This document shows positions 1 through 64,000 of a DNA stretch of 64,000 nt, piece after piece. The translations under genes and the position numbers were made by a program. This DNA is from a virus. Positions within the stretch are counted from its first letter, which is position 1. Each line of letters opens with the position of its first letter. The stretch is taken from the IMG/VR virus record IMGVR_UViG_3300025853_000046, positions 26,823-90,822 of that record; one strand, given 5' to 3'. The notes below the pieces were generated by a model. That model was not told the origin of the DNA. It saw only the letters and a program-made list of their open reading frames with translations, and did no database searches.

Positions 1-160
1 TTGGTCGTGTGTTGCAGAACCTCCTACGGTTTTAGTGAACTTACTATTACCATCACCTGTTGCACCTGTTCCATTATCATCTTCACTGTAAATATCCGAT
101 ACTGCTGAAACCGAAGCGGCCCCAAAAGCATAAGAATTAATAATAATAGTTCCCATAGTA

Positions 161-2560
161 TCATGTCCTATATCCATAAAGTGTAACCTTTAAACCTTTA
201 CCGGCTGTTGAAGAACCTACTTGGTCTATATCAAAAGTAATTAAAGCATCATCCGCTAAAGCAGGGCCAGCACCACCGATTACTGCGGCTGTTGCGGCAC
301 TTGTTGAAGTTAATTCACTTGCATCAATTGATAGTTTAGTAGTCAAAATAGTAGAACCTGCTTCATTAATATCAACAATTATTGTTGAACCCACTGGGGC
401 AGTATTTACAGTTGCTTTAACTGCCGTTAATGTCATAGCGAAAGGCATATTAAAAGTAGCCTTTGAAGTTCCCGTTGCTAAGTTAGTGCTTTCATCTGAT
501 AAAGAAACAATAAACACTTCTTCGTCTAATCGAATATCATTACCTGCATCATTGGTAAAGTATAATTGATTAGGTGCTACTTGTTTAACCCATAGTTGTC
601 CATAAGTTGCTAAGTCAGCAGTAGCCGCTGGTCTTTCTTTTATCATCATTGAACCTTCAAGAGATAATTTAGCAGTATGGGCCCCTGTAGGAGTAACACC
701 AATACCAACTTTATCTTCCCCTGCATCTGCTACAATAAGTTCTTGGTCGCTATTACCTTCTACTCTAAAGTCAATATCAACTCCATCTTCATTAATTACA
801 GTTTTAGTAAGACTCAAATCAATTCTCCTTTGTCGTGTTCCACCAACAAAAGTTCTAAAGTATAATTCTCCTGATTCAGAATTAGTAGTAATATCATTTA
901 CTCTTGCGTAAATATCAGCAAACTCATGTTCTGCTTCTGTTCCAGTGTCATCATCTTCGGTGGAGTTCATACTTAAGAATCTAATGTTACCAATTAAATC
1001 TCCATTTGCGGGAGTTGCAGTAGTTCTTTTAAATACTAAATCAGGGGCAAGAGCAGTATCATTGTCCGTAGATTCCAACCTTAATGTATCATCTGTTGAA
1101 GATGTTACAATATGTAATGGTGCGGCAGGTGTTGAAGTTCCAATACCAACATTACCACCATTAAATAAAGCGGCATAATTAGTATCTCCACCACTTACAT
1201 CAACAGTTAAACCTTTTACTGTTTGAGTTCCTGTTCCCGAACCAACAACATCAATATCTATACCAATAGCGGAAGAAGTTCCCTTACTTGAAGAATCCAC
1301 ATCAACATTAATTCCAATATCATTATGTGCGGCAGTTCCACTATTTTGTGTTGCTCTATCAATATCAATTTTTAATGCGGCTAAGTCTTCTGCACCAACA
1401 ATGGTTCCATCCTTATCAATATCTACTGTTTGTTTATCAGTAAAGGTATTACTTACCTTTACTGCCTTAGCATCTAAAGCAGTTTGTATTGCACCAGTGA
1501 CCCCTTTAACATAACTAAGTTCTGTGAGATTTGGATATGTTGCTGTATCAGCCGAATCTAAATTATCACTACCATCTGTAATAACAATCGTACTTGGGTC
1601 AAGATTAGACACATTAACATCACCCGCACCGTTAACACTAAACTTTACTTGGTCGGAATTGTTTCTTATTTCAAAACCTGTAGCAGTAGTATTAGTTCCC
1701 AGCCTTGCTACGATTTGGTCGTTGCTGTCCGTGTTATCAATAATAAAATCTCCAACTGTATTTGTTAAAGTAGTTCCGGCAGAATTACCTGTAATGCTGG
1801 CAGTTTCAGTGTAATAAGGTGGAGAACCCCCGGAACTATAACCTATTGACAAACTATTTTCTAATATGTTTTGTGTATAAAGTTGATGGCTATATCCCGA
1901 TTCATCATTCGCTGTTCCTGCTGTAATTTCTATTAACGCTATTGGGATTAAACTTGCATCTAAATCGGAAACTAAAGCATCTGCACCGGAAAGCGTTCCT
2001 CTTACAATTTCAACTGCTGGGCCAAAAGTTAATGTCGAAGTCGCAGTAGCGGTCACATCTGCACTTAATGTAAAAACCGTAGTACTGTTAATTGCCGCCA
2101 CTGTTGCACCTGCGGGAATACCTGTTCCCGAAACTGTTTGTCCAATACAAACAGTGACACCCGAACCTTTTGTAATATGTCGAATACTTGTAGAACTGCC
2201 ATCGGATATTCCCGAAGTATTTGTTGTGCATGAAGCAGTAAATTCCACAGGGTCAAGAAGTACCCAATCATAACGAGTGTAATTAGTGTCTCTTACAGTA
2301 GAATCATAACTTACTTGTAAATCAGTCGTCAATGTTTGGTATTTATTTCTTGCTTTAAAATGAATTGGTTGTTCTAAAGTAAAGGTAGTAAATCCACCAA
2401 CGGCAGAAGTAGTTAAACCTGCAATACCTATACACATATTTCCTCTATCATATGATTCTAATGCCTTTAAAATTCCGGTGTGCATTTTACTTGTTTGGTC
2501 TACTAATTGAGTTGTTGCACCCATTTCTGTTATATGTCCTTGATTGCTTACTGTTCCCAT
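161..2560 (-). CDS. Tail fibre / receptor-binding protein (799 aa)
   Basis: Thr/Gly/Ser/Asp-rich beta-repeat protein with GNVGIGT.P...LH fibre repeats and a C-terminal 'TFDIDQVGSSTAGKGLKVTL' domain; distal end of the tail module. Confidence 0.75.
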   Translation of the reverse strand: MGTVSNQGHITEMGATTQLVDQTSKMHTGILKALESYDRGNMCIGIAGLTTSAVGGFTTFTLEQPIHFKARNKYQTLTTDLQVSYDSTVRDTNYTRYDWVLLDPVEFTASCTTNTSGISDGSSTSIRHITKGSGVTVCIGQTVSGTGIPAGATVAAINSTTVFTLSADVTATATSTLTFGPAVEIVRGTLSGADALVSDLDASLIPIALIEITAGTANDESGYSHQLYTQNILENSLSIGYSSGGSPPYYTETASITGNSAGTTLTNTVGDFIIDNTDSNDQIVARLGTNTTATGFEIRNNSDQVKFSVNGAGDVNVSNLDPSTIVITDGSDNLDSADTATYPNLTELSYVKGVTGAIQTALDAKAVKVSNTFTDKQTVDIDKDGTIVGAEDLAALKIDIDRATQNSGTAAHNDIGINVDVDSSSKGTSSAIGIDIDVVGSGTGTQTVKGLTVDVSGGDTNYAALFNGGNVGIGTSTPAAPLHIVTSSTDDTLRLESTDNDTALAPDLVFKRTTATPANGDLIGNIRFLSMNSTEDDDTGTEAEHEFADIYARVNDITTNSESGELYFRTFVGGTRQRRIDLSLTKTVINEDGVDIDFRVEGNSDQELIVADAGEDKVGIGVTPTGAHTAKLSLEGSMMIKERPAATADLATYGQLWVKQVAPNQLYFTNDAGNDIRLDEEVFIVSLSDESTNLATGTSKATFNMPFAMTLTAVKATVNTAPVGSTIIVDINEAGSTILTTKLSIDASELTSTSAATAAVIGGAGPALADDALITFDIDQVGSSTAGKGLKVTLYGYRT

Positions 2561-2904
2561 TAATCCACTTCCACTGTTATAATAAATTCAATTTCTTGAC
2601 TTGCTGTTAAAGGGCCTATACCATCATAACTAACTCTCGTTAACATTGTTCCCCCTGATACTTCTGAGAAAATTCCTACTTCTTTAATTGTTTGTCCTGT
2701 GTGCGTCGAGCCTTGAAGGGTAAATGTAAAATCAATTGTAGTATCTCCGGCAGAAACTACAGTAAGAGTTCCCCTTGAACCTAAAGGTGAATCTAATGCA
2801 CTTGCATTCGGGTTCGTTGAATCTCCACCTGTTCCTACCTCATAATGGGTAAAGGTCGTAACGATGTAATTTTTAAGTAGTTCCCTTCCATCTTTTGTTA
2901 TCAT
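2560..2904 (-). CDS. Small tail-fibre attachment/baseplate protein (114 aa)
   Basis: 'VGTGG...IKEVGIF...GGTMLTR' pattern typical of fibre N-terminal/collar domains; directly upstream of the fibre gene. Confidence 0.55.
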   Translation of the reverse strand: MITKDGRELLKNYIVTTFTHYEVGTGGDSTNPNASALDSPLGSRGTLTVVSAGDTTIDFTFTLQGSTHTGQTIKEVGIFSEVSGGTMLTRVSYDGIGPLTASQEIEFIITVEVD

Positions 2905-5900
2905 AATCCTACCCCCGAACCAAAGCCTATTGTCTTTGTAAATCCTATTACAGAACTTGAAGTTCCCAATGCAGAAGTGCTACTTGTTATCGTAGCCTTG
3001 ACAAATTTAACCCGAATCCCCTGTATATCAATATTAGGAGAGGTCACACTCTTATAGACTTTTTGTTGTGACCTCCCTTGTAAATTACGAGTTTCTGATA
3101 ATAACATAGAAAAGGTATTTGCTAAATCTCTATCATATTCACCAAGTAAAATAACAGTAGGGCTTCCTGTTCTTTTTATTACTTCGACCACAACATATTC
3201 AGACCTGTATATATTTTCACTTGGATAATATACAGAAACTACTTGTTTTGGTTGTAAGTGAGGTATTTTATCGCCAACTTCTATTGTAAGGGCTTGACTA
3301 TTTTTACTATATAATTTCAATAAGTCCTTAGCCTTTTGGTCTACTTGCTCTTGAGATATTAAAGAAAAGTCATAAATTTCTTTAACCTTTTCTCTGTTCT
3401 TATTAATATCTCTTCTATCTCTTGCTACACCTTTAACATTATCTCCATAAACTTCTACAGAATTAAACTTATCATAGAATGATTTATTTTTTCTAATGCT
3501 CACAATCTTATAAGTATTTTCATCTTCATTAAATTCTATATCTCTATAATCCTTCGCTTCTTCATTACTGACAATTTTAATGTTTGTTCCATCAATATTT
3601 AATTTTTGGTCTTTAAATGACAAGGCATTATTAATAGCCGTAAATGCGTTTTGTCCTGTATAATTTAATGCGAGATAGTATTGAGATGTTTCTGTTCCTT
3701 TGGTATATTCTGTTCCTACCTCTCCTACAATTTCATCTACAATAGCATCAACTTCAGGGGCTATTGAAAAGGCACTTACAATTTTTACAGATTCTACATC
3801 CTTTTTAATTTCACCAATTATAGAAATTGTAAATGTTTCGCCAAGAGAAACACACCCCTTCATAGTTTTCATTTCATCAAAAATTAAAGAATATCTTTTA
3901 GTCGCATAATCATATGTATTATATTTAACAAGCATATTTGTATTTAAAGTATTTTTACCATCGGTAATGTGCATTTTATAACTTGTTTCAGGGTAAAATT
4001 TGTTTCCTGTATTTTCGTGGAAGATAGGAGAATCACCCCTATGTATTAAATGAGTAGAACCATGACCGTCAAGTTCTGCTATAACATACATCGCTTGAAC
4101 TGCATGGTCTCCTTTAGTCCATGTATAACCTTCCTTTGTGCAATCAGTAATAGTATAGTCGGTTTTAGTTTTTTCATTTGTAAAGAACTTACCTGTTTTA
4201 GGATTAATTACATTTGTTCCTGACATATTATTCATAACATAATGCTTTTTATCTGAACTAAAAGTATCATTAGCGATAGTTAATACTGAAAAAATATCTG
4301 ATGCGCCTACATTTCCATGAGTATAATTATCAATATGAAGGTAGTGTATAAAGGCAGTAGTAGTATCTAATTTAGAAATATTGTGATTTAAAATTTGATG
4401 TAGAGTTTTATCGTTTTCGTTATACAAAAACTTTCCTGTTAAGTCTCCAACATAATGAATCCATTCCATAAGAGTTTCAGTTTCATCGTGGGTATTAGTA
4501 GCATTTTCAATATCAAAATCTACTATAACTTTTATATATCCCTCACTATTATGGTGATTTGCTTCCGCCCCTTCTATTTTTGAAACATTTGTAGCGGCCA
4601 TATCAATTTTAGGAATGTATAAAACTTCTGCATATGCCTTGTGCATTGATGTATCTCTTACTGTATTATCGTTAGGAACATATTGTACTCCGCCACTTGA
4701 ATCAATATCAGAAGTTGCTCTATGATTATCTAATAATCGAGGTATTTCAAAACCGATATAATCATAAGTACTACCATTTACCGTTGTTGTATCTCTTGTA
4801 GTAAATGCCGAATCTATTGTTGTTCCTATATTTGTAGCATTCTGTAAATATATATCTCTTTCTACATTGTATTGATTTCCGGCTTCACTTCCAAAATGTT
4901 CATCAGGACTAAACCCTACAACTACTAAACCCATATCATTATAAATTGAAACATCAGTTGTTGTGATATTATCAACAATACCAGCACCATTAATCATTCT
5001 ATAAGGGTGTGCAATATTACCTTCTTTCTTTATACCTGTAACTATTGATACTGTTACTGCGTTTGAATCATTTGCTAAGGTAGCACCTGATATTTCATAG
5101 ACTGTAATATATGTAGCCTCAACTCCCATAATATTATATGTCCTATTAAAGTTAGCAGTTGTGTGGTTGTCTACTACTATTTGCCCGTCATCTATAAAAT
5201 GATGAGTTAAAACAGTGTTTGAATCAGAACTTTGAGTTGGAAAATTAATTCTTATTTGATTAAAAGTTGTTCCACCGACTACCACTGTTGCTCTATTTGA
5301 AAAGGTTACAGTGCCTTTGTATAAGTATTTAGCAGGTGCGTTATTATCTACCCCTGAATATCTTCTTAAACTTTGATGATTAATCATTGTATAACTGGCA
5401 GTTGTATTTAATAGAACTACATTATGGTTATGACCTACTGGATTTTCTTGATTATCCCACTTAATACGATTAGCATTTTTTAGAGTAGTGGCTGCACTTC
5501 CCCCATTCCCCCATGCGTAATCGGCTGTAAAAATTTCACCTGTATATCCAACTACCTTACAATTAGCCGCTAATGTAATTACAGGCCCTACTGAATTAGT
5601 AGAACTTACTTCTCCTAAATATCTACTTATACCAGTTGTATCAGTTGCTGGATTAGTATATAAAGATGTATTTACAGTAACACTACTTGCGCCACCGTAT
5701 GCAGATAAGTTATGTGTTATATTTATCCCAGCAATATTATCAACTTGTATTGTAGTGGAATCAGTTGTAGCACTACGAGTATTACATTTATAAACAGAAT
5801 AACCTACTTCTGGAATAGATTTAGGATATGCTACTGGTAATGTTAATAGTCCTGCCCCGCCAGCAGATGATGACGGTTGGCTTTCTTCAGCACTATTTAA

Positions 5901-8900
5901 TTTATAAGTTTCATAATTAACTTCATTCATATAAGAGTCCACTGTCATATGTCTTAATTTTAAAATACTAAATCTTTTTGGTGTGGTGGATAAATCATTA
6001 GTAATTGGGAAATAATCAAAATCCCTTTCTTGAATTTTATCTATTTTTGAAACGCCTTTGTAATTTGAATGTGAAATTGTTGTATTACTACTTGTAGATT
6101 TATATTTAATCATTAAATAGTAATCACTCATATTTCTATTTAAAGATGTATTAAAAAAGTTATCATAACGCTTTTGACTTTCAGGTAACATATCTCCGGG
6201 GGCCATCAAAAAGGCATTAAAAATAGAAGGGTCATCCATTTCATATTCTAATTTTGGTCTTGTATATCCTGCATTTAAAAGACCATTTGCCCAAGAATCA
6301 GTTTCTACTGAAACCTTTGATAAATTATAAAGAGATGATTCAAATATATCAGGGTAATTTGTAATATCTTGAGTAGTGCTTCCAACAACAGGTAGATAAC
6401 CACGAGAGGTAATTGGTATATCTTTTTTATTAGCCAAATCAGAAGTAGTAAAATCGCTATTTAAGTTACGAGCAATAATCGTATCAGCCATAATTCTAAA
6501 AGCGGAGGCTGACCCTTTAAATGATATATCTTTATCAAAATAATATGTATTATAATCAGGTTTTAAAGTTTCACTTAACATGTGTATTTTATTTCTATAA
6601 TATTTTAAAGATGTTTTACTTAGATTATTATATCTAAATATAGGTATTCCGAATCTAAAGGCATAATTATTATAAATATCAACGCTCGAAGAATCTCTAT
6701 CATCTGCCACTATTCTTCTAAAAGTAGTTGGGGCAAATCCATATACTGAACCACTACTACTGTTCTTATTATCTAAAAGATGTAAGAACCCACCCCTATC
6801 TAATCCCTGTGTATTAATTAAACCTAAATCAGAAAGATTAGTATAATATGTATCTAATGTATTTGAGTCTAATCTTCCTAAAACAATTGGTGAAATATAA
6901 CCAACTTCAATATCTATCGTATTTTGTTCTTGAGGAGATATATTTATAACATTCATGTTACATAAACTTCCCATCATATCTGTTTCTATATCGAACCCTA
7001 AAGGTGTATCTGTTGGAGATGCTGAAGTTCCCTGTGTTGCTACAATTCCCTCAACTTTATTTCCAAGTAAAATAGCGGGTGATTCATTAGCATTTTTTAT
7101 ATTATAATCACTAAAAGAAGTAGATTCTGTTGTAAGGTTAAATGTTTTTCCCCCACCTTTCATTACATATCCTTTATCAGCACTTCCGTATAAAGTAGTA
7201 GCAGAAGAATCTCTACTATGTGTGGTAAGTGATTTGCCCGCAAGTAGTTTCTTATTACCTACATATATATTTTCTATATTATTTCCACTTCCATCAAATA
7301 AAGCATCTAATTCTAATAAACTATCTGTAAGTAATGTAATATTACCCCCCGTTGTTTCACTCGCTCTATCTGCCCCAACTACACCTAAAGGAACATAAAG
7401 TGTTGTAGAACCGTAGCCGTATCTAATGTATAAGACATCTCCATATGTTAATGCTACGGTAGAAGTTCCAGTTGTAGGAACTATGTTACTCGTCAAAACC
7501 GTAGTATTATTTACCGCAGTTAAACCAGTAGAAGTAAAAGAATCTGTAAAGGGGGTGACAGTAGAATACACATATTCATCCGAATAGGTAAAGTTTTTAT
7601 TAAGAGATTTTCCTATAAGTTTAGATATATCATCTCTACCACTTATGGATAATTTAAAAGCACCGGCTTCAATATCTGTTTCAATAGATTCAACACTACC
7701 CTCAAATACTACTTTATTTGTAGAAAGTGTTCCTTTTATAGAACCCATTGTATTTCCACCAGAATAATAAGAAGATGCAGGAACTGTTATTAATTCAGTA
7801 TAGCCGTCATTTTTATCTCCCCTATTTACTCTTAGGTCAAATCCTGCTAAATTACCATCAACCATATATTCTAAATTATAAATATCTGCCTCTGTTTCAG
7901 TAAGTTGTATTCCATTTCTAAAAACATTTGTGTTAATTGTAGTATCAATATCATGTCCAACCAACATATTGCCTACAACCGGAGACCAAATATGGCGAAA
8001 AGCCTTTGCATTTGTATGTGTAAAAACCCCATTAGAAGAAATATTTTCATAGGCCACACTTGTTATAACTCTTCTATTAGTAACCGTAATTGTTTGCTCT
8101 CCGTCTACAGGTGCTGTAATTCCCGAAATAGTGTAGTAATAATCACCGATAAGAATAGGTTCATATGCTGATGAACCATCATAAAGTAAATTTCTTAAAT
8201 CCTGATTAACCAAATTGGAAACAGAAATTGTTGTAGAAGTAGCCCTTGAATAAAGTCCGGGTAAAGAACCTGTTGGTTCATCTAAAATAGAAGTTTGGTG
8301 AATTAATTCTTTTACCTTAATTCCTTCATTATTATTAATCTTATGTTCCAACATTCTCTCATTATCATAATAACTTGCTTTAAACATATTACCTTTATTT
8401 GTAACAGTTTTACTTGTTTCTACTGAATAAGGAACTGATATAATTTGAGTTCTTGTAGGAGAATCTATAAATCTGATATAAGTAGGAAGAGAACCATCTG
8501 TATCATCGTAGTTTTTAGAAGAACCTGTCCATGATGTATAGTCAAAGGTATATGTTCCGCCCTGTGCAGTAGCCGTATTTATTCCTCTTGGAGAAACCCC
8601 ATTTGCCGAACTTGTGGTAAAATGTAATGTATCATTTAGTTGGTTATTATCTATTACATCTCCGTTATGAGTAAAGAAACCCTTGTCTATAATAAATCCT
8701 GAAGTTACAGGTGCTGTTACAAAAACAGACTTTACCGTTTTTAATCCTACTGCCCCAGTACTTTTACTTGTTTTTAGTAATGTGTATTTTCTTGAAGGGT
8801 CTAATGTTTTTCCTTCATAGAAATAAAATGTTGGCCTACTTACCTCAACATACTTATCGTGTCTTTCTTCACTTGTATCAACATCATTATGTAGGCCATA

Positions 8901-9659
8901 ACCAACAGCCGCTACATTTGTAGCAGTTTTAAGTGGGCCTTGATAAATTGCTATTTTAGTATTTGCGGGGATATTTTCTTTTAAGGTAGGTGTAAAATAA
9001 AAATCATATAAAGTTCCTTCGTGTAGTTCTCTATTTGTAATTTTAACAATTTGATGATTCTTAGGGTCGTCTGCATAAATAATAATAAACTCATCTCTCG
9101 TCGTAGAATCTACGGAACTTGTTTGCATATCTAATGTTATAATATTACCCGGAGTTTCATATTGATTAACTGCATAAACATTAACAAGCGTACCCGAAGG
9201 AAAAGTTCTATTCAACACACTTGAACCCTCTTTACCACAAGCACCTACATTTGTAAAAGTAAGAGTTTGATTTGCAGAAGAACCATCACCATTTGCACCT
9301 CCTGTTGTTGAAGCAGATAATTCAAATGTATTAATATTTGTAAAACTTGCCACATAAGCACCTGAAGGTATTCCTGTTCCTGATACTGCCGCCCCTACTG
9401 TTATTGCTGGTATATCCCCAGTAATACTAATTGTAGGGTCATTATTAAAAGTGCAAGTTGCTGTTAAAGTGGCAGAATCTTCTGTTAAAATTTCATAACA
9501 ATGAATTCCTAATGCGGTATCATTACTTGCCCCCTGTGTAATTGCTCTTGGGTTAACAGAAGTTTTTAAATTATATGTTCCCACTGTGGGTGCATTTGTG
9601 AAATCAGTAGGAAAAGGTGTTCCCTCATTCAAAACAAATACTGCATTTTCATTAGCCAT
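2901..9659 (-). CDS. Large tail tip/hub protein (2252 aa)
   Basis: Hub-like segments ('VVFEGSVESIE...LSISGRD', C-terminal 'FNSVEVYG...AKDLL...') flank long beta-rich insertions; lies after the tape measure. Confidence 0.6.
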   Translation of the reverse strand: MANENAVFVLNEGTPFPTDFTNAPTVGTYNLKTSVNPRAITQGASNDTALGIHCYEILTEDSATLTATCTFNNDPTISITGDIPAITVGAAVSGTGIPSGAYVASFTNINTFELSASTTGGANGDGSSANQTLTFTNVGACGKEGSSVLNRTFPSGTLVNVYAVNQYETPGNIITLDMQTSSVDSTTRDEFIIIYADDPKNHQIVKITNRELHEGTLYDFYFTPTLKENIPANTKIAIYQGPLKTATNVAAVGYGLHNDVDTSEERHDKYVEVSRPTFYFYEGKTLDPSRKYTLLKTSKSTGAVGLKTVKSVFVTAPVTSGFIIDKGFFTHNGDVIDNNQLNDTLHFTTSSANGVSPRGINTATAQGGTYTFDYTSWTGSSKNYDDTDGSLPTYIRFIDSPTRTQIISVPYSVETSKTVTNKGNMFKASYYDNERMLEHKINNNEGIKVKELIHQTSILDEPTGSLPGLYSRATSTTISVSNLVNQDLRNLLYDGSSAYEPILIGDYYYTISGITAPVDGEQTITVTNRRVITSVAYENISSNGVFTHTNAKAFRHIWSPVVGNMLVGHDIDTTINTNVFRNGIQLTETEADIYNLEYMVDGNLAGFDLRVNRGDKNDGYTELITVPASSYYSGGNTMGSIKGTLSTNKVVFEGSVESIETDIEAGAFKLSISGRDDISKLIGKSLNKNFTYSDEYVYSTVTPFTDSFTSTGLTAVNNTTVLTSNIVPTTGTSTVALTYGDVLYIRYGYGSTTLYVPLGVVGADRASETTGGNITLLTDSLLELDALFDGSGNNIENIYVGNKKLLAGKSLTTHSRDSSATTLYGSADKGYVMKGGGKTFNLTTESTSFSDYNIKNANESPAILLGNKVEGIVATQGTSASPTDTPLGFDIETDMMGSLCNMNVINISPQEQNTIDIEVGYISPIVLGRLDSNTLDTYYTNLSDLGLINTQGLDRGGFLHLLDNKNSSSGSVYGFAPTTFRRIVADDRDSSSVDIYNNYAFRFGIPIFRYNNLSKTSLKYYRNKIHMLSETLKPDYNTYYFDKDISFKGSASAFRIMADTIIARNLNSDFTTSDLANKKDIPITSRGYLPVVGSTTQDITNYPDIFESSLYNLSKVSVETDSWANGLLNAGYTRPKLEYEMDDPSIFNAFLMAPGDMLPESQKRYDNFFNTSLNRNMSDYYLMIKYKSTSSNTTISHSNYKGVSKIDKIQERDFDYFPITNDLSTTPKRFSILKLRHMTVDSYMNEVNYETYKLNSAEESQPSSSAGGAGLLTLPVAYPKSIPEVGYSVYKCNTRSATTDSTTIQVDNIAGINITHNLSAYGGASSVTVNTSLYTNPATDTTGISRYLGEVSSTNSVGPVITLAANCKVVGYTGEIFTADYAWGNGGSAATTLKNANRIKWDNQENPVGHNHNVVLLNTTASYTMINHQSLRRYSGVDNNAPAKYLYKGTVTFSNRATVVVGGTTFNQIRINFPTQSSDSNTVLTHHFIDDGQIVVDNHTTANFNRTYNIMGVEATYITVYEISGATLANDSNAVTVSIVTGIKKEGNIAHPYRMINGAGIVDNITTTDVSIYNDMGLVVVGFSPDEHFGSEAGNQYNVERDIYLQNATNIGTTIDSAFTTRDTTTVNGSTYDYIGFEIPRLLDNHRATSDIDSSGGVQYVPNDNTVRDTSMHKAYAEVLYIPKIDMAATNVSKIEGAEANHHNSEGYIKVIVDFDIENATNTHDETETLMEWIHYVGDLTGKFLYNENDKTLHQILNHNISKLDTTTAFIHYLHIDNYTHGNVGASDIFSVLTIANDTFSSDKKHYVMNNMSGTNVINPKTGKFFTNEKTKTDYTITDCTKEGYTWTKGDHAVQAMYVIAELDGHGSTHLIHRGDSPIFHENTGNKFYPETSYKMHITDGKNTLNTNMLVKYNTYDYATKRYSLIFDEMKTMKGCVSLGETFTISIIGEIKKDVESVKIVSAFSIAPEVDAIVDEIVGEVGTEYTKGTETSQYYLALNYTGQNAFTAINNALSFKDQKLNIDGTNIKIVSNEEAKDYRDIEFNEDENTYKIVSIRKNKSFYDKFNSVEVYGDNVKGVARDRRDINKNREKVKEIYDFSLISQEQVDQKAKDLLKLYSKNSQALTIEVGDKIPHLQPKQVVSVYYPSENIYRSEYVVVEVIKRTGSPTVILLGEYDRDLANTFSMLLSETRNLQGRSQQKVYKSVTSPNIDIQGIRVKFVKATITSSTSALGTSSSVIGFTKTIGFGSGVGL

Positions 9660-10698
9660 CTAAATTTTCCTCCTCAAAATCCATATATAAAAGTGTATTT
9701 TTAAATTGCGGAATTAAACTATTCATGCTTCTAAATTTATTTCTTGCATTTTTAGTCACCGATATTTCATGGTATTCTCCCATAAATTGAGTTCTTCGTC
9801 GAGTAGCATAATTACTTGCAGTTGCCTCTTGACCTAAATAAATGTCTGAATTAGCAAATGTAAAATTACCCCCCACCGAATGTTGTCCTTTGACAATTTC
9901 ATTACCATTGTAAAAAATACTCATTAGGCCAGAACTTTGATAACTTACTGCTATGTGATGAGGAACATCTACATAAGTTGGCTCTTTAGGTAGGTCTGCA
10001 TATAGGTGTGTAGAATTACTTGGAGTGTTTGTTATAGAAACCATTGTTAAAGCATTACTACCTAAAGAACTTATTTGCCCTATTAACAAACCTGTGTTTG
10101 TATAAAGATTATCTCCTACTATAAATTCAGCAGAAGAACCTGATAAATTAATAGTTGTGGAACTTACACTACTTACAGTTCGAGAAGATTTTTTAGCGAA
10201 GGGTATATGTTGCGTATATAGATAATCAGTAGGACTTGTAGAAGATTCATTTTTAGGTTCAGGTGCTATTACATAATCAGTACTTGTAACAGTAGTTGTA
10301 GCCCCTCCTATTTTAATAGAAAAACTAATTCTATATTTAGAAGGAGTTATGGGTGTAACACTTCCTGTTGAAAATGGTTTCAAACTTACAGACATATTAG
10401 CATTATAAAATAAAGACATTTCAAGTAAATCTCGGTCTGCCGCTGGAATATAAGCCACGCCTTTCGTTGCTTGAGAAAGAGATTTTTGACTACCGGAGTA
10501 ATTATTAGTAGCGTGATTATTAGTTTCATAAGGAGTAATAATAAACTCAGCAGTTATTTCTCCGGTATGCCCCCAAAGTCCAATACCTTGTGCGGGTGTA
10601 TTTGAACCATCACCAAAAGGAATTTTTACATACCCATCACACATAACGGGAAATTGAAGCGATTTTCTATCCTTTGAATATATCTGCATAGTAATCAA
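9652..10698 (-). CDS. LamG/concanavalin-like tail protein (348 aa)
   Basis: 'HHIAVSY...SIFYNG...IYLG...FMGEYHEI' LamG-like pattern; tail module position. Confidence 0.6.
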   Translation of the reverse strand: MITMQIYSKDRKSLQFPVMCDGYVKIPFGDGSNTPAQGIGLWGHTGEITAEFIITPYETNNHATNNYSGSQKSLSQATKGVAYIPAADRDLLEMSLFYNANMSVSLKPFSTGSVTPITPSKYRISFSIKIGGATTTVTSTDYVIAPEPKNESSTSPTDYLYTQHIPFAKKSSRTVSSVSSTTINLSGSSAEFIVGDNLYTNTGLLIGQISSLGSNALTMVSITNTPSNSTHLYADLPKEPTYVDVPHHIAVSYQSSGLMSIFYNGNEIVKGQHSVGGNFTFANSDIYLGQEATASNYATRRRTQFMGEYHEISVTKNARNKFRSMNSLIPQFKNTLLYMDFEEENLDG

Positions 10699-11387
10699 CC
10701 AAGTGGAGTAAAGGCTTGTCTAAAGGAAAAAGAAAATGTAAGGAAAGGTGAACCGGGTTGAAACTCGGTAGAAAAGTTTTCTACGAACCCGCCAATACCT
10801 GTGTAATTAGTATCTGTTGGGTCTGGAAAAACTGATGCTAATAATGTTGTTTTTCTGTCTAATTCTCTTGAGGAAAAATCAAAAGGAATTAAAGGTAGGT
10901 CTTCTACTTTTGTTGATTCTGTGACACCTGTATGATAAGCATAATCATCACCGATACGGGATGGGTAAAGAATAACAAGTTCTGTAAGATTTTGGTGCTT
11001 TTGTAAAAATGAAGAATCTACGGATGCGTGAATTAACTGTGCTACTTCGGGTGCTGTCATTACAACTGCTTTAGTCACACCATCAAATTCTTTTACAATA
11101 TTTTGTTCGGTAATAATTCCACCTATGTTAATTGTTTTATTTGCTATACCTAAATCAATTGCCATCGTAGTAGATTCTCCTGTAACTAATCCCGAAAGGG
11201 GGATAGGAATTGGTGCTACTTGTCTCGTAGTAGAAATAGAAATAGTTTCAGCCTTTAACATAATACGATTTGTTATTGAACCAGAACTTCCGTCTGTTCG
11301 AGATGCAAAATTAAGAAAAACTGCATGGTCGTAACCATATCCTGTATCACTCATGTTTGCCATTAAACTCTTTGTACTTTCTACCAT
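10695..11387 (-). CDS. Distal tail (Dit-like) protein (230 aa)
   Basis: Immediately downstream of the tape measure; beta-rich with C-terminal 'GFVENFS...FSFSF'. Confidence 0.5.
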   Translation of the reverse strand: MVESTKSLMANMSDTGYGYDHAVFLNFASRTDGSSGSITNRIMLKAETISISTTRQVAPIPIPLSGLVTGESTTMAIDLGIANKTINIGGIITEQNIVKEFDGVTKAVVMTAPEVAQLIHASVDSSFLQKHQNLTELVILYPSRIGDDYAYHTGVTESTKVEDLPLIPFDFSSRELDRKTTLLASVFPDPTDTNYTGIGGFVENFSTEFQPGSPFLTFSFSFRQAFTPLG

Positions 11388-11391
11388 TTAT

Positions 11392-13467
11392 TCACGCCCT
11401 ATATCCTCTTGAGTTAAACCTATTCATTTCAATGTTAATTTTATTACCAATCTTTCTCGCAATTTCATTTAATTCTTGGTCGGAAGCACCGAGTCTACCA
11501 TTAACATGAACATTAATTGTAGGGCCTAAAGCACTTCGAGTATTGGTATTATTTGTAACAGAAGTTCCTCCGGGGAGTGTGACTAATTCTGGGCCATTTT
11601 CTCCGACCAAAAATTGACCTCCACCTAAAATAGTTCCTCCAGATGCCATACCTTTCGCACTGTTTTCTTTATCGTCTTTTAATCCACCATATATCATACC
11701 TCCAATAGCACCAACACCCATAACAGTGGCTACAGTTGCCAAAGCAGGTGTAGCAATTATTCCAGCCGCCGCTAAACCAGTTATAATAAGACCTGTACCC
11801 AAAGCACCCATTACCGCACCACCACCTACATTACCTGCCTTATCAAGTATAGCATCTTTTAACTCACCTAATTTTCCTAAAACAGTGCCTATGCCTATAG
11901 TAAAAGATGTTACCAAAAGTTTAATATAAAGACCCAATAGCGCACCAAGCACTACTAAAGTTCCTTCTAATATTTTTCTTGCACCACCTAACATAAGTTT
12001 TAAACCCTTTGATATTAATGTATTATCTCCTGTGTATAAACCTTTAATGATATTCCATATACCCTTAAAGTAACTAATGAATCCTTCAAATATTACCGTA
12101 GCCGCTTGCCATATTAATTCAAAATATATTCTAAATTCAGGCCATTTAACCTTTATGAATTCGGCTATTTTATCCCAAATGCCTGTTCTTTTCATAGTAT
12201 AAACAATAAGACCTATTCCTAATATTACTAATAAAGCGTAGCCCAAGAAAGCAAATGAGGCTTTTAGTGTATTTAACATAAGACTTATATTACCTCTTGA
12301 AAAAAATGTTCCTAACCCTTTTCTTACCGATGCCAATTTGTCGTCTATTCGCTTTCTAAATTTTTGATACTGTAATTGTTTCTTTTCAAAATATCCTAAA
12401 TCTGTAAATTTTCGAGAACCTGCCGCACCGCTTACTTTAAAACCTTTTAATTTTGAATCTTTTATTACAGAACTTCTTTCCTTAAACGCAATTTGCATGT
12501 CAGCATCTAAACCTTCAATAGACTCTCCTAATGTGCTTAATAATTCTCCTACTAAGTCAGACTCTTTTTCTAATTCTTTTTCTAATTCTTTAGGTAAAAG
12601 GCCCGCTTTCAAAGCGGCCACTTGCCTTTCTACTGCCCTTCTCCCACCCGGTACTCTACTTTCTTTTAATCTACCCTCTAATTTTGTAATCTCAGATTTT
12701 GTATCTGATTGTTTGTCAAGTTTAGTTTGTATTAAGGTTTTTCTTATTCTGGCATCAGTCTTTTCGGAAGTAAGACCCATTCTTCTTTTCTTCATTCCCC
12801 CTATTTCGTCATCGGCCATCAAAATACCGGCTTTAGCCTCAAGATTTTTTCCAAACATTCTTCTCATATTTACGATAGGGCCTAAACTTTTATCAAAGTT
12901 TTTACCTTTAAAATTTTCTTTTACAAATTGTCTTCTCGCTTTAGAAAGAATTTTTTCATCTGCTTTTCTTGCAGTTTCTTGAACACCCCTAAATCTTTTT
13001 TGTGTTACATTCAGTGCCTCAGTCAAAGACATGGTTTTCATTAAATGTTTAATTGAAGCATCTTTGTAAAATTTTTCCTTTTCAAGAAAACTTAATTCAC
13101 CCTTTTTATCTTTTTTAATTGATGTTTCAAGATTATACAATCTGCGTTGAATAGATTCTCTTTTCTTTAGACTCTCAATCATTTCTTGTTCAGCCTTAAG
13201 GTCAGCGTTTCTCGCTACAACTAAGTATTTAAACACCAACAACATAGAAGAAAGTTGTTGCATTAATTGATAAACGCCGGGAATACCAGCACTTGCTCTT
13301 GTCACAATACTTCTTATGATACCACCTTTATTACCAATAGAAGACAAGTCAGCCAAACGCTGAACCATGTCTTTAGATGTATTTTCTGTTTCCAGAAGAA
13401 GTGAATTAATATCTTCCATTCCACCCTTGATTGAATCAAGTTCACGGCGTAATTTATTCATATCCAT
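11392..13467 (-). CDS. Tape measure protein (691 aa)
   Basis: Long helical region, amphipathic/hydrophobic stretches, C-terminal 'MASGG...FLVGENGPELV' motif; follows the chaperone frameshift pair. Confidence 0.85.
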   Translation of the reverse strand: MDMNKLRRELDSIKGGMEDINSLLLETENTSKDMVQRLADLSSIGNKGGIIRSIVTRASAGIPGVYQLMQQLSSMLLVFKYLVVARNADLKAEQEMIESLKKRESIQRRLYNLETSIKKDKKGELSFLEKEKFYKDASIKHLMKTMSLTEALNVTQKRFRGVQETARKADEKILSKARRQFVKENFKGKNFDKSLGPIVNMRRMFGKNLEAKAGILMADDEIGGMKKRRMGLTSEKTDARIRKTLIQTKLDKQSDTKSEITKLEGRLKESRVPGGRRAVERQVAALKAGLLPKELEKELEKESDLVGELLSTLGESIEGLDADMQIAFKERSSVIKDSKLKGFKVSGAAGSRKFTDLGYFEKKQLQYQKFRKRIDDKLASVRKGLGTFFSRGNISLMLNTLKASFAFLGYALLVILGIGLIVYTMKRTGIWDKIAEFIKVKWPEFRIYFELIWQAATVIFEGFISYFKGIWNIIKGLYTGDNTLISKGLKLMLGGARKILEGTLVVLGALLGLYIKLLVTSFTIGIGTVLGKLGELKDAILDKAGNVGGGAVMGALGTGLIITGLAAAGIIATPALATVATVMGVGAIGGMIYGGLKDDKENSAKGMASGGTILGGGQFLVGENGPELVTLPGGTSVTNNTNTRSALGPTINVHVNGRLGASDQELNEIARKIGNKINIEMNRFNSRGYRA

Positions 13468-13471
13468 TTAA

Positions 13472-13696
13472 TCACATCTTTGATTTTTGCTTTGCATTTT
13501 CCATAACCTTCATTTCTTCTTCCTTTGAGATAGAAAACATAATCATAAAATCCCGAACCATAGAATACGGCATTTGGTATGCCTCGGCCGGAGTAATACT
13601 AAGTTCCTTTGCCAAGATATATAAAGTTATCCGAGAAGCGGTAACTGGAGAATCTATTTTTCCCCCACTTAAGGCTGTTCGGTAGGTTCTTTTAAA
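13472..13696 (-). CDS. -1 frameshift extension of the tail chaperone (gpGT-like)
   Basis: The -1 frame is open from TTTAAAA (13690-13696) to TGA at 13472-13474 and reads FKRTYRTALSGG...LAKELSITPAEAYQMP...KSKM; not in the ORF track. Confidence 0.8.
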   Translation of the reverse strand, partial: FKRTYRTALSGGKIDSPVTASRITLYILAKELSITPAEAYQMPYSMVRDFMIMFSISKEEEMKVMENAKQKSKM

Positions 13697-14043
13697 TCTT
13701 CATCCCCCTCAAGAGCGAAAGGGTCGGGTAAGATTTCTTTAATTTGATTACCAACATAAGGAGTAAGTCTAATAAATTCAACTGGTGATAATACAGGTTC
13801 TGTTTTATCAACGAATGCCTCCCAAAGATAACGGAATAGTGTATCCATTTCAAGAGAAATGTCTTGTGTGCGTGAATTTAAATTAATAAGTTTAGCCTGT
13901 GCCTTCTCCAGTTGTAAGAAAGTAGGTTCTTTAATCCAGACCTTGAGGTATTCATCACTGTCAGGGGCTACACGAATGTAATGCAATACACTTTCACTTG
14001 TCGCAAATAGGGCTGATTTATTCTTTACTGTCTTTTTATCCAT
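13669..14043 (-). CDS. Tail assembly chaperone (gpG-like, 124 aa)
   Basis: Between tail tube and tape measure; ends over the slippery heptamer T TTA AAA. Confidence 0.8.
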   Translation of the reverse strand: MDKKTVKNKSALFATSESVLHYIRVAPDSDEYLKVWIKEPTFLQLEKAQAKLINLNSRTQDISLEMDTLFRYLWEAFVDKTEPVLSPVEFIRLTPYVGNQIKEILPDPFALEGDEDLKEPTEQP

Positions 14044-14088
14044 AGGTAATCACCTTGTTAATAACTACGCAAGGGTTGGTCTTTAAAC

Positions 14089-15735
14089 TTATCCTTGAAT
14101 AATCCAATTTGTTGCATGAGTACACGAATGTAACTCAAGAGGTTGAATAGTCCAATTAACTGTAATTGGGCCTTTGTCATTTGTAAGTGGGAAGTCTGCA
14201 TTTGTCACCATGAAGTCCTTGAAAACCATTGACAAAGTTTCATCATTGGTTGTAGTGTCTTTGACAAAGTTAATTTTAATTTGATTGCCGTCAGTTCCCG
14301 ATAGAGAAGTAGCGGCATTATTACGCAGTTCCTCGAAAAGAAGATTGTCAGTGACTAAACCTGTAAAGGAAAGACTGTAAGTTCTTTGACCGGGAATATG
14401 TGTTTGACTGTTCTTATCGTAGCGACCAATAAATCTCTTTGGTTGTAGGCTATTTGAAATATCCAAAGTCATGTTCTCAATACGAATATAGTCCTGCCCA
14501 AACATCTCAATTGTTCCATCGGAGAAGAAAAAAGGTCGTAATTGTTCTTCACTAATATTTGCTTGACCGCCTTTAGGAGAACCAAAGTTAACCCAATCTT
14601 GAAGGTCGGTAGTTTTGTTGGCAGTCACATAATTATTAGGTGCAGTAAATGTATTTTTTGAGTTAAAATTAACATTCATTTTAACTTCCTGCCCAGCATC
14701 TGCTGTAATATTAAGACTTTCAACTTGACAGCCGGGGTAAATCTTAGAATAAACTGTTTCCGAAATATTTCTTGCTACACCGTTCACAGTGGTTGAAGTA
14801 ATATCAACTTCTTCCGTAGCCATACTTGCTGGCTTTTTAAGTGTGTATTCGAGAGCAAACGAAGGTAAAATGTGAGAATTATTTTCACTAAAGGTGTATG
14901 TAATTTTATTTGTTTGAGTATGATTAACTGCCTTTAAATCCGAAGCATCATAATCATCCGGAACACGCTGAATAGGTGGGCAAATAGTAGTGCCTACAAC
15001 ACGGTAAAATCTTTTTCCACCCGGACTTGAACTTGCAGAATCATAAATAAAGTTATTACCACTTGCACCCGAACCTGCAATATTAGTCACGGTATTAAAA
15101 GATTTATCCGAATCAACAGAAGGTAGTGTGACGGCTGTTTCATTTGTCACTGTTGTAATATCCATATCCCCTAATGCGTAGTAAAGCCATGAAAAGTTAT
15201 TTGCAGATAGAGAAAAAGAACCACCGGAGGTAGTTTCTGCACCCTTAAATTGATAAGCCATATTTCGAGTTCCCGAAGAAAGTGCAATTTGTTTCATTTC
15301 AATTGCGGTAGAAGGAATTGTTACTTGGTCTGTAAGTCCAATCCAAGTATCAGAAAGAAGTCGGGGGTTGGAACTATCTTTAGGTGCTGGAACAGGTGCG
15401 CCAAGTCCCTTAATAATACCATAGTAATTTTCAGCAGTTGTTGTCATACCCGCAATCACACTGTCATTAAAAGTAATAGTAGTAGCGGTATTTGAAGTAA
15501 TAATTGTTTTGTCTTGAAAGGTGTCGTCGGCATCTAAATATAATTCTAATTCACAGCCACGATATAAATTTGTCACTAAACTAAATTCGTCAGTAAAATC
15601 CGAACCAAGTAAAACTGTTAATGTATTACCATTATCTGTTTCTCCACCGGCTTCAAACTTACCTAAATATATATCTTGTTCAGGTATCATAGATACCATC
15701 GCCCCACTGTCCATCCAAATTTCATTACTTACCAT
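14089..15735 (-). CDS. Major tail (tube) protein (548 aa)
   Basis: 'LPSFALE', 'YPGCQVESLNI' and 'IENMTLDISNSL' tail-tube motifs; GGTGA SD; upstream of the chaperone. Confidence 0.75.
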   Translation of the reverse strand: MVSNEIWMDSGAMVSMIPEQDIYLGKFEAGGETDNGNTLTVLLGSDFTDEFSLVTNLYRGCELELYLDADDTFQDKTIITSNTATTITFNDSVIAGMTTTAENYYGIIKGLGAPVPAPKDSSNPRLLSDTWIGLTDQVTIPSTAIEMKQIALSSGTRNMAYQFKGAETTSGGSFSLSANNFSWLYYALGDMDITTVTNETAVTLPSVDSDKSFNTVTNIAGSGASGNNFIYDSASSSPGGKRFYRVVGTTICPPIQRVPDDYDASDLKAVNHTQTNKITYTFSENNSHILPSFALEYTLKKPASMATEEVDITSTTVNGVARNISETVYSKIYPGCQVESLNITADAGQEVKMNVNFNSKNTFTAPNNYVTANKTTDLQDWVNFGSPKGGQANISEEQLRPFFFSDGTIEMFGQDYIRIENMTLDISNSLQPKRFIGRYDKNSQTHIPGQRTYSLSFTGLVTDNLLFEELRNNAATSLSGTDGNQIKINFVKDTTTNDETLSMVFKDFMVTNADFPLTNDKGPITVNWTIQPLELHSCTHATNWIIQG

Positions 15736-15751
15736 TTTTAATCACCTTTTA

Positions 15752-16345
15752 TTACAAACTGTTGGCGAATCTCTTCATAGTCACATTTATTCTATATCCA
15801 AATATTCTTGATTTTTTATCATTAGCGTCAGTTCGACTTCCCAGTATAAGATGTTTAATGTTTTCTTCTAAACTACCCGCACTTCGGAACCAGCCCCTCC
15901 GGTTTGTTTCAATGATGTATCGCACTATCTTATAAAGGTTTTCTATTCTGTCACGACCAAAAGTAGAACCCGTAGGTGCAACTCTCGCATTATCATTAGT
16001 CCGTCTATCATCTTGTTTTGTCCTAATACTTACAGACATTTCATGTGTTTCATTTCTTACAGACCAATCACGAGTAGGATATTCAACAGTTTGAGAGTTT
16101 TGCATTACAGCAATAACATCTAAAGAAGGTGTAACTCCGTCTGCTGTAACTTCTGAAGCCGCACTAATTCTTACTTTATTACCACCTCTTCCCGGCTTTG
16201 CTGTATTACGAGTAGAACTCATATCTCGTATATCCATAATCTGAGGTTTAACTCTATGAATTGCAGGAATAGCAGAACCTAAAGCAGTAACAGCGGTATT
16301 CCAATATTCGTCAAGTAGTGTAACTAAATATGTAACTTCATCCAC
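15752..16345 (-). CDS. Putative tail terminator/completion protein (197 aa)
   Basis: Size and position directly upstream of the tail tube. Confidence 0.45.
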   Translation of the reverse strand: MDEVTYLVTLLDEYWNTAVTALGSAIPAIHRVKPQIMDIRDMSSTRNTAKPGRGGNKVRISAASEVTADGVTPSLDVIAVMQNSQTVEYPTRDWSVRNETHEMSVSIRTKQDDRRTNDNARVAPTGSTFGRDRIENLYKIVRYIIETNRRGWFRSAGSLEENIKHLILGSRTDANDKKSRIFGYRINVTMKRFANSL

Positions 16346-17180
16346 GATTTCTCCTCTCCCTTAATTCTCTTTCTGTAATCTCTTCCTCATAGTCTTCGGT
16401 TGTTCCATATCCGCCCATTACCTCATCATCTACACCCATTCCGTAGTCCATACTTTCCGCATACCATTTGTCATAAATAATTTCTTGAACTAATGACATA
16501 TCTTTTAATGAAGTTTCTGCCTGTAGTTCGGCAGTTCTTTGTAATATAATTTGTTTCAATAATATAATTTCTTTATCACCTGTATCTCTTATATCTATCC
16601 CCATTTCATAAGCAATATCAGGCCAAGTTAAATTACCAATTCCCTCCATATTTTTTAATTCAACACTATCCATATTATAAATTAATTGGTCTAAAGTATC
16701 AATAAACTTTTCAGAAATAGACATTCTGTTCTGCGTGTTTTTTCTATCCATTTCTAATTCAAATAAATAATTATTAATTAGTTCAAGCATTTCTTCTAAC
16801 TGTTCTGATAAAATTTCTATATCACTAACATTTACTCTTCTTTTTTCCTTTTCAATTTTATGTTGAGTTAATAAATTAAGTATTTTATCGGGTTCTAATT
16901 GTAGGATTAATGGAGATAATTCAACTAATAAACCATTTGCGCTATCATATGTCAAGGCAATTTCTTCCACATATCTTTGAGTAACTTTAATATATTTTAA
17001 AACTTTAGGATAACCATTAACAATATTATTAATATTATTTGTAACAATATTTTTTAAATATTTTTCAATTTCCACTACTTTATATTCAGGTATCTTAGGA
17101 GGTATAAAATCATCAGACAATGGGTTATTTTCAGGTTCTATGTCCTGTATTTCTATCTTTAAAATTGACTCCCAAATCAT
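16338..17180 (-). CDS. Acidic hypothetical protein with WxxILK N-terminal tag (MIWESILK)
   Basis: ORF track; N-terminal motif. Confidence 0.6.
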   Translation of the reverse strand: MIWESILKIEIQDIEPENNPLSDDFIPPKIPEYKVVEIEKYLKNIVTNNINNIVNGYPKVLKYIKVTQRYVEEIALTYDSANGLLVELSPLILQLEPDKILNLLTQHKIEKEKRRVNVSDIEILSEQLEEMLELINNYLFELEMDRKNTQNRMSISEKFIDTLDQLIYNMDSVELKNMEGIGNLTWPDIAYEMGIDIRDTGDKEIILLKQIILQRTAELQAETSLKDMSLVQEIIYDKWYAESMDYGMGVDDEVMGGYGTTEDYEEEITERELRERRNRG

Positions 17181-17383
17181 TCAAAAGCCTCCTCAATTCT
17201 TCTTTGAATAACTTGAACAACTTCCTGTTCGATAATCTGTTCCATTATTTCATCGCTCATTTTTTCACCCAAAGTTCTTTCGGTGTAGTCCTGTATATCC
17301 TCATTTTGCTGAACAACAGTTTCTAATATAGTCTCCATATCGAGTTGAACCATTCGCATTTTTTCTAAAATTTTACGAAACAT
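17177..17383 (-). CDS. Small acidic helical protein (68 aa)
   Basis: Overlaps both neighbours in the operon. Confidence 0.55.
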   Translation of the reverse strand: MFRKILEKMRMVQLDMETILETVVQQNEDIQDYTERTLGEKMSDEIMEQIIEQEVVQVIQRRIEEAFE

Positions 17384-18374
17384 CTCTACGACCCCGTTTT
17401 CCTCTCACTGGTTTTAATTTACCAGACTTATCTTTTAATTTTTTTTGTGCTTCAAGAAGTTTTCTTTTCTTCTCTTCTGCTTCTCTCATTTTAGACCCAA
17501 GTTCAGCCGCTTCTCTTAAATTTAAATCTCTGGATTCTTGTTCTTTAATCGGTATTTCTCTTGGAACTAATTTAGCCTTTTCTCTATCCCATTGAGATTC
17601 GGGATTAGCGGCTTCTAATTGACGAATATTTTCTTCTTCTGTAAGTTCTTCCTCACCCTTCTCTCTTAAATCCCGTTCTTCGTAGTCTTGTTCTACTAAT
17701 TCAATTACCATATCTGTAATTCTATTTCTTAATTCAGACTCACTATCAAATACTTCATTATCTGATAATTGAATGTCTCCCTCTACTGTTGTAAAAATAT
17801 AGTCTCCCTCTTGTTCTCGAAAAAATACATGGACATATTTTCTACTTAAATCCTTTGCTCTAAATGAAATATTTAATGCAATTTTACCATCACGGTCTTC
17901 ACCATCTACAAGTCTAACATTTGTTCTTCTACCATATTTATCTAAAGGAACTTCTCCTCTAAGATTTCTTCGTAGGCGAGATTTAAAATTTTCCCAATCA
18001 CGAAGTTTTAAATACTCACCGGAACTTGTTTTTAACTTTTCAAGGTCTTCTTGTTGGTTTAATTTAACCATTTTGGCTGGTATCGGCGGCAATGATTTCT
18101 TCTCTTTCTTTCTACGCTTTTTCGCCACTCGTTCATATCCTTCAGGAAAACTTCTACCAATAAATCTATTCATTTTTTCCTTAATAAGAGACATAGGCAA
18201 AATATGCTTACCTGTTTGTGTATGTAGTTTTTTATATTCATTAATTATACTATTTATTACATCTTCAATTATATATTCATCTTGATAACCTGTTTTTTCT
18301 ACATGTTCAAGAAGTAGTTTTTTAAAAATACTTCCTATAACTTTACTTTTGACTTTGAGAATATCCGACCACAT
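17373..18374 (-). CDS. Hypothetical protein with WxxILK tag (MWSDILK)
   Basis: Start moved to ATG at 18374; highly charged. Confidence 0.6.
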   Translation of the reverse strand: MWSDILKVKSKVIGSIFKKLLLEHVEKTGYQDEYIIEDVINSIINEYKKLHTQTGKHILPMSLIKEKMNRFIGRSFPEGYERVAKKRRKKEKKSLPPIPAKMVKLNQQEDLEKLKTSSGEYLKLRDWENFKSRLRRNLRGEVPLDKYGRRTNVRLVDGEDRDGKIALNISFRAKDLSRKYVHVFFREQEGDYIFTTVEGDIQLSDNEVFDSESELRNRITDMVIELVEQDYEERDLREKGEEELTEEENIRQLEAANPESQWDREKAKLVPREIPIKEQESRDLNLREAAELGSKMREAEEKKRKLLEAQKKLKDKSGKLKPVRGKRGRRDVS

Positions 18375-18376
18375 AA

Positions 18377-19183
18377 TTACCAATCCCTACAAGCCATACA
18401 ACGGGCTGAATAATCCCCACCTTTACATGTAGAACATTTATGTCTTGCTCTAAAAGATTTTTTACGCTTAGTATTTCCTCGCTTACCTGTTACTGAAACA
18501 CCTCTTTGCCCCCAATGAACACGCTTATATCCACCTTTACCATTAGGAACGCAAGCCATCCATTTTTTACCCTTTCGAGTAGAACTTGTCTTTTTTGTTC
18601 TTTTAGTGCATTGTGATGAAGCCTTAGAAACTTCTTTTCCATCACAGCCACAGCCGCAACCTGAATCCATATTTTCAATATCAGGTTTAGATTTAGGCGG
18701 CTTATCTTTATCTTTGTATGGAATTTCTAATATCTGTTTTATCTTGTCGGAAAGAGTGGGGTTATTTTCGTATTCATTTTCTCCTGTTACATAATCTATG
18801 TCCTCTTCCATTTCCGAAGTTATTTTCTTAGGCTTTACTTTACCGTAATCCTTTGCTTTTATAATTTGATATGTAGTTATTCTGGAAACTCTACCAAGAT
18901 TTTCAAGTTTTCCATCTCTAATTAATTTACCAAATGCAGTTTTAATTTGACCTGTAAATTTATGATTAAGAAATTGACTAAAACCTGCTAATCTTCCGTC
19001 TTCGATTTCCGACCAATTGTTTCTCATGTATTGAATAATTTGTTTTTTATCTCTTTCAATATCTTCAATAGTCACTCTTTCCGATGGACTATTTTCTATA
19101 TAATTTCTAATACCCTCATATACTTTTTGTCTGTATATAGGGTAATTTACTCTACTACTTCCCTTTAATATTTCTTCCCACAT
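18377..19183 (-). CDS. Multi-module protein with WxxILK tag (MWEEILK) and a C-terminal basic Cys/His domain
   Basis: C-terminus 'KKWMAC...VHWGQRG...RKKSFRARHKC' resembles a small domain common in phages; internal IIK|A and VSK|A sites. Confidence 0.6.
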   Translation of the reverse strand: MWEEILKGSSRVNYPIYRQKVYEGIRNYIENSPSERVTIEDIERDKKQIIQYMRNNWSEIEDGRLAGFSQFLNHKFTGQIKTAFGKLIRDGKLENLGRVSRITTYQIIKAKDYGKVKPKKITSEMEEDIDYVTGENEYENNPTLSDKIKQILEIPYKDKDKPPKSKPDIENMDSGCGCGCDGKEVSKASSQCTKRTKKTSSTRKGKKWMACVPNGKGGYKRVHWGQRGVSVTGKRGNTKRKKSFRARHKCSTCKGGDYSARCMACRDW

Positions 19184-19184
19184 A

Positions 19185-20273
19185 TCAATCACTATCCAAA
19201 TAATAAACCACTCGGCGTTTCATGCGTAGAATCTTGTCTACATCTGCTTTATAGGAATCGTATTTACTTTTTAAATCTATACCATTAGTAGAATCATTTC
19301 CTAATAAGACATAAGAATCATCACCTGCGATAAGTTCACAGGCGGTAAGTTTTGTAGCGGCATCTTCGATAACTGCTGGAACTCGAATATTTCCGCATGT
19401 ATATGTGACCTTAACTGAATGTTTATGTTGTGTAGGGAATTCACTTCGGAAGAAAATATCTCCCATATCTTTCATATCCCACCATGCGGAATTACGGTCA
19501 TAGTCTTCTTTATTTGTAAATTGAGTGCGAGAATTAGTTCCTCCATTAACTGCAAGTGTGCAATTAGAACCATCCGAACCGGGGAGTAAAGAAATAATTG
19601 TTATAGTTTCATCTTCTTCTAAATTAGCGTAAAAAAAGTCGGATATATTATATGCGTTACCTCCATCTTGTAAAGCCTTTTTAGCAGTTCCACCTGTAAA
19701 GGGGGCAGTAATTGTAGGCACTTGTTCATTGATAAGGTAGCAAATATCCTGTGCAGTAGTTCTTTGTCCGTAAGCCTTGTTAAACTTATCATTATCAGTA
19801 ATACCTGAACTGTCGGGTGATAGAGTCCAAGTTAATCCTCCACCTGTAAGAACAATTGATGTAAGATTAGTATAATCATCTATTGTTAATGTTGCTACTA
19901 CCGAGGCAATATCTGTATAAACTGAACCATCCCAAATAGCAATTCGTAAAATCTTACGAATATTTTCGTGATGTAGTCTTATTTTTCCAATGTAATCTTC
20001 ATAAAAATATACCTGATTATTACTGCGAGCAAAATCGTGAAATTCATTTTCTATTAAATTGTCTCTCCAAGAAGAGTTTGTAAATTCGTCAATGTAATCT
20101 TCAGACCTACGCATTAAATCTCCAACTTCTGCTAAAGTGGGAGAAGTAGAAGAAGAAAAATCAGCAATACCTAATAGTGCGGCCACCTTTACAGCGGTTG
20201 TGTATGCCCCTCCACCTGTTGTATAATTTACAACATTAAGTCCGGAATCGGAAGGAGTCATCATCTTAACCAT
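19185..20273 (-). CDS. Head-tail adaptor (gp6/gp15-like) with insertion (362 aa)
   Basis: 'YTT...V..LL', 'SEDYIDEFT' and 'VKVTYTCG...VPAVIEDAATKL' adaptor motifs. Confidence 0.7.
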   Translation of the reverse strand: MVKMMTPSDSGLNVVNYTTGGGAYTTAVKVAALLGIADFSSSTSPTLAEVGDLMRRSEDYIDEFTNSSWRDNLIENEFHDFARSNNQVYFYEDYIGKIRLHHENIRKILRIAIWDGSVYTDIASVVATLTIDDYTNLTSIVLTGGGLTWTLSPDSSGITDNDKFNKAYGQRTTAQDICYLINEQVPTITAPFTGGTAKKALQDGGNAYNISDFFYANLEEDETITIISLLPGSDGSNCTLAVNGGTNSRTQFTNKEDYDRNSAWWDMKDMGDIFFRSEFPTQHKHSVKVTYTCGNIRVPAVIEDAATKLTACELIAGDDSYVLLGNDSTNGIDLKSKYDSYKADVDKILRMKRRVVYYLDSD

Positions 20274-22807
20274 TAAATCACCATGTCCAGTAATTGTATT
20301 CTTTGTTCTATCTTATCTATAAAACTTTTCCTTACTTTATCCACGGCTTTACCCTTTACGGCAATATTTTTTCCTTCCGTAGTTATGTTATAAGTTCTTT
20401 TACCGGCCCCTTCCGATTGAGCAAAAGATTTTTGTCTTGATGTAGCAAAATCTACACCCGTTAAAGAACTTACAATTTTAATATCAAAGTTCTGTTGATA
20501 ATTTGAAACTGCTTGGGCTTCAACTCCAGAACTTTTTTCAGTAATCATTATTACAAAATTAATTTTTCCAGCAGAAGTATATTTTGTAGGTTGCCCCCAT
20601 TGTTTAGGGTTATTACTTTCATTAGTTAATGTGGCATAGAAAATATTTACTAATTTATCAATTATACTTTCTCCTTTAAACATATCTAAATAACTAAATA
20701 CTGTTTCCTTACCTTTATCTGCAACTATTCTAAGACTACGGTTGAAAAACTTTGATAAAGACAAACGAATATTATCAAAGTCTCCTTCATCTAATTCTCT
20801 ATTATCTAATATATTTTTATACTGTTCTTCATATTTCTTACCTTCTTCTGTTTCAAATAAAGTTTCAAAGTTAGATTCTATTTCTTCTATTGTAGCAGGT
20901 TCGGTCAAATTTCTTAAACTTCTTATGTCTATGTCCAATAGTTCGTCATAAGACTCTAATTGTTTTAATTGATTTTCTGAATATGTTGGTTCAATAACTA
21001 TATCTTCTGATTCATTGTTCCTTACTGAATCAGTATATGTGCCAAACACATCTGATATTTCACCACAAATATCTTTTAAATTTCTCAAATCTTCTCTCAT
21101 GTTATCGTCAAGATTTCTTAAACCATCAACTATTTCTTCTCTTTCTTCTCCAACCATGAAGGGTTCTAAAAAGTTATTTAACCTTTCAATAATATTCTCA
21201 TCGCCCGTAATACCCTCATCTTCTAAATCTTGCTGTTCTTCTTCACCTACAAGAGATTGTTCTGCTTGTAGAGCCACGCCTGTTATTTGAGTATAATAAG
21301 TTTCTATTTCATCTTTTGACATTTGAATTGCTTCTACTTTGTCTAAAAATTCCGTAACTTCTTTAGGTATTTTATCAGGAATTAAGTCGCTTAAAAGACC
21401 GTCTACTATGTCTTCTACTGTTTCTTCATATTCACCTCCAACCGGAATATCCATTTTAGAAGTAAAAGAACCCTTTGAAGATATTTTATCGTAAGGTTTT
21501 TTACCAGCCTTAACATCTAAGAAATCATCAACTGGAATCCAGTCTTGTTCTCTTGTCGTTAAAGTATATTTCCTTTGACCTCTACTAAGTTTCACATCAT
21601 AATCAAAACCTTTTGAATTTACCAAATGGTCTCTAATTACATTTTTCAATGAACTTTCGGAAACGGTTTCTACTCTTTCAACCATACTTGTATCTCTTGT
21701 CCTTGTTCCAACTTCAGGTAAATCAACATCTTCGACTCCTCTACGCTGAACTTCAACAACTTCGGGTGGATTTAAGTTATCTATATAATCATTGATTTGT
21801 GTATAATACTCATCGCTAATATTCATCAATTTACCTAATTGTTCTCCAGTAAAATCAACGGACTCCTCGCCTTCTTTTAATGCTCGCCTTTCTCCCTTGA
21901 CTGTATCGGGAATAGTATAATTTCCTTCTATCCATTTCTTTGTTACCTTTCTTAGGAAAGTTTTCCACTTAATAGGTGATAAACTCCCTAATACATTTAA
22001 GAAATCAAAATACTGTTGAGCAGTCATTTCTTTTAAAATTAATCTTCTATTATTAGGAAGTCTTGGTATTTCACCACTTGTATCTAAACCCTTTATACCA
22101 TTATCGGATGCCCATTCTGCTAACATATCTCCCCATTGAGACTCCTCAATTTCTGTTAATTGTATATACGGGGGACTACTTCTCTGAAAATCTTTAGGAT
22201 ATTTAGCACCTTCAATACCATCTAAGGCTCTAAATATATCATTTAATATTGCTTCTGCCCAACCCTCTCTCGCTATAACTTTTGCATTTGCTTTAACTTG
22301 AGAAGTTGTAGTGCCATCCTCTCCTACCTTTTCGGCAAATAATGATTTAATAGAATTAAACATATTGCCTGTTTTGATAAATTGCTTATAACCATGTTTT
22401 CCAATTGCTCTTAAAACATTTTCATCATTAATATCTAAGATAGAATAAAAATTTAAAGATTCCCCTTCAAGAACATCTCTTAAAGTTAAGGGAGTTCTTT
22501 CTGAATAACCAAAGTCTTCCAATAAATTCTGTGCTAAAGTATCGTCTTTACCGTAAAAATCTTCTAAATCCATATTTAGAACATCTTCAAAAGCCGTTTT
22601 GTTAATCTTGTCAAACTCTTTATCATTGTAGTCAATCAAACCTCTCACATTTTCGTGGTTGGTTCTTATAAAGGTCGGTAATTTATTCTTGTTAATAGTT
22701 TCACTAAGAATATACTCTACCATTATACGCCTTGCTGTATCTATACTATACTTAGTATTATTAGGTATCGTATCATTATATGTTGGAACATTAGTCACGC
22801 ACTCCAC
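20273..22807 (-). CDS. Large acidic hypothetical protein (844 aa)
   Basis: Long ORF in the morphogenesis operon; no recognisable motif. Confidence 0.6.
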   Translation of the reverse strand: MECVTNVPTYNDTIPNNTKYSIDTARRIMVEYILSETINKNKLPTFIRTNHENVRGLIDYNDKEFDKINKTAFEDVLNMDLEDFYGKDDTLAQNLLEDFGYSERTPLTLRDVLEGESLNFYSILDINDENVLRAIGKHGYKQFIKTGNMFNSIKSLFAEKVGEDGTTTSQVKANAKVIAREGWAEAILNDIFRALDGIEGAKYPKDFQRSSPPYIQLTEIEESQWGDMLAEWASDNGIKGLDTSGEIPRLPNNRRLILKEMTAQQYFDFLNVLGSLSPIKWKTFLRKVTKKWIEGNYTIPDTVKGERRALKEGEESVDFTGEQLGKLMNISDEYYTQINDYIDNLNPPEVVEVQRRGVEDVDLPEVGTRTRDTSMVERVETVSESSLKNVIRDHLVNSKGFDYDVKLSRGQRKYTLTTREQDWIPVDDFLDVKAGKKPYDKISSKGSFTSKMDIPVGGEYEETVEDIVDGLLSDLIPDKIPKEVTEFLDKVEAIQMSKDEIETYYTQITGVALQAEQSLVGEEEQQDLEDEGITGDENIIERLNNFLEPFMVGEEREEIVDGLRNLDDNMREDLRNLKDICGEISDVFGTYTDSVRNNESEDIVIEPTYSENQLKQLESYDELLDIDIRSLRNLTEPATIEEIESNFETLFETEEGKKYEEQYKNILDNRELDEGDFDNIRLSLSKFFNRSLRIVADKGKETVFSYLDMFKGESIIDKLVNIFYATLTNESNNPKQWGQPTKYTSAGKINFVIMITEKSSGVEAQAVSNYQQNFDIKIVSSLTGVDFATSRQKSFAQSEGAGKRTYNITTEGKNIAVKGKAVDKVRKSFIDKIEQRIQLLDMVI

Positions 22808-22808
22808 C

Positions 22809-23282
22809 TCAATTGTGCAGTACGAAGATTTCTAAGTTAGACCAATCAGAAGAAGATATTTTAATACCATTCCTACAAACAACATTAAAACCACGATAGA
22901 AATATGTAGTATCGGCGGCTATGTGAAACTTACATATTAAATTAGCAAGACTATGAAATTGTAAAGGGCCGTTTGTATTTCCACCTGTAGTAGATGCAGT
23001 AAGTTCAACAGTTGTTGAATCAGTAATAGATAAGACCTTTGTATCAACAGGAATGCCTGTTCCTGTAACTAAATCTCCTACCGCAAATGCCGATGAATCT
23101 TCGACGGTTACTGTAGGGTCATTATTATAAGTAGATACTTGAGTAGATGGGTCATTATTATTATCGGAAATATAGACAATGGAGGCTGTTGCCCCGTTGA
23201 AAACATTTACTCCTTCAAATGTTCCACCTTTAGTAGAAATATTTTGGTTATTGCTTGTTACTTTCGTTGAATTATACGGCAT
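22809..23282 (-). CDS. Small structural protein carrying a shared beta module (157 aa)
   Basis: Contains the NNDPT...VGDLVTGTGIP...ELTASTTGG module, also found in the tail proteins. Confidence 0.55.
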   Translation of the reverse strand: MPYNSTKVTSNNQNISTKGGTFEGVNVFNGATASIVYISDNNNDPSTQVSTYNNDPTVTVEDSSAFAVGDLVTGTGIPVDTKVLSITDSTTVELTASTTGGNTNGPLQFHSLANLICKFHIAADTTYFYRGFNVVCRNGIKISSSDWSNLEIFVLHN

Positions 23283-23327
23283 ATCTTTCCCTCTTATTTA
23301 TCGTTAAGAAGCGTTAGGTATTAAACC

Positions 23328-23675
23328 TTACTCTTCTTCTAATACAGTTAGACCAAGTAGTGCGGCTTTGCTATCAGATAATTTATAAGAAATTCCTTGT
23401 TCTTTTAACCAAGCCTGTAAATCACGCTTAGTCATTGAAGAGAAATCAAGGACATCCGCTTCACTGACTTCTTCAACAATAGTCTCTTCAACAATGGTTT
23501 CTTCAACCAATGTTTCTTCAACCAATGTTTCTGTCTCAGCGGAGTCCAAGATTTCAAATCCATTCTTAATAAAAAATTCTAACAAACGCTCATCAACCTC
23601 GTAAGTCAATCCACCTAAGTATTGACTACCAAAGATTGTTTTTGTTCCACCTGTAATATTTTTTACTCTTAACAT
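23328..23675 (-). CDS. HeH/LEM/Rho-N-like domain protein (115 aa)
   Basis: C-terminal 'DFSSMTKRDLQAWLKEQGISY...SKAALL'; ETLVE/ETIVE repeat linker; typical post-MCP position. Confidence 0.65.
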   Translation of the reverse strand: MLRVKNITGGTKTIFGSQYLGGLTYEVDERLLEFFIKNGFEILDSAETETLVEETLVEETIVEETIVEEVSEADVLDFSSMTKRDLQAWLKEQGISYKLSDSKAALLGLTVLEEE

Positions 23676-23684
23676 TTACTCACC

Positions 23685-24284
23685 TCATAGAAGACCGTAT
23701 GCTCTAATTCTAAAAGTTCCTAAGTCACCTGTAACAACTGCACCCGTTGAAAGGGTGCTTGGTTCAAGAACTAAATATTCTCCAAGAGTAGCAAGAGCAG
23801 TAGCATCTGTAAAAAGCGCACCAGCAGTTGTAATTCTTGTATTTAGTTGAACCAATTTGTTTTCCTGTGCCATAACTTCAATGTGGCTAAGTCGGGAAAG
23901 TCCCAAATCCGAAGCAACAAGAGAAAAGTTATTTCCAACAATAGTAATTTCATCATTTGTAGCATCTGCCGCAACTGCTGAAACAACCATAGTATTTACA
24001 CCATCGGTACTAACAATAGTAACTTCACCATCATTTCCACCTGTAGCGGATGAACCAAGAGTAATTGTACTTCCCGGTGTATAATTTGTTGCGGCATTAA
24101 GAGCAGTTCCACTTGCACGAGTAATCGTGTTTGTAGCGGCTACATAATTTACTGTTGTTGTTACTGATGCTGTTGCACTCTTAGTTACATTAAGGATAAA
24201 ATCAACATAGTAATAATGTCCTTGAACTTTTGGTGCAGTAGAACCGTGGTGGTCTGCGATTAATGTGATTGCGTTTAATCCCAT
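23685..24284 (-). CDS. Putative capsid decoration/minor capsid protein (199 aa)
   Basis: Directly downstream of the MCP with GAGGTGA SD; Thr/Ala-rich beta protein. Confidence 0.5.
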   Translation of the reverse strand: MGLNAITLIADHHGSTAPKVQGHYYYVDFILNVTKSATASVTTTVNYVAATNTITRASGTALNAATNYTPGSTITLGSSATGGNDGEVTIVSTDGVNTMVVSAVAADATNDEITIVGNNFSLVASDLGLSRLSHIEVMAQENKLVQLNTRITTAGALFTDATALATLGEYLVLEPSTLSTGAVVTGDLGTFRIRAYGLL

Positions 24285-24295
24285 ACTAAATCACC

Positions 24296-25531
24296 TCATT
24301 GAAGGTCAATTAACTTGCCTTGTCCACGCACATAAGTACACATTGTTTCTCCGATTGTTCGGTAAAGTCCTCGGTGTCCTAAGAATCCGTGTCCGAAAAC
24401 TTCCTTAGTGTTCATACCACCTTCAAAGTATTCAGTAGGCTTAAGAGTACACAAGAACAAATGGTCGGTATCAAGAAGTAAAATATCTGAAATACCGCTT
24501 CCGCCTGTTGGCATATCCTTACAAGGAATAATAGGAATGTCGTGATAGGTAGCAACCTTAAATCCGACTTCTCTTCCCTTAACTCCTTTAATACCACCAT
24601 GAGAAGGAACAACTTCTGTTCGACCCATGAATCTTTCTTGGGCTTGGAGAAGTTCTCCTAATGTTTGAATGGTGTCATATCCTGTAAGGAAAACCTTTGG
24701 TGAACCGCCACGAGCCATCAAGTTTCGTAGAGCAGTATTAAGCATATTAACAGTCAAGTTACGAGCAGTTCCCGAATTTGAATCAACATATGCTTCAAGG
24801 TATTCTGTTCCCGACGAAGCACGAACAGTTCCGAAAAGATTTAGTTTTGCATTACCGTCAAGATTAGACAAAGCATTCATTTCTGCATGAGTTGAAACAA
24901 TCTTGTAAAGTGAAGTAAGAGAACGCTCTGGATTGTCGTAGTCTTTTCCACTTGAGGCAGGTGCATCCAAACCGGAAGTAGTCAAATCAGTAAGAACCAT
25001 TGAGTTCATGGCTTCTGCGTGTGAAATACCAACTTCTTCACGGTAGGTAGAAATAATATCTCCGATACCATCATCCATTCCTCCGAGAAGTTGTGCAATC
25101 TCCGAAAGTTCAAAGGTATGCGCAACAGTCTTAGGAGAAAGACTTAGGTTTGCGAAAGTAGGCTTAATTTCATCAATATTGGAAATTGTAGCGTTTTCTA
25201 CTTGTCCACCGAGAGTGTCCAAATCGGAAACAGTAAAAACATCAGTATTACCACCAAGAGAACGCCCCTTCATAACTCTCCAACCACTACTCTTCCACGG
25301 CTTCTTAGGAAGCATTGAAAGTGCGTTAATTTCTCGGTTAATCATAGACCAAACTTTTTGTCCATAAACCAAGTTATACAAAGTAGCATCTCCACCCGAA
25401 GAAGGTGTTCCGCCTGTTTGGTCGTGAATAGGGTGAATACCCGTAAGTGCGGCTTTCAAAATATTACTTCCTCCGGATAGTCCGTAGGTCGCTCGCTCTA
25501 AGTCTTCAATTGTTCTAAAATATCCTGTCAT
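24296..25531 (-). CDS. Major capsid protein (HK97 fold)
   Basis: Follows the prohead protease; about 411 aa; 'YGQKVWSMINREINALSMLPKKPW..SGWR' and 'QGKLIDL' resemble halovirus/magrovirus MCPs; leader ends 'NILK|AA'. Confidence 0.9.
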   Translation of the reverse strand: MTGYFRTIEDLERATYGLSGGSNILKAALTGIHPIHDQTGGTPSSGGDATLYNLVYGQKVWSMINREINALSMLPKKPWKSSGWRVMKGRSLGGNTDVFTVSDLDTLGGQVENATISNIDEIKPTFANLSLSPKTVAHTFELSEIAQLLGGMDDGIGDIISTYREEVGISHAEAMNSMVLTDLTTSGLDAPASSGKDYDNPERSLTSLYKIVSTHAEMNALSNLDGNAKLNLFGTVRASSGTEYLEAYVDSNSGTARNLTVNMLNTALRNLMARGGSPKVFLTGYDTIQTLGELLQAQERFMGRTEVVPSHGGIKGVKGREVGFKVATYHDIPIIPCKDMPTGGSGISDILLLDTDHLFLCTLKPTEYFEGGMNTKEVFGHGFLGHRGLYRTIGETMCTYVRGQGKLIDLQ

Positions 25532-25532
25532 T

Positions 25533-26717
25533 TTAAGCACCTCTGTTGTATTTGTCCATTAATTCGTGAACTTCATTCCATGACATTTCTGAAATGTTAT
25601 CGAAGTCCTCACTAAGTTGATTGGACACAGATTGAGTTTCTGCGGCCTTAGCGATAGTGTTGTTCTCAAGAGATTTCTTCAATTGAGAAAATTCTTCCTT
25701 AAGTGAAAGAACTGCGTCTGCGGCATTAAACTTGCTCTTAGCAATTTCATCTGCTTCGAGTGCAAGGTCTTTATTATATCGGGCTTCAAATTCAGCCTTA
25801 ATAACTTCGTATGCACGAGCCTCTTCTTTTTCAGCCTTGAATTGTTCATAGGCTTTTTCGATGTTTGACTTTGAAAGGTCAAGAGAATCAATAGATTCGG
25901 CCTTTGCTTCAACAAATTCCGAAAACTCGGCTTTCATTTCTCGACCCATCTTTTCTTCATCTTTCATTTCTTCAACATCATCATCATCATCAGATTCTGC
26001 TTTCATTTCTTCGCTGTCATAGTCTCCCATTTCAACGGACTCCTCTTCCATTTCATCCATCATCTCAAGTTCTTCCTCTTGTTCGAGGGTGTCCATTGTA
26101 TTCTTGAGAACCGTGGATTCACGGAGTTCAGCCATTACTTCATTAAACTCATTAAGAGCCTTTTCTATTTCTGTATTCATTTTATTATCCTCCTTTATTA
26201 GGTTAAATTTTGCTTCAGGGTTTATGCCCTCTTCGCATATGGTGATTTCATGTAATTCAAGTTTATCAATTTCTTTATAACTTCCGGTATCGGAGTCATA
26301 TTTATTTGTCTTGTTTATCGCCTGTCCACCTATTGAAAAAGAACGAAGATTACCCTTTCTTACATCACGAGCAACCTCCTTAGCCTTTTCAATATCATTT
26401 CTTAATTTTATCACCACAAAAAACCCTGTATCATCAACGCCTGTTTTTAGGACTTTACCATTGGAATCTGTATATTGGTCTACGACCTCTCCGACTTGAA
26501 CATTAGAATGTGTAATCATAACATTTCTATATCGGTCTTGTTTCATAAACTTATCAGCCGCTTCACGAATTGCGCCTAAAGTAATTTTATCATTTTGTTT
26601 ATCTACTACATCAACTGATGCGTAGCCAGCAATAACACATTCATTATTTTCTTTAAGAATAACGAATTCTCCACCGCTATTTGGCTCATCACCAAACATA
26701 GGAGTACTTAACTGCAT
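25533..26717 (-). CDS. Prohead protease fused to an acidic scaffold domain (394 aa)
   Basis: 'IAGYAS...VDKQND', 'H..VQVG', 'LRSFSIGG' and 'LHEITIC...INPEA' HK97-type protease motifs; C-terminal acidic coiled coil. Confidence 0.92.
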   Translation of the reverse strand: MQLSTPMFGDEPNSGGEFVILKENNECVIAGYASVDVVDKQNDKITLGAIREAADKFMKQDRYRNVMITHSNVQVGEVVDQYTDSNGKVLKTGVDDTGFFVVIKLRNDIEKAKEVARDVRKGNLRSFSIGGQAINKTNKYDSDTGSYKEIDKLELHEITICEEGINPEAKFNLIKEDNKMNTEIEKALNEFNEVMAELRESTVLKNTMDTLEQEEELEMMDEMEEESVEMGDYDSEEMKAESDDDDDVEEMKDEEKMGREMKAEFSEFVEAKAESIDSLDLSKSNIEKAYEQFKAEKEEARAYEVIKAEFEARYNKDLALEADEIAKSKFNAADAVLSLKEEFSQLKKSLENNTIAKAAETQSVSNQLSEDFDNISEMSWNEVHELMDKYNRGA

Positions 26718-26740
26718 GATAGGGTCTGTGCTATGTGGAC

Positions 26741-26749
26741 TATATAAAA
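26741..26749 (-). promoter_or_regulatory. Archaeal TATA box for the protease-MCP transcript
   Basis: TTTTATATA about 24 nt upstream of the ATG at 26717, the spacing of a leaderless mRNA. Confidence 0.6.
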
Positions 26750-26759
26750 CTATTTAATT

Positions 26760-28850
26760 TTAAGAATCGTCTTCATAGATATTAATTAGCCCTGAGTCAC
26801 TCGATTTAGGGGCAGGTTTTGATTCATACCCTGTCCATGCGAGCCACATTTCTTTGTCTTGAACAGGTAAAAATCTACAATGTATTTTAGTTTTTACCTC
26901 TTTTCCATTTAGAATATACTCGTGATAACCTTTTCTTTGTGCGCCTAAAATCATTGGCCCACGCTCAAGTAGTGTTTCAGTATCAGGTTTTGGTATTTGC
27001 TTACAGGGGTATTTACCGGACTCTCCTAAAAAGTCGTATATCTGTTCATCCCCACTTACTCGTATTTCCCAAGTCATCTTTTTACCTTGATAAATTATTA
27101 CAAAATGTAAATATCCGTTCTTTGTAATCCAAAGTTCAAACTCCCCCTTACGAACTTCTGCTTTATTTAACACATCATCATCGTGGCTAAACTTTCCAGC
27201 AGAATAAACAATTCCGTATGTTTCACCCGCTTTCATTAAACGGTCTTTCATTTTATTTTGTGAATTATTAAAAAGTCTATTCATCATCTTAGGGTCATGT
27301 TTAGTGGCTCTACCAAAAATATCATCTGCGGATAAATTACCATAATCCATTACTAATTGTTTTACGAATATAAAAAACCTACCATTATCTTTACCATAGG
27401 CATCTTTTAATTCTTCTTTCCAAAAGTCTATATCTATTGAAGCGTTTTTGGACATTAAATTTTTATCTTTAAATCCGTGAAAAATAAATCCATCTAAATC
27501 TAATTCTGTTTGAAGTTTTGCTACACCATGTATTCCATCTGTAATTTCATATGACTTTGTAAGGGCTTCTATTTTGTAATCCCCAAGACTTTTCTTTCCA
27601 CCTGTTGTTAAAAATTCAAGAGTAATTAACTTATCGGGAAGTTTTACTTCAGGTATTTCGTGAAACTTTGAATTGAATAAAGAGAATCCCTTCTTAGGAT
27701 TACCCATAATTTCATCTGCCGTTACACGAATAATAGTTCCCTCTTCTACATCTTGTTTAGTATTTGTTGTCTTACCGACATTCATGTAAAAGTCTCCATC
27801 CATTTCAACAGCCTTAATACTATCTTCTTCAACAGGCCCGATACCCATAGAGTAGCCAAAAGTTCCATTTTTATTTTCAGTTTTAGACAAAACTATAACA
27901 TCTAAGTCTACAAATTTTTTCCACTTAATCCATTTAGGGTTTTTCTTTTTACCAATAACATAAGAAGATTTAGCATCTTTAATAACCACACCCTCGGATG
28001 CAGGATTATCCATTATCTGCATAGCGTATTCTTCAATCTCGGATAAAGAATCAGCATCACGGGTATTACTTTTATTTGGAAATAATACCTTTTCATCTGC
28101 GTTTGCTGAAAAATTTTTCATAAGAATCATAATGCGTTCTTCTAATTTTTCAGACGCTACGGACTTATCTTCAAAATACATAATATCAAATACATGCGCT
28201 TTAATATCTGCTTCTTCTGTTACCTTTTTATTAATATGGGCAAGAGTATCTGCTCGAACTAAAGGTTCTCCGTCTTTATACATTACTGCTTCGCCGTCTA
28301 AAATACAACTTGGAAAAACTCTATTTTCTAAAACCTTAACAACATCAGGCATTTTGTCGGTAATGTCTCTTGCGTTAAATGTGTAAATCTTAACCTTATT
28401 TTCAAACTTATGAATTTGTATTCTTAGACCATCGTATTTTTCTTGAACAATATAATCATTTGTAAGCCCTTTAATTTCTTTCATGTCGTCTATTTCAAAT
28501 ATACGATACATTGGTTTATTCGGTTCTATGAATTTTTCGGGTCTATCTTGTTTTACTATTTCAATAGGAGATTGCCTATTATTAAAATATCCATAAATTT
28601 CACCTGCTTTATTATTTGCTACCGAAAAAGAATCATCAGAAAACAAAACACTGTCATCTATATTAGGAAATTGTTCCTTAATTTTGGGGTCTTTTAAAAG
28701 TTCTCTCAATTGAACTACTAATTTTTCCCAATCCTTTTCATATGCTTTAGGATTTTCCTTAGCACTTAAAAATGTAGCACGAACCATGTTACTTAAAGAA
28801 GAAACATTTTTTACTACACTATCAAATTGAGTAAATATCATTACTCTCAC
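26760..28850 (-). CDS. lig: ATP-dependent DNA ligase with C-terminal extension (696 aa)
   Basis: Motif I 'QEKYDGLRIQIH', III 'ILDGEAV', IIIa 'VFDIM', IV 'EGVVIK', V 'WIKWK' and an OB domain. Confidence 0.92.
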   Translation of the reverse strand: MRVMIFTQFDSVVKNVSSLSNMVRATFLSAKENPKAYEKDWEKLVVQLRELLKDPKIKEQFPNIDDSVLFSDDSFSVANNKAGEIYGYFNNRQSPIEIVKQDRPEKFIEPNKPMYRIFEIDDMKEIKGLTNDYIVQEKYDGLRIQIHKFENKVKIYTFNARDITDKMPDVVKVLENRVFPSCILDGEAVMYKDGEPLVRADTLAHINKKVTEEADIKAHVFDIMYFEDKSVASEKLEERIMILMKNFSANADEKVLFPNKSNTRDADSLSEIEEYAMQIMDNPASEGVVIKDAKSSYVIGKKKNPKWIKWKKFVDLDVIVLSKTENKNGTFGYSMGIGPVEEDSIKAVEMDGDFYMNVGKTTNTKQDVEEGTIIRVTADEIMGNPKKGFSLFNSKFHEIPEVKLPDKLITLEFLTTGGKKSLGDYKIEALTKSYEITDGIHGVAKLQTELDLDGFIFHGFKDKNLMSKNASIDIDFWKEELKDAYGKDNGRFFIFVKQLVMDYGNLSADDIFGRATKHDPKMMNRLFNNSQNKMKDRLMKAGETYGIVYSAGKFSHDDDVLNKAEVRKGEFELWITKNGYLHFVIIYQGKKMTWEIRVSGDEQIYDFLGESGKYPCKQIPKPDTETLLERGPMILGAQRKGYHEYILNGKEVKTKIHCRFLPVQDKEMWLAWTGYESKPAPKSSDSGLINIYEDDS

Positions 28851-29269
28851 ATCTCGTCACTTGGAGTTAAAGCCGCCTCTTCATTTACCGTTAAGGTATG
28901 TCGAAGACGCTTAAGTTTTCCGAGTGCTGTTTCTAAAGCGGCCTCTACATCTTTATCTTGAGAATCTTCGGCAGGTGCTACTGATTCTACACGAACTTCT
29001 TCTTGGTCGGGTTCTGCTTTGTATGTCATATTTTCAGGCATTAATTTACTTTGGTAATTTCTCTTAACCGTCGTCTGTTCCTTTGTAATTGGTTTAGCCG
29101 CCAACCGTTCAACATTAACTTGCTTTCCAGCATTCTCATTCTTTTGTGCATCGGCAGGTTCATACCCCAGTGCATTAGTAAGCAAAACTGTAAGTTCAGT
29201 TAATTGCGTTAAAACATCTACTCCCTGCATATCGGCTTCATCGGCTACCATTGTTTCTTTTTTACTCAT
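28847..29269 (-). CDS. Hypothetical protein (140 aa)
   Basis: Translationally coupled ORF in the head module. Confidence 0.55.
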   Translation of the reverse strand: MSKKETMVADEADMQGVDVLTQLTELTVLLTNALGYEPADAQKNENAGKQVNVERLAAKPITKEQTTVKRNYQSKLMPENMTYKAEPDQEEVRVESVAPAEDSQDKDVEAALETALGKLKRLRHTLTVNEEAALTPSDEM

Positions 29270-29502
29270 ATTGTTCCCTCCAAATTTTTGACAAGTGAAT
29301 CCAAATCACTCCAATCCATCTTTGAAATCACATCACCATTTGGCATACCCGCTTGGGCTTTTATGCTTGGTCTTGGACTTCTTACAAATCCGGACTTCAT
29401 AATTGCTGTGTCTGAATCTGCTAATTTTCTTTCTAAATCCTTAACCTTGTCGGATAGGGCTTTCAATATTTCTAAAATTTCCACTGTTGTTTCTTCTTCC
29501 AT
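29266..29502 (-). CDS. Small coiled-coil protein (starts MEEETT)
   Basis: GAGGAGG SD before ATG at 29502; internal ILK|A and IMK|S sites. Confidence 0.55.
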   Translation of the reverse strand: MEEETTVEILEILKALSDKVKDLERKLADSDTAIMKSGFVRSPRPSIKAQAGMPNGDVISKMDWSDLDSLVKNLEGTI

Positions 29503-29506
29503 TTTT

Positions 29507-31840
29507 TTATTCCTCCTCATCATATACCATGTCGTATAATTTTTTATATAAATTTTCATATTTCTTTCTTAGTGATGCGGCTGTCTTAACCATTTGTAGA
29601 TTTTTGACTCCCAATTTCTCTAAGAGTTCGCCCTCTTCATCTTCTGCTAATCCGTCAATTATATTTATAACTTTTCCTAAACGAAGGTAGTCTTCACCGA
29701 AGTATTCTGTTGGATGGGCATTTTGAAGTAGAGCCTTTACTTCTCTCCGCTTCTTTGGTGGAAGAGAAGATATATCTGCCTTTTCTAATGATTTACGAAG
29801 AGGGTCACTGGCAGTTCCTCTTTTCTTTCGTGGTAAATCTCTTCGACCCCTGTAATCTTTACTCGGCCCAGCAGGGGGCTTAGGTTTATTTTTAAAATCC
29901 TCAACTTCCTTTGGGTCATATTTAGGTCTTGCATCTTCTTTTCTTTTAGAACGAATTTTTTCTTCTTGTTCCGATGTCGTAACAGGGCTAATTTCCTCAT
30001 CATAAGTTTCATCAGGTTGAGTTATAGGTTTTGGTTTAACTCCCAATCTATCTGCAATTGTATCTTTTTTACTTGGTGAAGCAACTGAAAAGGTTTGGTC
30101 TAAAACTAAAAGTAATAGTCCGATAACTGTATCATCGCCAACCTTTTCTGATAATAATTTTTCTAATCTCTCTACCTGTTTCTTGGATAAAAGTTCTTTA
30201 TAAGAAGGGTCGAATAAATATCGAGACATCAAAGGTATAAAATTTTTATTTTTAAATTCAGCACCATTTACTATTTTTTGAACTCTTTGTGTTTTTATAA
30301 CAGGTGTTAATTTTTTACCCCCAATTACAGACATATTTTTTATTAATTTTGTTAACAGTGGATTATTTCTACTGGTAAGCCATTCAACCATGTAAGGAAG
30401 TGTAACATCATCAAAACCAGCATCAGTAGTAGAACTTCTTATATCTTTTACAGATGGAATACCTTTTGCGTTAAATATATCTCCGACTAAATTATCCATA
30501 AATTTTTGATAATTGGTTACTTTAGGTATAGGTGCGTATTTAGTTTCCATCCAATTAGATACCCTTTCAAACTCTTCAGGGGTGTATCTCTTACCAACAG
30601 GTAAATTAAGTTCTGCTTCATTAACCAAAAAATTAATATTTTCCTTAACTGTTAATGTGGCTCTCGTAGCACCTTGTCTATTTAGTTTAATTTTAGCAAC
30701 TGGATATTGCTCTCCACCAATAGTTTGCATTGATATTTCTACCATATTTTTTAAATTGCCTATAAATTTATTTAAAGTATTTCCACCCGTAGAAGTAGAT
30801 GTTGATTCTATCAACTCCATAATTTTATCAAACTTATTTTTATTTTTCTCTCTATATTTATTAATTGTAGGGGAATCTTCCCCATCTATAAATTTATCTA
30901 AAGCGATAATAAAGGAATCAAAATCAGCATTTGAAATCGGATACATTATTGTTCTTATTTGTGGTAGGTTTTGTTTCATTTCAACTCTATCTATATCTTC
31001 TATATTATACCCATAATCTAAATAAAATCTTGTATTTAATTCTTCCTCAGCCTCATCAGAAGTTAAAGTAGATTCAGAAGTTACTTGTTTTATTTCCTCT
31101 CTTAAGTTTTTTATTTCCTCTCTTAAGTCCTTTATTTCTTTACCAAGAGATTCATAAATTGAATCTTGGGAAGGCGTTCTATAATCTAATAAATCAAATC
31201 TATCTTCCGCTGTTTTTAATTCTTTACTTGCTATACTTAATCTTTCTCTTAGTTTATCTTCTGTTCTTTTAACATTTGATTTTGGTTTAAAATCTTGAAA
31301 ATTACCCTTTCGTTTTTTTCTGTCACGAGTTTCTTTCGCTCTTAGTTTTTTACCTTCTTCTCTACTTTCTACACGGGGTTTTTCTCTTTCATCGAGATAA
31401 GGTTTATCTTCAGGAAGTTCCCTTCTTTTGAGTTTTTTAGGCATTCTTCTACCTTCTTCTCGATATTGTATAGTTTCACTTTCCTTAAAAGGGTTAACTT
31501 CATCGTAATCAACAACATTTTCTTTGTAATGTTTAGCCGCTTCATCTATGGTAAGAGGAGTTTGTGCTTGAACTACTGTTTCATATACCACAGGAGGGCC
31601 TTTACTTTTTACCCTCTCAACAGGATAAAAGGAATCTCCACCCCGTCTTTTATATCCGTCACCTATAATTTCCCCGTTTTCATTTACCTTAATTGCCCCT
31701 TTTGAATTTTTTGTAGCCGTGAATGGATTATTTTTTGCTTCTAAAGGATTTTTTATTGCTTCATTAATTAACCTTTTAATTTCTTTTACCGAAGTTCCTT
31801 TAGGTAAAGTAAAGGTCGCCTTTAGAATATCTTCCCACAT
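29507..31840 (-). CDS. Large basic protein with WxxILK tag (MWEDILKA, 777 aa)
   Basis: ORF track; Lys/Arg/Glu-rich; LRK|S and LEK|A precede a C-terminal module. Confidence 0.6.
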   Translation of the reverse strand: MWEDILKATFTLPKGTSVKEIKRLINEAIKNPLEAKNNPFTATKNSKGAIKVNENGEIIGDGYKRRGGDSFYPVERVKSKGPPVVYETVVQAQTPLTIDEAAKHYKENVVDYDEVNPFKESETIQYREEGRRMPKKLKRRELPEDKPYLDEREKPRVESREEGKKLRAKETRDRKKRKGNFQDFKPKSNVKRTEDKLRERLSIASKELKTAEDRFDLLDYRTPSQDSIYESLGKEIKDLREEIKNLREEIKQVTSESTLTSDEAEEELNTRFYLDYGYNIEDIDRVEMKQNLPQIRTIMYPISNADFDSFIIALDKFIDGEDSPTINKYREKNKNKFDKIMELIESTSTSTGGNTLNKFIGNLKNMVEISMQTIGGEQYPVAKIKLNRQGATRATLTVKENINFLVNEAELNLPVGKRYTPEEFERVSNWMETKYAPIPKVTNYQKFMDNLVGDIFNAKGIPSVKDIRSSTTDAGFDDVTLPYMVEWLTSRNNPLLTKLIKNMSVIGGKKLTPVIKTQRVQKIVNGAEFKNKNFIPLMSRYLFDPSYKELLSKKQVERLEKLLSEKVGDDTVIGLLLLVLDQTFSVASPSKKDTIADRLGVKPKPITQPDETYDEEISPVTTSEQEEKIRSKRKEDARPKYDPKEVEDFKNKPKPPAGPSKDYRGRRDLPRKKRGTASDPLRKSLEKADISSLPPKKRREVKALLQNAHPTEYFGEDYLRLGKVINIIDGLAEDEEGELLEKLGVKNLQMVKTAASLRKKYENLYKKLYDMVYDEEE

Positions 31841-31842
31841 AT

Positions 31843-32091
31843 CTACACCTGTCTAAATTTTTTCGACATTTTAGGGCCGGGCCGAATAATTCCGGGGATA
31901 ACAGGGTCTGCCTCAAAGTTATCAGGAGGAACTTCCGGCACATTCATTGTTAAATCCACAGTTTTCTTAGGCGTGGGTTCTGGTTTATTAGCCTTTCGCT
32001 CAAGGTCTGATAATTGTTTTTTCGCTTCATCTAATTTTCTTCTTATTATATCACTCATTTTTTCACTTTCCTTATAGTCTTCTTGAGGCAA
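31843..32091 (-). CDS. Hypothetical protein (82 aa)
   Basis: Coupled ORF; Pro-rich C-terminal half. Confidence 0.5.
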   Translation of the reverse strand: MPQEDYKESEKMSDIIRRKLDEAKKQLSDLERKANKPEPTPKKTVDLTMNVPEVPPDNFEADPVIPGIIRPGPKMSKKFRQV

Positions 32092-34804
32092 GGTTTGTTG
32101 CCTTTGGTGGATTTTGTTTTAAATATTCTTTAATTAATTTATTTGATAATTTTTTATAATCATCAAGTATTTCTCTATTCATTGTAGTAAGATTATTCGC
32201 TGATTCATAAATTTCGTTATTTAAATTTTCCGAGTCTTCTAAGTCTCGTTCTCTACCCATTATTCGTTTCATTTCAAGGTAATCTTGTTCTTCCTTCATA
32301 GCCAAAGGGTAATCTTCTAACAACTTTAATTTACTTTTGAAAGTATTCCATGCTTGACGCATAATACCTGAAAATATACTCATATCTTCTGTTTCTGATG
32401 AAAAGAGGGGCATTGGTTGGTAAGCATTAACATCAATTGGGAATACTTCACCTTCTCCCTCCCCTCTATTACCCAGTAACCAGTGTAAATCCGGAGAAAC
32501 AGTATCTTCTTGGGGTGAAAGAATACAAATAGCATTCTCAATGGCATATAGTTTAGGTTTAAAGGTAGATAAATAGTCGTTGCATATTTCAGTAATATAA
32601 GATAAAGTAACTTCTTTTAAAGAAGAATAATTATTTGTAAATAAATCATTTGGCATGTTTTTTAATTCAAACCATCCGTTCTGCGAGGCCCAAACTCTTA
32701 ACGGCGTAAATAAATTATTTAAAGGAGTAATGCAAATGTCTACTCTACCCCCCGAATGTCCGTCTTTATCATGGTAAAAGGGGTCGAATGAAAAAAAGCC
32801 GTAACCACCTCTTTTTTCTCTAAATACCATAAAGCCTTCCCTTCTTCCAGTTAAAGTATCTTGTCTGACTTCTTCGTGATAAAGCACTTGGTCGTGATTT
32901 TTCATATTATTTGCTTGAGTATAAGTATAAGTAGTAGCAACTTCTTCAGGGGTCATAGAAACTCTTGCTTCGGAAGTATAACCTTCTCTACCAGCATAAT
33001 AAGGTTTTTCAGGTAAATTTGTAATTAAATTTTTAGGCGAACTTATTATTCTATTAATAAGATTTACAATATCTACTCGTATGTCAAAATCTTGAAAATT
33101 TATTGAAAATTGTTTTGCATCATCTTGCCCACCATATTTACTTACACTTATTTCTTGCCTGTCGTAATTGATAATGAATATAAAATTTTGGAATTTTTTT
33201 CGGTTTTGATATTTCTTTGGGGCTTGGTCGCTACTAATTCTTTTACCTGTATCAGTACGGATAAACATATCAATTGAAAAAACAAAAACAGAATCTAATT
33301 TATCTACTTTATTTGGGTAAATTCCCAGTGCAACTATTTCATCAACCAAATAGCCTATACCTGTGTAGTCACTTCCTTCCCTTATAAATATTCTATATTC
33401 CTCTTGGTCGAATATATCTAATAGTGAAACCCAATTTTGCCAGTATTTAGCAAAATTAACTTTTTCTGTTTCTGTTAAACTATCATACCCCTTCCTATTA
33501 CTTTTTTTAACCAAAAATTCTAAATCATCCGTTAGGTTAGGAATTGACTTTTTTACAGGGTATCTCTCAATTGAACTATCTTGTGAAGATGGCGGCCTTG
33601 AACTTCTTTTTGTCCAACCCGACCTATCTCCCATCGCTAAACCAATTTTTGCTGTAATTAAATCGGCTAAAAGGCGTTTTCCACTATCATACTTTTTATC
33701 ATTAAATAACCTTCTCGGTAAAGGTTTATATTTACCTGTGCTTTCCTTAAATATTGTTACTGAATCTTCTAAACTTAATTTTATTCTTTCAATAGTTTTA
33801 GGTTGAATTAATTTTTTTGAAGCCCACTCGTCGAACCTAATATCTTGAGAAAATAAAGTATATTGTGTATTTATTGACTTTAAGCCAAATAGTTTATTTA
33901 AACCTTTATCTACATAATTATTATTTAAAGAAAACACTAATAAATTATCTTTCGACTTACTTTTTCGTTCCATTTTTCTTTTTACCAGTCTTTTAGCCCA
34001 TCTCCTAAATAAAGGAAATGCTTCAGGCGATACTCCGTATTTTTCATCAAAATCAAGTTCAAAATCTATTGAAGGTGCTAAGACATACAAGTCATTTTTT
34101 ATTGCTTCGTCACTCTGTTGAACAGTGCTACGACGACTCGTTTTACTTAAAATATTAATCCCTTTTGATTTTTGTAATTTAGAAATACTGGGAACAGTCG
34201 CAACTGGAAAAGTGCCAATTTTAAAACCGTAATCTGAACTCCAAGGGAATATTGCTACTATTACTTTCCTTATTGACGCAGGGCCATAAGCCCTCGAATC
34301 CTCCACTATTTTTTTAAATTGACGAAAATTAGTCTGTCTTTTAAAGTCTTCTTCATCTCCCACATAATTTTGCATAAAAGTATATGAGTAATCACTAATT
34401 TCTTCAAACCCGTGACCTGCATGTCTTTCAGTATTAAGTCGTGTTACAGTTTCACTAACTACAGTTTGTCCAGTATCAAAAGATTCCTTAAGAAGATTAA
34501 GTAATATAACTTTATCACTACCTTGTATCACTTCGTTTAAATATCTTCTAACCGTTTTTCCTCCCCCAACAATATCGTAATCAAACACAATTAAGCCCTG
34601 ACTGTGAGAAATCAATTTTAATACTCCCTCTCTATCATCATTTAAAATATCATTGTAGACTTCGGGAGAAATATCTTTTCTTGATAACATTTCTTCTGTT
34701 GCTAATGTTTCCATACCGACTCTTAAATTCACAAATTTGATTTCTGTAAATCTACTTGTAAGATAGTCAATTTCATCTTTGCCCATTAAACCCTTGTAAA
34801 TCAT
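32072..34804 (-). CDS. Large hypothetical protein (910 aa)
   Basis: Long ORF directly downstream of the portal. Confidence 0.6.
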   Translation of the reverse strand: MIYKGLMGKDEIDYLTSRFTEIKFVNLRVGMETLATEEMLSRKDISPEVYNDILNDDREGVLKLISHSQGLIVFDYDIVGGGKTVRRYLNEVIQGSDKVILLNLLKESFDTGQTVVSETVTRLNTERHAGHGFEEISDYSYTFMQNYVGDEEDFKRQTNFRQFKKIVEDSRAYGPASIRKVIVAIFPWSSDYGFKIGTFPVATVPSISKLQKSKGINILSKTSRRSTVQQSDEAIKNDLYVLAPSIDFELDFDEKYGVSPEAFPLFRRWAKRLVKRKMERKSKSKDNLLVFSLNNNYVDKGLNKLFGLKSINTQYTLFSQDIRFDEWASKKLIQPKTIERIKLSLEDSVTIFKESTGKYKPLPRRLFNDKKYDSGKRLLADLITAKIGLAMGDRSGWTKRSSRPPSSQDSSIERYPVKKSIPNLTDDLEFLVKKSNRKGYDSLTETEKVNFAKYWQNWVSLLDIFDQEEYRIFIREGSDYTGIGYLVDEIVALGIYPNKVDKLDSVFVFSIDMFIRTDTGKRISSDQAPKKYQNRKKFQNFIFIINYDRQEISVSKYGGQDDAKQFSINFQDFDIRVDIVNLINRIISSPKNLITNLPEKPYYAGREGYTSEARVSMTPEEVATTYTYTQANNMKNHDQVLYHEEVRQDTLTGRREGFMVFREKRGGYGFFSFDPFYHDKDGHSGGRVDICITPLNNLFTPLRVWASQNGWFELKNMPNDLFTNNYSSLKEVTLSYITEICNDYLSTFKPKLYAIENAICILSPQEDTVSPDLHWLLGNRGEGEGEVFPIDVNAYQPMPLFSSETEDMSIFSGIMRQAWNTFKSKLKLLEDYPLAMKEEQDYLEMKRIMGRERDLEDSENLNNEIYESANNLTTMNREILDDYKKLSNKLIKEYLKQNPPKATNLASRRL

Positions 34805-36462
34805 CCTACTCTCCTCTCGGTTCTTTTATCTACATTTTTATTTCCAGCGTCGCCGGGAAGTCCACTAAATCTTTTATCTGGTGGTGAAGGCATTCTTTTC
34901 TTTGGGGTATAGTCTGCCTTATCTGCTACTTCTCCCGCTACCTGCCCCTTTGTTTGACCGCTTAATAATGCTTGCTCTTGAAGTTGCCCTAATTGTGAGG
35001 AATCAATATTAGTTCCAGCATACTTATCAGTTTCTATTGGTGCGTCTTTTTTCTTATCAACATCAACTGTTGTAAGTTCTTCTGATGGGAATTTCTTGAA
35101 TATAAAATCACCTTCTTCATTCATATCAACCTCGAAGCCGAGATTTTTCATTTGAATAGCAAGTGCGACTTCCATCTCCCTTCTACGAAGAACAGCAATT
35201 TCATCTTCTTCTTCCGAGCGTAAAAGTTGAACTCTCCAATCTGTTATTCCAAATTGTTCCATCATAAATGGAAATAGATATTTATTATACACACTTTGGG
35301 CCATTTCAACTGCCCGATTAGTAACAAGTATTTGCATACCCTCGGAGTTAAGTCCACCGGAAGCCGTATTGTCTGCCATAAAGATATTACTTACACCGTA
35401 AAACGCTGAGATTCTTGTTCTTAAGTCTTCCTTTACAGCAGTATAATCCATCTCTTTTAGACTGTTCATAAAAGGAATCCATTCAACAGAACCACGAGAA
35501 CCTCCCTCGGATTCAATACCCATGATAGGAATGTAATGGGGGTCTTGTTCTAACTTTTCTTTAACCCCTTTCCAATACTTTACCAGAGACTCCATGTTGT
35601 TAGTCTGCACAGCAAGAATACCCTTTGGCGTTCTCATCTTTTGATATGAAGTGCTAATATAAGACTCCATAGCCTGTAATGTAAATATGTAATTAAATAA
35701 AGTAATCACGGGCGGATGGCCGTATAATCTTGAAGGCCCATATTTACTAAAATGCACTACTTCTCCAGTAATATAATGCTGTTCCCCTTGTGCTGTTTTA
35801 TTTGTAAATTCGATTGCTTCGAGAGAACTACCACATATCCCACATTTTTCATGCCGTTCTTCGGAAATAAACTCTCGGTGAGTTACACATGTAAATCTCG
35901 AATGCCCTCTATCTCCATCTTCATCAACTTCAATAAACATTGTAGTGGGGTCGCCTCTATAAATCTCATTAATCTTAGACATGGCAATCCCCCCATCTTC
36001 TTCTAAATAATAATCCTTAACAAGAATTAAGAAAGCGTCATCCATAACATTGAGGTCTGTTTCTAATTCCTTGAGAACATCAATAAATAGTTGGTGTGAA
36101 TCATTAACATGGTTTTTAAAGAAATTTTCAGCAAAGACTTTTTGATTGTAGTCGGGCCTTCTTAAATCTGTTGAACTGCAATTCATACATTCCTCTACAT
36201 ATTTTTGATGTTCATATCCACAAGAGTTACACTTAAGGTCAAATGCCTTTTTCCATTCATAGCCTCGGCGGAAAACTTCATTCTTAAGTTGAACTAAGCA
36301 AGTTCTAACAACTGTTGAATTTTTAGCAGTATCGTATAAATAACGCCCTGCATAATGTTGAGGGTATCTACGCTCTTGAATACCTAAATTATAAACATCC
36401 TTTTCCATAGGAATAGGAGTTCTTCTTCTTATCAATTGTCTAAATCTGTCTCGTAGCCCCAT
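34801..36462 (-). CDS. Portal protein with Zn-finger insertions (553 aa)
   Basis: 'LYGHPP', 'PKGIL', 'EMDY...RISAFYGVS' portal motifs; CNSC..CMNC and CVTH..CGIC clusters. Confidence 0.88.
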   Translation of the reverse strand: MGLRDRFRQLIRRRTPIPMEKDVYNLGIQERRYPQHYAGRYLYDTAKNSTVVRTCLVQLKNEVFRRGYEWKKAFDLKCNSCGYEHQKYVEECMNCSSTDLRRPDYNQKVFAENFFKNHVNDSHQLFIDVLKELETDLNVMDDAFLILVKDYYLEEDGGIAMSKINEIYRGDPTTMFIEVDEDGDRGHSRFTCVTHREFISEERHEKCGICGSSLEAIEFTNKTAQGEQHYITGEVVHFSKYGPSRLYGHPPVITLFNYIFTLQAMESYISTSYQKMRTPKGILAVQTNNMESLVKYWKGVKEKLEQDPHYIPIMGIESEGGSRGSVEWIPFMNSLKEMDYTAVKEDLRTRISAFYGVSNIFMADNTASGGLNSEGMQILVTNRAVEMAQSVYNKYLFPFMMEQFGITDWRVQLLRSEEEDEIAVLRRREMEVALAIQMKNLGFEVDMNEEGDFIFKKFPSEELTTVDVDKKKDAPIETDKYAGTNIDSSQLGQLQEQALLSGQTKGQVAGEVADKADYTPKKRMPSPPDKRFSGLPGDAGNKNVDKRTERRVG

Positions 36463-36464
36463 AC

Positions 36465-37838
36465 TTAATCCTCCTTAACAATAGAATCCATTTCATTCAT
36501 CAATTCCCACTTACAGTTATCCTTATACTTTGATATATTATCCTCTTGTATATCGTATTTTTCAAATTCGACTGAACCTTGATTACGAGCATCCTTCCAA
36601 TTTTCCCATTTAATAAGTTTGAAAATTTCACTTACCCTTTCTTTAGCCCACGGTTCTTTCTTATAAAATTTCTTAATTTTAATAGCCTCTTGTAAAAGTC
36701 TCCCTTGTTCTTTTTTCATACGCAGGTGGGGTAGGCACTTGTCCAACAATTTTGTAATATCGTTTTGACTATAAAAGTTTAACCTGTGCTGACTCCGGTT
36801 ATTCTCTCCTACCTTTTGGTCTAAATGTAGGCGGCCAATTTTAAGTTCCTTTTCCATTTCTTGAAAGAAAGCCCTACCTCTATCTCCCGTGGCAATCATA
36901 CCTATACGGGGAGAGTAAGAAGAGTCCATAGTAATATAACCATCCGAATCAATGAATCCCGCTACATATCCGTAAAGGTCTTTCTTAATCTCATCACTAA
37001 GAATGTAGTAGTCACCGTTAACATTTGTTGCGTTAATTTTACGAAGCATTTTTGAAATAGTTTGCGGAGTAGTAGAACGGTGGTAACTTTTAGGAAGCAT
37101 CGAATGTATTGCATTACTTGAAATTCCGGGGTTGTTACAAATTGTTTTAATTATAATATTATCTAAAACATTCTGCCTTGACTTTCTAATTGACTGGTGG
37201 GAAATACCTTTTAGGGTAGAGCGAATATTTTTTTTACTTTGCTTGAAAACCTTAGTGTAGTCGGAATATTCTTTTCCATAGTCTAATTCATTTTTAAAAA
37301 TATTGGCCTCCCACATTTTTATCAAATCATCAATGACTTCTTTTCTAACATCTCCATCTTTAATATGTTCTAATTTTCTAAGTGTAACTAAATCAGGTGT
37401 AAGCATTTTAACTGCTGATTTATAAGGAGAAAGCCAGTAAATAGAATCAATACATTTATTCAAATGTTCTCCGTATGCGTTAATTAAATGGTCTATGGTT
37501 TTACTCATCTTCATCCTTGAGTCTCCCTTTAACTGTCTACGCATGTTTCTTAAATCCTTAACAATATCCGGTATAGGTTTGTTATCAATGAGGGGTTCTT
37601 CAGGAAAAGACGATAACATGTTTCTCGCATCTGTAAGATTTACTGAATATATTTTAGATATATCCTTGATAACTTCAGTTTCATCAATGGATTGATATGG
37701 CAACCATTCACTAAGTTTTAATAAATCTTTTATTTCTTTCTTTTTTTCTTCTTCAAGTCTTTGAACCTCTTCAAGTTCTGGTAACTTTCTCCGAAGTTCG
37801 TTTGTATTAATTTCATCTTCCTTACATATTAATTCCAT
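36465..37838 (-). CDS. Free-standing LAGLIDADG endonuclease-like protein with long N-terminal helical/HTH region
   Basis: 'LYGYVAGFIDSDGYI' and 'LPHLRMKKEQ'; likely start ATG 37838 after GGAGGTG. Confidence 0.8.
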   Translation of the reverse strand: MELICKEDEINTNELRRKLPELEEVQRLEEEKKKEIKDLLKLSEWLPYQSIDETEVIKDISKIYSVNLTDARNMLSSFPEEPLIDNKPIPDIVKDLRNMRRQLKGDSRMKMSKTIDHLINAYGEHLNKCIDSIYWLSPYKSAVKMLTPDLVTLRKLEHIKDGDVRKEVIDDLIKMWEANIFKNELDYGKEYSDYTKVFKQSKKNIRSTLKGISHQSIRKSRQNVLDNIIIKTICNNPGISSNAIHSMLPKSYHRSTTPQTISKMLRKINATNVNGDYYILSDEIKKDLYGYVAGFIDSDGYITMDSSYSPRIGMIATGDRGRAFFQEMEKELKIGRLHLDQKVGENNRSQHRLNFYSQNDITKLLDKCLPHLRMKKEQGRLLQEAIKIKKFYKKEPWAKERVSEIFKLIKWENWKDARNQGSVEFEKYDIQEDNISKYKDNCKWELMNEMDSIVKED

Positions 37839-39237
37839 ATATTCCACCTCCGAAACTTTGACCTTTGGGTGTGCCAAATAAGCCACTACTATCTATGTCT
37901 ACGAAGGCATCATTAAAAGACTTTGTGGCGTGATTAGCCAAAGCGAGTGCTATAACAATATCATCGTGTGCGCCTAAACCTTCAATTTTTCCTGTGCTAC
38001 TAATACCGAATGCTTCGAGTTCTTGTATAATTGCATCAGAAACACCCTTTGCCTTTTCATCTGCATAGGGTAGTATAATTTTATTATTCTCCAAGTTCAT
38101 CTGTAAGTTAAGAATAATTTCTTCCTTCTTCTTACGGTGCATGGTGAACTCTTTTACAGGAAAATCTGATATATCCCTCAATTCCATAGCAAAGGACTTA
38201 GCGAATGTATTAGTCTCAATCATTACAACTTCGGGTTTGAATCTTTCGCAAAGGTCTGTAATGCGGGTAATGTGAGAACGGAAATCCATATTCTTTTCAC
38301 GCACCATTGTAACAACTTTTTTATTCATATCCTCATCTACTTCAATAACCATCATTACTGTGTAGTCGCCGTCTGCTGAAAGAGAAGGGTCGTAACCGAT
38401 GTAGTATTTGAAAGCCTCATTGTTACCATGATACAATAACTTACTTGTCCGGTCTTTAGACTTATCTATAAACTCTTTTCCAAATAACATCGTATTGGAT
38501 GAAATTGGTATGCAAAGATATTCTCTTGTGAACTTTGAAGAACCTATTTCACGCTTTCTTTTTTCTAAAGAATCAATATCCCAACGAGAGGGCCAAAGAG
38601 CATCACCCGTTTGATTTATCGCTGGATAGCGTTGCACATCATATTCAGGGTTTTCCTCTAATGCGGCAAATATATCAGTGTATGTGAAAGGTGTTCCGAC
38701 CATTCGTAAAGTAGCGGTGTGGTGAAGAGTAGGAATCATGTCTCCCCAAAACCAATCTGTAACTCGCTGTATGGCGGCTACAGAAAACTCCTTCATAGGG
38801 TCGTCAATAATAATTTCTTGAGGGTGAAGTCCACGAATCTGTGAACCAACGGAACGCTCAAGTATTTCATTTCCGTTTGTTAATCTCATTGAGCCGACAG
38901 CCCAACCTGCTTTAGGTTTGTATTTTCTTAGGGCAGGAATGTTTGTGAACATTCGGTCAATGTCTTTCATGTGAACCATTGTCTGTTTTTGGTTTGATGA
39001 AATGTAAATCATTTGATATGGTGGAGGTTGAAAAATTAATTGGTAGATACACCAAGAGTGAAAGAATACAGACTTTCCGTGGTCTCGTGAACAAATGATT
39101 ACAGTTCTTTGAGTGTCGTGAACTGATTGTAGCCAATCACGGTGAAAGTCTGCCATTTCCATTCCGAGAATTTTTGTAAAGAAATATTCAAAATTACCAT
39201 CGGAGGCTTTCATATCCATTTCTGTAAGTAAGTCCAT
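37822..39237 (-). CDS. terL: Terminase large subunit (471 aa)
   Basis: Walker A 'SRDHGKS', Walker B 'IIIDDP', 'VGTP', nuclease 'IGYDPS' and 'HDDIVIALALA'. Confidence 0.95.
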   Translation of the reverse strand: MDLLTEMDMKASDGNFEYFFTKILGMEMADFHRDWLQSVHDTQRTVIICSRDHGKSVFFHSWCIYQLIFQPPPYQMIYISSNQKQTMVHMKDIDRMFTNIPALRKYKPKAGWAVGSMRLTNGNEILERSVGSQIRGLHPQEIIIDDPMKEFSVAAIQRVTDWFWGDMIPTLHHTATLRMVGTPFTYTDIFAALEENPEYDVQRYPAINQTGDALWPSRWDIDSLEKRKREIGSSKFTREYLCIPISSNTMLFGKEFIDKSKDRTSKLLYHGNNEAFKYYIGYDPSLSADGDYTVMMVIEVDEDMNKKVVTMVREKNMDFRSHITRITDLCERFKPEVVMIETNTFAKSFAMELRDISDFPVKEFTMHRKKKEEIILNLQMNLENNKIILPYADEKAKGVSDAIIQELEAFGISSTGKIEGLGAHDDIVIALALANHATKSFNDAFVDIDSSGLFGTPKGQSFGGGIYGINM

Positions 39238-39512
39238 TAACCAATCACCCTTTCATAAACTGTAACTTGGCGTCTACTAAACTGTTTTATTCTTTTTGTA
39301 TATTCTTTATTTTTTGACAAATAATAACTAAGTTCTCCTATTGTGGGGATTGTATCACGCCCAGAAACCTTTCTCCTCTCAACATCATCCCATATTAAAT
39401 CTAATATCATTCTGACACTTCTTTCTTCACCGTCTGCCATAATTTCATCAGTTATTTTTTTAGCCCTATTAGTTATACGAGTACCCTTTAATATTCCCCA
39501 AGCCTTCTTCAT
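39237..39512 (-). CDS. Small wHTH-like protein with W-ILK tag (MKKAWGILKG)
   Basis: Helix-helix-wing pattern; N-terminal motif. Confidence 0.5.
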   Translation of the reverse strand: MKKAWGILKGTRITNRAKKITDEIMADGEERSVRMILDLIWDDVERRKVSGRDTIPTIGELSYYLSKNKEYTKRIKQFSRRQVTVYERVIG

Positions 39513-42103
39513 CTGAATAGCCCCTTTACCTTGTAGATTATATCAGGGCTAACCCCAAATAGATAAGACAGTGTATTAAATGAATCATTAGATTCTACAA
39601 TACCCTCGATGTCACGAGCATATAAATCAATTTTATCTTCCTTAGCAATTAAATCTAATGCGTATTCGACATGCTCAACATTATCTGTTTGTAAAAATGC
39701 CTTGTAAATCATTTGGTTTTTATCATCCTTTAGTAAATCTAATGCCTCAATGTATGCTTTATACATAGCATCCTTATCCGTTAATTCTCTTTTAATTGTC
39801 AAGGGGCTATCATTCATTTCTCTTACGAGGTTTTTAAGTGAGGTTTCCATTTTATTGTCTAATGCGTATTGCTCAAAATCGGGGTCTTCAAGAACATCAA
39901 ATAGGCGAAGATTACCTAAAGTAAATTGTTTATTTTCATATTCTTTTATAGGTTTTCCTTCATACTCCACACTTTCTATAAGATTACCACTGGATTTTAA
40001 TAAGTCAAAAATAAATTTACCTAATGAATTGCGAATGTCTGAAGTAATTTTGGTAACTACCTCTCTTTTACTTTGCCCTTCATCTAAAACTAAGTCGGCT
40101 AAATATAAGTTATTAAAAATTGGTTCTACTTCCTGAAATATTTCAATCATTTCCGCTGGGCCTAATTGTCCGTAGTATTTTAGTTTCTCGAAAAAATTAG
40201 CAAGTGTATCTAAATCTTTTTTATCTAAATTGATATTTTTTCTTTTAACCATACTTCTTTTCATTCCAGCAAGAACGCTTTTTCTTGACTTAGTGGACAG
40301 TGAAATAATTTTCTTATAATTAGAGTCTTTGGTAAATTCAGGTGCATCATTGTGGAAGAAAAATCTTGGGTCTAATGTTTCGTAGTAGTAAGCATTTACA
40401 AGTTTAATTAATTCATCATAGATAAATATAAAATCTTGGTATTTTTTTTCAGGTTTTGATTCTGCAAACTTTCCAGCCGTAGAAGGATAACTACCCCCTC
40501 TTGTATATGCCGTTTGACCTGAACCTCTTAATCTCGCCCCTCTTGGGGCATTGATATTATACATAGATTCTGGTATAATATTTTTAATATCATTAATTAC
40601 TTTCATAGTATTTTTTACCATCTCATTGATAGTGTCCACATATTTAAAATAGTTATCAAAAGGAGTATCTTTCTTAGTAAATACTAATAAATCATCCTTT
40701 AGTTCTAACTCATAGTATGATAATACAAGTTGCTTGTGATTTAAACGACTAAGAAATGTTTTATTTTTAGTATCATCTATAATGGAAAATGTATATGATT
40801 CTCTTTCAGTGAAATCGCTTATCAATTCATCAGCAAAAGCATCAATGGCTTCTATCCTACTTTGAATTATCTCTTGTCTCACATTAGTTAATTGTTCAGT
40901 CATTTCTGATTTAATTTTATTTTTAATTCCATCGGCCAATTTCCAATCAATAAAAAAACCACCCTTTTTAAAAGCAGAAAGTAAGGCTAAGGGGTCTCCT
41001 ATTTTTTTAACCTTATTGATTTTTTGATTCGCTACCTCACCAACTTGTTCTGTTGGGTCTACTGAAGTTGTTGTAGTGGTTTGTGAACCTGTATCAGTAT
41101 CTTTAATATTAAGTTCTTCTCGTTGAGAAGTTTCACCACTACCTCTTGTAAATAGTTCTTGATATTCTCTTGTGTCTCCAGTTTTTGCTTGTAAAAAATC
41201 ACTGGCTAATTTAATCAATGTCACCTTGTCTTCATATTGGCTCATAGAAATATCACCTTTATATGTTACAGTAAATTTGGGCAATTTAATTCCACCCCTA
41301 CCTGTAAGTTTCTTTATAATAGACAATCTTACTTTATTAAAATCTTCAATATCTTTATACCCTAACAATTCTTCCTGAAACTTTTTATCAGCAAATGTAA
41401 TATTTAGTGCTGAATCATATGACACTTCTTGTGGAAATGGAAAAGTCTCATTACCTAACGAATTAAAAACGCTTTGTGTTTCATCCCAATATTCATAGAT
41501 TTTAATTCTATCATCAGAATTTTTTATATCATATTTTCTAAATAAATCTACGATACCCGATAAATCCTTAGTAGGTTTTAGTTCAACCTCTTCGTCTTCC
41601 CCTTCCATAGCACTAATTATAATATTAAAAAATCGCCCAACGCTCGGATATTTATTTGTAATTTCTGGAACATTAAGTTCTTGCATAACATCAGTAATCT
41701 CACTATCATTAACTGAAACTAATGTTAACCCGTTAAGTTCTTCGCCCATCTGTAAAACTTTGGACATTTTTTCAGCGGCGGAATATGATAATAGATTAAC
41801 ACTACTATTTTTATAAACTTCGGTATTACCTATTAGAATTGTAGGAGAACCGCTGGCAATATCCAATAAAATTAAAATATCTAAAAGTTCTTTAGGTAAA
41901 TTGAAACCAGCCGTTTTTGCTTTTTTAGATAACGATGTATAAAAATCAACCGTTACCTTTCTCGCTTTGGGGTTCTTTTCAGTTTTTTCCGGCCCTACTG
42001 TTCCTGCTAACTCGTAAATATTTGAGTATAATGGATGCTCTTGTATAAAATTATCTAACATTCTTAAATATTCATCTTCACTTACTATTTGCATTTTAAT
42101 CAC
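39509..42103 (-). CDS. Large hypothetical protein (864 aa)
   Basis: Long coupled ORF upstream of TerL; HTH-like extreme C-terminus. Confidence 0.6.
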   Translation of the reverse strand: MIKMQIVSEDEYLRMLDNFIQEHPLYSNIYELAGTVGPEKTEKNPKARKVTVDFYTSLSKKAKTAGFNLPKELLDILILLDIASGSPTILIGNTEVYKNSSVNLLSYSAAEKMSKVLQMGEELNGLTLVSVNDSEITDVMQELNVPEITNKYPSVGRFFNIIISAMEGEDEEVELKPTKDLSGIVDLFRKYDIKNSDDRIKIYEYWDETQSVFNSLGNETFPFPQEVSYDSALNITFADKKFQEELLGYKDIEDFNKVRLSIIKKLTGRGGIKLPKFTVTYKGDISMSQYEDKVTLIKLASDFLQAKTGDTREYQELFTRGSGETSQREELNIKDTDTGSQTTTTTSVDPTEQVGEVANQKINKVKKIGDPLALLSAFKKGGFFIDWKLADGIKNKIKSEMTEQLTNVRQEIIQSRIEAIDAFADELISDFTERESYTFSIIDDTKNKTFLSRLNHKQLVLSYYELELKDDLLVFTKKDTPFDNYFKYVDTINEMVKNTMKVINDIKNIIPESMYNINAPRGARLRGSGQTAYTRGGSYPSTAGKFAESKPEKKYQDFIFIYDELIKLVNAYYYETLDPRFFFHNDAPEFTKDSNYKKIISLSTKSRKSVLAGMKRSMVKRKNINLDKKDLDTLANFFEKLKYYGQLGPAEMIEIFQEVEPIFNNLYLADLVLDEGQSKREVVTKITSDIRNSLGKFIFDLLKSSGNLIESVEYEGKPIKEYENKQFTLGNLRLFDVLEDPDFEQYALDNKMETSLKNLVREMNDSPLTIKRELTDKDAMYKAYIEALDLLKDDKNQMIYKAFLQTDNVEHVEYALDLIAKEDKIDLYARDIEGIVESNDSFNTLSYLFGVSPDIIYKVKGLFR

Positions 42104-43775
42104 CTTCTTCCTGTAATGGTCTAAATTGTCTTAAAGCGGAAGGACTTAATGTTTTTAAGAAATCCCACGGGTCAAGATTTTGTTTATTAACCGAGACTGT
42201 TAAGTAATTGCCCTTGCTTTTTATTTCATCAAATGAAATACTTTTTATCCAATTTAGTAATTCCGTAGTAACACCTTGAACAATTGGTATTAGTATTTTT
42301 TCTACTGCTTCACTGATTTGAGTTTCTAATTCTTCGGCTTCTCGACTTAACGCTCTTATTGATTGGTCTTCTATTATTTCTTGAATTTCACTTAAGACAA
42401 AATTAATTTCTTCCAAACCTTCTACCCCGAATTTGCTTGCGAAGGAAATTAAATTTAAAAATTGCTCACCTTTGGCTCTCACTAAATCATCTTCCCCCTC
42501 CATAAATACGGGAGAATAATTTTGCGGTATTACAAACGGCGTTGGATTTTCTTGCATGTAATACGAAGTTAATAATTTCATAAATCTTAAATCGTTGAAT
42601 TGAGATGGAAGGTCTACTTGTGTAATATTTTTAAGACCTTCGTTTTCAATCCATTTATTAAAACTTTGGCGTTCAGTAGAATTTGCTTTTTTAGTATTTG
42701 CTATAAGTGCGTCTTCTGCTTCTTTCTTAGCCCCTGCGTCAATTACAAGTTTATTTGTCTCCTTGTCTCTTTGGGCAACAGTGACCCCTGCGACTGTAAA
42801 GATTTTTTGATTTTCACCTACCATTCTAAGTTGTCGCTTATATTCTGATGAAGCCCATTCGGGTATTCTTCGATTATTTTTTAAATCTAAACCTGTTCCG
42901 ATACGGGTTTTTTGAGATGTCTTAAATGTAAGTAAATTAGAAGTCAATGATTCAATTACAGCAGGTGTAGGTGAATCTCCTAATAGAATTATTCTTTTTG
43001 TCCAAGCCGCCTTCGATTCAAGATTTTTACCATTTTTTATAAAATCTGCAAAAGGGCCTTGTAAGTTTGTATCAGACCTGTTAATCATATGATTGAATAT
43101 CTTAATGATAGATTCAAAATCAGTTTTATTTTTAGTTAATATAATTTCTCTCGCTTGGCGATTAGAAAATTGCTGTTCCGTATCTTCAGGTTCGGTATGA
43201 ATATTATTTAATTGGGTTAAAAATTTAGTAGAAAATTCTTCTATGAGAGATTTGTCTAATTTTGCATATGCTTCATTATTAGGCTCTATTAATTGTAAAA
43301 GTCTTTTTGTTTCGTTATTTTGTTTCTTATTATTTTTACCTACTTCAACCGCCTTTAATTCACGAGCAGTTATCATAGAGTAGATTAGCGCAAGAGGATT
43401 ACCTTTAAGCAATTCTTCATAAATAGTTTGAATGTTGCTCTCAATCCATCTCAAGGGGTCTCCCTGCATTTTGTCTGCAAAGGTTTCTGTTTCGCTATAC
43501 TTGCGTTCTAATATTTTAGAAAACACAATAGGATAAAGTCTGTCATAAGTAGGCTGGGCTAAGGCTTTAATCTTCTTAGGGTTTCTTCCCCGCTGTTTAA
43601 TCATTTCAGCAAAAGACTTATCCTCATCAATAATAATTTCTCTTTCAAACCTTCTTAGGTTTGTAGGGCTAATTTCTTTTAAATTATCTAAATACTTAGT
43701 AGAAGGTTCTTTACCCCGCCGAGGATTTAATCCCCTACGGGCTTCATCTATATTCAGGTATTGCATGGCTATCAC
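42096..43775 (-). CDS. Hypothetical protein (559 aa)
   Basis: Long coupled ORF. Confidence 0.6.
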   Translation of the reverse strand: MIAMQYLNIDEARRGLNPRRGKEPSTKYLDNLKEISPTNLRRFEREIIIDEDKSFAEMIKQRGRNPKKIKALAQPTYDRLYPIVFSKILERKYSETETFADKMQGDPLRWIESNIQTIYEELLKGNPLALIYSMITARELKAVEVGKNNKKQNNETKRLLQLIEPNNEAYAKLDKSLIEEFSTKFLTQLNNIHTEPEDTEQQFSNRQAREIILTKNKTDFESIIKIFNHMINRSDTNLQGPFADFIKNGKNLESKAAWTKRIILLGDSPTPAVIESLTSNLLTFKTSQKTRIGTGLDLKNNRRIPEWASSEYKRQLRMVGENQKIFTVAGVTVAQRDKETNKLVIDAGAKKEAEDALIANTKKANSTERQSFNKWIENEGLKNITQVDLPSQFNDLRFMKLLTSYYMQENPTPFVIPQNYSPVFMEGEDDLVRAKGEQFLNLISFASKFGVEGLEEINFVLSEIQEIIEDQSIRALSREAEELETQISEAVEKILIPIVQGVTTELLNWIKSISFDEIKSKGNYLTVSVNKQNLDPWDFLKTLSPSALRQFRPLQEEGD

Positions 43776-43957
43776 TTAAGCAACATGTAAATTCCCAAAA
43801 TTCCACCTAAAACAATTATTACTTTTGGTAGTGCCTTTTGAATTAAAGCCTTATACTTTGCCTCTTGGCCTTCGGAAATAAGCCCCAAATCTTCTGCTAA
43901 TTCTACAATGTCTTCTGCAATATCAGCGGCATCTTCTATTTTATCTTCTGTACTCAT
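43772..43957 (-). CDS. Small protein with C-terminal transmembrane helix (61 aa)
   Basis: Acidic N-terminus and 'VIIVLGGILGIYMLLK'; TATAAATA boxes upstream. Confidence 0.6.
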   Translation of the reverse strand: MSTEDKIEDAADIAEDIVELAEDLGLISEGQEAKYKALIQKALPKVIIVLGGILGIYMLLK

Positions 43958-43999
43958 ATGAATCCCTATTTATATCTTAGAGGGATTTGGTATTTATAG

Positions 44000-44425
44000 T
44001 TATTCGTTATCTAATTGATTTTTAAAACAAAACATATCCATGTATATTTCATTATATGTGCCTAATAATGTGCTGTAGGCTTCTGCTATTTCTACTCTAA
44101 AATCACGGGTAGTTGAGACATCGGATTGTTTAATTAGCGTTATTAGGTTCTTACAAACTTCAATTAATTCTTCAAACCTATCAATTCGCAGGTCGGTATC
44201 ATTAATGCACTCGTCTTCTTTTTCAAGAGTTTTTTGCCCTTCACGGTTTGCTACTGCTAATCTTTTGGCTTCACGCTTTTTTCTTTCGGCTAACGACTTA
44301 TCAGCCTTTTTTCTTTCGGCTACTATTTCTTCTATTGGGTTAATATCTGCGATATTTTTTCCATCCAAAGTTCTTTGTAGGCCAAATTTAGTTTGTTTTT
44401 TTCTTAAACCGTCTTGCCAAATCAT
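44000..44425 (-). CDS. Tagged hypothetical protein (MIWQDGLRK)
   Basis: Variant of the N-terminal motif. Confidence 0.55.
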   Translation of the reverse strand: MIWQDGLRKKQTKFGLQRTLDGKNIADINPIEEIVAERKKADKSLAERKKREAKRLAVANREGQKTLEKEDECINDTDLRIDRFEELIEVCKNLITLIKQSDVSTTRDFRVEIAEAYSTLLGTYNEIYMDMFCFKNQLDNE

Positions 44426-44667
44426 GCTGTAAATGGCCCCCTTCTTTTGCTTTCTGGTTTATGTGTATAGATGTCGCCATCGGTGTGAATGTAAATTTTC
44501 TTTTTTCTAACTAAATCGTTAACAATTCTTTTTAGAGTTTTACGGTCGGCAATACTTTTTAGATTCTTCATACCCAAAGCACCGCCTTCTTTTTTAATTT
44601 CTGCAAGAATTTTTTCTTCAATCTCACGGTCTGATTCTTTAGCCTTTAGTATATCTTCCCAACTCAT
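44422..44667 (-). CDS. Tagged wHTH-like protein (MSWEDILKA)
   Basis: True start ATG 44667; 'IEEKILAEIKKEGGALGMKNL...LVRKKKIY' wHTH pattern. Confidence 0.6.
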   Translation of the reverse strand: MSWEDILKAKESDREIEEKILAEIKKEGGALGMKNLKSIADRKTLKRIVNDLVRKKKIYIHTDGDIYTHKPESKRRGPFTA

Positions 44668-44671
44668 TTTA

Positions 44672-45025
44672 TCACTCTCTTTGTTTTCTATTATAATATG
44701 ATTGTTCTTCATCAATGGTAAGTGGTCTACCTTCTTCTCTAATAATATCTTGCATAGTCGGTTCACCCTTTCCTTGACTTGCATACATCTCAAAGTAATT
44801 ATCAACTATTGTTCTTGCGGGAATCTGTCTTTTAGGTTTAGGGGTAGGTTTTGGTTTAGGGGTGGGTGTGGGCTTAGGTGGTTCGGGCATATATCGGGAA
44901 GTGGGTTTTTCTCCTCTGAATTTATTCCTCGCAAATTTTGCCCTATCGTGAATTAATTTTCCAGCGTCATATGCGCTAAAACTTTTTTTTCGAGATTTCT
45001 TTTTTAGAATATCTTCCCAACTCAT
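44672..45025 (-). CDS. Tagged basic Pro-rich protein (MSWEDILKK)
   Basis: N-terminal motif; PKPTP linker. Confidence 0.6.
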   Translation of the reverse strand: MSWEDILKKKSRKKSFSAYDAGKLIHDRAKFARNKFRGEKPTSRYMPEPPKPTPTPKPKPTPKPKRQIPARTIVDNYFEMYASQGKGEPTMQDIIREEGRPLTIDEEQSYYNRKQRE

Positions 45026-45861
45026 TTTCCTTTCCTCCGTTTGTAAGTTTTACAAGCCGCACAAGTAGGGCGGCATCTTCTCTTTCTACCCTTTGAAGCA
45101 TCTTTTCTACCACAAGGTTTAGGGCCGTTTTTCTTTCCACATGAAGAACAGTCAATCCATCCTCCCTGTGTTTTCTTCCCTTTACCTTCCTTTCCACCTC
45201 TTCGAGAAAACCACCCATGTAAGCCTTCGGACTTCTCTCTCTTAAAGTTATCGCCACTTTGTAAAATATTTTCCCAAGATTTAGAAATATCTAAATACGC
45301 ATCGGCAAGCATAAGTCCTACTTTTTTACCTGCTTCTATATCACTCGGATAATGATTACCCATTTGAACACGGGAGAAAGAAATTTTTTCAGCCAAAGAG
45401 TTAAGTTCTTTTTTCTTATCGGGATATTTTTCACCGAGAACTTTAGCCAGCGCATGTGCTTCAATAGCATGGCCGCTTGGGAAAGAAGGTGTATCGTCTG
45501 TTGTTGTTATAGATTTAATTTCATCCGAAATTTCATATGGTCGCTTTCTACCATATTTCATTTTAAGCCTTATAGTATGAATGTCTACATCTTCAATAAA
45601 ATCTTCCCAATCCGAAATTTTCTCACCAACAACATCAACTAACATTTTATGATTATTCTTATCTAAATTTTCAATAGTTTTTTTATCTAAGTCTTGGTCT
45701 TTTATAATTTTTAAAACCTTTGGAAGTTCCTCTTCGTTATCAGGAAATGACAATTCAGGAATGTCCACTTCAAAGGAAGGTTTGGAATCAAGTAATTTTT
45801 GCTTACTCGCAGAAAGACTGTTCATCCATTTGGATTCTTCCTTGAGTATGTATTGCCACAT
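45022..45861 (-). CDS. Tagged PAP2-family phosphatase/haloperoxidase-like protein fused to a Cys-rich basic domain (MWQYILK)
   Basis: 'KMKYGRKRP', 'PSFPSGHA' and 'SRVQMGNHYPSD' PAP2 motifs; second tag-like 'SK|SWENILQ' before 'GLHGWF...WIDC...PCGR...CRP'. Confidence 0.8.
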   Translation of the reverse strand: MWQYILKEESKWMNSLSASKQKLLDSKPSFEVDIPELSFPDNEEELPKVLKIIKDQDLDKKTIENLDKNNHKMLVDVVGEKISDWEDFIEDVDIHTIRLKMKYGRKRPYEISDEIKSITTTDDTPSFPSGHAIEAHALAKVLGEKYPDKKKELNSLAEKISFSRVQMGNHYPSDIEAGKKVGLMLADAYLDISKSWENILQSGDNFKREKSEGLHGWFSRRGGKEGKGKKTQGGWIDCSSCGKKNGPKPCGRKDASKGRKRRCRPTCAACKTYKRRKGK

Positions 45862-45865
45862 TATA

Positions 45866-46030
45866 TCACTTCTTTTTTGAATTGCCCCAATTAGCCGCAC
45901 CCTTTTTACGACATTGAACTAAAGCACCAGAAGCATAGGCGGAAGGCCATTTTTTATAACGACTTCTTACCTTGCGATAACAAGCGTCTTTTTTTGTCTT
46001 AGATTTTTTACGCAATACATCGAACCACAT
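45866..46030 (-). CDS. Tagged small basic protein (MWFDVLRK)
   Basis: 'KDACYRKVRSRYKKWPSAYASGALVQCRKKGAANWG' resembles a small domain common in marine phages. Confidence 0.65.
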   Translation of the reverse strand: MWFDVLRKKSKTKKDACYRKVRSRYKKWPSAYASGALVQCRKKGAANWGNSKKK

Positions 46031-46031
46031 A

Positions 46032-46235
46032 TTATGCGCCTCTAATATTATATTTTCTAATAACATTTCTTAACGCTATTCTTTTTTTAGAGTCATTACT
46101 GACATGTGAAATGAGGGGGTTATTATATTCTTTTTTATATTCTTTAACTTGTTCAGGATTAAAGTGGTAGGTCTTACCATCAACGGAAAATTTTTTACCG
46201 ATAATTTTAATCTTTAAAATCTGAAACCATTCCAA
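46032..46235 (-). CDS. Tagged small protein (MEWFQILK, TTG start)
   Basis: N-terminal motif. Confidence 0.55.
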   Translation of the reverse strand: MEWFQILKIKIIGKKFSVDGKTYHFNPEQVKEYKKEYNNPLISHVSNDSKKRIALRNVIRKYNIRGA

Positions 46236-46236
46236 T

Positions 46237-46431
46237 TTAATCCCTCTCTTCTGTCTTCATGGGGCAATTAGGTTTAATTGGTAGAGGGGGTAAGTTCATA
46301 GGACACATGTTAAATTTTACGACACTTTTTTTACATCTTGGACAAACGCCCGTTTTTTTAACACCCTTTTCGATACCTAATTTTTGATAGGCGAAGAGGT
46401 CTTTTTCTTTAATTAAGTCTGTCCATGTCAT
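46237..46431 (-). CDS. Tagged small Cys-rich protein (MTWTDLIK)
   Basis: CPRC...C...C. Confidence 0.55.
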   Translation of the reverse strand: MTWTDLIKEKDLFAYQKLGIEKGVKKTGVCPRCKKSVVKFNMCPMNLPPLPIKPNCPMKTEERD

Positions 46432-46634
46432 TCTTTCTCACTCCATAAGTTTGCCCATAGTTTATGTCTCTCGTAATTTTCTTCCAAGTAGTCAATAACC
46501 TCGTCTTTTGACGGGGCGTTATAACCAAGACTATCTGTAAGGTGTTTATAAATGTTTTCAAATAAACTGTCTTTGGTTATATAAGAATCGAGCATTTCAC
46601 GCCAATCGAGTTTAAGAATATTTTGCCACTTCAT
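46428..46634 (-). CDS. Tagged small wHTH-like protein (MKWQNILK)
   Basis: N-terminal motif. Confidence 0.55.
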   Translation of the reverse strand: MKWQNILKLDWREMLDSYITKDSLFENIYKHLTDSLGYNAPSKDEVIDYLEENYERHKLWANLWSEKE

Positions 46635-47251
46635 TGTCTCACCCTCTCTCTTCTTACAAAGGAAGCCGCTATTCTATCTATAAGGGGTCTAAGAACTCTT
46701 ATAAGTATTTCTTGAACATAATTAAATTTCTCATCAGTCATGCCAATAATATTTTTAATTTGTGTCACTCTAAAAATAATATCTTCTATCATAAGATTTA
46801 CAAAGTCAATTCTAAACTGTCTATCGCTAAAATCTCTATCTATATATGCTTGCATTTCTAATGTAAGTATCAATTCAAAATGTTTCTTAAGAGTTCTTTC
46901 CATTTCAGGTTGTAGTTCTCTCCATATAGTCATAAATTCTTCATTAGATAATATATTAATATCTATGTCGTTTATTTGACTCATAAATTCTATAAGATTT
47001 GTCATAGTTTCTATTCCCAACTTTTGTAATTCGGGTTCTGTATTATATTGGGCTTGGTGAGTTGTTTCATGTGCTAATGACCTTGCTAATTGTTCAGGTG
47101 TAAGTTCGGGGTTTCCTGAAATAGTCATTGAATCATCTCTAAAACCATAAGTTGCGTTATGTGCTTCATCAGGTTGTATTTTAATATTAGGTGCAGGTCT
47201 ATCACGGTCTACTGGCTTGAAAGAAATTTTTAGAATTTCAAACCAATTCAT
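46631..47251 (-). CDS. Tagged zincin-like metallopeptidase (MNWFEILK)
   Basis: HExxH 'LAHETTH' with downstream 'EMQAY'. Confidence 0.6.
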   Translation of the reverse strand: MNWFEILKISFKPVDRDRPAPNIKIQPDEAHNATYGFRDDSMTISGNPELTPEQLARSLAHETTHQAQYNTEPELQKLGIETMTNLIEFMSQINDIDINILSNEEFMTIWRELQPEMERTLKKHFELILTLEMQAYIDRDFSDRQFRIDFVNLMIEDIIFRVTQIKNIIGMTDEKFNYVQEILIRVLRPLIDRIAASFVRRERVRQ

Positions 47252-47256
47252 AAAAA

Positions 47257-47424
47257 TCATTCCCCTTTGGTTCTTTTTTTCCATTTAATTTCAGGAAATA
47301 GTTTTTTAAAGTCCTTTTCAAATTGTCTAGCATCTCGTAGAAATTGTTTTTGTTCCTCAGTTAAATCGGAAAACTTCAATTTCTTTTTTTTCTCTATCTT
47401 TTTTATTTTATTCTTCCAACTCAT
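47257..47424 (-). CDS. Unlisted tagged basic protein (MSWKNKIK..., 55 aa)
   Basis: Translated by hand; GGAG SD; fills the gap between neighbours. Confidence 0.6.
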   Translation of the reverse strand: MSWKNKIKKIEKKKKLKFSDLTEEQKQFLRDARQFEKDFKKLFPEIKWKKRTKGE

Positions 47425-47436
47425 ACTAATGTCTCC

Positions 47437-47787
47437 TTATTTTTGATTCTCGTTTAAATATTGTAAAGCCTTTTTAGCAGGTTCAATCGTATAATATTCC
47501 CATTGTTTAGGGTTATAGTATCCCAATTTATTAGCGTATTTGTTTAAAGTTGCTCTTATTTCATTAATGGTAGTTAATTCGTCTAAAAGATTCACGGCGT
47601 TTCGCAACCCTTGTGGAGTTGTTATTCCAATACCTTGAGGCACTTTATCCAATTCATTATTTGCTTCTGTAGAGTATAACATTTTGATATTATAGATAGT
47701 TTCTTTTTCTTGTGTTGGTTGTTCAGATTTTTTATTTCTCCTAAACCTACCAAAGGGTGCTTTTCTTAATTGTTCTTCCCAACTCAT
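47437..47787 (-). CDS. Tagged hypothetical protein (MSWEEQLRKA)
   Basis: N-terminal motif. Confidence 0.6.
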   Translation of the reverse strand: MSWEEQLRKAPFGRFRRNKKSEQPTQEKETIYNIKMLYSTEANNELDKVPQGIGITTPQGLRNAVNLLDELTTINEIRATLNKYANKLGYYNPKQWEYYTIEPAKKALQYLNENQK

Positions 47788-47807
47788 GCTAATCTCTCCT
47801 GCATTTT

Positions 47808-48200
47808 CTAAATATTTGCTTCTTCCACAACTGCTCTTGCGTTAAACTCATAAAGCATTTGAAATGTATATCCTTCAACAACTTCTTCTATATTTAGTTT
47901 CATAGCCTTAGCCATTAAACCTATCATAATAGAATATAAAAGACTCTCATCAACAGAACCACCAAAACCATCTCCGAAATTTATAGCAAGCGATATTTCT
48001 TCTTGTTCTTCTTCTGTTAAGTTATCAAAGTAATTCAAAACCTTTTGCTTTGCTTCTCTAACCTTTCTTCTCCTAACATCATCAAACTTAATATATGGCG
48101 CATAGTTTTTCTCATCAAAAACCATATTTGAATAAGTAAAATCTTCTTCAATAAATTTACTAAAATCTGGAAGGGATTTTAATATTTTTTTCCAACTCAT
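47808..48200 (-). CDS. Tagged hypothetical protein (MSWKKILKS)
   Basis: N-terminal motif. Confidence 0.6.
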   Translation of the reverse strand: MSWKKILKSLPDFSKFIEEDFTYSNMVFDEKNYAPYIKFDDVRRRKVREAKQKVLNYFDNLTEEEQEEISLAINFGDGFGGSVDESLLYSIMIGLMAKAMKLNIEEVVEGYTFQMLYEFNARAVVEEANI

Positions 48201-48859
48201 GCTAATCTCTCCGCTATATCGTCTCGTATCTCAGTCCATACTTCGGGGTATCTTTCTATAAGAACCTTTTGTATGACTTCAATCTGCTGAATTACCACAG
48301 TTTCCTCTCTTTTATGCACTAATTTGCCCTTAAATTCCAGCGCATACTTCAAAGATTCACGAATTTCTTTGCTTAATTTTACCAAAGAATCCACGGTTTT
48401 GAAGTCTAATTCGTCATTATCTATGATAAATTGTTGAATTTTACCCTGTAACATTGAAACATTTTGCGAAAGTAGGTCAATTTCGTTCAATTCTACACGG
48501 GCTACATCTAATGCCGCCGATTGTTGAACGATAGGTTTGAGATGTTTCTTCATATGTAAGTTAATTGAATCTACCCCGACATCTAAATATTCTGCAACCT
48601 TGCTCGGTTTCATATGTCCATCTACAATTGCCGCTTCTAAATCTTTTCTATTTGGGGCTACACACATAGCACACTTATCGTTTGAATTATCGTGATAAGC
48701 ATTCAAATGTTGTTGCATATGCTTTCTTGTAGTTCCGGCTCTCCAACCTTCTTCTCTATCAAGAGCATTTGCTTCCATGCGACCTTCAAGAATTTCTATT
48801 TCTAAGTTATCCCTATCAGGATGATTACATAGAGGGCAAGATTTACGAACTTTACGCAT
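48197..48859 (-). CDS. Putative terminase small subunit (tandem CxxC-HTH domains plus coiled coil)
   Basis: Two 'C..C..P.R..LE..I..G...H...H' repeats followed by oligomerisation-type helices; upstream of TerL in the same operon. Confidence 0.5.
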   Translation of the reverse strand: MRKVRKSCPLCNHPDRDNLEIEILEGRMEANALDREEGWRAGTTRKHMQQHLNAYHDNSNDKCAMCVAPNRKDLEAAIVDGHMKPSKVAEYLDVGVDSINLHMKKHLKPIVQQSAALDVARVELNEIDLLSQNVSMLQGKIQQFIIDNDELDFKTVDSLVKLSKEIRESLKYALEFKGKLVHKREETVVIQQIEVIQKVLIERYPEVWTEIRDDIAERLA

Positions 48860-49403
48860 TTTCTATGACCTCATTTAAATCTTTAATAAACTGCGCTATC
48901 GTAGTGTTTGAAAACTTATCATCACCCTTTTTATCAAAATAAATCTGTGTGGCTTTAGTCGCATACACTGAATTCGGAGTTCTTACATTAAATGAAATTA
49001 AATCAGTTGGCTGAGGTTCTTGTAAGGCGAATCCTGCTAAAGACACTAATTCTTCATATTCTATGTTTTCTCTTCTACTAATAGTATTATTTAATACCTT
49101 TAAATTTAAGGCTTCCATTCTTGTTTGCTGTGCGGGGGTTAATCTATTTTCTTCAGTGACACCTACATGTTGAGTTCCACCCGATAATAGTCCACCTGTA
49201 GCGTGAACTCTTAAGTTATCTCCATCCCAAATATCTAACATTTCTGTTAATAATTCGGAAATTTCTTCATTACCGATAGAGTTGATAATTTCTTCAACTA
49301 CAATGTAAGCGGCCTGATAACTTTCGTCTTGTAAATCTTCGTATGCCTTAATTACATTCCACCACGAACCGCTTTCGTTTTCAGGCCCTACACTATTATT
49401 CAC
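48852..49403 (-). CDS. Hypothetical protein with near-N-terminal WWNVIK|A motif
   Basis: ORF track. Confidence 0.55.
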   Translation of the reverse strand: MNNSVGPENESGSWWNVIKAYEDLQDESYQAAYIVVEEIINSIGNEEISELLTEMLDIWDGDNLRVHATGGLLSGGTQHVGVTEENRLTPAQQTRMEALNLKVLNNTISRRENIEYEELVSLAGFALQEPQPTDLISFNVRTPNSVYATKATQIYFDKKGDDKFSNTTIAQFIKDLNEVIENA

Positions 49404-50518
49404 TTTATCACCTTCATTAAATTACTAAATACTGTCATAGCATCGAGTTGCTTGAGCGTAATACCGTCAGTTTGAGTGCTGTTCGGAACTTTGTATGTAT
49501 TCATTTCTTCACCCATAACTTCACGGACAATTTTATTTAGAGTCTTATTATTTGCTGGAAACTTAAGAGACACATTGTTAATTGTTTCGTAATTCACCAC
49601 TTCGTCAATTTCAATTTTTTCACCATCAATTTGAACAGTGCAATTTTCAACAAGTATCTTTAAATCGGACTGATTAATAGTGAATGTCTTTCTACTAATT
49701 GCTTGGTTAAGTCTGTCCTTTACTGCAATTTTAGTTCCTCTTGCGTAGATACTTCCATCGGCCATAACTTCTCGTATTGCTTTGTTAAGTCCTGTAATTG
49801 TAGCCATTTGAACTGCGCCAGTCTTCGCACCTAAATTAGCATTTACTGATAAATTAACAACAGGAGGTGCTTTTTGTTTATCAATTAATTCTATGACCCC
49901 TGCTATTAATACCCTTAGACTATTTTCAGGGCCAAAAATTGCTTGCCATAGTGGGGGCTTTGCTTTACCCAGTGGAACTGTATTTTCAGTTTCACCTTGA
50001 ACAGACCAATTTTTACCTTTAGGATTCACACTTGAAAATTCCTGCCCCGTTTGTTTAGCATTCCATGTGCGGTAATCCCAATAGGCGGGAGTTAAAAAAT
50101 GACCTCTCGAAAAACCCCTTTTAATTTTAGGTTTTTCATCACCCTTTGGTGCTTTAAAATCTACCATTGTTCTAAAAACTATATTCTGCGGATTTCTTTT
50201 TGGGTTCTTTTCTAATGCCCCCAAGTCATCTATTAGTTTTTTTATATCTAATATGTGTTCTTCTAACATTATAGGTTCATCTATAATTTCAATTAAATCG
50301 AGGAGAATATCACCTGCACCAATAAATCCCTTGACCCCTCGACCTATTGTTTGTTTTCCGTGATTCATAACTGTTTGATATACTGACTTAGCATTAGCCT
50401 TTCCGGTATTGGCATCAGGTTTTCCAGTAATGCCATATTCAGAATTTTTACTTGGCCCCCAAAATTTTTTATAATTTGCTATAAGTTGTAAGGCGGCAGG
50501 TTTATCCCATTCAAACAT
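49400..50518 (-). CDS. Hypothetical protein (starts MFEWDK)
   Basis: ORF track; start adjusted. Confidence 0.55.
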   Translation of the reverse strand: MFEWDKPAALQLIANYKKFWGPSKNSEYGITGKPDANTGKANAKSVYQTVMNHGKQTIGRGVKGFIGAGDILLDLIEIIDEPIMLEEHILDIKKLIDDLGALEKNPKRNPQNIVFRTMVDFKAPKGDEKPKIKRGFSRGHFLTPAYWDYRTWNAKQTGQEFSSVNPKGKNWSVQGETENTVPLGKAKPPLWQAIFGPENSLRVLIAGVIELIDKQKAPPVVNLSVNANLGAKTGAVQMATITGLNKAIREVMADGSIYARGTKIAVKDRLNQAISRKTFTINQSDLKILVENCTVQIDGEKIEIDEVVNYETINNVSLKFPANNKTLNKIVREVMGEEMNTYKVPNSTQTDGITLKQLDAMTVFSNLMKVIK

Positions 50519-52040
50519 CTTCTTCTTCCTCCTCATCTTCACTGAATGTAGGGCGGTGTAGTGTCTCAAAACCTTCGCTTTGCGAAGTCGTTGCTTCTTT
50601 TGCCAGTTGTAGTATTTCCATTACTGATAAGGGAACGCCTATTTTTTTACCTTCTTCGATAAAACTCTTTAGAGCAATTTCCCAACTTTCCATGTTGTCG
50701 GTAGAAGACTTTTTTAGATATTCTGTCCACTTCATGTTATTATCAAGAATGGCAATACTACTTAAGTTCTTCTGACTTTTATAAAATTCATATGTATCGG
50801 GATTGCCTACATTTTTTACCGTGTGGGTATTATCTGGTTGTAAAATTATTTCTAAATAGCCCCCAAGATACCCATATACATTTTTATGTTCAGTTTCTTC
50901 AAACCCTAAAATCATTGGAAAATTATATCTTTCATAATAATAGGGGTAATCTACCAAAAAATTAAATAGGGTTTTTATATAACTATAACCTATTGATGAG
51001 TCGTCAAATCCACTTTCTTCTCTTACAATTTTCGCTATCCCTGTAAAAGTTAATTCCCTGCCGTCTTTATACAGAACTGAGTTACGGAATGATTTTCCCT
51101 GTGACATACCAAACTTAGCATCATCAAGAGGTGTTAAATTTGCACTAGCAAAAAAAGGTGGTTCATCTATTTTAAATGCTATTATTCTCCGCATAGTCGT
51201 AAAGTCATTCATATTAACCCAATCATCAGGTTTTACCCAATCAGAATTATAAAAATGTTCTTCGGATGATTCTTTATAAAATAATTTATTTGTTGAACTA
51301 TAATCAACATCCCAATTGCTAAGTCTACCTATCCTAAATTTATCTGTATTTATAGGGTCTACATAAAATTCAGTTTCTGCTCTAAACTGGGGTTCAAATG
51401 ACATATCCTCTATAACAAAACCTGCCTGACAAGTAGGACATTTACCTTCATCGTTTTTTATATCTATTCTAAACTTTGTGTCCTCAAACGGACATTCAAT
51501 ATATGTGTCCTGATTCAGGTAATCACTTATTCCTTCAATGTTTTTCTGAGTACTCCTATCATCAAGTAGTGTAAGAATTAGCCCTCCTAAATTATCTCCC
51601 GCTGGTAACTCTTCGGATAATACAATGCAAATCTTAACACCTTCTTCAGTACTGACTTCGTAGCACCCCTCGTTCATTTCCCTTGTTTTTATACTATAAT
51701 TCTTACCTGAAGACCCTTTAACAGAAACATTGTCTTCTACCCATTCTACTCCACTGTTAGAATCTACTATGCCTGATACAAATTCCATAGAGCGTGTAAA
51801 GGCATTAACCCATTCTTTGAGTTTATCTTGTCTTTGCCCGCTTTCCAATGTATCTCTCAACGGGGGTATTCGAGATGTAATTTGTCTACCTGTTTTTTCT
51901 TCTGTCATCACAGAAAGTTTATTTCCAAGAAATCCATAAATACTTCCAGTAAATCCCCGTTCATTCACAAGACTATAAAAATTACCTTCCTCTCTATTCA
52001 TCGGTGGGGGGTTCGATTTTAATATGTGTTCCCAAGACAT
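50511..52040 (-). CDS. Tagged protein (MSWEHILKS) with internal tag copies
   Basis: Internal 'MKWTEYLKKS' and 'MESWEIALKS'; CxxxC/CPTC. Confidence 0.6.
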   Translation of the reverse strand: MSWEHILKSNPPPMNREEGNFYSLVNERGFTGSIYGFLGNKLSVMTEEKTGRQITSRIPPLRDTLESGQRQDKLKEWVNAFTRSMEFVSGIVDSNSGVEWVEDNVSVKGSSGKNYSIKTREMNEGCYEVSTEEGVKICIVLSEELPAGDNLGGLILTLLDDRSTQKNIEGISDYLNQDTYIECPFEDTKFRIDIKNDEGKCPTCQAGFVIEDMSFEPQFRAETEFYVDPINTDKFRIGRLSNWDVDYSSTNKLFYKESSEEHFYNSDWVKPDDWVNMNDFTTMRRIIAFKIDEPPFFASANLTPLDDAKFGMSQGKSFRNSVLYKDGRELTFTGIAKIVREESGFDDSSIGYSYIKTLFNFLVDYPYYYERYNFPMILGFEETEHKNVYGYLGGYLEIILQPDNTHTVKNVGNPDTYEFYKSQKNLSSIAILDNNMKWTEYLKKSSTDNMESWEIALKSFIEEGKKIGVPLSVMEILQLAKEATTSQSEGFETLHRPTFSEDEEEEEDV

Positions 52041-52065
52041 TACTCTCTCCTCCTTCTCAATCATA

Positions 52066-52764
52066 TTACCAACGCCTTAATAATTTTTTAGGTATGTATT
52101 CCCCTAAATGTCCATTTAAATCATCTATTAAATCACCATATCTCATTTTTATGGGGGGCCATTCTGTTTCGTCAATCTGTTCTACATGTCTCCATATTTG
52201 TTCTAAAAGTGTGTCCTTGTAATCCTGTTCATTTGAATCATAAATAGTTATAAAATCATTTATTGAGTGCATTTTAGTTTCCGGCATGTGTCTTTCTACA
52301 TATGCGGGAAGAGTAAGAATTGCAGGTAATTGGTTATTTTTACTTGCGAGAAGAAGTGTAACCATAAAATCCCCATTTGTCATCACATTATTAGCCTTTA
52401 CGCAAAAACGCATTCCAGTTGAGTCCATTGTTGGGAATGTATCTCCCGCCTTTTCACCAATACCTCCTTTATTATTCCATACTTGACGCATAAACGGCAT
52501 TTTTAATGTAAAAGGCACTCCCTCTATATCGAATTTAAAAACAAAATTTAAACCATCTCTTTTAATTTCATCAAAGGGTTTCATAAATTCTAAAGTTTTT
52601 TTATAAACAAGGGAAAACTGTGGAGGCTTGTCAAACATAGATGAAAGAACTTGGTCTTCTTCCTCTTTAGTTATTTCCCGTATTGGTGTAAATTCTCGGA
52701 AGGAAATTAGTATCTCTTGAGCCGTATCTCGACTTCTATCCTTTAATATATCTTGCCAACCCAT
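52066..52764 (-). CDS. Tagged protein (MGWQDILK), first gene of the late operon
   Basis: GGGGTG SD; N-terminal motif. Confidence 0.6.
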   Translation of the reverse strand: MGWQDILKDRSRDTAQEILISFREFTPIREITKEEEDQVLSSMFDKPPQFSLVYKKTLEFMKPFDEIKRDGLNFVFKFDIEGVPFTLKMPFMRQVWNNKGGIGEKAGDTFPTMDSTGMRFCVKANNVMTNGDFMVTLLLASKNNQLPAILTLPAYVERHMPETKMHSINDFITIYDSNEQDYKDTLLEQIWRHVEQIDETEWPPIKMRYGDLIDDLNGHLGEYIPKKLLRRW

Positions 52765-52883
52765 TATTGCACCCCCTTGTTGAAAAAATGGCCGGGAATT
52801 TTTTTGGGACTAGCGAAAAAAAATTTTTCTTTTTTATTCCATTCCCAGCGAAAGTTTATTTTCGACATTATTATTATCTCCCT

Positions 52884-52953
52884 TTTAAATAAGTTATTAT
52901 TCTTTATCTTTAAATAAGTTATTATTATTATTACCTTTAAATAAGTTATTATT
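52884..52953. repeat. Three copies of TTTAAATAAGTTATTATT (18 bp)
   Basis: Copies at 52884, 52909 and 52936. Confidence 0.85.
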
Positions 52954-53278
52954 CTTTATCTTCTTTTGTTGTATTCCCTGTTTGGCGAACTACGAGACTT
53001 TCTAAAGGTAAATCTTGTAGGGCACTCCAACTATTAAAGTCTAATTCACAATGTCTATATAAACTTTTGCAGTTTTGCCGACTTTTATGTAGTTCTGAGA
53101 GTAAAATGCCCAATTGTTTCTGATTTTTCATCGGTGGGGGGTAAGAATTGCGCCAAAGTGAGTCAAATTGTTCCCAAATCCAAAGCATTCTATCTATTTC
53201 TTCCATCATAGCCCACATTGAGGGCAAATATAAGGTATTTTTATGTTGGCGCATGACCTTTTTCATAAATTCTTCCAT
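52949..53278 (-). CDS. Hypothetical protein (109 aa)
   Basis: ORF with AT-rich TATA-like element about 25 nt upstream. Confidence 0.5.
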   Translation of the reverse strand: MEEFMKKVMRQHKNTLYLPSMWAMMEEIDRMLWIWEQFDSLWRNSYPPPMKNQKQLGILLSELHKSRQNCKSLYRHCELDFNSWSALQDLPLESLVVRQTGNTTKEDKE

Positions 53279-53933
53279 GATTATTATGATGGGCTTTTTC
53301 TATTTAATGTTTTTTAATTAAAAAAATTCCCAAAGTGAACCATATGGTAAGGAAAGTTAGTGAAGGTCACTCGTCTTCATCGTTAAACACTTTCACACCT
53401 CCTGCGGTTTCATTATGCTAACGCATGAACCATATGGTTCTATGAAATAGATAGTTTTATCTTCAGAATTTTAAAGCATGGGTTGGATTGAGGGTGGGAA
53501 AGATGGTTTGGAGTTCTTAATATAAAAGTTGCACCTTTTATATAGGTGAGGTGGGCAATTTCGGCTATACCTTTATTTGTCATAGCCAAGCCCTACCATA
53601 TGGTAATAATAATTTGTAGAAAGACCTTAGATAAAAAAACAAAAAAAATAACGGGAAAATACTTTAAGACCGACCTTTCACAGCCGCCATCTTTAATCCT
53701 GACAAACAAAAGTTTAACAAAAACGAAGCCAATTAAGAAAATTGAGTATTTTTACTGGATAAACCCGCTATCTCTTTTAAGGGAGTAGGAACGGGCTTTA
53801 CACCCGTTTGTCTTAGTTCTTTTAGGGAATCACTAAGAATATTCTATATATCTTTATATTTCATACACTAAGTATAAGCATATAGGCGTTAAACAATCCT
53901 ACCTGTTTTTTACCGCTTCCACCCTCCACCAAC

Positions 53934-54767
53934 TCACTGTATTTCTTGCCATTTACCATTCCAACTTCGACCGTTGAGAATCCAACGATAGTTTTTTTGA
54001 TAAATATGCACATTGTCGAAACCATTTAGTCTTTCCTTTGTAGTTACGGTTTCCCAACCACCGGATGAAATAAAGAAACCATGACAATCCTTGTAAGCAA
54101 TCAAATTACCAAAAAGAAACAATTCACACTTCCATGAAGAGGGGTAATTCTCTACACATGAATACTTAACTTCAGTATTGCTTTTCTTGAAGTTTCGATT
54201 ATAGGTAAATGCCTGTATTGCTTGTCTTGTAATTTTTTTCATTCTTCACTCGCCTCCTTTGTCTGCCTGTCCATCTCTTGAACAACTTTCAAAGCCATAT
54301 CTACTCTTTTCCAATCTTCCCAAAGAGCATCTGCTAAAGCAGAAAGTTCTTCTAAGTCCATTTTAATTAAATCAGCCACTACAAATTTTTCTGGGTATTT
54401 CATTCTTCTTCCTCCTCTGGCACATAAACGGTTTGTATTATTCCACCCGTTATATTTTGTTTATGAAAACAAGCGGTATCGCAATAATACATCATGTGTT
54501 GATTAGGGTCAAGTTTTGTTTCACACCATTTACAATTAGTATAAGGCTTATCAACATACCCTTTTCCTAAAGGTGCAACTGGGCCAATTCTCATCATGCG
54601 TTCATCTCCTGTAATTGTTGAGAGATTTGTTTTAGTGCAAGAATGAGTTCTTTTTCCAACTCTTCTTGACTATCAGCACTGACACGGAGTTCATCAATAA
54701 TGAACTTCTCGTATCGGTTCTGTTTTACTTTAATTACAAACTTCGGTTCTCGCTTTTTCCAAAACAT
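53934..54767 (-). CDS. Four-gene mini-operon (54594-54767, 54400-54597, 54239-54403, 53934-54242)
   Basis: ATGA-coupled small ORFs, one with CxxC..YC...C; promoter at 54790-54826. Confidence 0.55.
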
Positions 54768-55146
54768 GATTATAATTAATATCTAATAGATATAAGGTAT
54801 TATACAAATTATCCTTACCATATGGTTCAAGATTTCTTCAATCGTTTTTTCAGATAGTATGGGTGGATTGAGGGTGGGCAAAATGCTCTCTTAAAACTCG
54901 TATTTAAGAAACAGCAAAGCGTCTTTAATCTTATGGTTCCCGTTCCTCCTTACCATATGGTATCAAAGTAATTTGTATGATAGACCGCAGGTTAAAAAAG
55001 GTGGATTTTTAAGGAGAATCCATAACTCCGATTTGTTTTGCCCTGCATTGTTTTCTCAACACAGCGAGTTCTTTTCTTTAACCCGTCAATTCCCCGAATG
55101 ATTAAAAATCATTCTTCGTCGTCTTCAAAGAAGTGGAAGAAGTGCT

Positions 55147-55779
55147 TCATTCGGAAGCCTCTTCAACAACTGCTTCTTCAACGGCAACTTCTTCTTTAGG
55201 CGTATAAGGCCGTAGAAGTTTAGAAGCCAAAGAAAACTTTTTAGCATCGTCAGCATCGGCCCAAGTGCCGTTTCTGATGTCGCCTTTAAGTCCAGCAATT
55301 CGAGATGAAATGCGAGCCTTCAAAAAGTTCTCAAGGTTTCCGTATTCTTGTCCGTCACCATTCTTAGCAGAAGAACGAGTCATTTCAAGATGTGTAGCGT
55401 CGTTTGTTTCAAGAACATTCCAAAAAGCGGTATATGCTTCATTCAAAATTACTTGTCCTTCATTCAAAACTGCAACTTGATAAGCAGGTAAAGAGATACC
55501 GCCACCTTGACGCTTAGGCCAATTAGCCATTTCTCTTCCTGAGTTCAAGATATTAGACTTAAAATCAGTTCTTCGACTTGCTCGCTTGTCGCCTTTCTCG
55601 ATGTTTTCGATAATATCGGCCCAATCTTCTTTAAAGAAATCAGCATCAAAATCCTCGCCTTTTGCTTCAGTCATTTGTTGAGTTGCGCTCAACACCGCAT
55701 CCATATCTTGAGAAACAAATGTTCGCACATCTGCAACCCAAGCATTCCAATCATTGTCATCTATATTTTTTTTCGACAT
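55147..55779 (-). CDS. Hypothetical early protein (210 aa)
   Basis: Own palindrome-TATA promoter; visibly more GC-rich than the late genes. Confidence 0.65.
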   Translation of the reverse strand: MSKKNIDDNDWNAWVADVRTFVSQDMDAVLSATQQMTEAKGEDFDADFFKEDWADIIENIEKGDKRASRRTDFKSNILNSGREMANWPKRQGGGISLPAYQVAVLNEGQVILNEAYTAFWNVLETNDATHLEMTRSSAKNGDGQEYGNLENFLKARISSRIAGLKGDIRNGTWADADDAKKFSLASKLLRPYTPKEEVAVEEAVVEEASE

Positions 55780-56628
55780 ATTTCAAAACCCCCTTTGGGT
55801 ATGTTTGTTGTATGCCGTATATAATATAAGGTTTCCAGCAAATCATTCCTTACCATATGGTAATAATAATGTAATGAGTAACAGAACATTCGTAAGTCAA
55901 ATGGTCTGTACTCGTGGAATATATATTGCCCCAACTAAGATAAGGATATTAACTTCGTTAAATTCTATTTTCGCCCACCCTCATGCACACCCAACAGAAC
56001 CATATGGTAAGAAAAAATGAAGTATGGCGTTATTCGTCTTCTTCGTTAAACAATTTTTTCACCTGCCCCGGTAGATTATGCTTACGCCTACCATATGGTA
56101 AGTAAAATTTAGTAAGGTGAGGGTTACTCGTCATCTTCGTTGAACAATTTTACACCCCCTACCGAGGTATTTTGCTATCGCCTACCATATGGTAAGTAAT
56201 AATAATGAGAGAAAGGAGTGAGCAGTATTCAATGAGCAATACTGCTTCGACTTGAAAGAATATATATCTACCCCAGCACACGGGGGAGGTTTCCGCATTC
56301 GCCAAAAATATTTACCCACCCTCGAACCACCCTTATTTTTGAACCATATGGTAAGGAAACATAATACTTTCTATGTTGAGCGAAAGGAATATATTGGATT
56401 GAATATATTTTTTAAGCGGTAGGGCTAATAGCCCAATAGAAAGCATTAGTATTGCGAAACCTGACGAAGAAAAAAGGACATAAAAAGAAAATTCTGTTAA
56501 AAATTCATATGACCCGCCCTCGAACCACCCTTTCTTTTTAACAGAACTTTCTGTTTATTTTGCTACGCAACCATATGGTAAGCGTTAATTTGTTTAGCAC
56601 CTTATACCTTTCAATGATTAAAGTAACT

Positions 56629-57009
56629 ATGCCCACAGAGGCAGGAGATATACATATGCAATATGATAAAATAAAGATGACTGCGAAGGCCCAAAAATGG
56701 CTTGAAAATGCAACGGATGAAGAGGACATTGGGGATGTTACCCAATTACTCAGTCGAATTGAGACAATGGATGAAAGTCCTCGTCTTCAACGCAGACTTG
56801 AGACTTTGAACACCTATATCAAGGGAACATCTATGAGAGTTACCTTGAATGAGGCTCAAATGACTCAAAAGGCTACTATCGTTAAATCATTGGATGAGAT
56901 TTTTACTCTATACCCTGATTTGAGCATCCCTCGCACACGCAACCTTGAAACACTTGGCGAAAAAGTCGAAGAGGCTATTAAGGCCCAAATCAAGGCGGAA
57001 TCAAAGTGA
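56629..57009 (+). CDS. Hypothetical early protein (starts MPTEAG)
   Basis: Palindrome-TATA promoter with leaderless spacing. Confidence 0.6.
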   Translation: MPTEAGDIHMQYDKIKMTAKAQKWLENATDEEDIGDVTQLLSRIETMDESPRLQRRLETLNTYIKGTSMRVTLNEAQMTQKATIVKSLDEIFTLYPDLSIPRTRNLETLGEKVEEAIKAQIKAESK

Positions 57010-57529
57010 TTTTTTCCGAAGATGACGAATAAGGCTCAAAATTGAGTCCTATGCCCTCCACTTTCTCTATACGGGAAAGTATGCCGTTCTTCACCCTTCT
57101 TCGGAGGGGTGGAGAACCCCCTTTTTTTGAGGTTGCTACTAAACAAATTAACGATACCGCAACCATATGGAATGGGAGGTTTGAGGGTGGGTCAGATTCC
57201 GCAGATAATAAAACTCTGGGATAAGGAATTATTCTATACTCTTTATTACACCGTAGATAAAACCATATGGTAAGTAAAAAGATAATAATTACTAAATAAT
57301 ACAATTAGGTGTAGTGGGCTACACCGAGTGTAATTTTTACACCTACTGCTTCAAAGCACACCGGATTTCATACCCCCTTTATAAGCGATACCGCCATCCT
57401 CAATACTGCAATTGAATCATATGCAAGCACTTTACCAATGTTTCTTAACAATCACAAGAAACTCCAACCCCAAAAAACACTTTGAATTAAATGTAATAAT
57501 ATGATTTATTTAATTTATACTTTCTATTT

Positions 57530-57830
57530 CATTTCGCATGACATTCTCATGTGAGACAACCATGAGACAACACTATGTATGAGATAATGGGATTTAGACC
57601 TACAATGTTAAGTGTATTCTCATATTCTCACTATTATCATACTATTCTTATTCAATTATCTTTACTTCTACAAATATATATATCAAAGTGTATTACTTAT
57701 ATCTATATGTGTAAGGCAACCCGCATGAGAAAGTGAGAAAGTGAGAATGTGCTTGGAAATGTATGAGATATGGCGATTATCTCCTACACTTTGTCATTCT
57801 CATATGTCTCATTGTGAGAATGTCGGTCAA
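57530..57830. other. Candidate replication origin: TGAGA/TCTCA iterons around an AT-rich core
   Basis: Clusters of (A/G)TGAGA in both orientations at about 57544-57630 and 57726-57822; non-coding; at the strand switch. Confidence 0.45.
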
Positions 57831-57942
57831 TATGACCCATATCTTAACACAATGAACTTTTCATATGGGAAATACAATTTTCCCTAACAAGGTCTAACAC
57901 GAGGAAAAAACAAAATAAAAAAAATTAAAAAGGTGAACAAAA

Positions 57943-58434
57943 ATGAACATATTTTATTTAGGAAACCCGCAGATTTCTGCACGAGAATTATGCGACAAAC
58001 ACATCGTAAAAATGATTACAGAATCAGCACAAATGTTGTGCTCGGTTCATTGGTGTAAAGCAAACACGGCACAGAAAGCACGAAGATTGTCTGACATAGG
58101 ACTTTTCAAACCCGCACACATCAATCATCCCTCAACTATTTGGACAAGAGAAACTAATGAGCAGTATCTTTGGCATTACGAATTGTATTGCGAGATGGTA
58201 AAAGAATACAATAGAAGATATGAACCAAAGAAACCTCACGGTTCAGCAAGATTTGTAGGAGTTATCAATAATCCACCTGAAGGCTTAGGCACAGGTTGGA
58301 GAGAACCCCCACAGTGTATGCCCGATGAATACAAGTGCGATGATACAATAACCGCATATCGAAACTACTATCGTGGAGAAAAACTTAGATTTGCTAAATA
58401 CAGAAAAGGAGGAAGACCAGAATGGCTAAAATAA
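57943..58434 (+). CDS. Pyrimidine-dimer DNA glycosylase-like protein (DenV/endonuclease V family)
   Basis: 'MNIFYL...CDKHIVKMI.ESAQML', 'H.NHPST.W', 'PPQCMPDEYK...AYRNYY'. Confidence 0.75.
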   Translation: MNIFYLGNPQISARELCDKHIVKMITESAQMLCSVHWCKANTAQKARRLSDIGLFKPAHINHPSTIWTRETNEQYLWHYELYCEMVKEYNRRYEPKKPHGSARFVGVINNPPEGLGTGWREPPQCMPDEYKCDDTITAYRNYYRGEKLRFAKYRKGGRPEWLK

Positions 58435-60577
58435 AAAATATAAAATGTAAGAAAAACTGCGACGATGGATGGCGAGTAGCGTTCATAAATTATGAAAGAG
58501 CACCGAATGTATGGACATTTAATTGTCGAGGTTGCGGTGAAAGTTTTAAGATAACATTAGGTGAACGAAAATGATAATAAAAAATTATGAAATAACAAGT
58601 GGGGTAGCCCCAACACAGATTGAAGGCAAACTATTGGGTGGAAAGGACTTTTACATTCGATACCGCAATTGCATATTCTATGCAGAAGTGGCCGGTGAAG
58701 AGATATGCCGAATAGAACTTTGGGATAGAATGGGAGACTACCATAGAGAAGTATTCATGGAAACCAGTGAGGCTTTTCAATTAGCAGGAATGAAGACGGC
58801 TATCAAATGCCGAAGACCTATGAAACATAGGCCAGAATTTGAAACAAAAATACATTGTAAAACATGCGAAGGTGAAGAAGAATGAGAAGAGAAATAACAT
58901 GCAAATGCGGCGTAGACACTTGGTATGAAGATAGTAGTAATGTGAACTATGTAGACGCTTGGAGAGCATTACAGTCAAAATGTAAGTGTGGTGGCGAAGA
59001 ATGAAGGACTATTTGAAAGACTTTTTGGAAAATAAAATATCAATGATAGACGCTATGAAGATTGCACTAATGCTTGATGTTGATATGGATGAAGCATATG
59101 ATATTGCTATAAAGGCTTTGATTAAGACGGCACTTGATACATCAAACGATTTGACAGTGGAAGAGATTGAAAGAACACATGAAATGTGCGAGAAAGTAGA
59201 TATTACTTGGTGGGGAAACTATCAAAAGTTTATGAAAAGTGCTGAACTTGGTGGGGAAACAAATGAGAGATAGAAAGACAGTAACCATAAACGATGATAC
59301 AATTACAGAAAGAATGATGTGGGATTGGCTTGTCACAGCATTTGAAGGTGGTAGTAATTATTGGATTGGAAAGGTAAAGGTCAGTAAGGAAACTATGTCA
59401 CTACATTCTTTATTTGCTACTGAGTTCGATAAGACTATAAGTGGTTGGAGATGGTTTCATCAAGTGCCATTTGTCTTAGAAACTGATAATTTCAAAGGAC
59501 ATGAACTTGAGATAGACACACCTTCTGGGGTTAAATTCCTTGCGGTGCAAAATCTTTTCGATGCGATTGAAATAATGGCTATAAATTGTCATGGAGATTA
59601 TCAACTTTTAGTTACAGAAAATTACGATGCTTTGACAGCAGATATTTTCCTACAATATGCACTATTTCAGGATGTGATTTACGGATGATTTTTACAATAA
59701 TTTCAGTGATGTTTTATGCAATTTTTGTAGGCATTTTAACAGAATTATTTTATGAGAAACAGAAGTTGTCTGACAAATCCGTAGAAGGTGAGGAAGAATG
59801 ATTGACACAGACAAATATAAAAGACATACCAAAGGTGATAATGAAGTCGGTTGGAGAATAGTTGGGGATAACTTTGTCATGAATGATAAGTCTCCTACGA
59901 GATTCATCGCTTATGTTCAAGTGAACAATGATGGAGAACATACTATCGTTGGGTTTTCCGATGCAGATGCACAACTCATAGCAGACGCACCACTATTATT
60001 AGAAGAAATCAAGCGGTTGCGTAAAGAGATTGAAGAGGTGAGGAAGAATGAACTGCTCAGTTTGCGATAGACCAGCCCAAGTAAAATTAAATGAGGGTAG
60101 GATGAACATACTCGAAGTATTAACTTTAAAGGGAAATATAGTCCATGACTGGACAGGTGGCGGTAGTCTTACCACGCACTTCTGTAAAGAATGCTTTCAA
60201 GGTTTGGCAAAGCAGATTTACCGTGAAGGTTACTATGCCGACTACACACTAAGGAGAGATGAAGAATGAATGATATGTCAGAAAAGATGAAAAAATTAAC
60301 ACATGAAGAAAGAACAGAAAGAATGAACATGTCCTTACATTGGATATGTTCTGTAATTGAAGAAGGTAAAATGGACACAAAGGTTGTTGTTATCCAAGAA
60401 CTTCTTGATGTTTTATTTGATTTATTACACCATATGGAGGATTGAAGAATGAATGGAATTCATACAAACTGCGTAATTTGCGGAGGGTCACTTTTGCACC
60501 CTGACGAAATCAAACTTGGCTACCATGAAGAATGTGCTAAATTACAGAACAAAAAAGTTCACTCAATGAGGGGATGA
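58422..60577 (+). CDS. Array of small coupled early ORFs (58422-58574, 58571-58885, 58882-59004, 59001-59273, 59263-59688, 59685-59801, 59798-60070, 60048-60269, 60266-60445, 60449-60577)
   Basis: ATGA overlaps; several CxxC Zn-ribbons and one membrane peptide; some translated by hand. Confidence 0.55.
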
Positions 60578-60578
60578 A

Positions 60579-60830
60579 ATGGCTCAAGTAAGAATTCGTA
60601 AGTGGGCAAGAAAATATTTAGTAGAAAATGGCCCTGCAACTACACAGGAAATACTCGAACATATCGAGAGAAAAACCTCAGCAAATGGTGGGGTAAAATC
60701 AGCAAGAAGTTTAGGGATGGTTTTGAAGGCTGACCCTAAAATTAGAAAGGTTGATAAGGTTACACTCACAGGAGAAACTGGAGTCAAATACGCAGTTAAC
60801 CTATGGGAAATAAAGGAGGAAGAAATATGA
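60579..60830 (+). CDS. wHTH DNA-binding protein (83 aa)
   Basis: 'YLVENGPATTQEILEHI...LGMVL...W' pattern. Confidence 0.6.
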   Translation: MAQVRIRKWARKYLVENGPATTQEILEHIERKTSANGGVKSARSLGMVLKADPKIRKVDKVTLTGETGVKYAVNLWEIKEEEI

Positions 60831-61129
60831 ATAATGAAAAAGGATATATGGAACAATTGGATGGAATGATGAAAATGGGTCTTATAGACCAAGCAGATAT
60901 TGAGAAAATGTTGAAGAAAGCAACGGGTGGTCTTTGGCTCGATGCAGAACAACAGGCTCAATTGGAAACAGCGATGGAAACATACATGGGGATGATTGAT
61001 TCTCTCCATGCTATCGGCATCATTTCAGCCGCAAGAATAGCAAGCACAAAGAAGAAAACTCGCAAAGTCGTTAGCGAGAGAATTAGTAACGGCAATAAGG
61101 TAACAGAAAATGGAACATTGGAGGAATAA
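60827..61129 (+). CDS. Hypothetical helical protein
   Basis: Coupled ORF. Confidence 0.5.
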   Translation: MNNEKGYMEQLDGMMKMGLIDQADIEKMLKKATGGLWLDAEQQAQLETAMETYMGMIDSLHAIGIISAARIASTKKKTRKVVSERISNGNKVTENGTLEE

Positions 61130-61131
61130 AT

Positions 61132-61338
61132 ATGGTAAAGGTAACAATTTTAAATCAGACAGGACACACAGAACTAGAACTATCGAGCGAAGAAGCAATT
61201 CAGCAGATTTTAGACCACCCGACACACTGGGCTTATATTAACGGTGAATTGGTTTCACACGATGAAATTGCGAACATTAATGCAGAAGACATTACAGATG
61301 TAGTGCTCACACAAGCAATTGTTGGAGGTTGCTATTGA
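61132..61338 (+). CDS. Ubiquitin-like (SAMP/ThiS/MoaD beta-grasp) protein ending GG-CY
   Basis: 68 aa; 'MVKVTIL', 'AYINGELV', 'DVVLTQAIVGG'; GGAGG SD. Confidence 0.7.
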   Translation: MVKVTILNQTGHTELELSSEEAIQQILDHPTHWAYINGELVSHDEIANINAEDITDVVLTQAIVGGCY

Positions 61339-61413
61339 ATAGGTAATCTTCTGTTACCAACCTAAATTGCAGGTATAGCAATTACCCAACTTGCGGGTAT
61401 AGTAAGTGCAGTT

Positions 61414-61443
61414 TCGGGTCTGCTTAAAACCCGACTTTTTTTT
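61414..61443 (+). terminator. Hairpin plus T-tract
   Basis: TCGGGT...ACCCGA followed by T8. Confidence 0.5.
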
Positions 61444-61462
61444 ATAACTATGAGAGGATTTT

Positions 61463-62598
61463 ATGAGTAAAAGAACTTGGAAAATGGAATACTGGCCTGA
61501 GATAGTGGCTATGTTGATTGACGCTAATAAAGAAAGCGGTAGTAATAATTTACCCGCTATGTATGATTATGGTAATAGGATACAAACCTACATGAAAAAT
61601 AAGACAGAACATACCCAACACAGAAATAATTCGGGCAATTACTATTATATTCATACACCCGAAATAATGCAGAGATTTGTAGATAACTGGGAAAGTCTTA
61701 ATGACTTATCTCAATATGTTGTCCGTGTAAAACAATGTATGAAACCTTATGAGAAAAGATACTTACACGAAATTATCTACAAAAAAAGAAAGGAGGAATT
61801 TGATGCACTGGTCTCTGAGAATGATTCTTGATATGCCCAAAGCAGTAATTGTCTTTAGAAGAAATCATCGAATGATGGCTCGCCTTCAAAAGATAGAAGA
61901 GAAAGAAGGGGCAATTGCTTCCTTCAAGACTATGATGGAATACCCAAGCCTACAAGTAGCCATAGAAGAAATATACATTGATATGTTGCCAGAAGTGATG
62001 GAAAAGTCCGACACTTTCGACAGTGATGAAATGGAATGGTTTCTTCTTCTTGGTGAAGGGATGGGTGTATTAAAAAGAATGGAAGATGATTCACCTCTTG
62101 GTGAAAATAATTTAAACCAAGAATGGAAAAAATGGGAGGAAGAAATATGATGATAAAGTGCTTTAAATGTGACACAGTTTTGATTTTAACTAAGTCACTT
62201 TGGGGATATAAAATGTGTGAATGTGGCAACCTACATGTTGATAATACTATCAACGAAACTTATGCCAACGAATGGAGATATATTGCCATTAAAAAGGATA
62301 TAAAACAAGAAATTTGGAGGAATATAATATGATGAAATATAATAGATTTGTGAGTAAAGATAAGAAAAGCACCCTGACTGTAACTGGTGAGCGTTTGAAA
62401 CTAAAAGAACCGTGGTCTAATTGCCAAAGGCAACTTTGTTCTTGTTCAAGACCTGATGTTCCTGTTTTCCGTTATCAGTGTGAAAATGGTAAGGGTTGTA
62501 AAAAGTTTGAAAGAATGGATTTTGGTTGTTATCGTTTGGGTGTTGGTAAAGCACCTGTAGAATTAACCGAATGTAAATGCCAAGAGGTAGAAGAATAA
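61463..62598 (+). CDS. Four hypothetical ORFs (61463-61831, about 61821-62150, about 62147-62332, 62314-62598)
   Basis: Coupled ORFs; the last two are Cys-rich. Confidence 0.5.
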
Positions 62599-62610
62599 TT
62601 AAAAAATAAG

Positions 62611-62692
62611 GGCGGGGTTCCCGAGCGGTCAAAGGGGCCGGGCTTAAGTTCCGGTGCGTATTGCTTCGTGGGTTCAAATCCCACCCCCGCCA
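62611..62692 (+). tRNA. tRNA-Leu(TAA), no encoded CCA
   Basis: Acceptor GGCGGGG/CCCCGCC; anticodon stem CCGGG/TCCGG with loop CTTAAGT; long variable arm; T-arm GTGGG-TTCAAAT-CCCAC. Confidence 0.93.
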
Positions 62693-62706
62693 CTTATTAT
62701 TTATAG

Positions 62707-63039
62707 GTGATTAATATGAAAAATCAAAGATTAAATTACGAAGAAAGACCTACTCGACAGAAAGTAGGCAATAATAACCATTTGAGAAACATGGCTAATA
62801 TCGTCGAATACATTAAAATGTCCGGTGGTGAAGCAAATACATTAGACATTTACTATTGGTTTAATGAAAATACAAGACAAGGAATACCTATGCAAGCACT
62901 TGTAAATGTTCTTAGTAAAGGGCCATTTGTTTCAGTGGGAGTTGAAAGAGCAAAGAACGGTTTAGGTCAACCCCGTAGTGTCAAAATATGGCAACTAAAG
63001 ATTGATAAAGTAGAAGAAAGGAGAGATAATAATGAGTAA
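62707..63039 (+). CDS. wHTH DNA-binding protein (110 aa), similar to 60579-60830
   Basis: 'EYIKMSGGEANTLDIY...LVNVLSK...KIW'. Confidence 0.55.
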   Translation: MINMKNQRLNYEERPTRQKVGNNNHLRNMANIVEYIKMSGGEANTLDIYYWFNENTRQGIPMQALVNVLSKGPFVSVGVERAKNGLGQPRSVKIWQLKIDKVEERRDNNE

Positions 63040-64000
63040 AGTAACAGACATTTTAAGCGACATTACAGTTCACATGAAGTATGCAAAGTATCAAAAAGAC
63101 CTTTTACGAAGGGAAACTTGGGAGGAACTGTGTGAAAGGAACATGAATATGCACATTCAGCATTACCCTCAACTTGAGGGAGAGATACGAAAACTATATG
63201 AAAACTATGTGCTGAAGAAGAAAGTATTACCTTCAATGCGTAGTCTACAATTTGGTGGAAAGTCAATTGAAATTTCACCAAACCGTATTTACAACTGTGC
63301 GTATATGCCTGTTGATTCTTTGGAATGTTTTTCTGAGGCCATGTTCTTACTTCTTGGAGGAACTGGAGTTGGATATTCTGTTCAAAGACATCATGTTGAA
63401 AAGTTACCTGAAATCCGGAAACCAAATCCTGAGAAAAAGCGACGATATTTAGTCAGTGATTCTATTGAAGGTTGGGCAGATGCAGTTAAGATTCTATTAA
63501 AGGCTTACATGGGGCAAAATCTAAGCACACCTGTATTTGATTACTCAGATATTAGAATTAAGGGTGCTCTATTAGTTACAAGTGGTGGAAAAGCCCCCGG
63601 CCCTGCACCTTTGCGTGAATGTTTAGTCAAGATTGAGAATCTTTTGTTGTCAAAAACTGATGGTTATTCACTGAAACCTATTGAAGTCCATGACATGATG
63701 TGCCATATTGCAGACTCAGTTCTTGCAGGTGGTATTCGTAGAGCCGCATTAATTTCGTTATTTAGTGCCGACGATAAAGATATGATTTCATGTAAAAGTG
63801 GAACATGGTGGGAACAAAATCCTCAACGAGGTAGAGCAAATAATTCAGCAGTTTTAATTCGTAATCGTGTAACAAAACCGTTCTTTTTACAACTGTGGAA
63901 AAGAATTCAGGAATCTGGCGCAGGAGAACCGGGTATTTACTTTAGTAATGACAAAGATTGGGGAACGAATCCTTGCTGTGAAATAGCATTGAGACCTTAT
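63032..64000 (+). CDS. nrdJ: Class II (B12-dependent) ribonucleotide reductase, 3' truncated by the window
   Basis: Hand translation: 'KYAKY...RRETWEE', 'VLPSMRSLQFGG', 'YNCAY', 'GGTGVGYSVQ', 'AGGIRRAA', 'GEPG', 'GTNPCCEI'. Confidence 0.92.
   Translation, partial: MSKVTDILSDITVHMKYAKYQKDLLRRETWEELCERNMNMHIQHYPQLEGEIRKLYENYVLKKKVLPSMRSLQFGGKSIEISPNRIYNCAYMPVDSLECFSEAMFLLLGGTGVGYSVQRHHVEKLPEIRKPNPEKKRRYLVSDSIEGWADAVKILLKAYMGQNLSTPVFDYSDIRIKGALLVTSGGKAPGPAPLRECLVKIENLLLSKTDGYSLKPIEVHDMMCHIADSVLAGGIRRAALISLFSADDKDMISCKSGTWWEQNPQRGRANNSAVLIRNRVTKPFFLQLWKRIQESGAGEPGIYFSNDKDWGTNPCCEIALRPY

What the first reader, a model, noticed from the sequence alone, without database searches (positions are those of the whole stretch)
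16338..52764. Shared N-terminal W-x-x-I-L-K tag on about 20 unrelated late proteins: candidate capsid-targeting and cleavage signal
Seen: these ORFs start with near-identical peptides although their bodies differ. MIWESILK (17180), MWSDILK (18374), MWEEILK (19183), MWEDILK (31840), MKKAWGILK (39512), MIWQDGLRK (44425), MSWEDILK (44667, 45025), MWQYILK (45861), MWFDVLRK (46030), MEWFQILK (46235), MTWTDLIK (46431), MKWQNILK (46634), MNWFEILK (47251), MSWKNKIK (47424), MSWEEQLRK (47787), MSWKKILK (48200), ..SWWNVIK (49403), MSWEHILK (52040), MGWQDILK (52764). No plus-strand early ORF carries it. The cargo bodies include a phosphatase, a HExxH peptidase, wHTH domains, Zn fingers and basic peptides. 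Established: phage T4 internal proteins share a short N-terminal capsid-targeting sequence that the prohead protease removes. Inference: this is an archaeal-virus addressing system that loads many proteins into the head for co-ejection into the host.
Basis: partly seen in the sequence, partly recalled or inferred. Interest (0 to 1): 0.93.

Follow-up and report, generated by a model that had tools for sequence, protein, structure and literature searches.

The report
Shared address tag on magrovirus proteins
About a third of the genes on the capsid-building arm of this 91-kb ocean archaeal virus begin with the same eight-residue peptide, most likely a label that loads a fast-changing set of small proteins into the virus head, although neither loading nor clipping has been measured.

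Summary
Twenty minus-strand genes in the window, and two more just outside it, start with M-x-W-x-x-[IV]-[LI]-K. None of 63 genes on the replication strand does. Synonymous codons vary freely, so selection acts on the peptide. In 281 related virus contigs the tag heads 834 distinct proteins in 393 unrelated body clusters, always on the capsid-gene strand. It also sits at the extreme C-terminus 23 times, against about 2 expected, and sometimes at module junctions. Tagged genes turn over much faster than their untagged neighbours.

Three links tie the tag to head assembly:
- The capsid-protein leader ends in an invariant hydrophobic-hydrophobic-Lys before Ala/Ser/Gly.
- The same triplet flanks the S78 protease domain.
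- The scaffold tail and a 78-aa mini-scaffold end in M-[SD]-W-x-[DE]-hydrophobic.

My best reading (about 55%) is a docking tag that loads cargo into the procapsid and is probably clipped after Lys. This works like the phage T4 capsid-targeting sequence and like encapsulin cargo peptides, but with a different sequence.

Packaging, partner and cleavage are untested. This scan has already reported the same tag in at least 34 other magrovirus genomes. I found no paper that describes it.

The parts
16338..17180 (-). tagged gene, 280 aa, acidic, starts M-I-W-E-S-I-L-K
17373..18374 (-). tagged gene, 333 aa, starts M-W-S-D-I-L-K
18377..19183 (-). tagged gene, 268 aa, C-terminal DUF5754 with two CxxC
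29507..31840 (-). tagged gene, 777 aa, between portal and protease. Orthologues carry either the short tag or a ~30-aa leader ending [YW]-x-x-I-L-K before Ala
   Evidence: AF2 model poor, no fold match
39237..39512 (-). tagged gene, 91 aa, variant M-K-K-A-W-G-I-L-K, just upstream of terminase
44000..44425 (-). tagged gene, 141 aa, relaxed tag W-Q-D-G-L-R-K
44422..44667 (-). tagged gene, 81 aa, canonical M-S-W-E-D-I-L-K
44672..45025 (-). tagged gene, 117 aa, canonical tag, basic
45022..45861 (-). tagged gene, 279 aa, PAP2 phosphatase domain. No strongly hydrophobic segment. Second tag-like S-W-E-N-I-L at residue 195
45866..46030 (-). tagged gene, 54 aa, pI 10.6
46032..46235 (-). tagged gene, 67 aa, TTG start
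46237..46431 (-). tagged gene, 64 aa, CxxC
46428..46634 (-). tagged gene, 68 aa, acidic
46631..47251 (-). tagged gene, 206 aa, bare HExxH motif at residue 61
47257..47424 (-). tagged gene, 55 aa, relaxed tag W-K-N-K-I-K
47437..47787 (-). tagged gene, 116 aa, relaxed tag W-E-E-Q-L-R-K
47808..48200 (-). tagged gene, 130 aa
48852..49403 (-). tagged gene, 183 aa. The tag lies 13 residues behind the GTG start, whereas relatives start M-S-W-W-N-I-I-K
50511..52040 (-). tagged gene, 509 aa. A second, internal tag at residue 436 heads a module that is a separate small tagged gene in relatives
52066..52764 (-). tagged gene, 232 aa
24296..25531 (-). major capsid protein (HK97/SU10-like). A 26-residue leader ends N-I-L-K before Ala, and K26 is invariant in 33 relatives
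25533..26717 (-). S78 prohead protease fused to an acidic linker and a coiled-coil scaffold. I-L-K at residues 20-22 lies in a disordered leader. L-I-K175 ends the protease fold. The C-terminal helix starts at W380 (M-S-W-N-E-V-H)
29266..29502 (-). 78-aa mini-scaffold-like protein ending M-D-W-S-D-L-D-S-L-V, conserved in relatives
34801..36462 (-). portal protein (context; match below Pfam cut-off)
37822..39237 (-). terminase large subunit (context; anchor for the related loci)

Best explanation
M-x-W-x-x-[IV]-[LI]-K is a portable terminal address tag of group-B-type magroviruses.

Proposed mechanism:
- The tag most likely forms a one-and-a-half-turn amphipathic helix with Trp, Ile and Leu on one face.
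- This helix docks the protein onto a component of the assembling procapsid, so that the protein is enclosed in the head.
- The partner would be the inner face or leader of the capsid protein, as for the scaffold tail, or else the protease-scaffold itself.
- The hydrophobic-hydrophobic-Lys end matches the probable cut site of the S78 prohead protease. N-terminal tags are therefore probably clipped off, and junction tags probably separate modules.
- The cargo is a fast-turnover set of small, soluble, often basic proteins that would enter the next host with the DNA.

Shown here: the tag, its protein-level selection, its strand restriction, its portability, the fast turnover of its bearers, its positions, the conserved Lys site in the capsid-protein leader, and the scaffold-tail resemblance.

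Inferred: the binding partner, packaging, cleavage and ejection.
For: - Protein-level tag on 22 late-strand genes against 0 of 63 early genes.
- In loci anchored on terminase, 205 tagged ORFs lie on the terminase strand and 3 on the other.
- The tag persists in relatives down to about 43-46% capsid-protein identity.
- 834 distinct tagged proteins fall into 393 body clusters.
- Conservation stops abruptly after Lys.
- The tag also occurs at the extreme C-terminus 23 times, against about 2.3 expected, always with 1-3 residues after K/R.
- Orthologues of the 777-aa protein swap the 8-residue tag for a ~30-residue leader ending [YW]-x-x-I-L-K before Ala at the homologous position.
- The capsid-protein leader ends in hydrophobic-hydrophobic-K before A/S/G in 56 of 57 distinct relatives. 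K26 is invariant. The same holds in a second magrovirus lineage.
- The protease-scaffold has 6 such triplets against 1.9 expected.
- I-L-K22 lies in a disordered leader and is at least 90% conserved across proteases of 24-68% identity.
- The scaffold tail and the mini-scaffold tail share M-[SD]-W-x-[DE]-hydrophobic with the tag. They rank 3rd and 4th of 27,010 internal positions with a 6-residue tag profile.
- The Trp tail is widespread on protease-scaffold fusions.
- Tagged genes turn over fast: 9/14, 4/14 and 2/14 are retained against 11/11, 10/11 and 8/11 untagged.
- No tagged protein has a transmembrane-like segment, and 12 of the 18 listed (automatic gene set, window plus the two outside) have pI above 9.
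- Precedents: the 80alpha scaffold and SaPI1 CpmB share a C-terminal R-I-I-K motif that binds the capsid protein at one site (PMC6893505). The T4 capsid-targeting sequence is another (PMC3012670, PMC9026906).
Against: - There are no virion or proteome data for any magrovirus.
- No binding prediction could be run.
- The residue after Lys is unconstrained in tags (A, R, I, K, E, S...), unlike the capsid-protein site. C-terminal tags would lose only 1-3 residues. Cleavage may therefore not be general.
- The full 8-residue tag profile does not retrieve the scaffold tail.
- In the second lineage the tag is A-F-[DE]-x-A-W-x(1-2)-L-L-K, yet the scaffold tail stays M-S-W-D-E-V-H. The residues before Trp therefore do not covary, and 'M-S-W' in this lineage may just be the start codon plus a small residue.
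- Three tagged genes (16338-19183) sit among neck and tail genes and could be structural parts.
- Twenty-two cargo species is far more than in T4.
Confidence: 0.55

Rival explanations
1. The tag is above all a substrate handle for the prohead protease. The protease domain of the protease-scaffold fusion holds W-x-x-I-L-K in its substrate groove. It carries the bound proteins into the procapsid as latent enzyme-substrate complexes and cuts after Lys once activated. The receptor is the protease, not the capsid protein.
For: - The hydrophobic-hydrophobic-Lys end is shared with the capsid-protein leader and the protease borders.
- C-terminal tags always keep 1-3 residues after K/R, as a scissile bond would need. 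None of 23 ends at K/R.
- Tags occur at module junctions.
- The triplet is enriched in the scaffold.
Against: - Trp is absent from the capsid-protein and protease sites, so it must add something beyond cleavage.
- The residue after Lys is unconstrained in tags.
- No structural test was possible.
Confidence: 0.15
2. The tag docks its bearers onto some other common hub that is not part of the head. Candidates are the virus's own GroEL/GroES-type chaperonin, a host factor or a degradation machine. On this view the likeness to the scaffold tail is coincidental.
For: - Terminal peptides that work at either end are typical of short linear docking motifs.
- The genome encodes a chaperonin pair in its early block (PMC5434244).
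- The scaffold likeness does not covary between lineages.
- An earlier scan note read a similar C-terminal W-x-x-[VI]-L tail in other archaeal viruses as a clamp-type motif.
Against: - The tag is strictly restricted to the structural-gene strand, and tagged genes are interleaved with head genes.
- Its end is shared with the capsid-protein leader site.
- Two scaffold-type proteins carry the Trp tail.
- No candidate receptor emerged. The one conserved untagged gene in the tagged cluster looks like a DNA-binding protein.
Confidence: 0.2
3. The shared start is an RNA- or translation-level signal (initiation context, downstream box), or the remnant of one duplicated gene family. It is not a functional peptide.
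For: The motif sits at the very start of most bearers, behind a ribosome-binding site.
Against: - All synonymous codons for I, L and K are used, while the amino acids are kept.
- The same peptide occurs at C-termini and inside proteins.
- There are 393 unrelated body clusters.
- Likeness ends exactly at Lys.
Confidence: 0.03

Closest known systems
Capsid-targeting sequence (CTS) of phage T4 internal proteins IPI-III and Alt, removed by the gp21 prohead protease
   Same: A short N-terminal peptide shared by otherwise unrelated, often basic, fast-evolving proteins encoded with the head genes. It has an aromatic-x-x-hydrophobic-hydrophobic pattern and ends at the motif that the virus's own prohead protease is thought to cut.
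   Different: No sequence likeness. The protease family differs (S78/HK97-type here), as does the P1 residue (Lys, not Glu). The host is archaeal. About 22 bearers per genome and hundreds of families, against a handful in T4. The tag is also used at C-termini and junctions. Packaging and cleavage are unproven here.
Encapsulin cargo-loading peptides
   Same: A short terminal peptide, usable at either end, that would dock unrelated cargo onto the inside of an HK97-fold shell during assembly.
   Different: The consensus differs. The shell here is a genome-carrying viral capsid with scaffold and protease. Binding to the shell is not shown.
C-terminal capsid-binding tails of scaffolding proteins (80alpha SP and SaPI1 CpmB with the shared R-I-I-K motif; P22 and herpesvirus scaffolds; HK97 protease tail)
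   Same: The protease-scaffold and a mini-scaffold here end in a conserved Trp helix. A second protein copying the scaffold's tail to use the same capsid site is documented for CpmB (PMC6893505). The tag shares M-[SD]-W-x-[DE]-hydrophobic and a hydrophobic-hydrophobic-Lys element.
   Different: The tag is mostly N-terminal and shorter, and it sits on hundreds of non-scaffold proteins. The likeness is partial and does not covary between magrovirus lineages.
HK97 gp4-type (S78) prohead protease processing of the capsid-protein N-terminal scaffolding domain
   Same: A Pfam S78 domain and a leader removed from an HK97-fold capsid protein. From my own knowledge, unchecked here, HK97 cuts after Lys103. 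The paper read here confirms only a 103-residue scaffolding domain (PMC10275583).
   Different: The leader here is only 26 residues. The scaffold is fused to the protease instead of to the capsid protein.

Membership tests
T4-type capsid-targeting sequence system | Short N-terminal peptide shared by otherwise unrelated proteins encoded with head genes | tested here: met
T4-type capsid-targeting sequence system | Peptide ends at the cleavage motif of the virus's own prohead protease | tested here: inconclusive
   The tag ends like the inferred capsid-protein leader site, whose K26 is invariant. The site itself is only inferred, and the residue after Lys is unconstrained in tags.
T4-type capsid-targeting sequence system | Peptide is necessary and sufficient for incorporation into the head; bearers are found in virions | not testable with these tools
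T4-type capsid-targeting sequence system | Sequence relationship to the T4 peptide and a gp21-type protease | tested here: not met
   The protease is Pfam S78. The tag has no likeness to the T4 peptide beyond a hydrophobic pattern.
Encapsulin cargo-loading peptide | Terminal peptide usable at the N- or C-terminus of cargo | tested here: met
   716 N-terminal and 23 C-terminal occurrences
Encapsulin cargo-loading peptide | Binds a pocket on the inner face of the HK97-fold shell protein | not testable with these tools
Scaffold-tail mimic (as CpmB versus the 80alpha scaffold) | Shares the scaffold's C-terminal capsid-binding motif | tested here: inconclusive
   The 6-residue likeness ranks 3rd of 27,010 positions. 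The 8-residue profile fails, and there is no covariation in the second lineage.
S78 (HK97-type) prohead protease | Pfam PF04586 match above the curated cut-off, next to the capsid-protein gene | tested here: met
   45.4 bits against a cut-off of 21. The fold is modelled with pLDDT above 90 over residues 30-170.
Magrovirus group B (Aoguangviridae-like) | ~90-100 kb genome; capsid protein nearest to haloarchaeal siphoviruses; own replication block with chaperonin and ribonucleotide reductase; tRNA-Leu | tested here: met
   compared with PMC5434244. The polymerase and chaperonin were read from ORF sequences only, not profiled.

The most novel reading that the evidence does not exclude
Magroviruses run a sequence-readable cargo system. 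Any protein carrying W-x-x-[IV]-L-K at either end or at a junction is loaded into the head by copying the scaffold's capsid-binding tail, and is then released by the Lys-specific head protease. On this reading up to a third of the structural-arm genes encode proteins injected into Poseidoniales cells. The injected proteome of an uncultured, globally abundant archaeal virus group could then be read from sequence alone. The tag could also be reused to load foreign proteins into HK97-fold shells.
Probability: 0.4. Interest if true: 0.85.

Novelty: new variant of a known kind. Interest (0 to 1): 0.72.

Why it matters
Magroviruses are among the most abundant archaeal viruses of the surface ocean and none is cultured. 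Most of their genes have no known function: only about 3 of 150 representative tagged proteins match any Pfam family.

If the tag marks capsid cargo, several hundred orphan families become candidate injected host-takeover or anti-defence proteins. The few with Pfam matches include a CCA-adding/poly(A)-type nucleotidyltransferase, a pentapeptide-repeat protein and a PAP2 phosphatase. This would be the first capsid-targeting system described for an archaeal virus, and far larger than the T4 paradigm.

It also offers a simple eight-residue handle for loading proteins into HK97-fold particles. The idea can be tested directly by co-expressing four or five genes.

Tried and rejected
The contexts of distant protease-scaffold relatives could not be fetched that way.
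- A scan with P0011 found nothing. P0023 gave only two loci, both in the same broad clade.
- The lineage whose scaffold tail reads I-P-F-S-K-I-R-K (P0061; loci L283-L288) has no shared terminal tag. It gave no test of the principle that tags copy the scaffold tail.
- The covariation test between the two tag types and their scaffold tails was negative for the residues before Trp.
- The full 8-residue tag profile does not pick up the scaffold tail.
- Pfam and PHROGs on the window's tagged proteins and on 150 representatives returned almost nothing.
- The AlphaFold model of the 777-aa tagged protein was poor (mean pLDDT 55). Foldseek against the PDB had no hit at E <= 0.001. PDB sequence searches were empty.
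- The conserved untagged gene 48197-48859 inside the tagged cluster was considered as a receptor or enzyme. Its look-alike clusters carry HTH domains in only a minority of members, so I read it as a DNA-binding protein.
- HVTV-1 halovirus head genes show no such tag.
- RNA-level and paralogy explanations were rejected on codon variation, C-terminal copies and unrelated bodies.


Full report
**What the window is.** The window is the right 64 kb of a single 90,822-bp virus contig. Genes on the minus strand from about 57,300 down past the window's left end encode the following:
- terminase large subunit (37822-39237)
- portal (34801-36462)
- an S78 prohead protease (25533-26717)
- an HK97/SU10-type major capsid protein (24296-25531)
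- a tail tube protein (14089-15735) and large tail proteins

The plus strand, from 57.5 kb to the end and wrapping to genome positions 1-24,700, holds the replication block. It includes a ribonucleotide reductase fragment and tRNA-Leu. The capsid protein's nearest relatives among deposited phage genomes are haloarchaeal siphoviruses at 27-29% identity. Size, gene content and these affinities fit the published description of group B magroviruses of Marine Group II archaea (PMC5434244).

- All 20 listed starts translate as claimed.
- The strict core W..[ILVM][ILVM][KR] occurs 21 times in minus-strand frames, 15 of them directly behind a start codon. It occurs 4 times in plus-strand frames, none coding.
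- Every synonymous codon for Ile, Leu and Lys is used in the tag.
- Two further tagged genes lie just outside the window. None of 63 early-strand genes has the strict tag.
- Minor corrections: four tags are relaxed variants, one lies 13 residues in from the start, and the 509-aa protein carries a second, internal copy at residue 436.

**The tag is a clade-wide portable module.**
- In 80 loci anchored on terminase, 205 tagged ORFs lie on the terminase strand and 3 on the other.
- Loci anchored on the capsid protein show the tag down to 46% capsid-protein identity.
- A degenerate DNA pattern for M-[ST]-W-E-D-I-L-K hit more than 119 IMG/VR contigs. Nearly all are relatives of this virus, with tags on one strand only and up to 21 in 14 kb.
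- In all, 834 distinct tagged proteins fall into 393 body clusters with a median length of 111 aa. Likeness ends exactly at the Lys.
- Only about 3 of 150 representatives have a Pfam domain: a CCA/poly(A) nucleotidyltransferase, a pentapeptide-repeat protein and DUF6321.
- Tagged genes are replaced quickly. Within 10 kb of terminase, 9/14, 4/14 and 2/14 of the window's tagged genes are found in relatives at about 97, 83 and 70% terminase identity. The untagged figures are 11/11, 10/11 and 8/11.
- The window's tagged proteins have no transmembrane-like segments and many are basic.

**Position is not strictly N-terminal.**
- Among 2,141 distinct late-strand proteins, the core stands at the start 716 times, at the extreme C-terminus 23 times (about 2.3 expected from the internal density) and inside 101 times. 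This set is enriched for tagged loci by the way some were fetched.
- All 23 C-terminal copies keep 1-3 residues after K/R.
- Orthologues of the window's 777-aa protein carry either the 8-residue tag or a ~30-residue leader ending [YW]-x-x-I-L-K before Ala. The bodies align from the next residue on.

**Links to head assembly.**
- *Capsid-protein leader.* The leader ends in hydrophobic-hydrophobic-Lys followed by Ala, Ser or Gly in 56 of 57 distinct relatives. It sits inside an otherwise variable stretch, and K26 is invariant in a 33-sequence alignment. A second magrovirus lineage has L-L-K before Ala at the same place.
- *Protease-scaffold.* The protease is fused to an acidic linker and a coiled-coil scaffold. 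I-L-K(20-22) lies in a leader modelled as disordered and is at least 90% conserved across proteases of 24-68% identity. L-I-K175 closes the last strand of the protease fold. The protein holds 6 such triplets against 1.9 expected.
- *Scaffold tails.* The scaffold ends in a short helix starting at W380 (M-S-W-N-E-V-H...). A conserved 78-aa coiled-coil protein (29266-29502) ends M-D-W-S-D-L-D-S-L-V. With a profile of the first six tag positions, these two tails rank 3rd and 4th of 27,010 internal positions in the proteome. Trp tails of this kind are common on distant protease-scaffold fusions.
- *Precedent.* Scaffold C-termini bind the capsid protein in P22, herpesviruses and 80alpha. In 80alpha, the SaPI1 protein CpmB copies the scaffold's R-I-I-K tail to use the same site (PMC6893505).

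**Limits of that argument.**
- The full eight-position profile does not retrieve the scaffold tail.
- In a second lineage (records G001 and G003) the tag reads A-F-[DE]-x-A-W-x(1-2)-L-L-K while the scaffold tail stays M-S-W-D-E-V-H or D-G-W-K-A-L-E. Only Trp plus a following hydrophobic residue is common to all. The 'M-S' of this lineage may simply be the start codon plus a small residue.
- The residue after Lys is free in tags, unlike the capsid-protein site.
- Nothing shows binding, packaging or cutting. No magrovirus proteomics exists in the searched literature.

**Reading and odds.**
- Best (about 0.55): a docking tag that loads cargo into the procapsid, probably clipped after Lys.
- A variant in which the protease itself is the receptor: about 0.15.
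- Docking to some non-capsid hub: about 0.2.
- RNA-level or paralogy explanations are essentially excluded.

The system works like the T4 capsid-targeting sequence and like encapsulin cargo peptides. It is not a member of either by sequence, and it uses a different protease family.

**Prior work.** The magrovirus papers read here do not mention the tag. This scan has already reported the same tag, the scaffold-tail likeness and the Lys-site idea on at least 34 other magrovirus genomes. I re-derived these points independently before reading those notes, but they are not independent evidence.
- the C-terminal copies with their statistics
- the leader-for-tag swap in orthologues
- the turnover figures
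- the size of the cargo repertoire
- the disordered state of the protease leader
- the negative covariation test

Noticed in passing
window 53339-57271: The 10-nt palindrome ACCATATGGT occurs 12 times, often as C-C-T-T-ACCATATGGT-A-A-G. All copies lie in the gene-poor stretch between the tagged cluster and the divergent early block, and there are none elsewhere in the 90.8-kb genome. It is probably an operator, promoter or origin array.
   Followed up: partly
window 62611-62693 (+): tRNA-Leu (anticodon TAA) lies in the early block. This fits the tRNAs reported for group B magroviruses.
   Followed up: no
window 26760-28850 (-): A 696-aa ATP-dependent DNA ligase sits inside the head module, between the mini-scaffold genes and the protease. 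This placement is conserved in relatives.
   Followed up: no
window 50511-52040 (-), residues 436-509: The C-terminal 74 residues start with a second tag (M-K-W-T-E-Y-L-K) and hold a further S-W-E-I-A-L-K. Relatives encode this module as a separate 48-85-aa tagged gene, so it is an in-frame fusion here.
   Followed up: partly
window 48197-48859 (-): An untagged 220-aa protein with an N-terminal CxxC lies in the middle of the tagged cluster. It is conserved at 42-72% identity in most relatives while its neighbours vary. Look-alike clusters carry HTH domains in a minority of members. It may be a regulator or a small terminase.
   Followed up: partly
window 48852-49403 (-): The tag lies 13 residues behind the only in-frame start codon (GTG), whereas relatives start M-S-W-W-N-I-I-K. 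Either the start was lost or an unusual start codon is used.
   Followed up: no
loci L174, L208, L213, L242, L243, L252 and others: Proteins of 100-1150 aa in relatives end in K-S-W-x-x-[IV]-L-[KR] plus 1-3 residues. One (L122) carries the tag at both ends. The tails resemble the C-terminal W-x-x-[VI]-L tail noted earlier in the scan for putative DPANN viruses.
   Followed up: partly
G001 (L297-L300) and G003 (L301-L302): A second magrovirus lineage uses a longer tag, A-F-[DE]-x-A-W-x(1-2)-L-L-K, at starts, junctions and one C-terminus. Seven tagged genes stand in a row at one end of the G001 contig.
   Followed up: partly
window 58986-59273 (+): One early-strand ORF starts V-W-W-R-R-M-K. This is a borderline tag-like start and the only one on that strand.
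   Followed up: no
genome 8937-10699, outside the window (+): A GroES-like 74-aa ORF lies directly upstream of a GroEL-like 513-aa ORF in the replication block. Both were read from sequence only. The 2017 magrovirus paper expected no co-chaperonin.
   Followed up: no

Follow-up and report, generated by a model that had tools for sequence, protein, structure and literature searches.

The array described here lies in a 64,000-nt stretch of DNA (the window) from a complete 90.8-kb virus record (IMGVR_UViG_3300025853_000046, positions 26,823-90,822). Twelve genes are arranged on the minus strand at 44.0-48.2 kb between a conserved 220-aa gene (the anchor gene) and a conserved 61-aa gene, and all of them start with the peptide M-x-W-x-x-I-L-K, referred to below as the tag. 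Neighbouring genes of the array either overlap or have gaps of no more than about 20 nt. The features of the locus, listed from the anchor gene onwards, are as follows.

48197..48859, minus strand: conserved 220-aa anchor gene ("TerS-like", a tentative label); ORF kept in 12 relatives
48192..48212, minus strand: junction repeat copy 1, anchor-gene 3' end plus ATG-AGT-TGG of c130; exact 21-mer
47808..48200, minus strand: cassette c130, ORF of 130 aa, MSWKKILK..
47779..47799, minus strand: junction repeat copy 2, intergenic SD plus start of c116; exact 21-mer
47437..47787, minus strand: cassette c116, ORF of 116 aa, MSWEEQLRK..
47416..47436, minus strand: junction repeat copy 3, SD plus start of c55; 21-mer with 2 mismatches
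47257..47424, minus strand: cassette c55, 55 aa, MSWKNKIKK..; missing in relative L130
46631..47251, minus strand: cassette c206, ORF of 206 aa, MNWFEILK.., with an HExxH motif
46428..46634, minus strand: cassette c68, ORF of 68 aa, MKWQNILKLDWR..
46237..46431, minus strand: cassette c64, ORF of 64 aa, MTWTDLIK..
46032..46235, minus strand: cassette c67, ORF of 67 aa, TTG start, MEWFQILK..
45866..46030, minus strand: cassette c55b, ORF of 54 aa, MWFDVLRK..
45022..45861, minus strand: tagged PAP2-family phosphatase, 279 aa, MWQYILK..; Pfam PAP2, E 3.7e-13
45009..45028, minus strand: 20-nt repeat copy 1, start of c117; exact 20-mer, left crossover zone of the c117 indel
44672..45025, minus strand: cassette c117, 117 aa, MSWEDILKKK..; missing in relatives L001 and L017
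44651..44670, minus strand: 20-nt repeat copy 2, start of c81; exact 20-mer, right crossover zone of the c117 indel
44422..44667, minus strand: cassette c81, ORF of 81 aa, MSWEDILKAK..
44000..44425, minus strand: cassette c141, ORF of 141 aa, MIWQDGLRK.., final tagged gene of the array
43772..43957, minus strand: conserved untagged 61-aa gene, which closes the variable slot and follows the array in most relatives

Sizes in the array run from 54 to 279 aa, and no similarity could be detected among the cassette bodies, which include a PAP2 phosphatase, an HExxH protein and small basic proteins. The HExxH protein, c206, has no family in Pfam, PHROGs, PADLOC or Atlas. In two relatives (L186 and L187) the 61-aa gene stands directly after the anchor gene with no array between them.

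Magroviruses are among the most abundant archaeal viruses of the surface ocean, and to our knowledge neither they nor their hosts can be cultured. The genome of the window encodes a head module (TerL, portal, S78 protease and SU10-like capsid protein) and an archaeal-type replication module (PolB, RFC-like AAA and primase-like proteins). An ATP-dependent ligase is located inside the structural block (26760-28850), an RNR fragment at 63032-64000, and Cpn60 and tRNA-Leu are also encoded. The gene between TerL and portal (36465-37886) gave no match in a Pfam search. The published description of magroviruses reports a head module of caudovirus type as well as replication genes of archaeal type (such as PolB and the RFC clamp loader), an ATP-dependent ligase within the structural module, and a nuclease gene between TerL and portal; group B magroviruses additionally have RNR, a GroEL-type chaperonin and tRNA-Leu (PMC5434244). 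Because its gene content agrees with this description, the virus of the window is a magrovirus, i.e., a tailed virus of marine group II archaea, and is group-B-like.

The anchor gene, which the preliminary description labelled as a putative TerS (small terminase), is located 9 kb away from TerL, and the C-terminus of its product, IAERLA, is kept in 12 relatives. The product had no match in Pfam, PHROGs or PDB sequences. Its AF2 model (pLDDT 68) contains two small helical N-terminal domains with long helices after them, and a Foldseek search with this model gave a best E-value of 2.1, the G20C small terminase appearing only at E 7.4.

The preliminary description had named two repeats in this region, and both have been confirmed. 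The 21-mer CCAACTCATGCTAATCTCTCC is present in exact copies at 47779-47799 and 48192-48212 and with two mismatches at 47416-47436, and none of 100 shuffles gave any match to it. Exact copies of the 20-mer ATATCTTCCCAACTCATTTT are found at 44651-44670 and 45009-45028, and a third copy with three mismatches (52748-52767) is the start of another tagged gene. Every copy reads on the minus strand as SD plus ATG-AGT-TGG at a gene start. The copy at 48192-48212 does overlap the 3' end of the anchor gene, the last codons of which are AERLA and stop, and the copy at 47779-47799 is intergenic, both as first described. The first cassette takes its SD and start from the last 12 nt of the anchor gene, GGAGAGATTAGC, plus ATGA. 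A repeat search of the region returned seven 25-nt copies of the tag start and three 46-nt copies of the junction. The identity of the two 20-mers is largely as expected because both genes encode MSWEDI, about 30% being the expectation from codon usage for two such genes. No local inverted repeats, hairpins or terminators were found at the junctions, the minus-strand terminator scan being one for bacterial-type signals only.

The tag is not limited to this array. The strict pattern is found in 17 minus-strand genes and in no plus-strand gene, and about 20 tagged genes are present overall, distributed over several arrays and including large structural-module proteins; the tag is confined to late-strand genes. 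The tag is preserved at the protein level, and its codons for I, L and K follow the synonymous usage of the genome. A similar motif is present elsewhere in the head module:

25560..25586, minus strand: tag-like motif MSWNEVHEL near the C-terminus of the prohead protease/scaffold protein

Among 80 relatives for which loci were fetched, [EN]MSWxE[VIA]H is conserved in most of those with a recovered protease/scaffold C-terminus, and comparison shows that the tag resembles this conserved motif at the protease/scaffold tail. The leader of the capsid protein, ..[ILM][LM]K-[AS], is also conserved in most of the 80; the residue following the K of the tag is variable, unlike K-[AS] of this leader. By analogy with the capsid-targeting sequence of T4 internal proteins, the tag may load proteins into the procapsid, a reading to which we give slightly better than even chances. 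It would then define a set of proteins that are probably delivered into the host along with the DNA, and that are for this reason candidates for early host take-over or counter-defence functions.

Gene content and breakpoints were compared in relatives that are assembled metagenomic contigs throughout (96 non-redundant loci; 18 others were dropped as repeats of loci already in the set). Gene content is far from invariant, and the slot between the 220-aa and 61-aa genes holds 0-13 tagged genes among the 96 relatives. In the closest relative, L130, the flanks are 96-97% identical to those of the window. The body of c130 (48176..47801) has no counterpart there and two other cassettes are in its place; homology stops at 48177, the end of the c130 tag, and restarts at 47800. 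Homologs of c130 are found elsewhere on nine contigs with 78-100% identity, and their free tag positions differ. Cassette c55 is missing from L130 by a crossover inside ATGA[G/A]TTGG, with repeat copy 3 (47416-47436) as the left boundary of the indel; at the L130 junction the sequence that lies left of c55 in the window, through ATGAGTTGG, is fused to the sequence on its right from TTTGAA. Cassette c117 is exactly missing from L001 and L017, where the flanks are 97% identical and the crossover lies inside a 20-26-nt repeat. The same cassette is 96% identical (110/114 aa) to a gene of relative L157, where it belongs to an array upstream of the anchor gene and the anchor proteins are 71% identical; the common segment is 621 bp long and its right end is in the tag of the next gene (44651..44670). 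This comparison shows lateral transfer of c117 between lineages.

Other cassettes have also changed place. Orthologs of c116 in L130 and L017 occupy other array positions and have altered tag residues. Cassette c206 directly follows the anchor gene in L003 and L004, and elsewhere its upstream sequence is anchor-end-like. Depending on the lineage, cassette c68 lies downstream or upstream of the anchor gene, members of the c81 family stand directly before or directly after it in other lineages, and c67 is variably present among close relatives. Cassette c55b is 78-89% identical in lineages with an anchor protein only 61-63% identical and 70-74% identical in some close relatives. Comparison with the relatives shows gain, loss, replacement and inter-lineage transfer of genes with breakpoints exactly in the junctions. 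The preliminary description had proposed that cargo genes are gained and lost by recombination at the tag-encoding junction, and the related genomes support this across 44-48.2 kb, the named repeats coinciding with the breakpoints of c130, c55 and c117.

Clean indels behave similarly over the whole set. Both ends fall at -20..+30 of a tag ATG in 25 of 45 unique indels from the 96 loci, a zone that holds 3.1% of positions; as all array genes are tagged, any surviving gene-sized indel ends near a tag, so that this signal may be due in part to selection and alignment ambiguity. The overlaps measure 0-42 bp, the offset is about equal at both ends in most cases, and the crossover points lie between about -16 and +15, counted from the ATG. 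Cassettes that are orthologous but differ in context have background identity upstream of the ATG and reach the level of the body by about codon 6. Their homology breaks off precisely at the ATG or at codons 2-5, so that each takes over the RBS, start codon and first tag codons already in place, in agreement with the earlier proposal that RBS and tag are acquired in one step.

These data make it likely that the locus is a hypervariable late-gene array shuffled by short-homology exchange at tag junctions. Each gene carries a nearly identical SD, ATG-x-TGG and tag codons, which provides 10-40 bp of homology at every gene boundary, and the breakpoints at the junctions imply a moving unit that begins at about codon 2-5 in one tag and stops at the ATG of the following gene. 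Such a unit receives the RBS, start codon and first tag codons present at the site and supplies the RBS for its downstream neighbour. Co-replicating genomes may exchange such units through recombination at short homologies or through template switching, with general recombination functions rather than a site-specific recombinase and possibly by way of small circles. A search for a RadA-like recombinase gave none that could be confirmed, a point against this reading.

An unlikely alternative is that the repeats are inert in recombination, and that the tag is kept for protein function while random illegitimate indels are filtered by selection for whole-gene events. The genes of the array are all tagged and tightly packed, the DNA identity of the tag is mostly due to identical amino acids, and SD+ATG microhomology also marks the ends of some indels that lie outside the array or in a lineage without tags (L044), all of which would fit inert repeats. 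However, identity between adjacent junctions continues for 6-17 nt into the non-coding DNA before the ATG, and does so 12-fold more often than between non-adjacent ones. Adjacent unrelated tagged genes share at least six identical upstream nucleotides in 10.5% of pairs vs 0.9% of non-adjacent pairs (Fisher p = 4e-16, a value inflated because the loci are not phylogenetically independent). The overlaps of up to 42 bp with equal offset at both ends, and the local copies of the anchor 3' end with their lineage-specific variants, also argue against inert repeats.

Movement of the cassettes by a dedicated, integron-like site-specific system with an unrecognised recombinase has a still lower probability. 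Promoterless cassettes in a single orientation, seemingly polar insertion at one array end and the many genes of the genome without known family could be read in its favour. The preliminary description had seen no recombinase in the window, and this holds for the whole genome, in which neither tyrosine recombinases (PF00589, with positive controls) nor serine recombinases (PF00239) were detected. The junctions moreover have no attC-like inverted repeats, and the variable crossovers (about -16 to +15) and overlaps (0-42 bp) fit homology rather than a fixed cleavage site. Growth of the array within the locus from one ancestral tagged gene, through tandem duplicates that diverged fast and left the repeats as a relic, is about as improbable or slightly more so. 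The g232 family does have 1-4 copies in relatives and families 13, 15, 55 and 60 are repeated, but the cassette bodies are dissimilar, of differing types and sizes (54-279 aa), and the same cassette is found in different arrays across lineages, as c117 (96% vs 71% for the anchor protein) illustrates. Least probable of all are assembly errors in which contigs are mis-joined at short repeats, for although the relatives are all metagenome assemblies, the repeats are mostly 10-40 bp and the final k-mers of common assemblers are longer, c130 is found on nine contigs, and some of the 18 dropped duplicate loci differ in sample or record name, suggesting that one arrangement was assembled independently more than once.

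Within the preferred reading of short-homology exchange, the array end adjoining the anchor gene has features of its own, as it carries decaying copies of the anchor 3' end. The last 12 nt of the anchor gene (two mismatches at most) recur before the second cassette in 49% of loci, before the third in 24% and before later cassettes in 0-5%; of 189 tagged genes located on the upstream side of the anchor gene, none is preceded by them. The recurring 12-mer follows lineage-specific variants of the anchor-gene end. The gradient is compatible with polar entry but is no proof of it. A simple crossover inside the tag is insufficient by itself to explain this duplication of the anchor 3' end. New cassettes would enter preferentially at the 220-aa-gene end. 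Tentatively, the boundary after the 220-aa gene could be a polar gene-capture site, integron-like but without an integrase, at which the junction would be at once recombination site, RBS with start codon and first residues of a capsid-loading tag. Any gene arriving at such a site would immediately be expressed late and carried within the virion, while older cassettes would be displaced downstream and their copies of the junction would degenerate. Were the 220-aa gene to encode a small terminase, with a packaging site close by, terminase-made DNA ends could drive entry at this end of the array. The locus offers a sequence-level rule for where the accessory genes of magroviruses turn over, and this rule could help to sort metagenomic ORFans into functional classes.

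Several known systems resemble this array. Arbiol et al. (2010; PMC2839356) have described promoter-early stem-loop (PeSL) cassettes in hyperplastic regions of the T4-type phages RB49 and phi1, where non-essential small ORFs are bordered by short conserved sequences. When close relatives are compared, the crossovers of insertions, deletions and replacements fall in these sequences, and no dedicated recombinase takes part; mini-circles have been demonstrated, and the authors liken the system to integrons (PMC2839356). The magrovirus array is similar in that each variable ORF is flanked by a short conserved sequence inside which indels and replacements between close relatives cross over. However, the magrovirus element consists of RBS, start codon and coding sequence of an N-terminal peptide and the PeSL element of promoter and stem-loop terminator; the magrovirus genes belong to one late operon, in which they overlap or are spaced by about 20 nt at most and no hairpins or terminators were found, and the host is an archaeon. 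In T-even phages, as described in PMC3012670 and PMC2839356 with reference to Repoila et al. (1994; PMC395341), the internal proteins (IPs) are highly diverse, unrelated small proteins whose sole common part is a short N-terminal capsid targeting sequence, and the IP loci are very polymorphic, with flanking conserved short elements thought to drive shuffling. In the virus of the window, proteins that are otherwise unrelated likewise begin with a common short peptide and are encoded near the head genes. The magrovirus tag differs in its sequence, which is unrelated to that of T4, in its presence on about 20 genes of several arrays with large structural-module proteins among them, and in that the DNA coding for the tag itself contains the recombining homology. 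Integrons are also arrays of promoterless cassettes in a single orientation, and the magrovirus evidence is compatible with entry at one preferred end, beside a conserved gene; unlike integrons, the magrovirus genome has no integrase and no attC-like hairpins, and crossover positions vary. Lambdoid phages have short common sequences at gene boundaries, which have been proposed to channel homologous exchange of modules. Those sequences are located between functional modules and encode no common peptide tag, unlike the magrovirus junctions. The breakpoint evidence at tag junctions is new. Overall, the T4-type principle, by which short conserved elements channel modular shuffling, would be extended to archaeal viruses, and in a new form, since the sequence that recombines codes for a protein-sorting tag.

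Twelve consecutive genes on the minus strand of the window start with the peptide M-x-W-x-x-I-L-K or a near variant, here called the tag. Tagged small genes are referred to as cassettes and named by length (c130 has 130 aa), and the features concerned are as follows.

44000-48200, minus strand: array of the 12 tagged genes
48197-48859, minus strand: conserved 220-aa gene, here the anchor gene
50511-52040: tagged gene outside the array
52066-52764: tagged 232-aa gene outside the array
16338-17180: larger tagged gene in the structural block
17373-18374: larger tagged gene in the structural block
18377-19183: larger tagged gene in the structural block
29507-31840: larger tagged gene in the structural block
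48192-48212: exact copy of a 21-mer, overlapping the 3' end (..AERLA*) of the anchor gene
47779-47799: second exact copy of the 21-mer, intergenic
47416-47436: copy of the 21-mer with 2 mismatches
44651-44670 and 45009-45028: exact copies of a 20-mer

By the strict pattern, the whole genome contains 17 tagged genes, all of them on the late strand. The repeat copies were first reported in a preliminary description made from the sequence alone, and all of them are confirmed here, as is their minus-strand reading: every copy combines a Shine-Dalgarno sequence with an ATG and the opening codons of a gene. The 21-mer had 0 matches in 100 shuffles. An independent repeat search of the region recovered seven 25-nt copies of the tag start and three 46-nt copies of the junction.

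The preliminary description also proposed that cargo genes enter or leave by recombination at these tag-encoding repeats, gaining a ribosome-binding site (RBS) and the tag together. Relatives were gathered through the 220-aa anchor protein, from viral contigs first and from metagenomes second; 96 loci were left after removal of redundancy, and all comparisons are between assembled contigs. Gene content among these relatives is far from invariant. In the 96 loci, 0 to 13 tagged genes occupy the slot that runs from the anchor gene to a conserved untagged 61-aa gene, and the cassette families in it are mostly rare or unique. The cassette c130 has no relative in viral contigs, and none of the 96 loci contains it.

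The closest relative, locus L130, has an identical anchor protein and flanks that are 96–97% identical. Its homology with the window through the anchor gene halts at 48177, where the tag of c130 has its final codon, and restarts at 47800, the first base of the junction of the second 21-mer; two different cassettes lie in L130 between the matching points. The cassette c55 is also absent from L130, where the junction follows the left flank of the window through ATGAGTTGG and then its right flank from TTTGAA. Loci L001 and L017 lack c117 in flanks of 97% identity, and the left and right flanks of the window meet inside aaaATGAGTTGGGAAGATAT at their single junction. Breakpoints thus coincide with all three repeat sets, as had been predicted. 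In L130 and L017, a different gene directly precedes the c116 ortholog and shares its first ~22 codons with c116 (window 47720-47800; L130:7355-7435; L017:9786-9853) over 68–81 nt of 94–95% identity, followed by divergence. Junction duplications can therefore extend well past the 8-residue tag, making chimeric N-termini.

The same pattern was seen in a DNA-based survey of unique clean indels across the 96 loci, limited to those with a flank identity of 85% or more. Both ends fell within -20 to +30 of a tag ATG in 25 of 45 such indels, and these zones cover 3.1% of positions. The end overlaps ranged from 0 to 42 bp, mostly with about equal offset at both ends. At least 6 identical nt upstream of the ATG were shared by 10.5% of pairs of adjacent unrelated tagged genes vs 0.9% of non-adjacent pairs from the same locus (Fisher p = 4e-16, a value inflated by the relatedness of the loci). 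Several clean indels among relatives involve no tags; they fall in a repeat-rich stretch (53300-57300 in the window) lying upstream of the tagged genes, and some have overlaps of 12–15 bp. Relatives carry between one and four tandem copies of the tagged 232-aa gene (e.g., L005:4926-6980), all joined by an identical ..GGTAAT-ATG-GGT-TGG junction, and one 1.3-kb two-gene indel has both ends exactly on tag ATGs.

Orthologous cassettes with different upstream neighbours provided 124 pairs for comparison. Identity stayed at background right up to the ATG, was intermediate at codons 2–5 and from about codon 6 equalled that of the gene body. Taken with the breakpoints, this profile indicates that the mobile unit starts within the tag and ends at the start codon of the next gene. 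An incoming cassette adopts the RBS, start and first tag codons of the resident, in agreement with the earlier idea of a joint gain. The c130 family shows the same adoption at the protein level: its bodies are about 90% identical, and the free tag positions read KK, KN, ED, KD, QN or ES.

Evidence also exists for transfer between lineages and between arrays. The closest relatives of this virus lack c117, which is 96% identical (110/114 aa) to a gene of L157. The anchor protein of L157 is only 71% identical, and the c117 counterpart there belongs to an array upstream of the anchor gene. The island of DNA common to both measures 621 bp at 88% identity and stops inside the following gene's tag, precisely at the 44651-44670 repeat. 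The cassette c55b is 78–89% identical in lineages with 61–63% anchor identity and only 70–74% identical in some close relatives. Depending on the lineage, families such as c68, c81 and a PAP2-family phosphatase gene are found either downstream or upstream of the anchor gene.

Cassette junctions show polarity at the anchor gene. Its last 12 nt (GGAGAGATTAGC in the window) recur with at most 2 mismatches in front of the second cassette in 49% of 51 loci; the figure drops to 24% for the third and 0–5% for later cassettes, and is zero among the 189 tagged genes located upstream of the anchor gene. The recurring 12-mer follows lineage-specific variants of the anchor end such as GGAGAAATTACA. The gradient and these variants together indicate that the 12-mers are local copies of the anchor end, the youngest lying beside the anchor gene. 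Such a distribution fits repeated entry of cassettes at the anchor boundary, each entry duplicating the junction. One crossover within the tag fails to account for this duplication, which might instead arise by template switching or by three-molecule exchanges returning through Shine-Dalgarno microhomology.

The preliminary description saw no recombinase in the window, and this holds for the complete genome, where neither a tyrosine nor a serine recombinase was found. Crossover points vary within the junction, and searches of the junctions for hairpins and terminators found none. Together these features fit homology-guided exchange and not a site-specific system. A RadA-like ATPase and a RecB-type protein have been reported for all magroviruses (PMC5434244, PMC5628999). 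Neither was confirmed in this genome, in which the Rad51 Pfam model had no match; a 302-aa protein with a weak AAA_24 match is no more than a candidate for the ATPase.

The codons for I, L and K vary in line with usage across the genome, which rules out that the tags have been homogenised as DNA; by the same evidence, selection acts on the tag peptide. The sole over-used tag codon is AGT for Ser at position 2, before W (82% vs 28% genome-wide), which may reflect a translation-start preference or common descent of the junctions. A possible role for the peptide comes from the structural block. The protease/scaffold protein ends in ..EMSWNEVHELMDKYNRGA and carries MSWNEVHEL in its tail (25560-25586), and the capsid-protein leader has ..SNILK-AA at its end (25454-25465). 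Eighty relatives with capsid-protein identity of 46–93% were fetched, and motifs were counted only where the region was recovered; most of these kept the tail motif [EN]MSWxE[VIA]H and the leader motif [ILM][LM]K-[AS]. These likenesses support, and do not prove, that the tag mimics the capsid-binding tail of the scaffold and putatively loads proteins into the procapsid. Because the residue that follows the K of the tag is variable, a distinct protease site at that point is not supported.

Little could be assigned by function. For the anchor gene, labelled a putative TerS in the preliminary description, no usable evidence of identity came from Pfam, PHROGs, a PDB sequence search, an AF2 model or Foldseek. 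A function could be given to one cassette, the PAP2-family phosphatase, a Pfam match to which PADLOC, PHROGs and the Atlas added nothing, and the structure model of c130 (pLDDT 48) was too poor for a structure search. BLASTP revealed no similarity between c55b and the PAP2 gene or between c206 and g389.

The parent virus record has 90,822 bases and is rated complete. It encodes TerL, portal, an SU10-like major capsid protein, a tail tube protein and an S78 prohead protease fused to a scaffold-like acidic tail, with an ATP-dependent ligase within the structural block. Replication genes include a family-B polymerase, an RFC-like clamp loader, a Cpn60 chaperonin and a primase-like protein; an RNR fragment and a tRNA-Leu are also present. 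Judged by gene content, this is the set published for magroviruses, group B in particular (PMC5434244). No cultured phage is close; the best TerL match is 26% identical. In nine loci with anchor proteins 33–35% identical (L041–L049), 1 tagged ORF was found in the 16 kb around the anchor, and the tag system is therefore restricted to part of the magrovirus radiation. The late genes of 559 and 864 aa after the array (39509-43775) are 25–31% identical in some relatives, despite anchor and 61-aa proteins 95–98% identical to those of the window, and 95–96% identical in L017. This divergence amounts to whole-gene allele replacement within an otherwise near-identical backbone. A search with g559 as the query returned one locus only.

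Overall, the comparisons of contigs support cassette exchange at the tag junctions. Modular shuffling as such is already known; the new elements here are the breakpoint map and the polarity observed at the anchor gene, and the magrovirus literature searched nowhere mentions the tag or these cassettes. The array is not an integron, because it has no integrase and no attC. The nearest parallel is found in the PeSL cassettes of T4-type phages, whose ORFans have short conserved regulatory elements on their flanks. Comparison of close relatives places the crossovers within these elements, and mini-circles have been demonstrated (PMC2839356). Also close are the T-even internal-protein loci, which are described in the passage of PMC3012670 citing Repoila 1994 as highly polymorphic loci whose diverse proteins have only a capsid-targeting sequence in common. 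The present array differs from both systems in that the shared homology consists of the RBS together with the tag's own coding sequence, the genes are packed tightly into a single late operon and the host is archaeal.

Follow-up and report, generated by a model that had tools for sequence, protein, structure and literature searches.

What would an archaeal virus keep genes of only a few codons for? The question is raised by five micro-ORFs in the window, the whole 64,000-nucleotide stretch of viral DNA analysed here. These ORFs belong to a virus of marine archaea that is magrovirus-like and has a genome of 90.8 kb. Its MCP is halovirus-like, being nearest to those of HCTV-1 and HVTV-1, it encodes a thermosome-type chaperonin, an RFC-like ATPase and PolB, and an ATP-dependent ligase (26760-28850) lies inside the structural block. 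The genome thus combines the halovirus-like MCP, archaeal-type replisome, chaperonin and structural-block ligase of the magroviruses, viruses of Marine Group II archaea, as compared with the published gene set (PMC5434244). A search of a phage collection with the DNA of the region gave no match, and a palindrome-pair scan of genome contigs, in which 1 of 41 pairs held an ORF (apparent chance matches), gave no host assignment.

Five mini-ORFs in a palindrome-rich control region

An earlier note had claimed five short acidic ORFs in this region, and we recovered all of them, strand included. Three stand alone on the minus strand, namely MFNDEDE (53367-53390, SD GGAGGTG at 53396-53402), MFNEEDE (56030-56053, SD AGGTGA at 56059-56064) and MFNEDDE (56124-56147, TTG start, TAA stop, SD GGGGGTG at 56153-56159). 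The other two are coupled to gene ends. On the plus strand, MIFSEDDE (57006-57032) begins in a GTGA that overlaps the TGA of the upstream 56560/56656-57009 ORF, with AAGGCGG 7 nt upstream; on the minus strand, MKHFFHFFEDDEE (55109-55150) begins in an ATGA that overlaps the TGA of the 55147-55779 gene in the -1 frame, with a short hairpin and then a T5 run behind it. Each of the five spans 7 to 13 codons, has its own ribosome-binding site and specifies a hydrophobic-then-acidic peptide. Among the three stand-alone copies six sites vary, namely position 1 of the start codon, four third-codon positions and position 2 of the stop codon, exactly as expected from the note's claim that differences fall on third positions while starts and stops vary within their kind. 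The degenerate 18-mer TTYAAYGANGANGAYGAR occurs exactly three times; with up to two mismatches it occurs nine times against 0.77 expected from shuffles, and 0/100 shuffles reached nine.

All five lie in a control region (53339-57271) with 12 exact copies of the palindrome ACCATATGGT, none of which is found outside it, and seven G-boxes. The 9-mer core of the palindrome gave 26 strand-matches against 0.37 expected, and about 30 related viral contigs have ACCATATGGT in several copies. Five of the seven G-boxes match GGGTGG..GAGGGTGGG, and the remaining two (56521 and 53926, minus strand) fit only GAGGG[TC]GG. At other places in the control region, palindromes occur in association with promoters as well.

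Each stand-alone mini-ORF sits in a minus-strand cassette of about 100 nt. Cassette A (56090-56193, 104 nt) runs from palindrome to palindrome and contains, in order, the palindrome, a hairpin (H1), GGGGGTG, TTG, the rest of MFNEDDE, TAA, a 3' arm AATTTTAC and the second palindrome; the 3' arm pairs with GTAAAATT, located before the start, to form a second hairpin (H2). Cassette B (55999-56099, 101 nt) holds MFNEEDE, with H1 formed by GGTAG (56088-56092) and CTACC (56070-56074) and H2 by GAAAAAAT (56053-56060) and ATTTTTTC (56011-56018). Cassette C (53339-53438, 100 nt), which holds MFNDEDE and in which GGTTCAT pairs with ATGAAACC as H1, lies 2.6 kb away from A and B, upstream of a long leftward gene block.

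Cassette homologues and their coding signature

Scans of viral and metagenome collections yielded 64 distinct homologous cassettes, one to three stand-alone copies per genome. They share one layout: the palindrome ACCATATGGT, a covarying hairpin, a strong SD, the start, the mini-ORF, the second hairpin arm and the palindrome. The mini-ORF reads start, F/Y, three to five D/E (sometimes C, His or Ser) and TGA or TAA, with the acidic run ending directly at the stop codon. When cassettes were defined blind to the ORF, by the H1 loop and G-block only, an intact acidic mini-ORF was present in 48/48. Similarly, palindrome+GCAGGAGG matches carried the mini-ORF in 15/17 cases in multi-palindrome loci versus 0/~55 among chance matches.

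The earlier note had proposed codon-position conservation in related genomes as a check, and across 25 distinct stand-alone ORFs the variation was indeed concentrated at position 3, with entropies of 0.36, 0.42 and 1.37 bits at positions 1, 2 and 3. The starts were ATG (16), GTG (7) and TTG (2), and the stops TGA (20) and TAA (5). Stand-alone ORFs have 6, 7, 8, 10 or 11 codons and use all four D/E codons. The residue at position 2 was F in 18, Y in 3 and I in 2 of the 25, so that the acidic run almost invariably follows a hydrophobic or aromatic residue; several lineages have C, H or S in place of D/E.

Frameshifts, substitutions unrelated to codon position and loss of the SD or start would have pointed to a DNA-binding site, and none was seen among 57 representative cassettes from other contigs. 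The SD, an ATG/GTG/TTG start and a TGA/TAA stop were retained throughout, and ORF lengths differed by whole codons only. The longest uninterrupted match to the anti-SD complement was at least 6 nt in 37/57 cassettes versus 11/57 long genes of this genome, and the SD-start spacing was 4-10 nt in cassettes versus 3-9 nt in genes. In a close relative (L007/L038, 97% protein identity), the MFNEDDE mini-ORF of cassette A is identical, and 0/72 ORF bases are changed compared with 9/234 elsewhere in the cassettes. Nucleotides are shared between copies of the same genome, as with GAAGATGAAGAT, common to all three cassettes of L252, so concerted evolution inflates the apparent conservation. The comparative conservation of SD, start, stop and codon pattern indicates that the micropeptides are very probably translated, and peptide identity probably matters, which is the best reading of the pattern.

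Two hairpins around the mini-ORF

H1 lies 5' of the SD. In H2, the SD-to-start region, codon 2 included, is paired with sequence after the stop, which places the ORF body in the loop. Both hairpins covary, as judged by self- versus cross-pairing energy (0/20000 permutations). For H1, the sense strand gives the more stable fold in 49/57 cassettes, whereas the same test of H2 found no sense-strand bias in the cassettes, the antisense being slightly more stable; thus only H1 favours sense RNA. Whole cassettes fold at z about -3, with palindrome-palindrome pairing closing the fold, and T-runs or hairpins lie directly 3' of many mini-ORF stops. A search of Rfam returned just one sub-threshold match, mir-544.

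The covariation, the sense stability of H1, the cassette fold and the promoter association of palindromes elsewhere in the region are also compatible with a non-coding element, either a structured RNA or a protein-binding DNA module, with the GAN-repeat loop as binding motif and the ORF incidental; the 3-nt periodicity could in principle stem from a GAN-repeat RNA motif. However, such an element does not account for starts limited to ATG, GTG and TTG, for TGA/TAA stops, whole-codon lengths, D/E interchange with all four codons or gene-like SD spacing, and the same peptide motif occurs at two gene ends, in any frame, without the cassette hairpins. We therefore consider the non-coding explanation very improbable. 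A C/D-box sRNA, suggested by UGAUGA...UGA in D-rich copies, was rejected because the copies in the window (GAAGAAGACGAA) have no box and D and E interchange freely. A CRISPR array was rejected as well, the would-be spacers being mutually homologous and ORF-bearing.

The main rival to a peptide product is a cis-acting sORF, in which the acidic run after the start would pause or destabilise the ribosome and the event, not the peptide, would matter; this event would set the H2 fold, transcript stability or termination at the following T-runs. D/E-rich starts abort translation in bacteria and eukaryotes (PMC9718836, PMC12673854), and mgtQ uses such abortion for regulation (PMC8092293). The mini-ORFs offer this context, with four to five D/E inside the first 8 codons (three to five at residues 3-8) and hence an acidic nascent chain within the first ~10 codons. 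Since an acidic run after the start destabilises ribosomes (PMC9718836), a cis role accounts equally well for the acidity. It would also make use of H2, which hides the start codon as well as the 3' part of the SD, of the very strong SDs and of the T-runs or hairpins right after the stops. However, many copies have no downstream target for regulation, being placed at the 3' end of a gene or facing the next gene convergently. The conserved aromatic or hydrophobic residue is superfluous for destabilisation, the stop codon is strictly retained, and in several lineages interruption by Cys, His and Ser leaves only 2-3 acidic residues in a row; moreover, the effect is known from bacteria and eukaryotes but not from archaea. 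We regard this explanation as possible but rather unlikely.

The closest precedent for a cis role, mgtL/mgtQ of Salmonella (PMC8092293), resembles the cassettes in its short ORF, acidic residues near the start and overlapping RNA stem-loops. These are single leader or intergenic ORFs controlling a downstream Mg2+ transporter gene, whereas here there are many copies, stand-alone or at gene 3' ends, with a conserved hydrophobic residue and stop. Regulation of the mgtL/mgtQ type involves alternative RNA structures over the sORF; in the cassettes the covarying H2 reaches over the start, and no alternative fold emerged. An amino-acid attenuation leader, which would precede a biosynthetic operon and come with terminator and antiterminator hairpins, was rejected, as copies are placed at the 3' ends of genes or face their neighbours convergently and no biosynthetic operon is present.

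The same motif at the ends of two protein families

The first of the two genes with a coupled mini-ORF (55147-55779, minus strand) encodes a 210-aa protein with an acidic disordered C-terminus, for which AF2 gave an all-helical model (pLDDT 79). It had no Pfam match and only a marginal PHROG match to a family of unknown function. Fold searches with Foldseek (PDB and BFVD) and VIA-align wide returned generic helical bundles only (Z <=6.6), and ESM Atlas held no match for the fold. An SD-led acidic mini-ORF lies at the stop in 38/49 homologues, down to 23% identity. The second gene (56656-57009, plus strand; ORF open from 56560) encodes a 117-aa protein without a match in family searches. Homologues are present in L030, L034, L024, L032 and L004, and the family's tail peptides include MNHFDDDE, MIRRDDDE, MKSVIGFTDDDE and MLYRSDDDDDE.

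An explanation specific to these coupled copies is that they are recoded C-terminal extensions, reached by programmed frameshifting at the upstream stop. Recoding sites such as those of prfB and dnaX have an SD-like motif upstream and a hairpin downstream. The junctions here likewise show an SD-like motif, a junction stop codon and a downstream hairpin, and A_AAG stands before the stop (57003-57008). One subgroup has its acidic run beginning exactly at +1 of the TGA, and a few homologues have an in-frame tail. However, relative to the 210-aa family gene the mini-ORF lies in frame +1 in 19 cases, -1 in 15 and 0 in 4, and the frame changes even among close homologues. An identical MRYLFDDDDD stands in one frame in L162 and in another in L190/L158; between L162 and L190, a 1-nt spacer indel shifts the frame and leaves the mini-ORF unaltered. 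Occurrence in any of the three frames argues for independent initiation, not recoding; the inspected tail mini-ORFs have their own start at SD distance (the one exception being CTG in L034), and no slippery site is shared. We consider frameshifting highly improbable. Translational bypass from GAA to GAA at 55147 was rejected because L030 is without a matching landing codon.

The earlier note had suggested that the peptides mimic an acidic protein tail. This idea gained some support, as the motif stands at the stop of two conserved families, usually detached and in a few relatives fused. Fused, in-frame forms are a 158-aa protein of L015 ending ...MFSFDDE and homologues in L021 ending ...YLEEEE and ...GVDEEE. 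The contigs with tail-less homologues (L009, L018, L025, L027) are also without stand-alone cassettes.

Acidic C-terminal tips such as DDDIPF of E. coli SSB and that of T7 gp2.5 serve as docking peptides. Like them, the motif is short, acidic plus hydrophobic, and forms the very C-terminus behind a disordered acidic linker. It differs in that the order is hydrophobic then acidic, the partner is all-helical by AF2 and not an OB fold, and the tip would usually be a separate translation product.

Comparison with known minigenes

The gene closest in size is mccA, the 7-codon microcin C precursor gene, which has its own SD, is directly translated and is followed by a hairpin. The likeness extends to a length of ~7 codons, the SD, the hairpin after the gene and a conserved peptide sequence, and it raises the possibility that the peptides are precursors which a viral ThiF/E1-like enzyme would process to a modified product of microcin C or RiPP type. 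A ThiF-family gene was present in 5/5 cassette-bearing relatives tested. However, the ThiF genes of relatives are not adjacent to cassettes, and ThiF also occurs in the complete relative of L021, where the 10.6 kb examined contained no cassette, so the link of ThiF to the minigenes is weak. The microcin C adenylating enzyme requires a C-terminal Asn, which was found in 0/38 different peptides, their endings being E, D, G, A or C. MccA itself has a terminal Asn and adjoins the adenylating MccB, while the minigene peptides of the window end in D or E, have no adjacent enzyme, occur in several copies per genome and belong to an archaeal host. There is thus very little chance that they are such precursors.

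The bar minigenes of phage lambda have 2 codons and no conserved peptide, and were found via toxicity in pth mutants. They too are phage-encoded, SD-led, ultra-short ORFs, with an effect arising from translation, but here a peptide motif is conserved over 6-13 codons. The cassette also recalls the promoter-stem-loop (PeSL) cassette of T4-type phages, which comprises a sigma-70 promoter and a terminator and itself encodes no conserved peptide (PMC2839356). Both are small repeated cassettes in a plastic control region whose copy number and placement differ between relatives, and the flanking repeats could mediate shuffling.

Proposed role and significance

The explanation we prefer, at about an even chance, is that the mini-ORFs form a family of independently translated minigenes of magrovirus-like viruses, with a free, trans-acting peptide as the selected product. 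The minigenes would occupy three settings: the ~100-nt palindrome-bounded cassettes, the stop of the ~210-aa helical family and the stop of the ~120-aa family. The peptide would be made in quantity from several control-region copies; its translation, trans action and timing are what we infer from comparative sequence data. Its most likely form would be a detached tail tip, a ligand that would dock on a viral or host protein or act as a decoy for it. Against a free peptide stands the general consideration that one of 6-8 aa is a weak ligand.

More tentatively, and somewhat below an even chance, we propose that these free magroviral hydrophobic-acidic peptides of 6-13 residues, produced from multi-copy, hairpin-gated minigenes, are trans-acting effectors, a detached tail tip turned into a gene family of its own. 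Such an effector would dock on a protein of host or virus, or compete for it, one example of a site being a basic-rimmed hydrophobic pocket of replisome or clamp type; alternatively, it would bind a metal.

A literature search for the peptides and the palindrome returned only unrelated papers, and the magrovirus papers in the searched literature make no mention of palindromes, promoters or small ORFs. Gene callers discard ORFs of such length, so a class of viral products goes unseen. If the effector proposal is true, few of the conserved protein-coding genes known would be as short as these, and archaeal viruses would have their first minigene family. A cis-acting role would instead be the first archaeal regulatory use of acid-run ribosome destabilisation known to us, and under either reading the cassette is compact and portable. 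Comparative data suffice to show that genes of 6-8 codons are retained across an abundant, never-cultured group of ocean viruses. We know of no genetics for Marine Group II archaea; if the peptides act in trans, they would be viral effectors of a new kind and would offer a way into Marine Group II virus-host biology.

Acidic mini-ORFs in the control region

The window is part of one virus record of 90,822 bp, whose major capsid protein is nearest to those of haloarchaeal tailed viruses. PolB, an RFC-like ATPase and a thermosome-type chaperonin are among the genome's products, and so is an ATP-dependent ligase, whose gene lies inside the structural block; this matches the published gene set of Marine Group II magroviruses (PMC5434244). 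A tRNA-Leu(TAA) gene is found in the rightward arm (62611-62693(+)), and tRNA-Leu has been reported in magroviruses (PMC5434244). Gene orientation and GC skew both switch at 53.3-57.3 kb.

An earlier note had described five acidic mini-ORFs led by Shine-Dalgarno (SD) sequences in this region, and its coordinates were all found to be correct in the sequence. The three stand-alone copies lie on the minus strand and encode MFNDEDE (53367-53390), MFNEEDE (56030-56053) and MFNEDDE (56124-56147), with SDs (GGAGGTG, AGGTGA and GGGGGTG, respectively) that end 4-6 nt upstream of the start. As the note had claimed, variation among these 24-nt copies is confined to third positions within the peptide: four third-codon positions vary, and outside them only start position 1 and stop position 2 do. 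The degenerate 18-mer has exactly three matches; allowing up to two mismatches raises this to 9 against 0.77 expected, both gene-coupled copies being among the 9. Since ordinary genes of this genome also carry AGGAGG or AGGTGAT motifs 3-9 nt upstream of their starts, an SD-led minigene fits the host's mode of initiation. Small operonic genes at 54400-54423, 58571-58885 and 59586-59801 end in (G)EEE(E), with a TGA overlapping the next ATG. We rejected these acidic ends as minigenes, as they come only from in-frame reading of the SD (GAGGAGG) that serves the following gene, and excluded small genes with EEEE and an ATGA overlap from the counts.

Each stand-alone ORF sits inside a 100-104-nt cassette with the palindrome ACCATATGGT at both ends. 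The 90.8-kb genome holds 12 exact copies of this palindrome, every one within 53339-57271.

Conservation of the cassettes in related viruses

Scanning of viral contigs revealed 37 loci with two palindromes 70-100 nt apart, about 20 of which have the same interval anatomy as the window. After a metagenome scan, 64 distinct cassettes were available, represented by 57 at <90% identity. Their peptides include MFFDDDE, MFDDDE, MFEDDE, MYCDDE, MFDCDE, MFDDDDE and MFFDDDDE, as well as MFYDDDE, MLYEDED, MKYTSDEDDE, MICEDDECDCE and MINPDDDIDHDGE. The 25 distinct viral-contig ORFs are 6, 7, 8, 10 or 11 codons long, and use only ATG, GTG or TTG as starts and TGA or TAA as stops. Over their last four sense codons, entropy is 0.36 bits at the first codon position, 0.42 at the second and 1.37 at the third. 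SD complementarity of at least 6 nt was found in 37/57 cassettes but in only 11/57 long genes.

Two ORF-blind controls gave concordant results. When we scanned for the palindrome followed by N12-40 and GCAGGAGG, 15/17 matches at multi-palindrome loci contained an intact acidic ORF, as against 0 of about 55 chance matches; when cassettes were defined by the H1 loop motif and G-block only, all 48 contained one. In a close relative (97% protein identity), 0/72 nt had changed in the three ORFs, compared with 9/234 in the remaining cassette sequence. Frameshifts, codon-independent substitutions and loss of the SD or start, which the note had named as signs against its reading, did not appear among the relatives' cassettes.

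The mini-ORFs are very probably translated minigenes, because other readings have difficulty accounting for the SD, the way starts and stops behave, indels of whole codons, variation at third positions and independence from the reading frame. A purely non-coding element is unlikely. The ORF is framed by two inverted repeats, H1 and H2.

Hairpins and putative regulatory sites

To H1 the upstream palindrome contributes its GGT, which is extended by a variable arm (GGTTCAT/ATGAACC, GGTAG/CTACC, GGTGTCCA/TGGACACC and others); the loop has the form GCGWWAGCATAWT. In H2, the stretch from the 3' part of the SD through the spacer and start to codon 2 pairs with sequence just upstream of the downstream palindrome, and compensatory changes extend into codon 2 (ATGTAT/ATACAT, ATGATT/AATCAT, ATGTTC/GAACAT). 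Across the 57 cassettes, arms paired better with their own partners than with those of other cassettes (H1, -9.5 vs -6.1 kcal/mol; H2, -11.1 vs -8.8 kcal/mol), and for either hairpin 0/20,000 permutations reached the observed value. H1 was stabler on the ORF-sense strand in 49/57 cassettes (p = 3e-8), an indication that the SD is carried on a sense transcript; H2 showed no bias toward sense in the 57, antisense being slightly better. Whole-cassette folding gave a z of about -3, with the two palindromes able to close the folded unit.

A second repeated motif, the G-box (GGGTGG-N3-5-GAGGGTGGG), is like the palindrome restricted to this control region. Full matches lie at 53480-53498(+), 54861-54878(+), 57174-57191(+), 55974-55992(-) and 56315-56332(-), and the GAGGG[TC]GG core alone at about 56514-56521(-) and 53919-53926(-). 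At several sites a TATA-like ATATATATT follows about 40-50 nt downstream. Next to the palindrome-associated promoter class, the G-box may mark a second one. Inspection by eye placed a G-box and TATA-like element upstream of cassette A (56090-56193(-)) and cassette B (55999-56099(-)), from which we infer that both would fall in a longer sense RNA. Between the region upstream of cassette C (53339-53438(-)) and the small-gene operon, about 330 nt (53600-53930) are without a convincing gene-strand ORF; a plus-strand G-box and TATA point into this stretch, which may be a non-coding RNA or antisense transcript.

About 30 related viral contigs (L001-L037), some from lineages without minigenes, hold the palindrome itself in 3-13 copies per locus, and three ordinary genes in the window have it some 20 nt ahead of a CCTTATA(T) TATA-like box. 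This is consistent with an upstream regulator site that does not depend on the minigenes. On one related contig (L013:4314-4461) the palindrome forms a tight tandem array with an 18-bp period (four copies of ACCATATGGTTTATTGTC, degenerate copies at the flanks), which resembles an iteron or origin-like cluster.

Copies coupled to gene ends

The two remaining copies, 55109-55150(-) and 57006-57032(+), meet the stops of a 210-aa gene (55147-55779(-)) and a 117-aa gene (56656-57009(+)), and the coupling reported in the note extends to both families. BLAST and HMM searches gave 49 distinct 210-aa homologues in the retrieved loci, 38 of which have an SD-led, acidic-ending mini-ORF at or overlapping the stop (for example MSIFFDDDE, MLNRFFDDDDD, MRYLFDDDDD, MKFFEDDEE, MIREEED, MILLEEED, MRGFEEED). 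The 117-aa family behaves likewise (MIFSEDDE, MNHFDDDE, MIRRDDDE, MKSVIGFTDDDE, MLYRSDDDDDE), with CTG replacing the GTG start in one copy. Stand-alone cassettes are absent from contigs whose homologues are without a tail mini-ORF.

The coupled copies could instead be recoded tails of the main proteins. Relative to the 210-aa gene, the mini-ORF lies in frame +1 in 19 cases, -1 in 15 and 0 in 4, and the same mini-ORF occupies different frames in contig L162 and in L190 and L158 owing to a 1-nt spacer change, which rules out a fixed recoding mechanism, makes recoded tails unlikely and points to independent initiation. True in-frame acidic ends do occur: a 158-aa protein on contig L015 has the C-terminus ...MFSFDDE with the internal SD and ATG retained, and homologues on contig L021 end in ...YLEEEE and ...GVDEEE.

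Terminator-like signals lie 3' of both window copies (GAATGATT-TTT-AATCATTC beyond position 55109, in the region 55090-55115, for the first; a GC-rich hairpin and T7 at 57104-57128, in the region 57100-57128, for the second), so the tail mini-ORFs are probably at the very 3' ends of transcripts. The 210-aa family is conserved across these viruses, with invariant W, G, R and NWP motifs; the protein is all-helical, and a disordered acidic C-terminus is always present in the family. It gave no Pfam match, no meaningful PHROG match and no informative fold match.

Possible function of the mini-ORFs

Full-text literature searches returned nothing on either the palindrome or the peptides, and neither small ORFs nor promoters or repeats are mentioned in the magrovirus papers found. 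Among known systems, those nearest to the family are mccA, mgtL/mgtQ, lambda bar minigenes, SSB-type acidic tips and PeSL cassettes (PMC2839356), but it differs from each of them. A ThiF-processed precursor is an unlikely explanation of the peptides.

A cis-acting sORF that destabilises or pauses the ribosome is the main rival, possible but less likely. In both bacteria and eukaryotes, an acidic run straight behind the start codon makes translation abort (PMC9718836, PMC12673854), and such abortion serves regulation in mgtQ (PMC8092293); H2 would then link RNA fold to ribosome occupancy. We tentatively favour a trans-acting free peptide. Ahead of the acidic run a hydrophobic or aromatic residue is maintained, even though H2 would leave it free to covary. 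Replacements of D/E are not random but bring in other ligand-type residues (C, H, S), and the motif is linked to two particular protein families, to which it is sometimes fused as a true C-terminal tip. The several strong-SD copies also favour a trans-acting peptide and suggest that these viruses need it in quantity.
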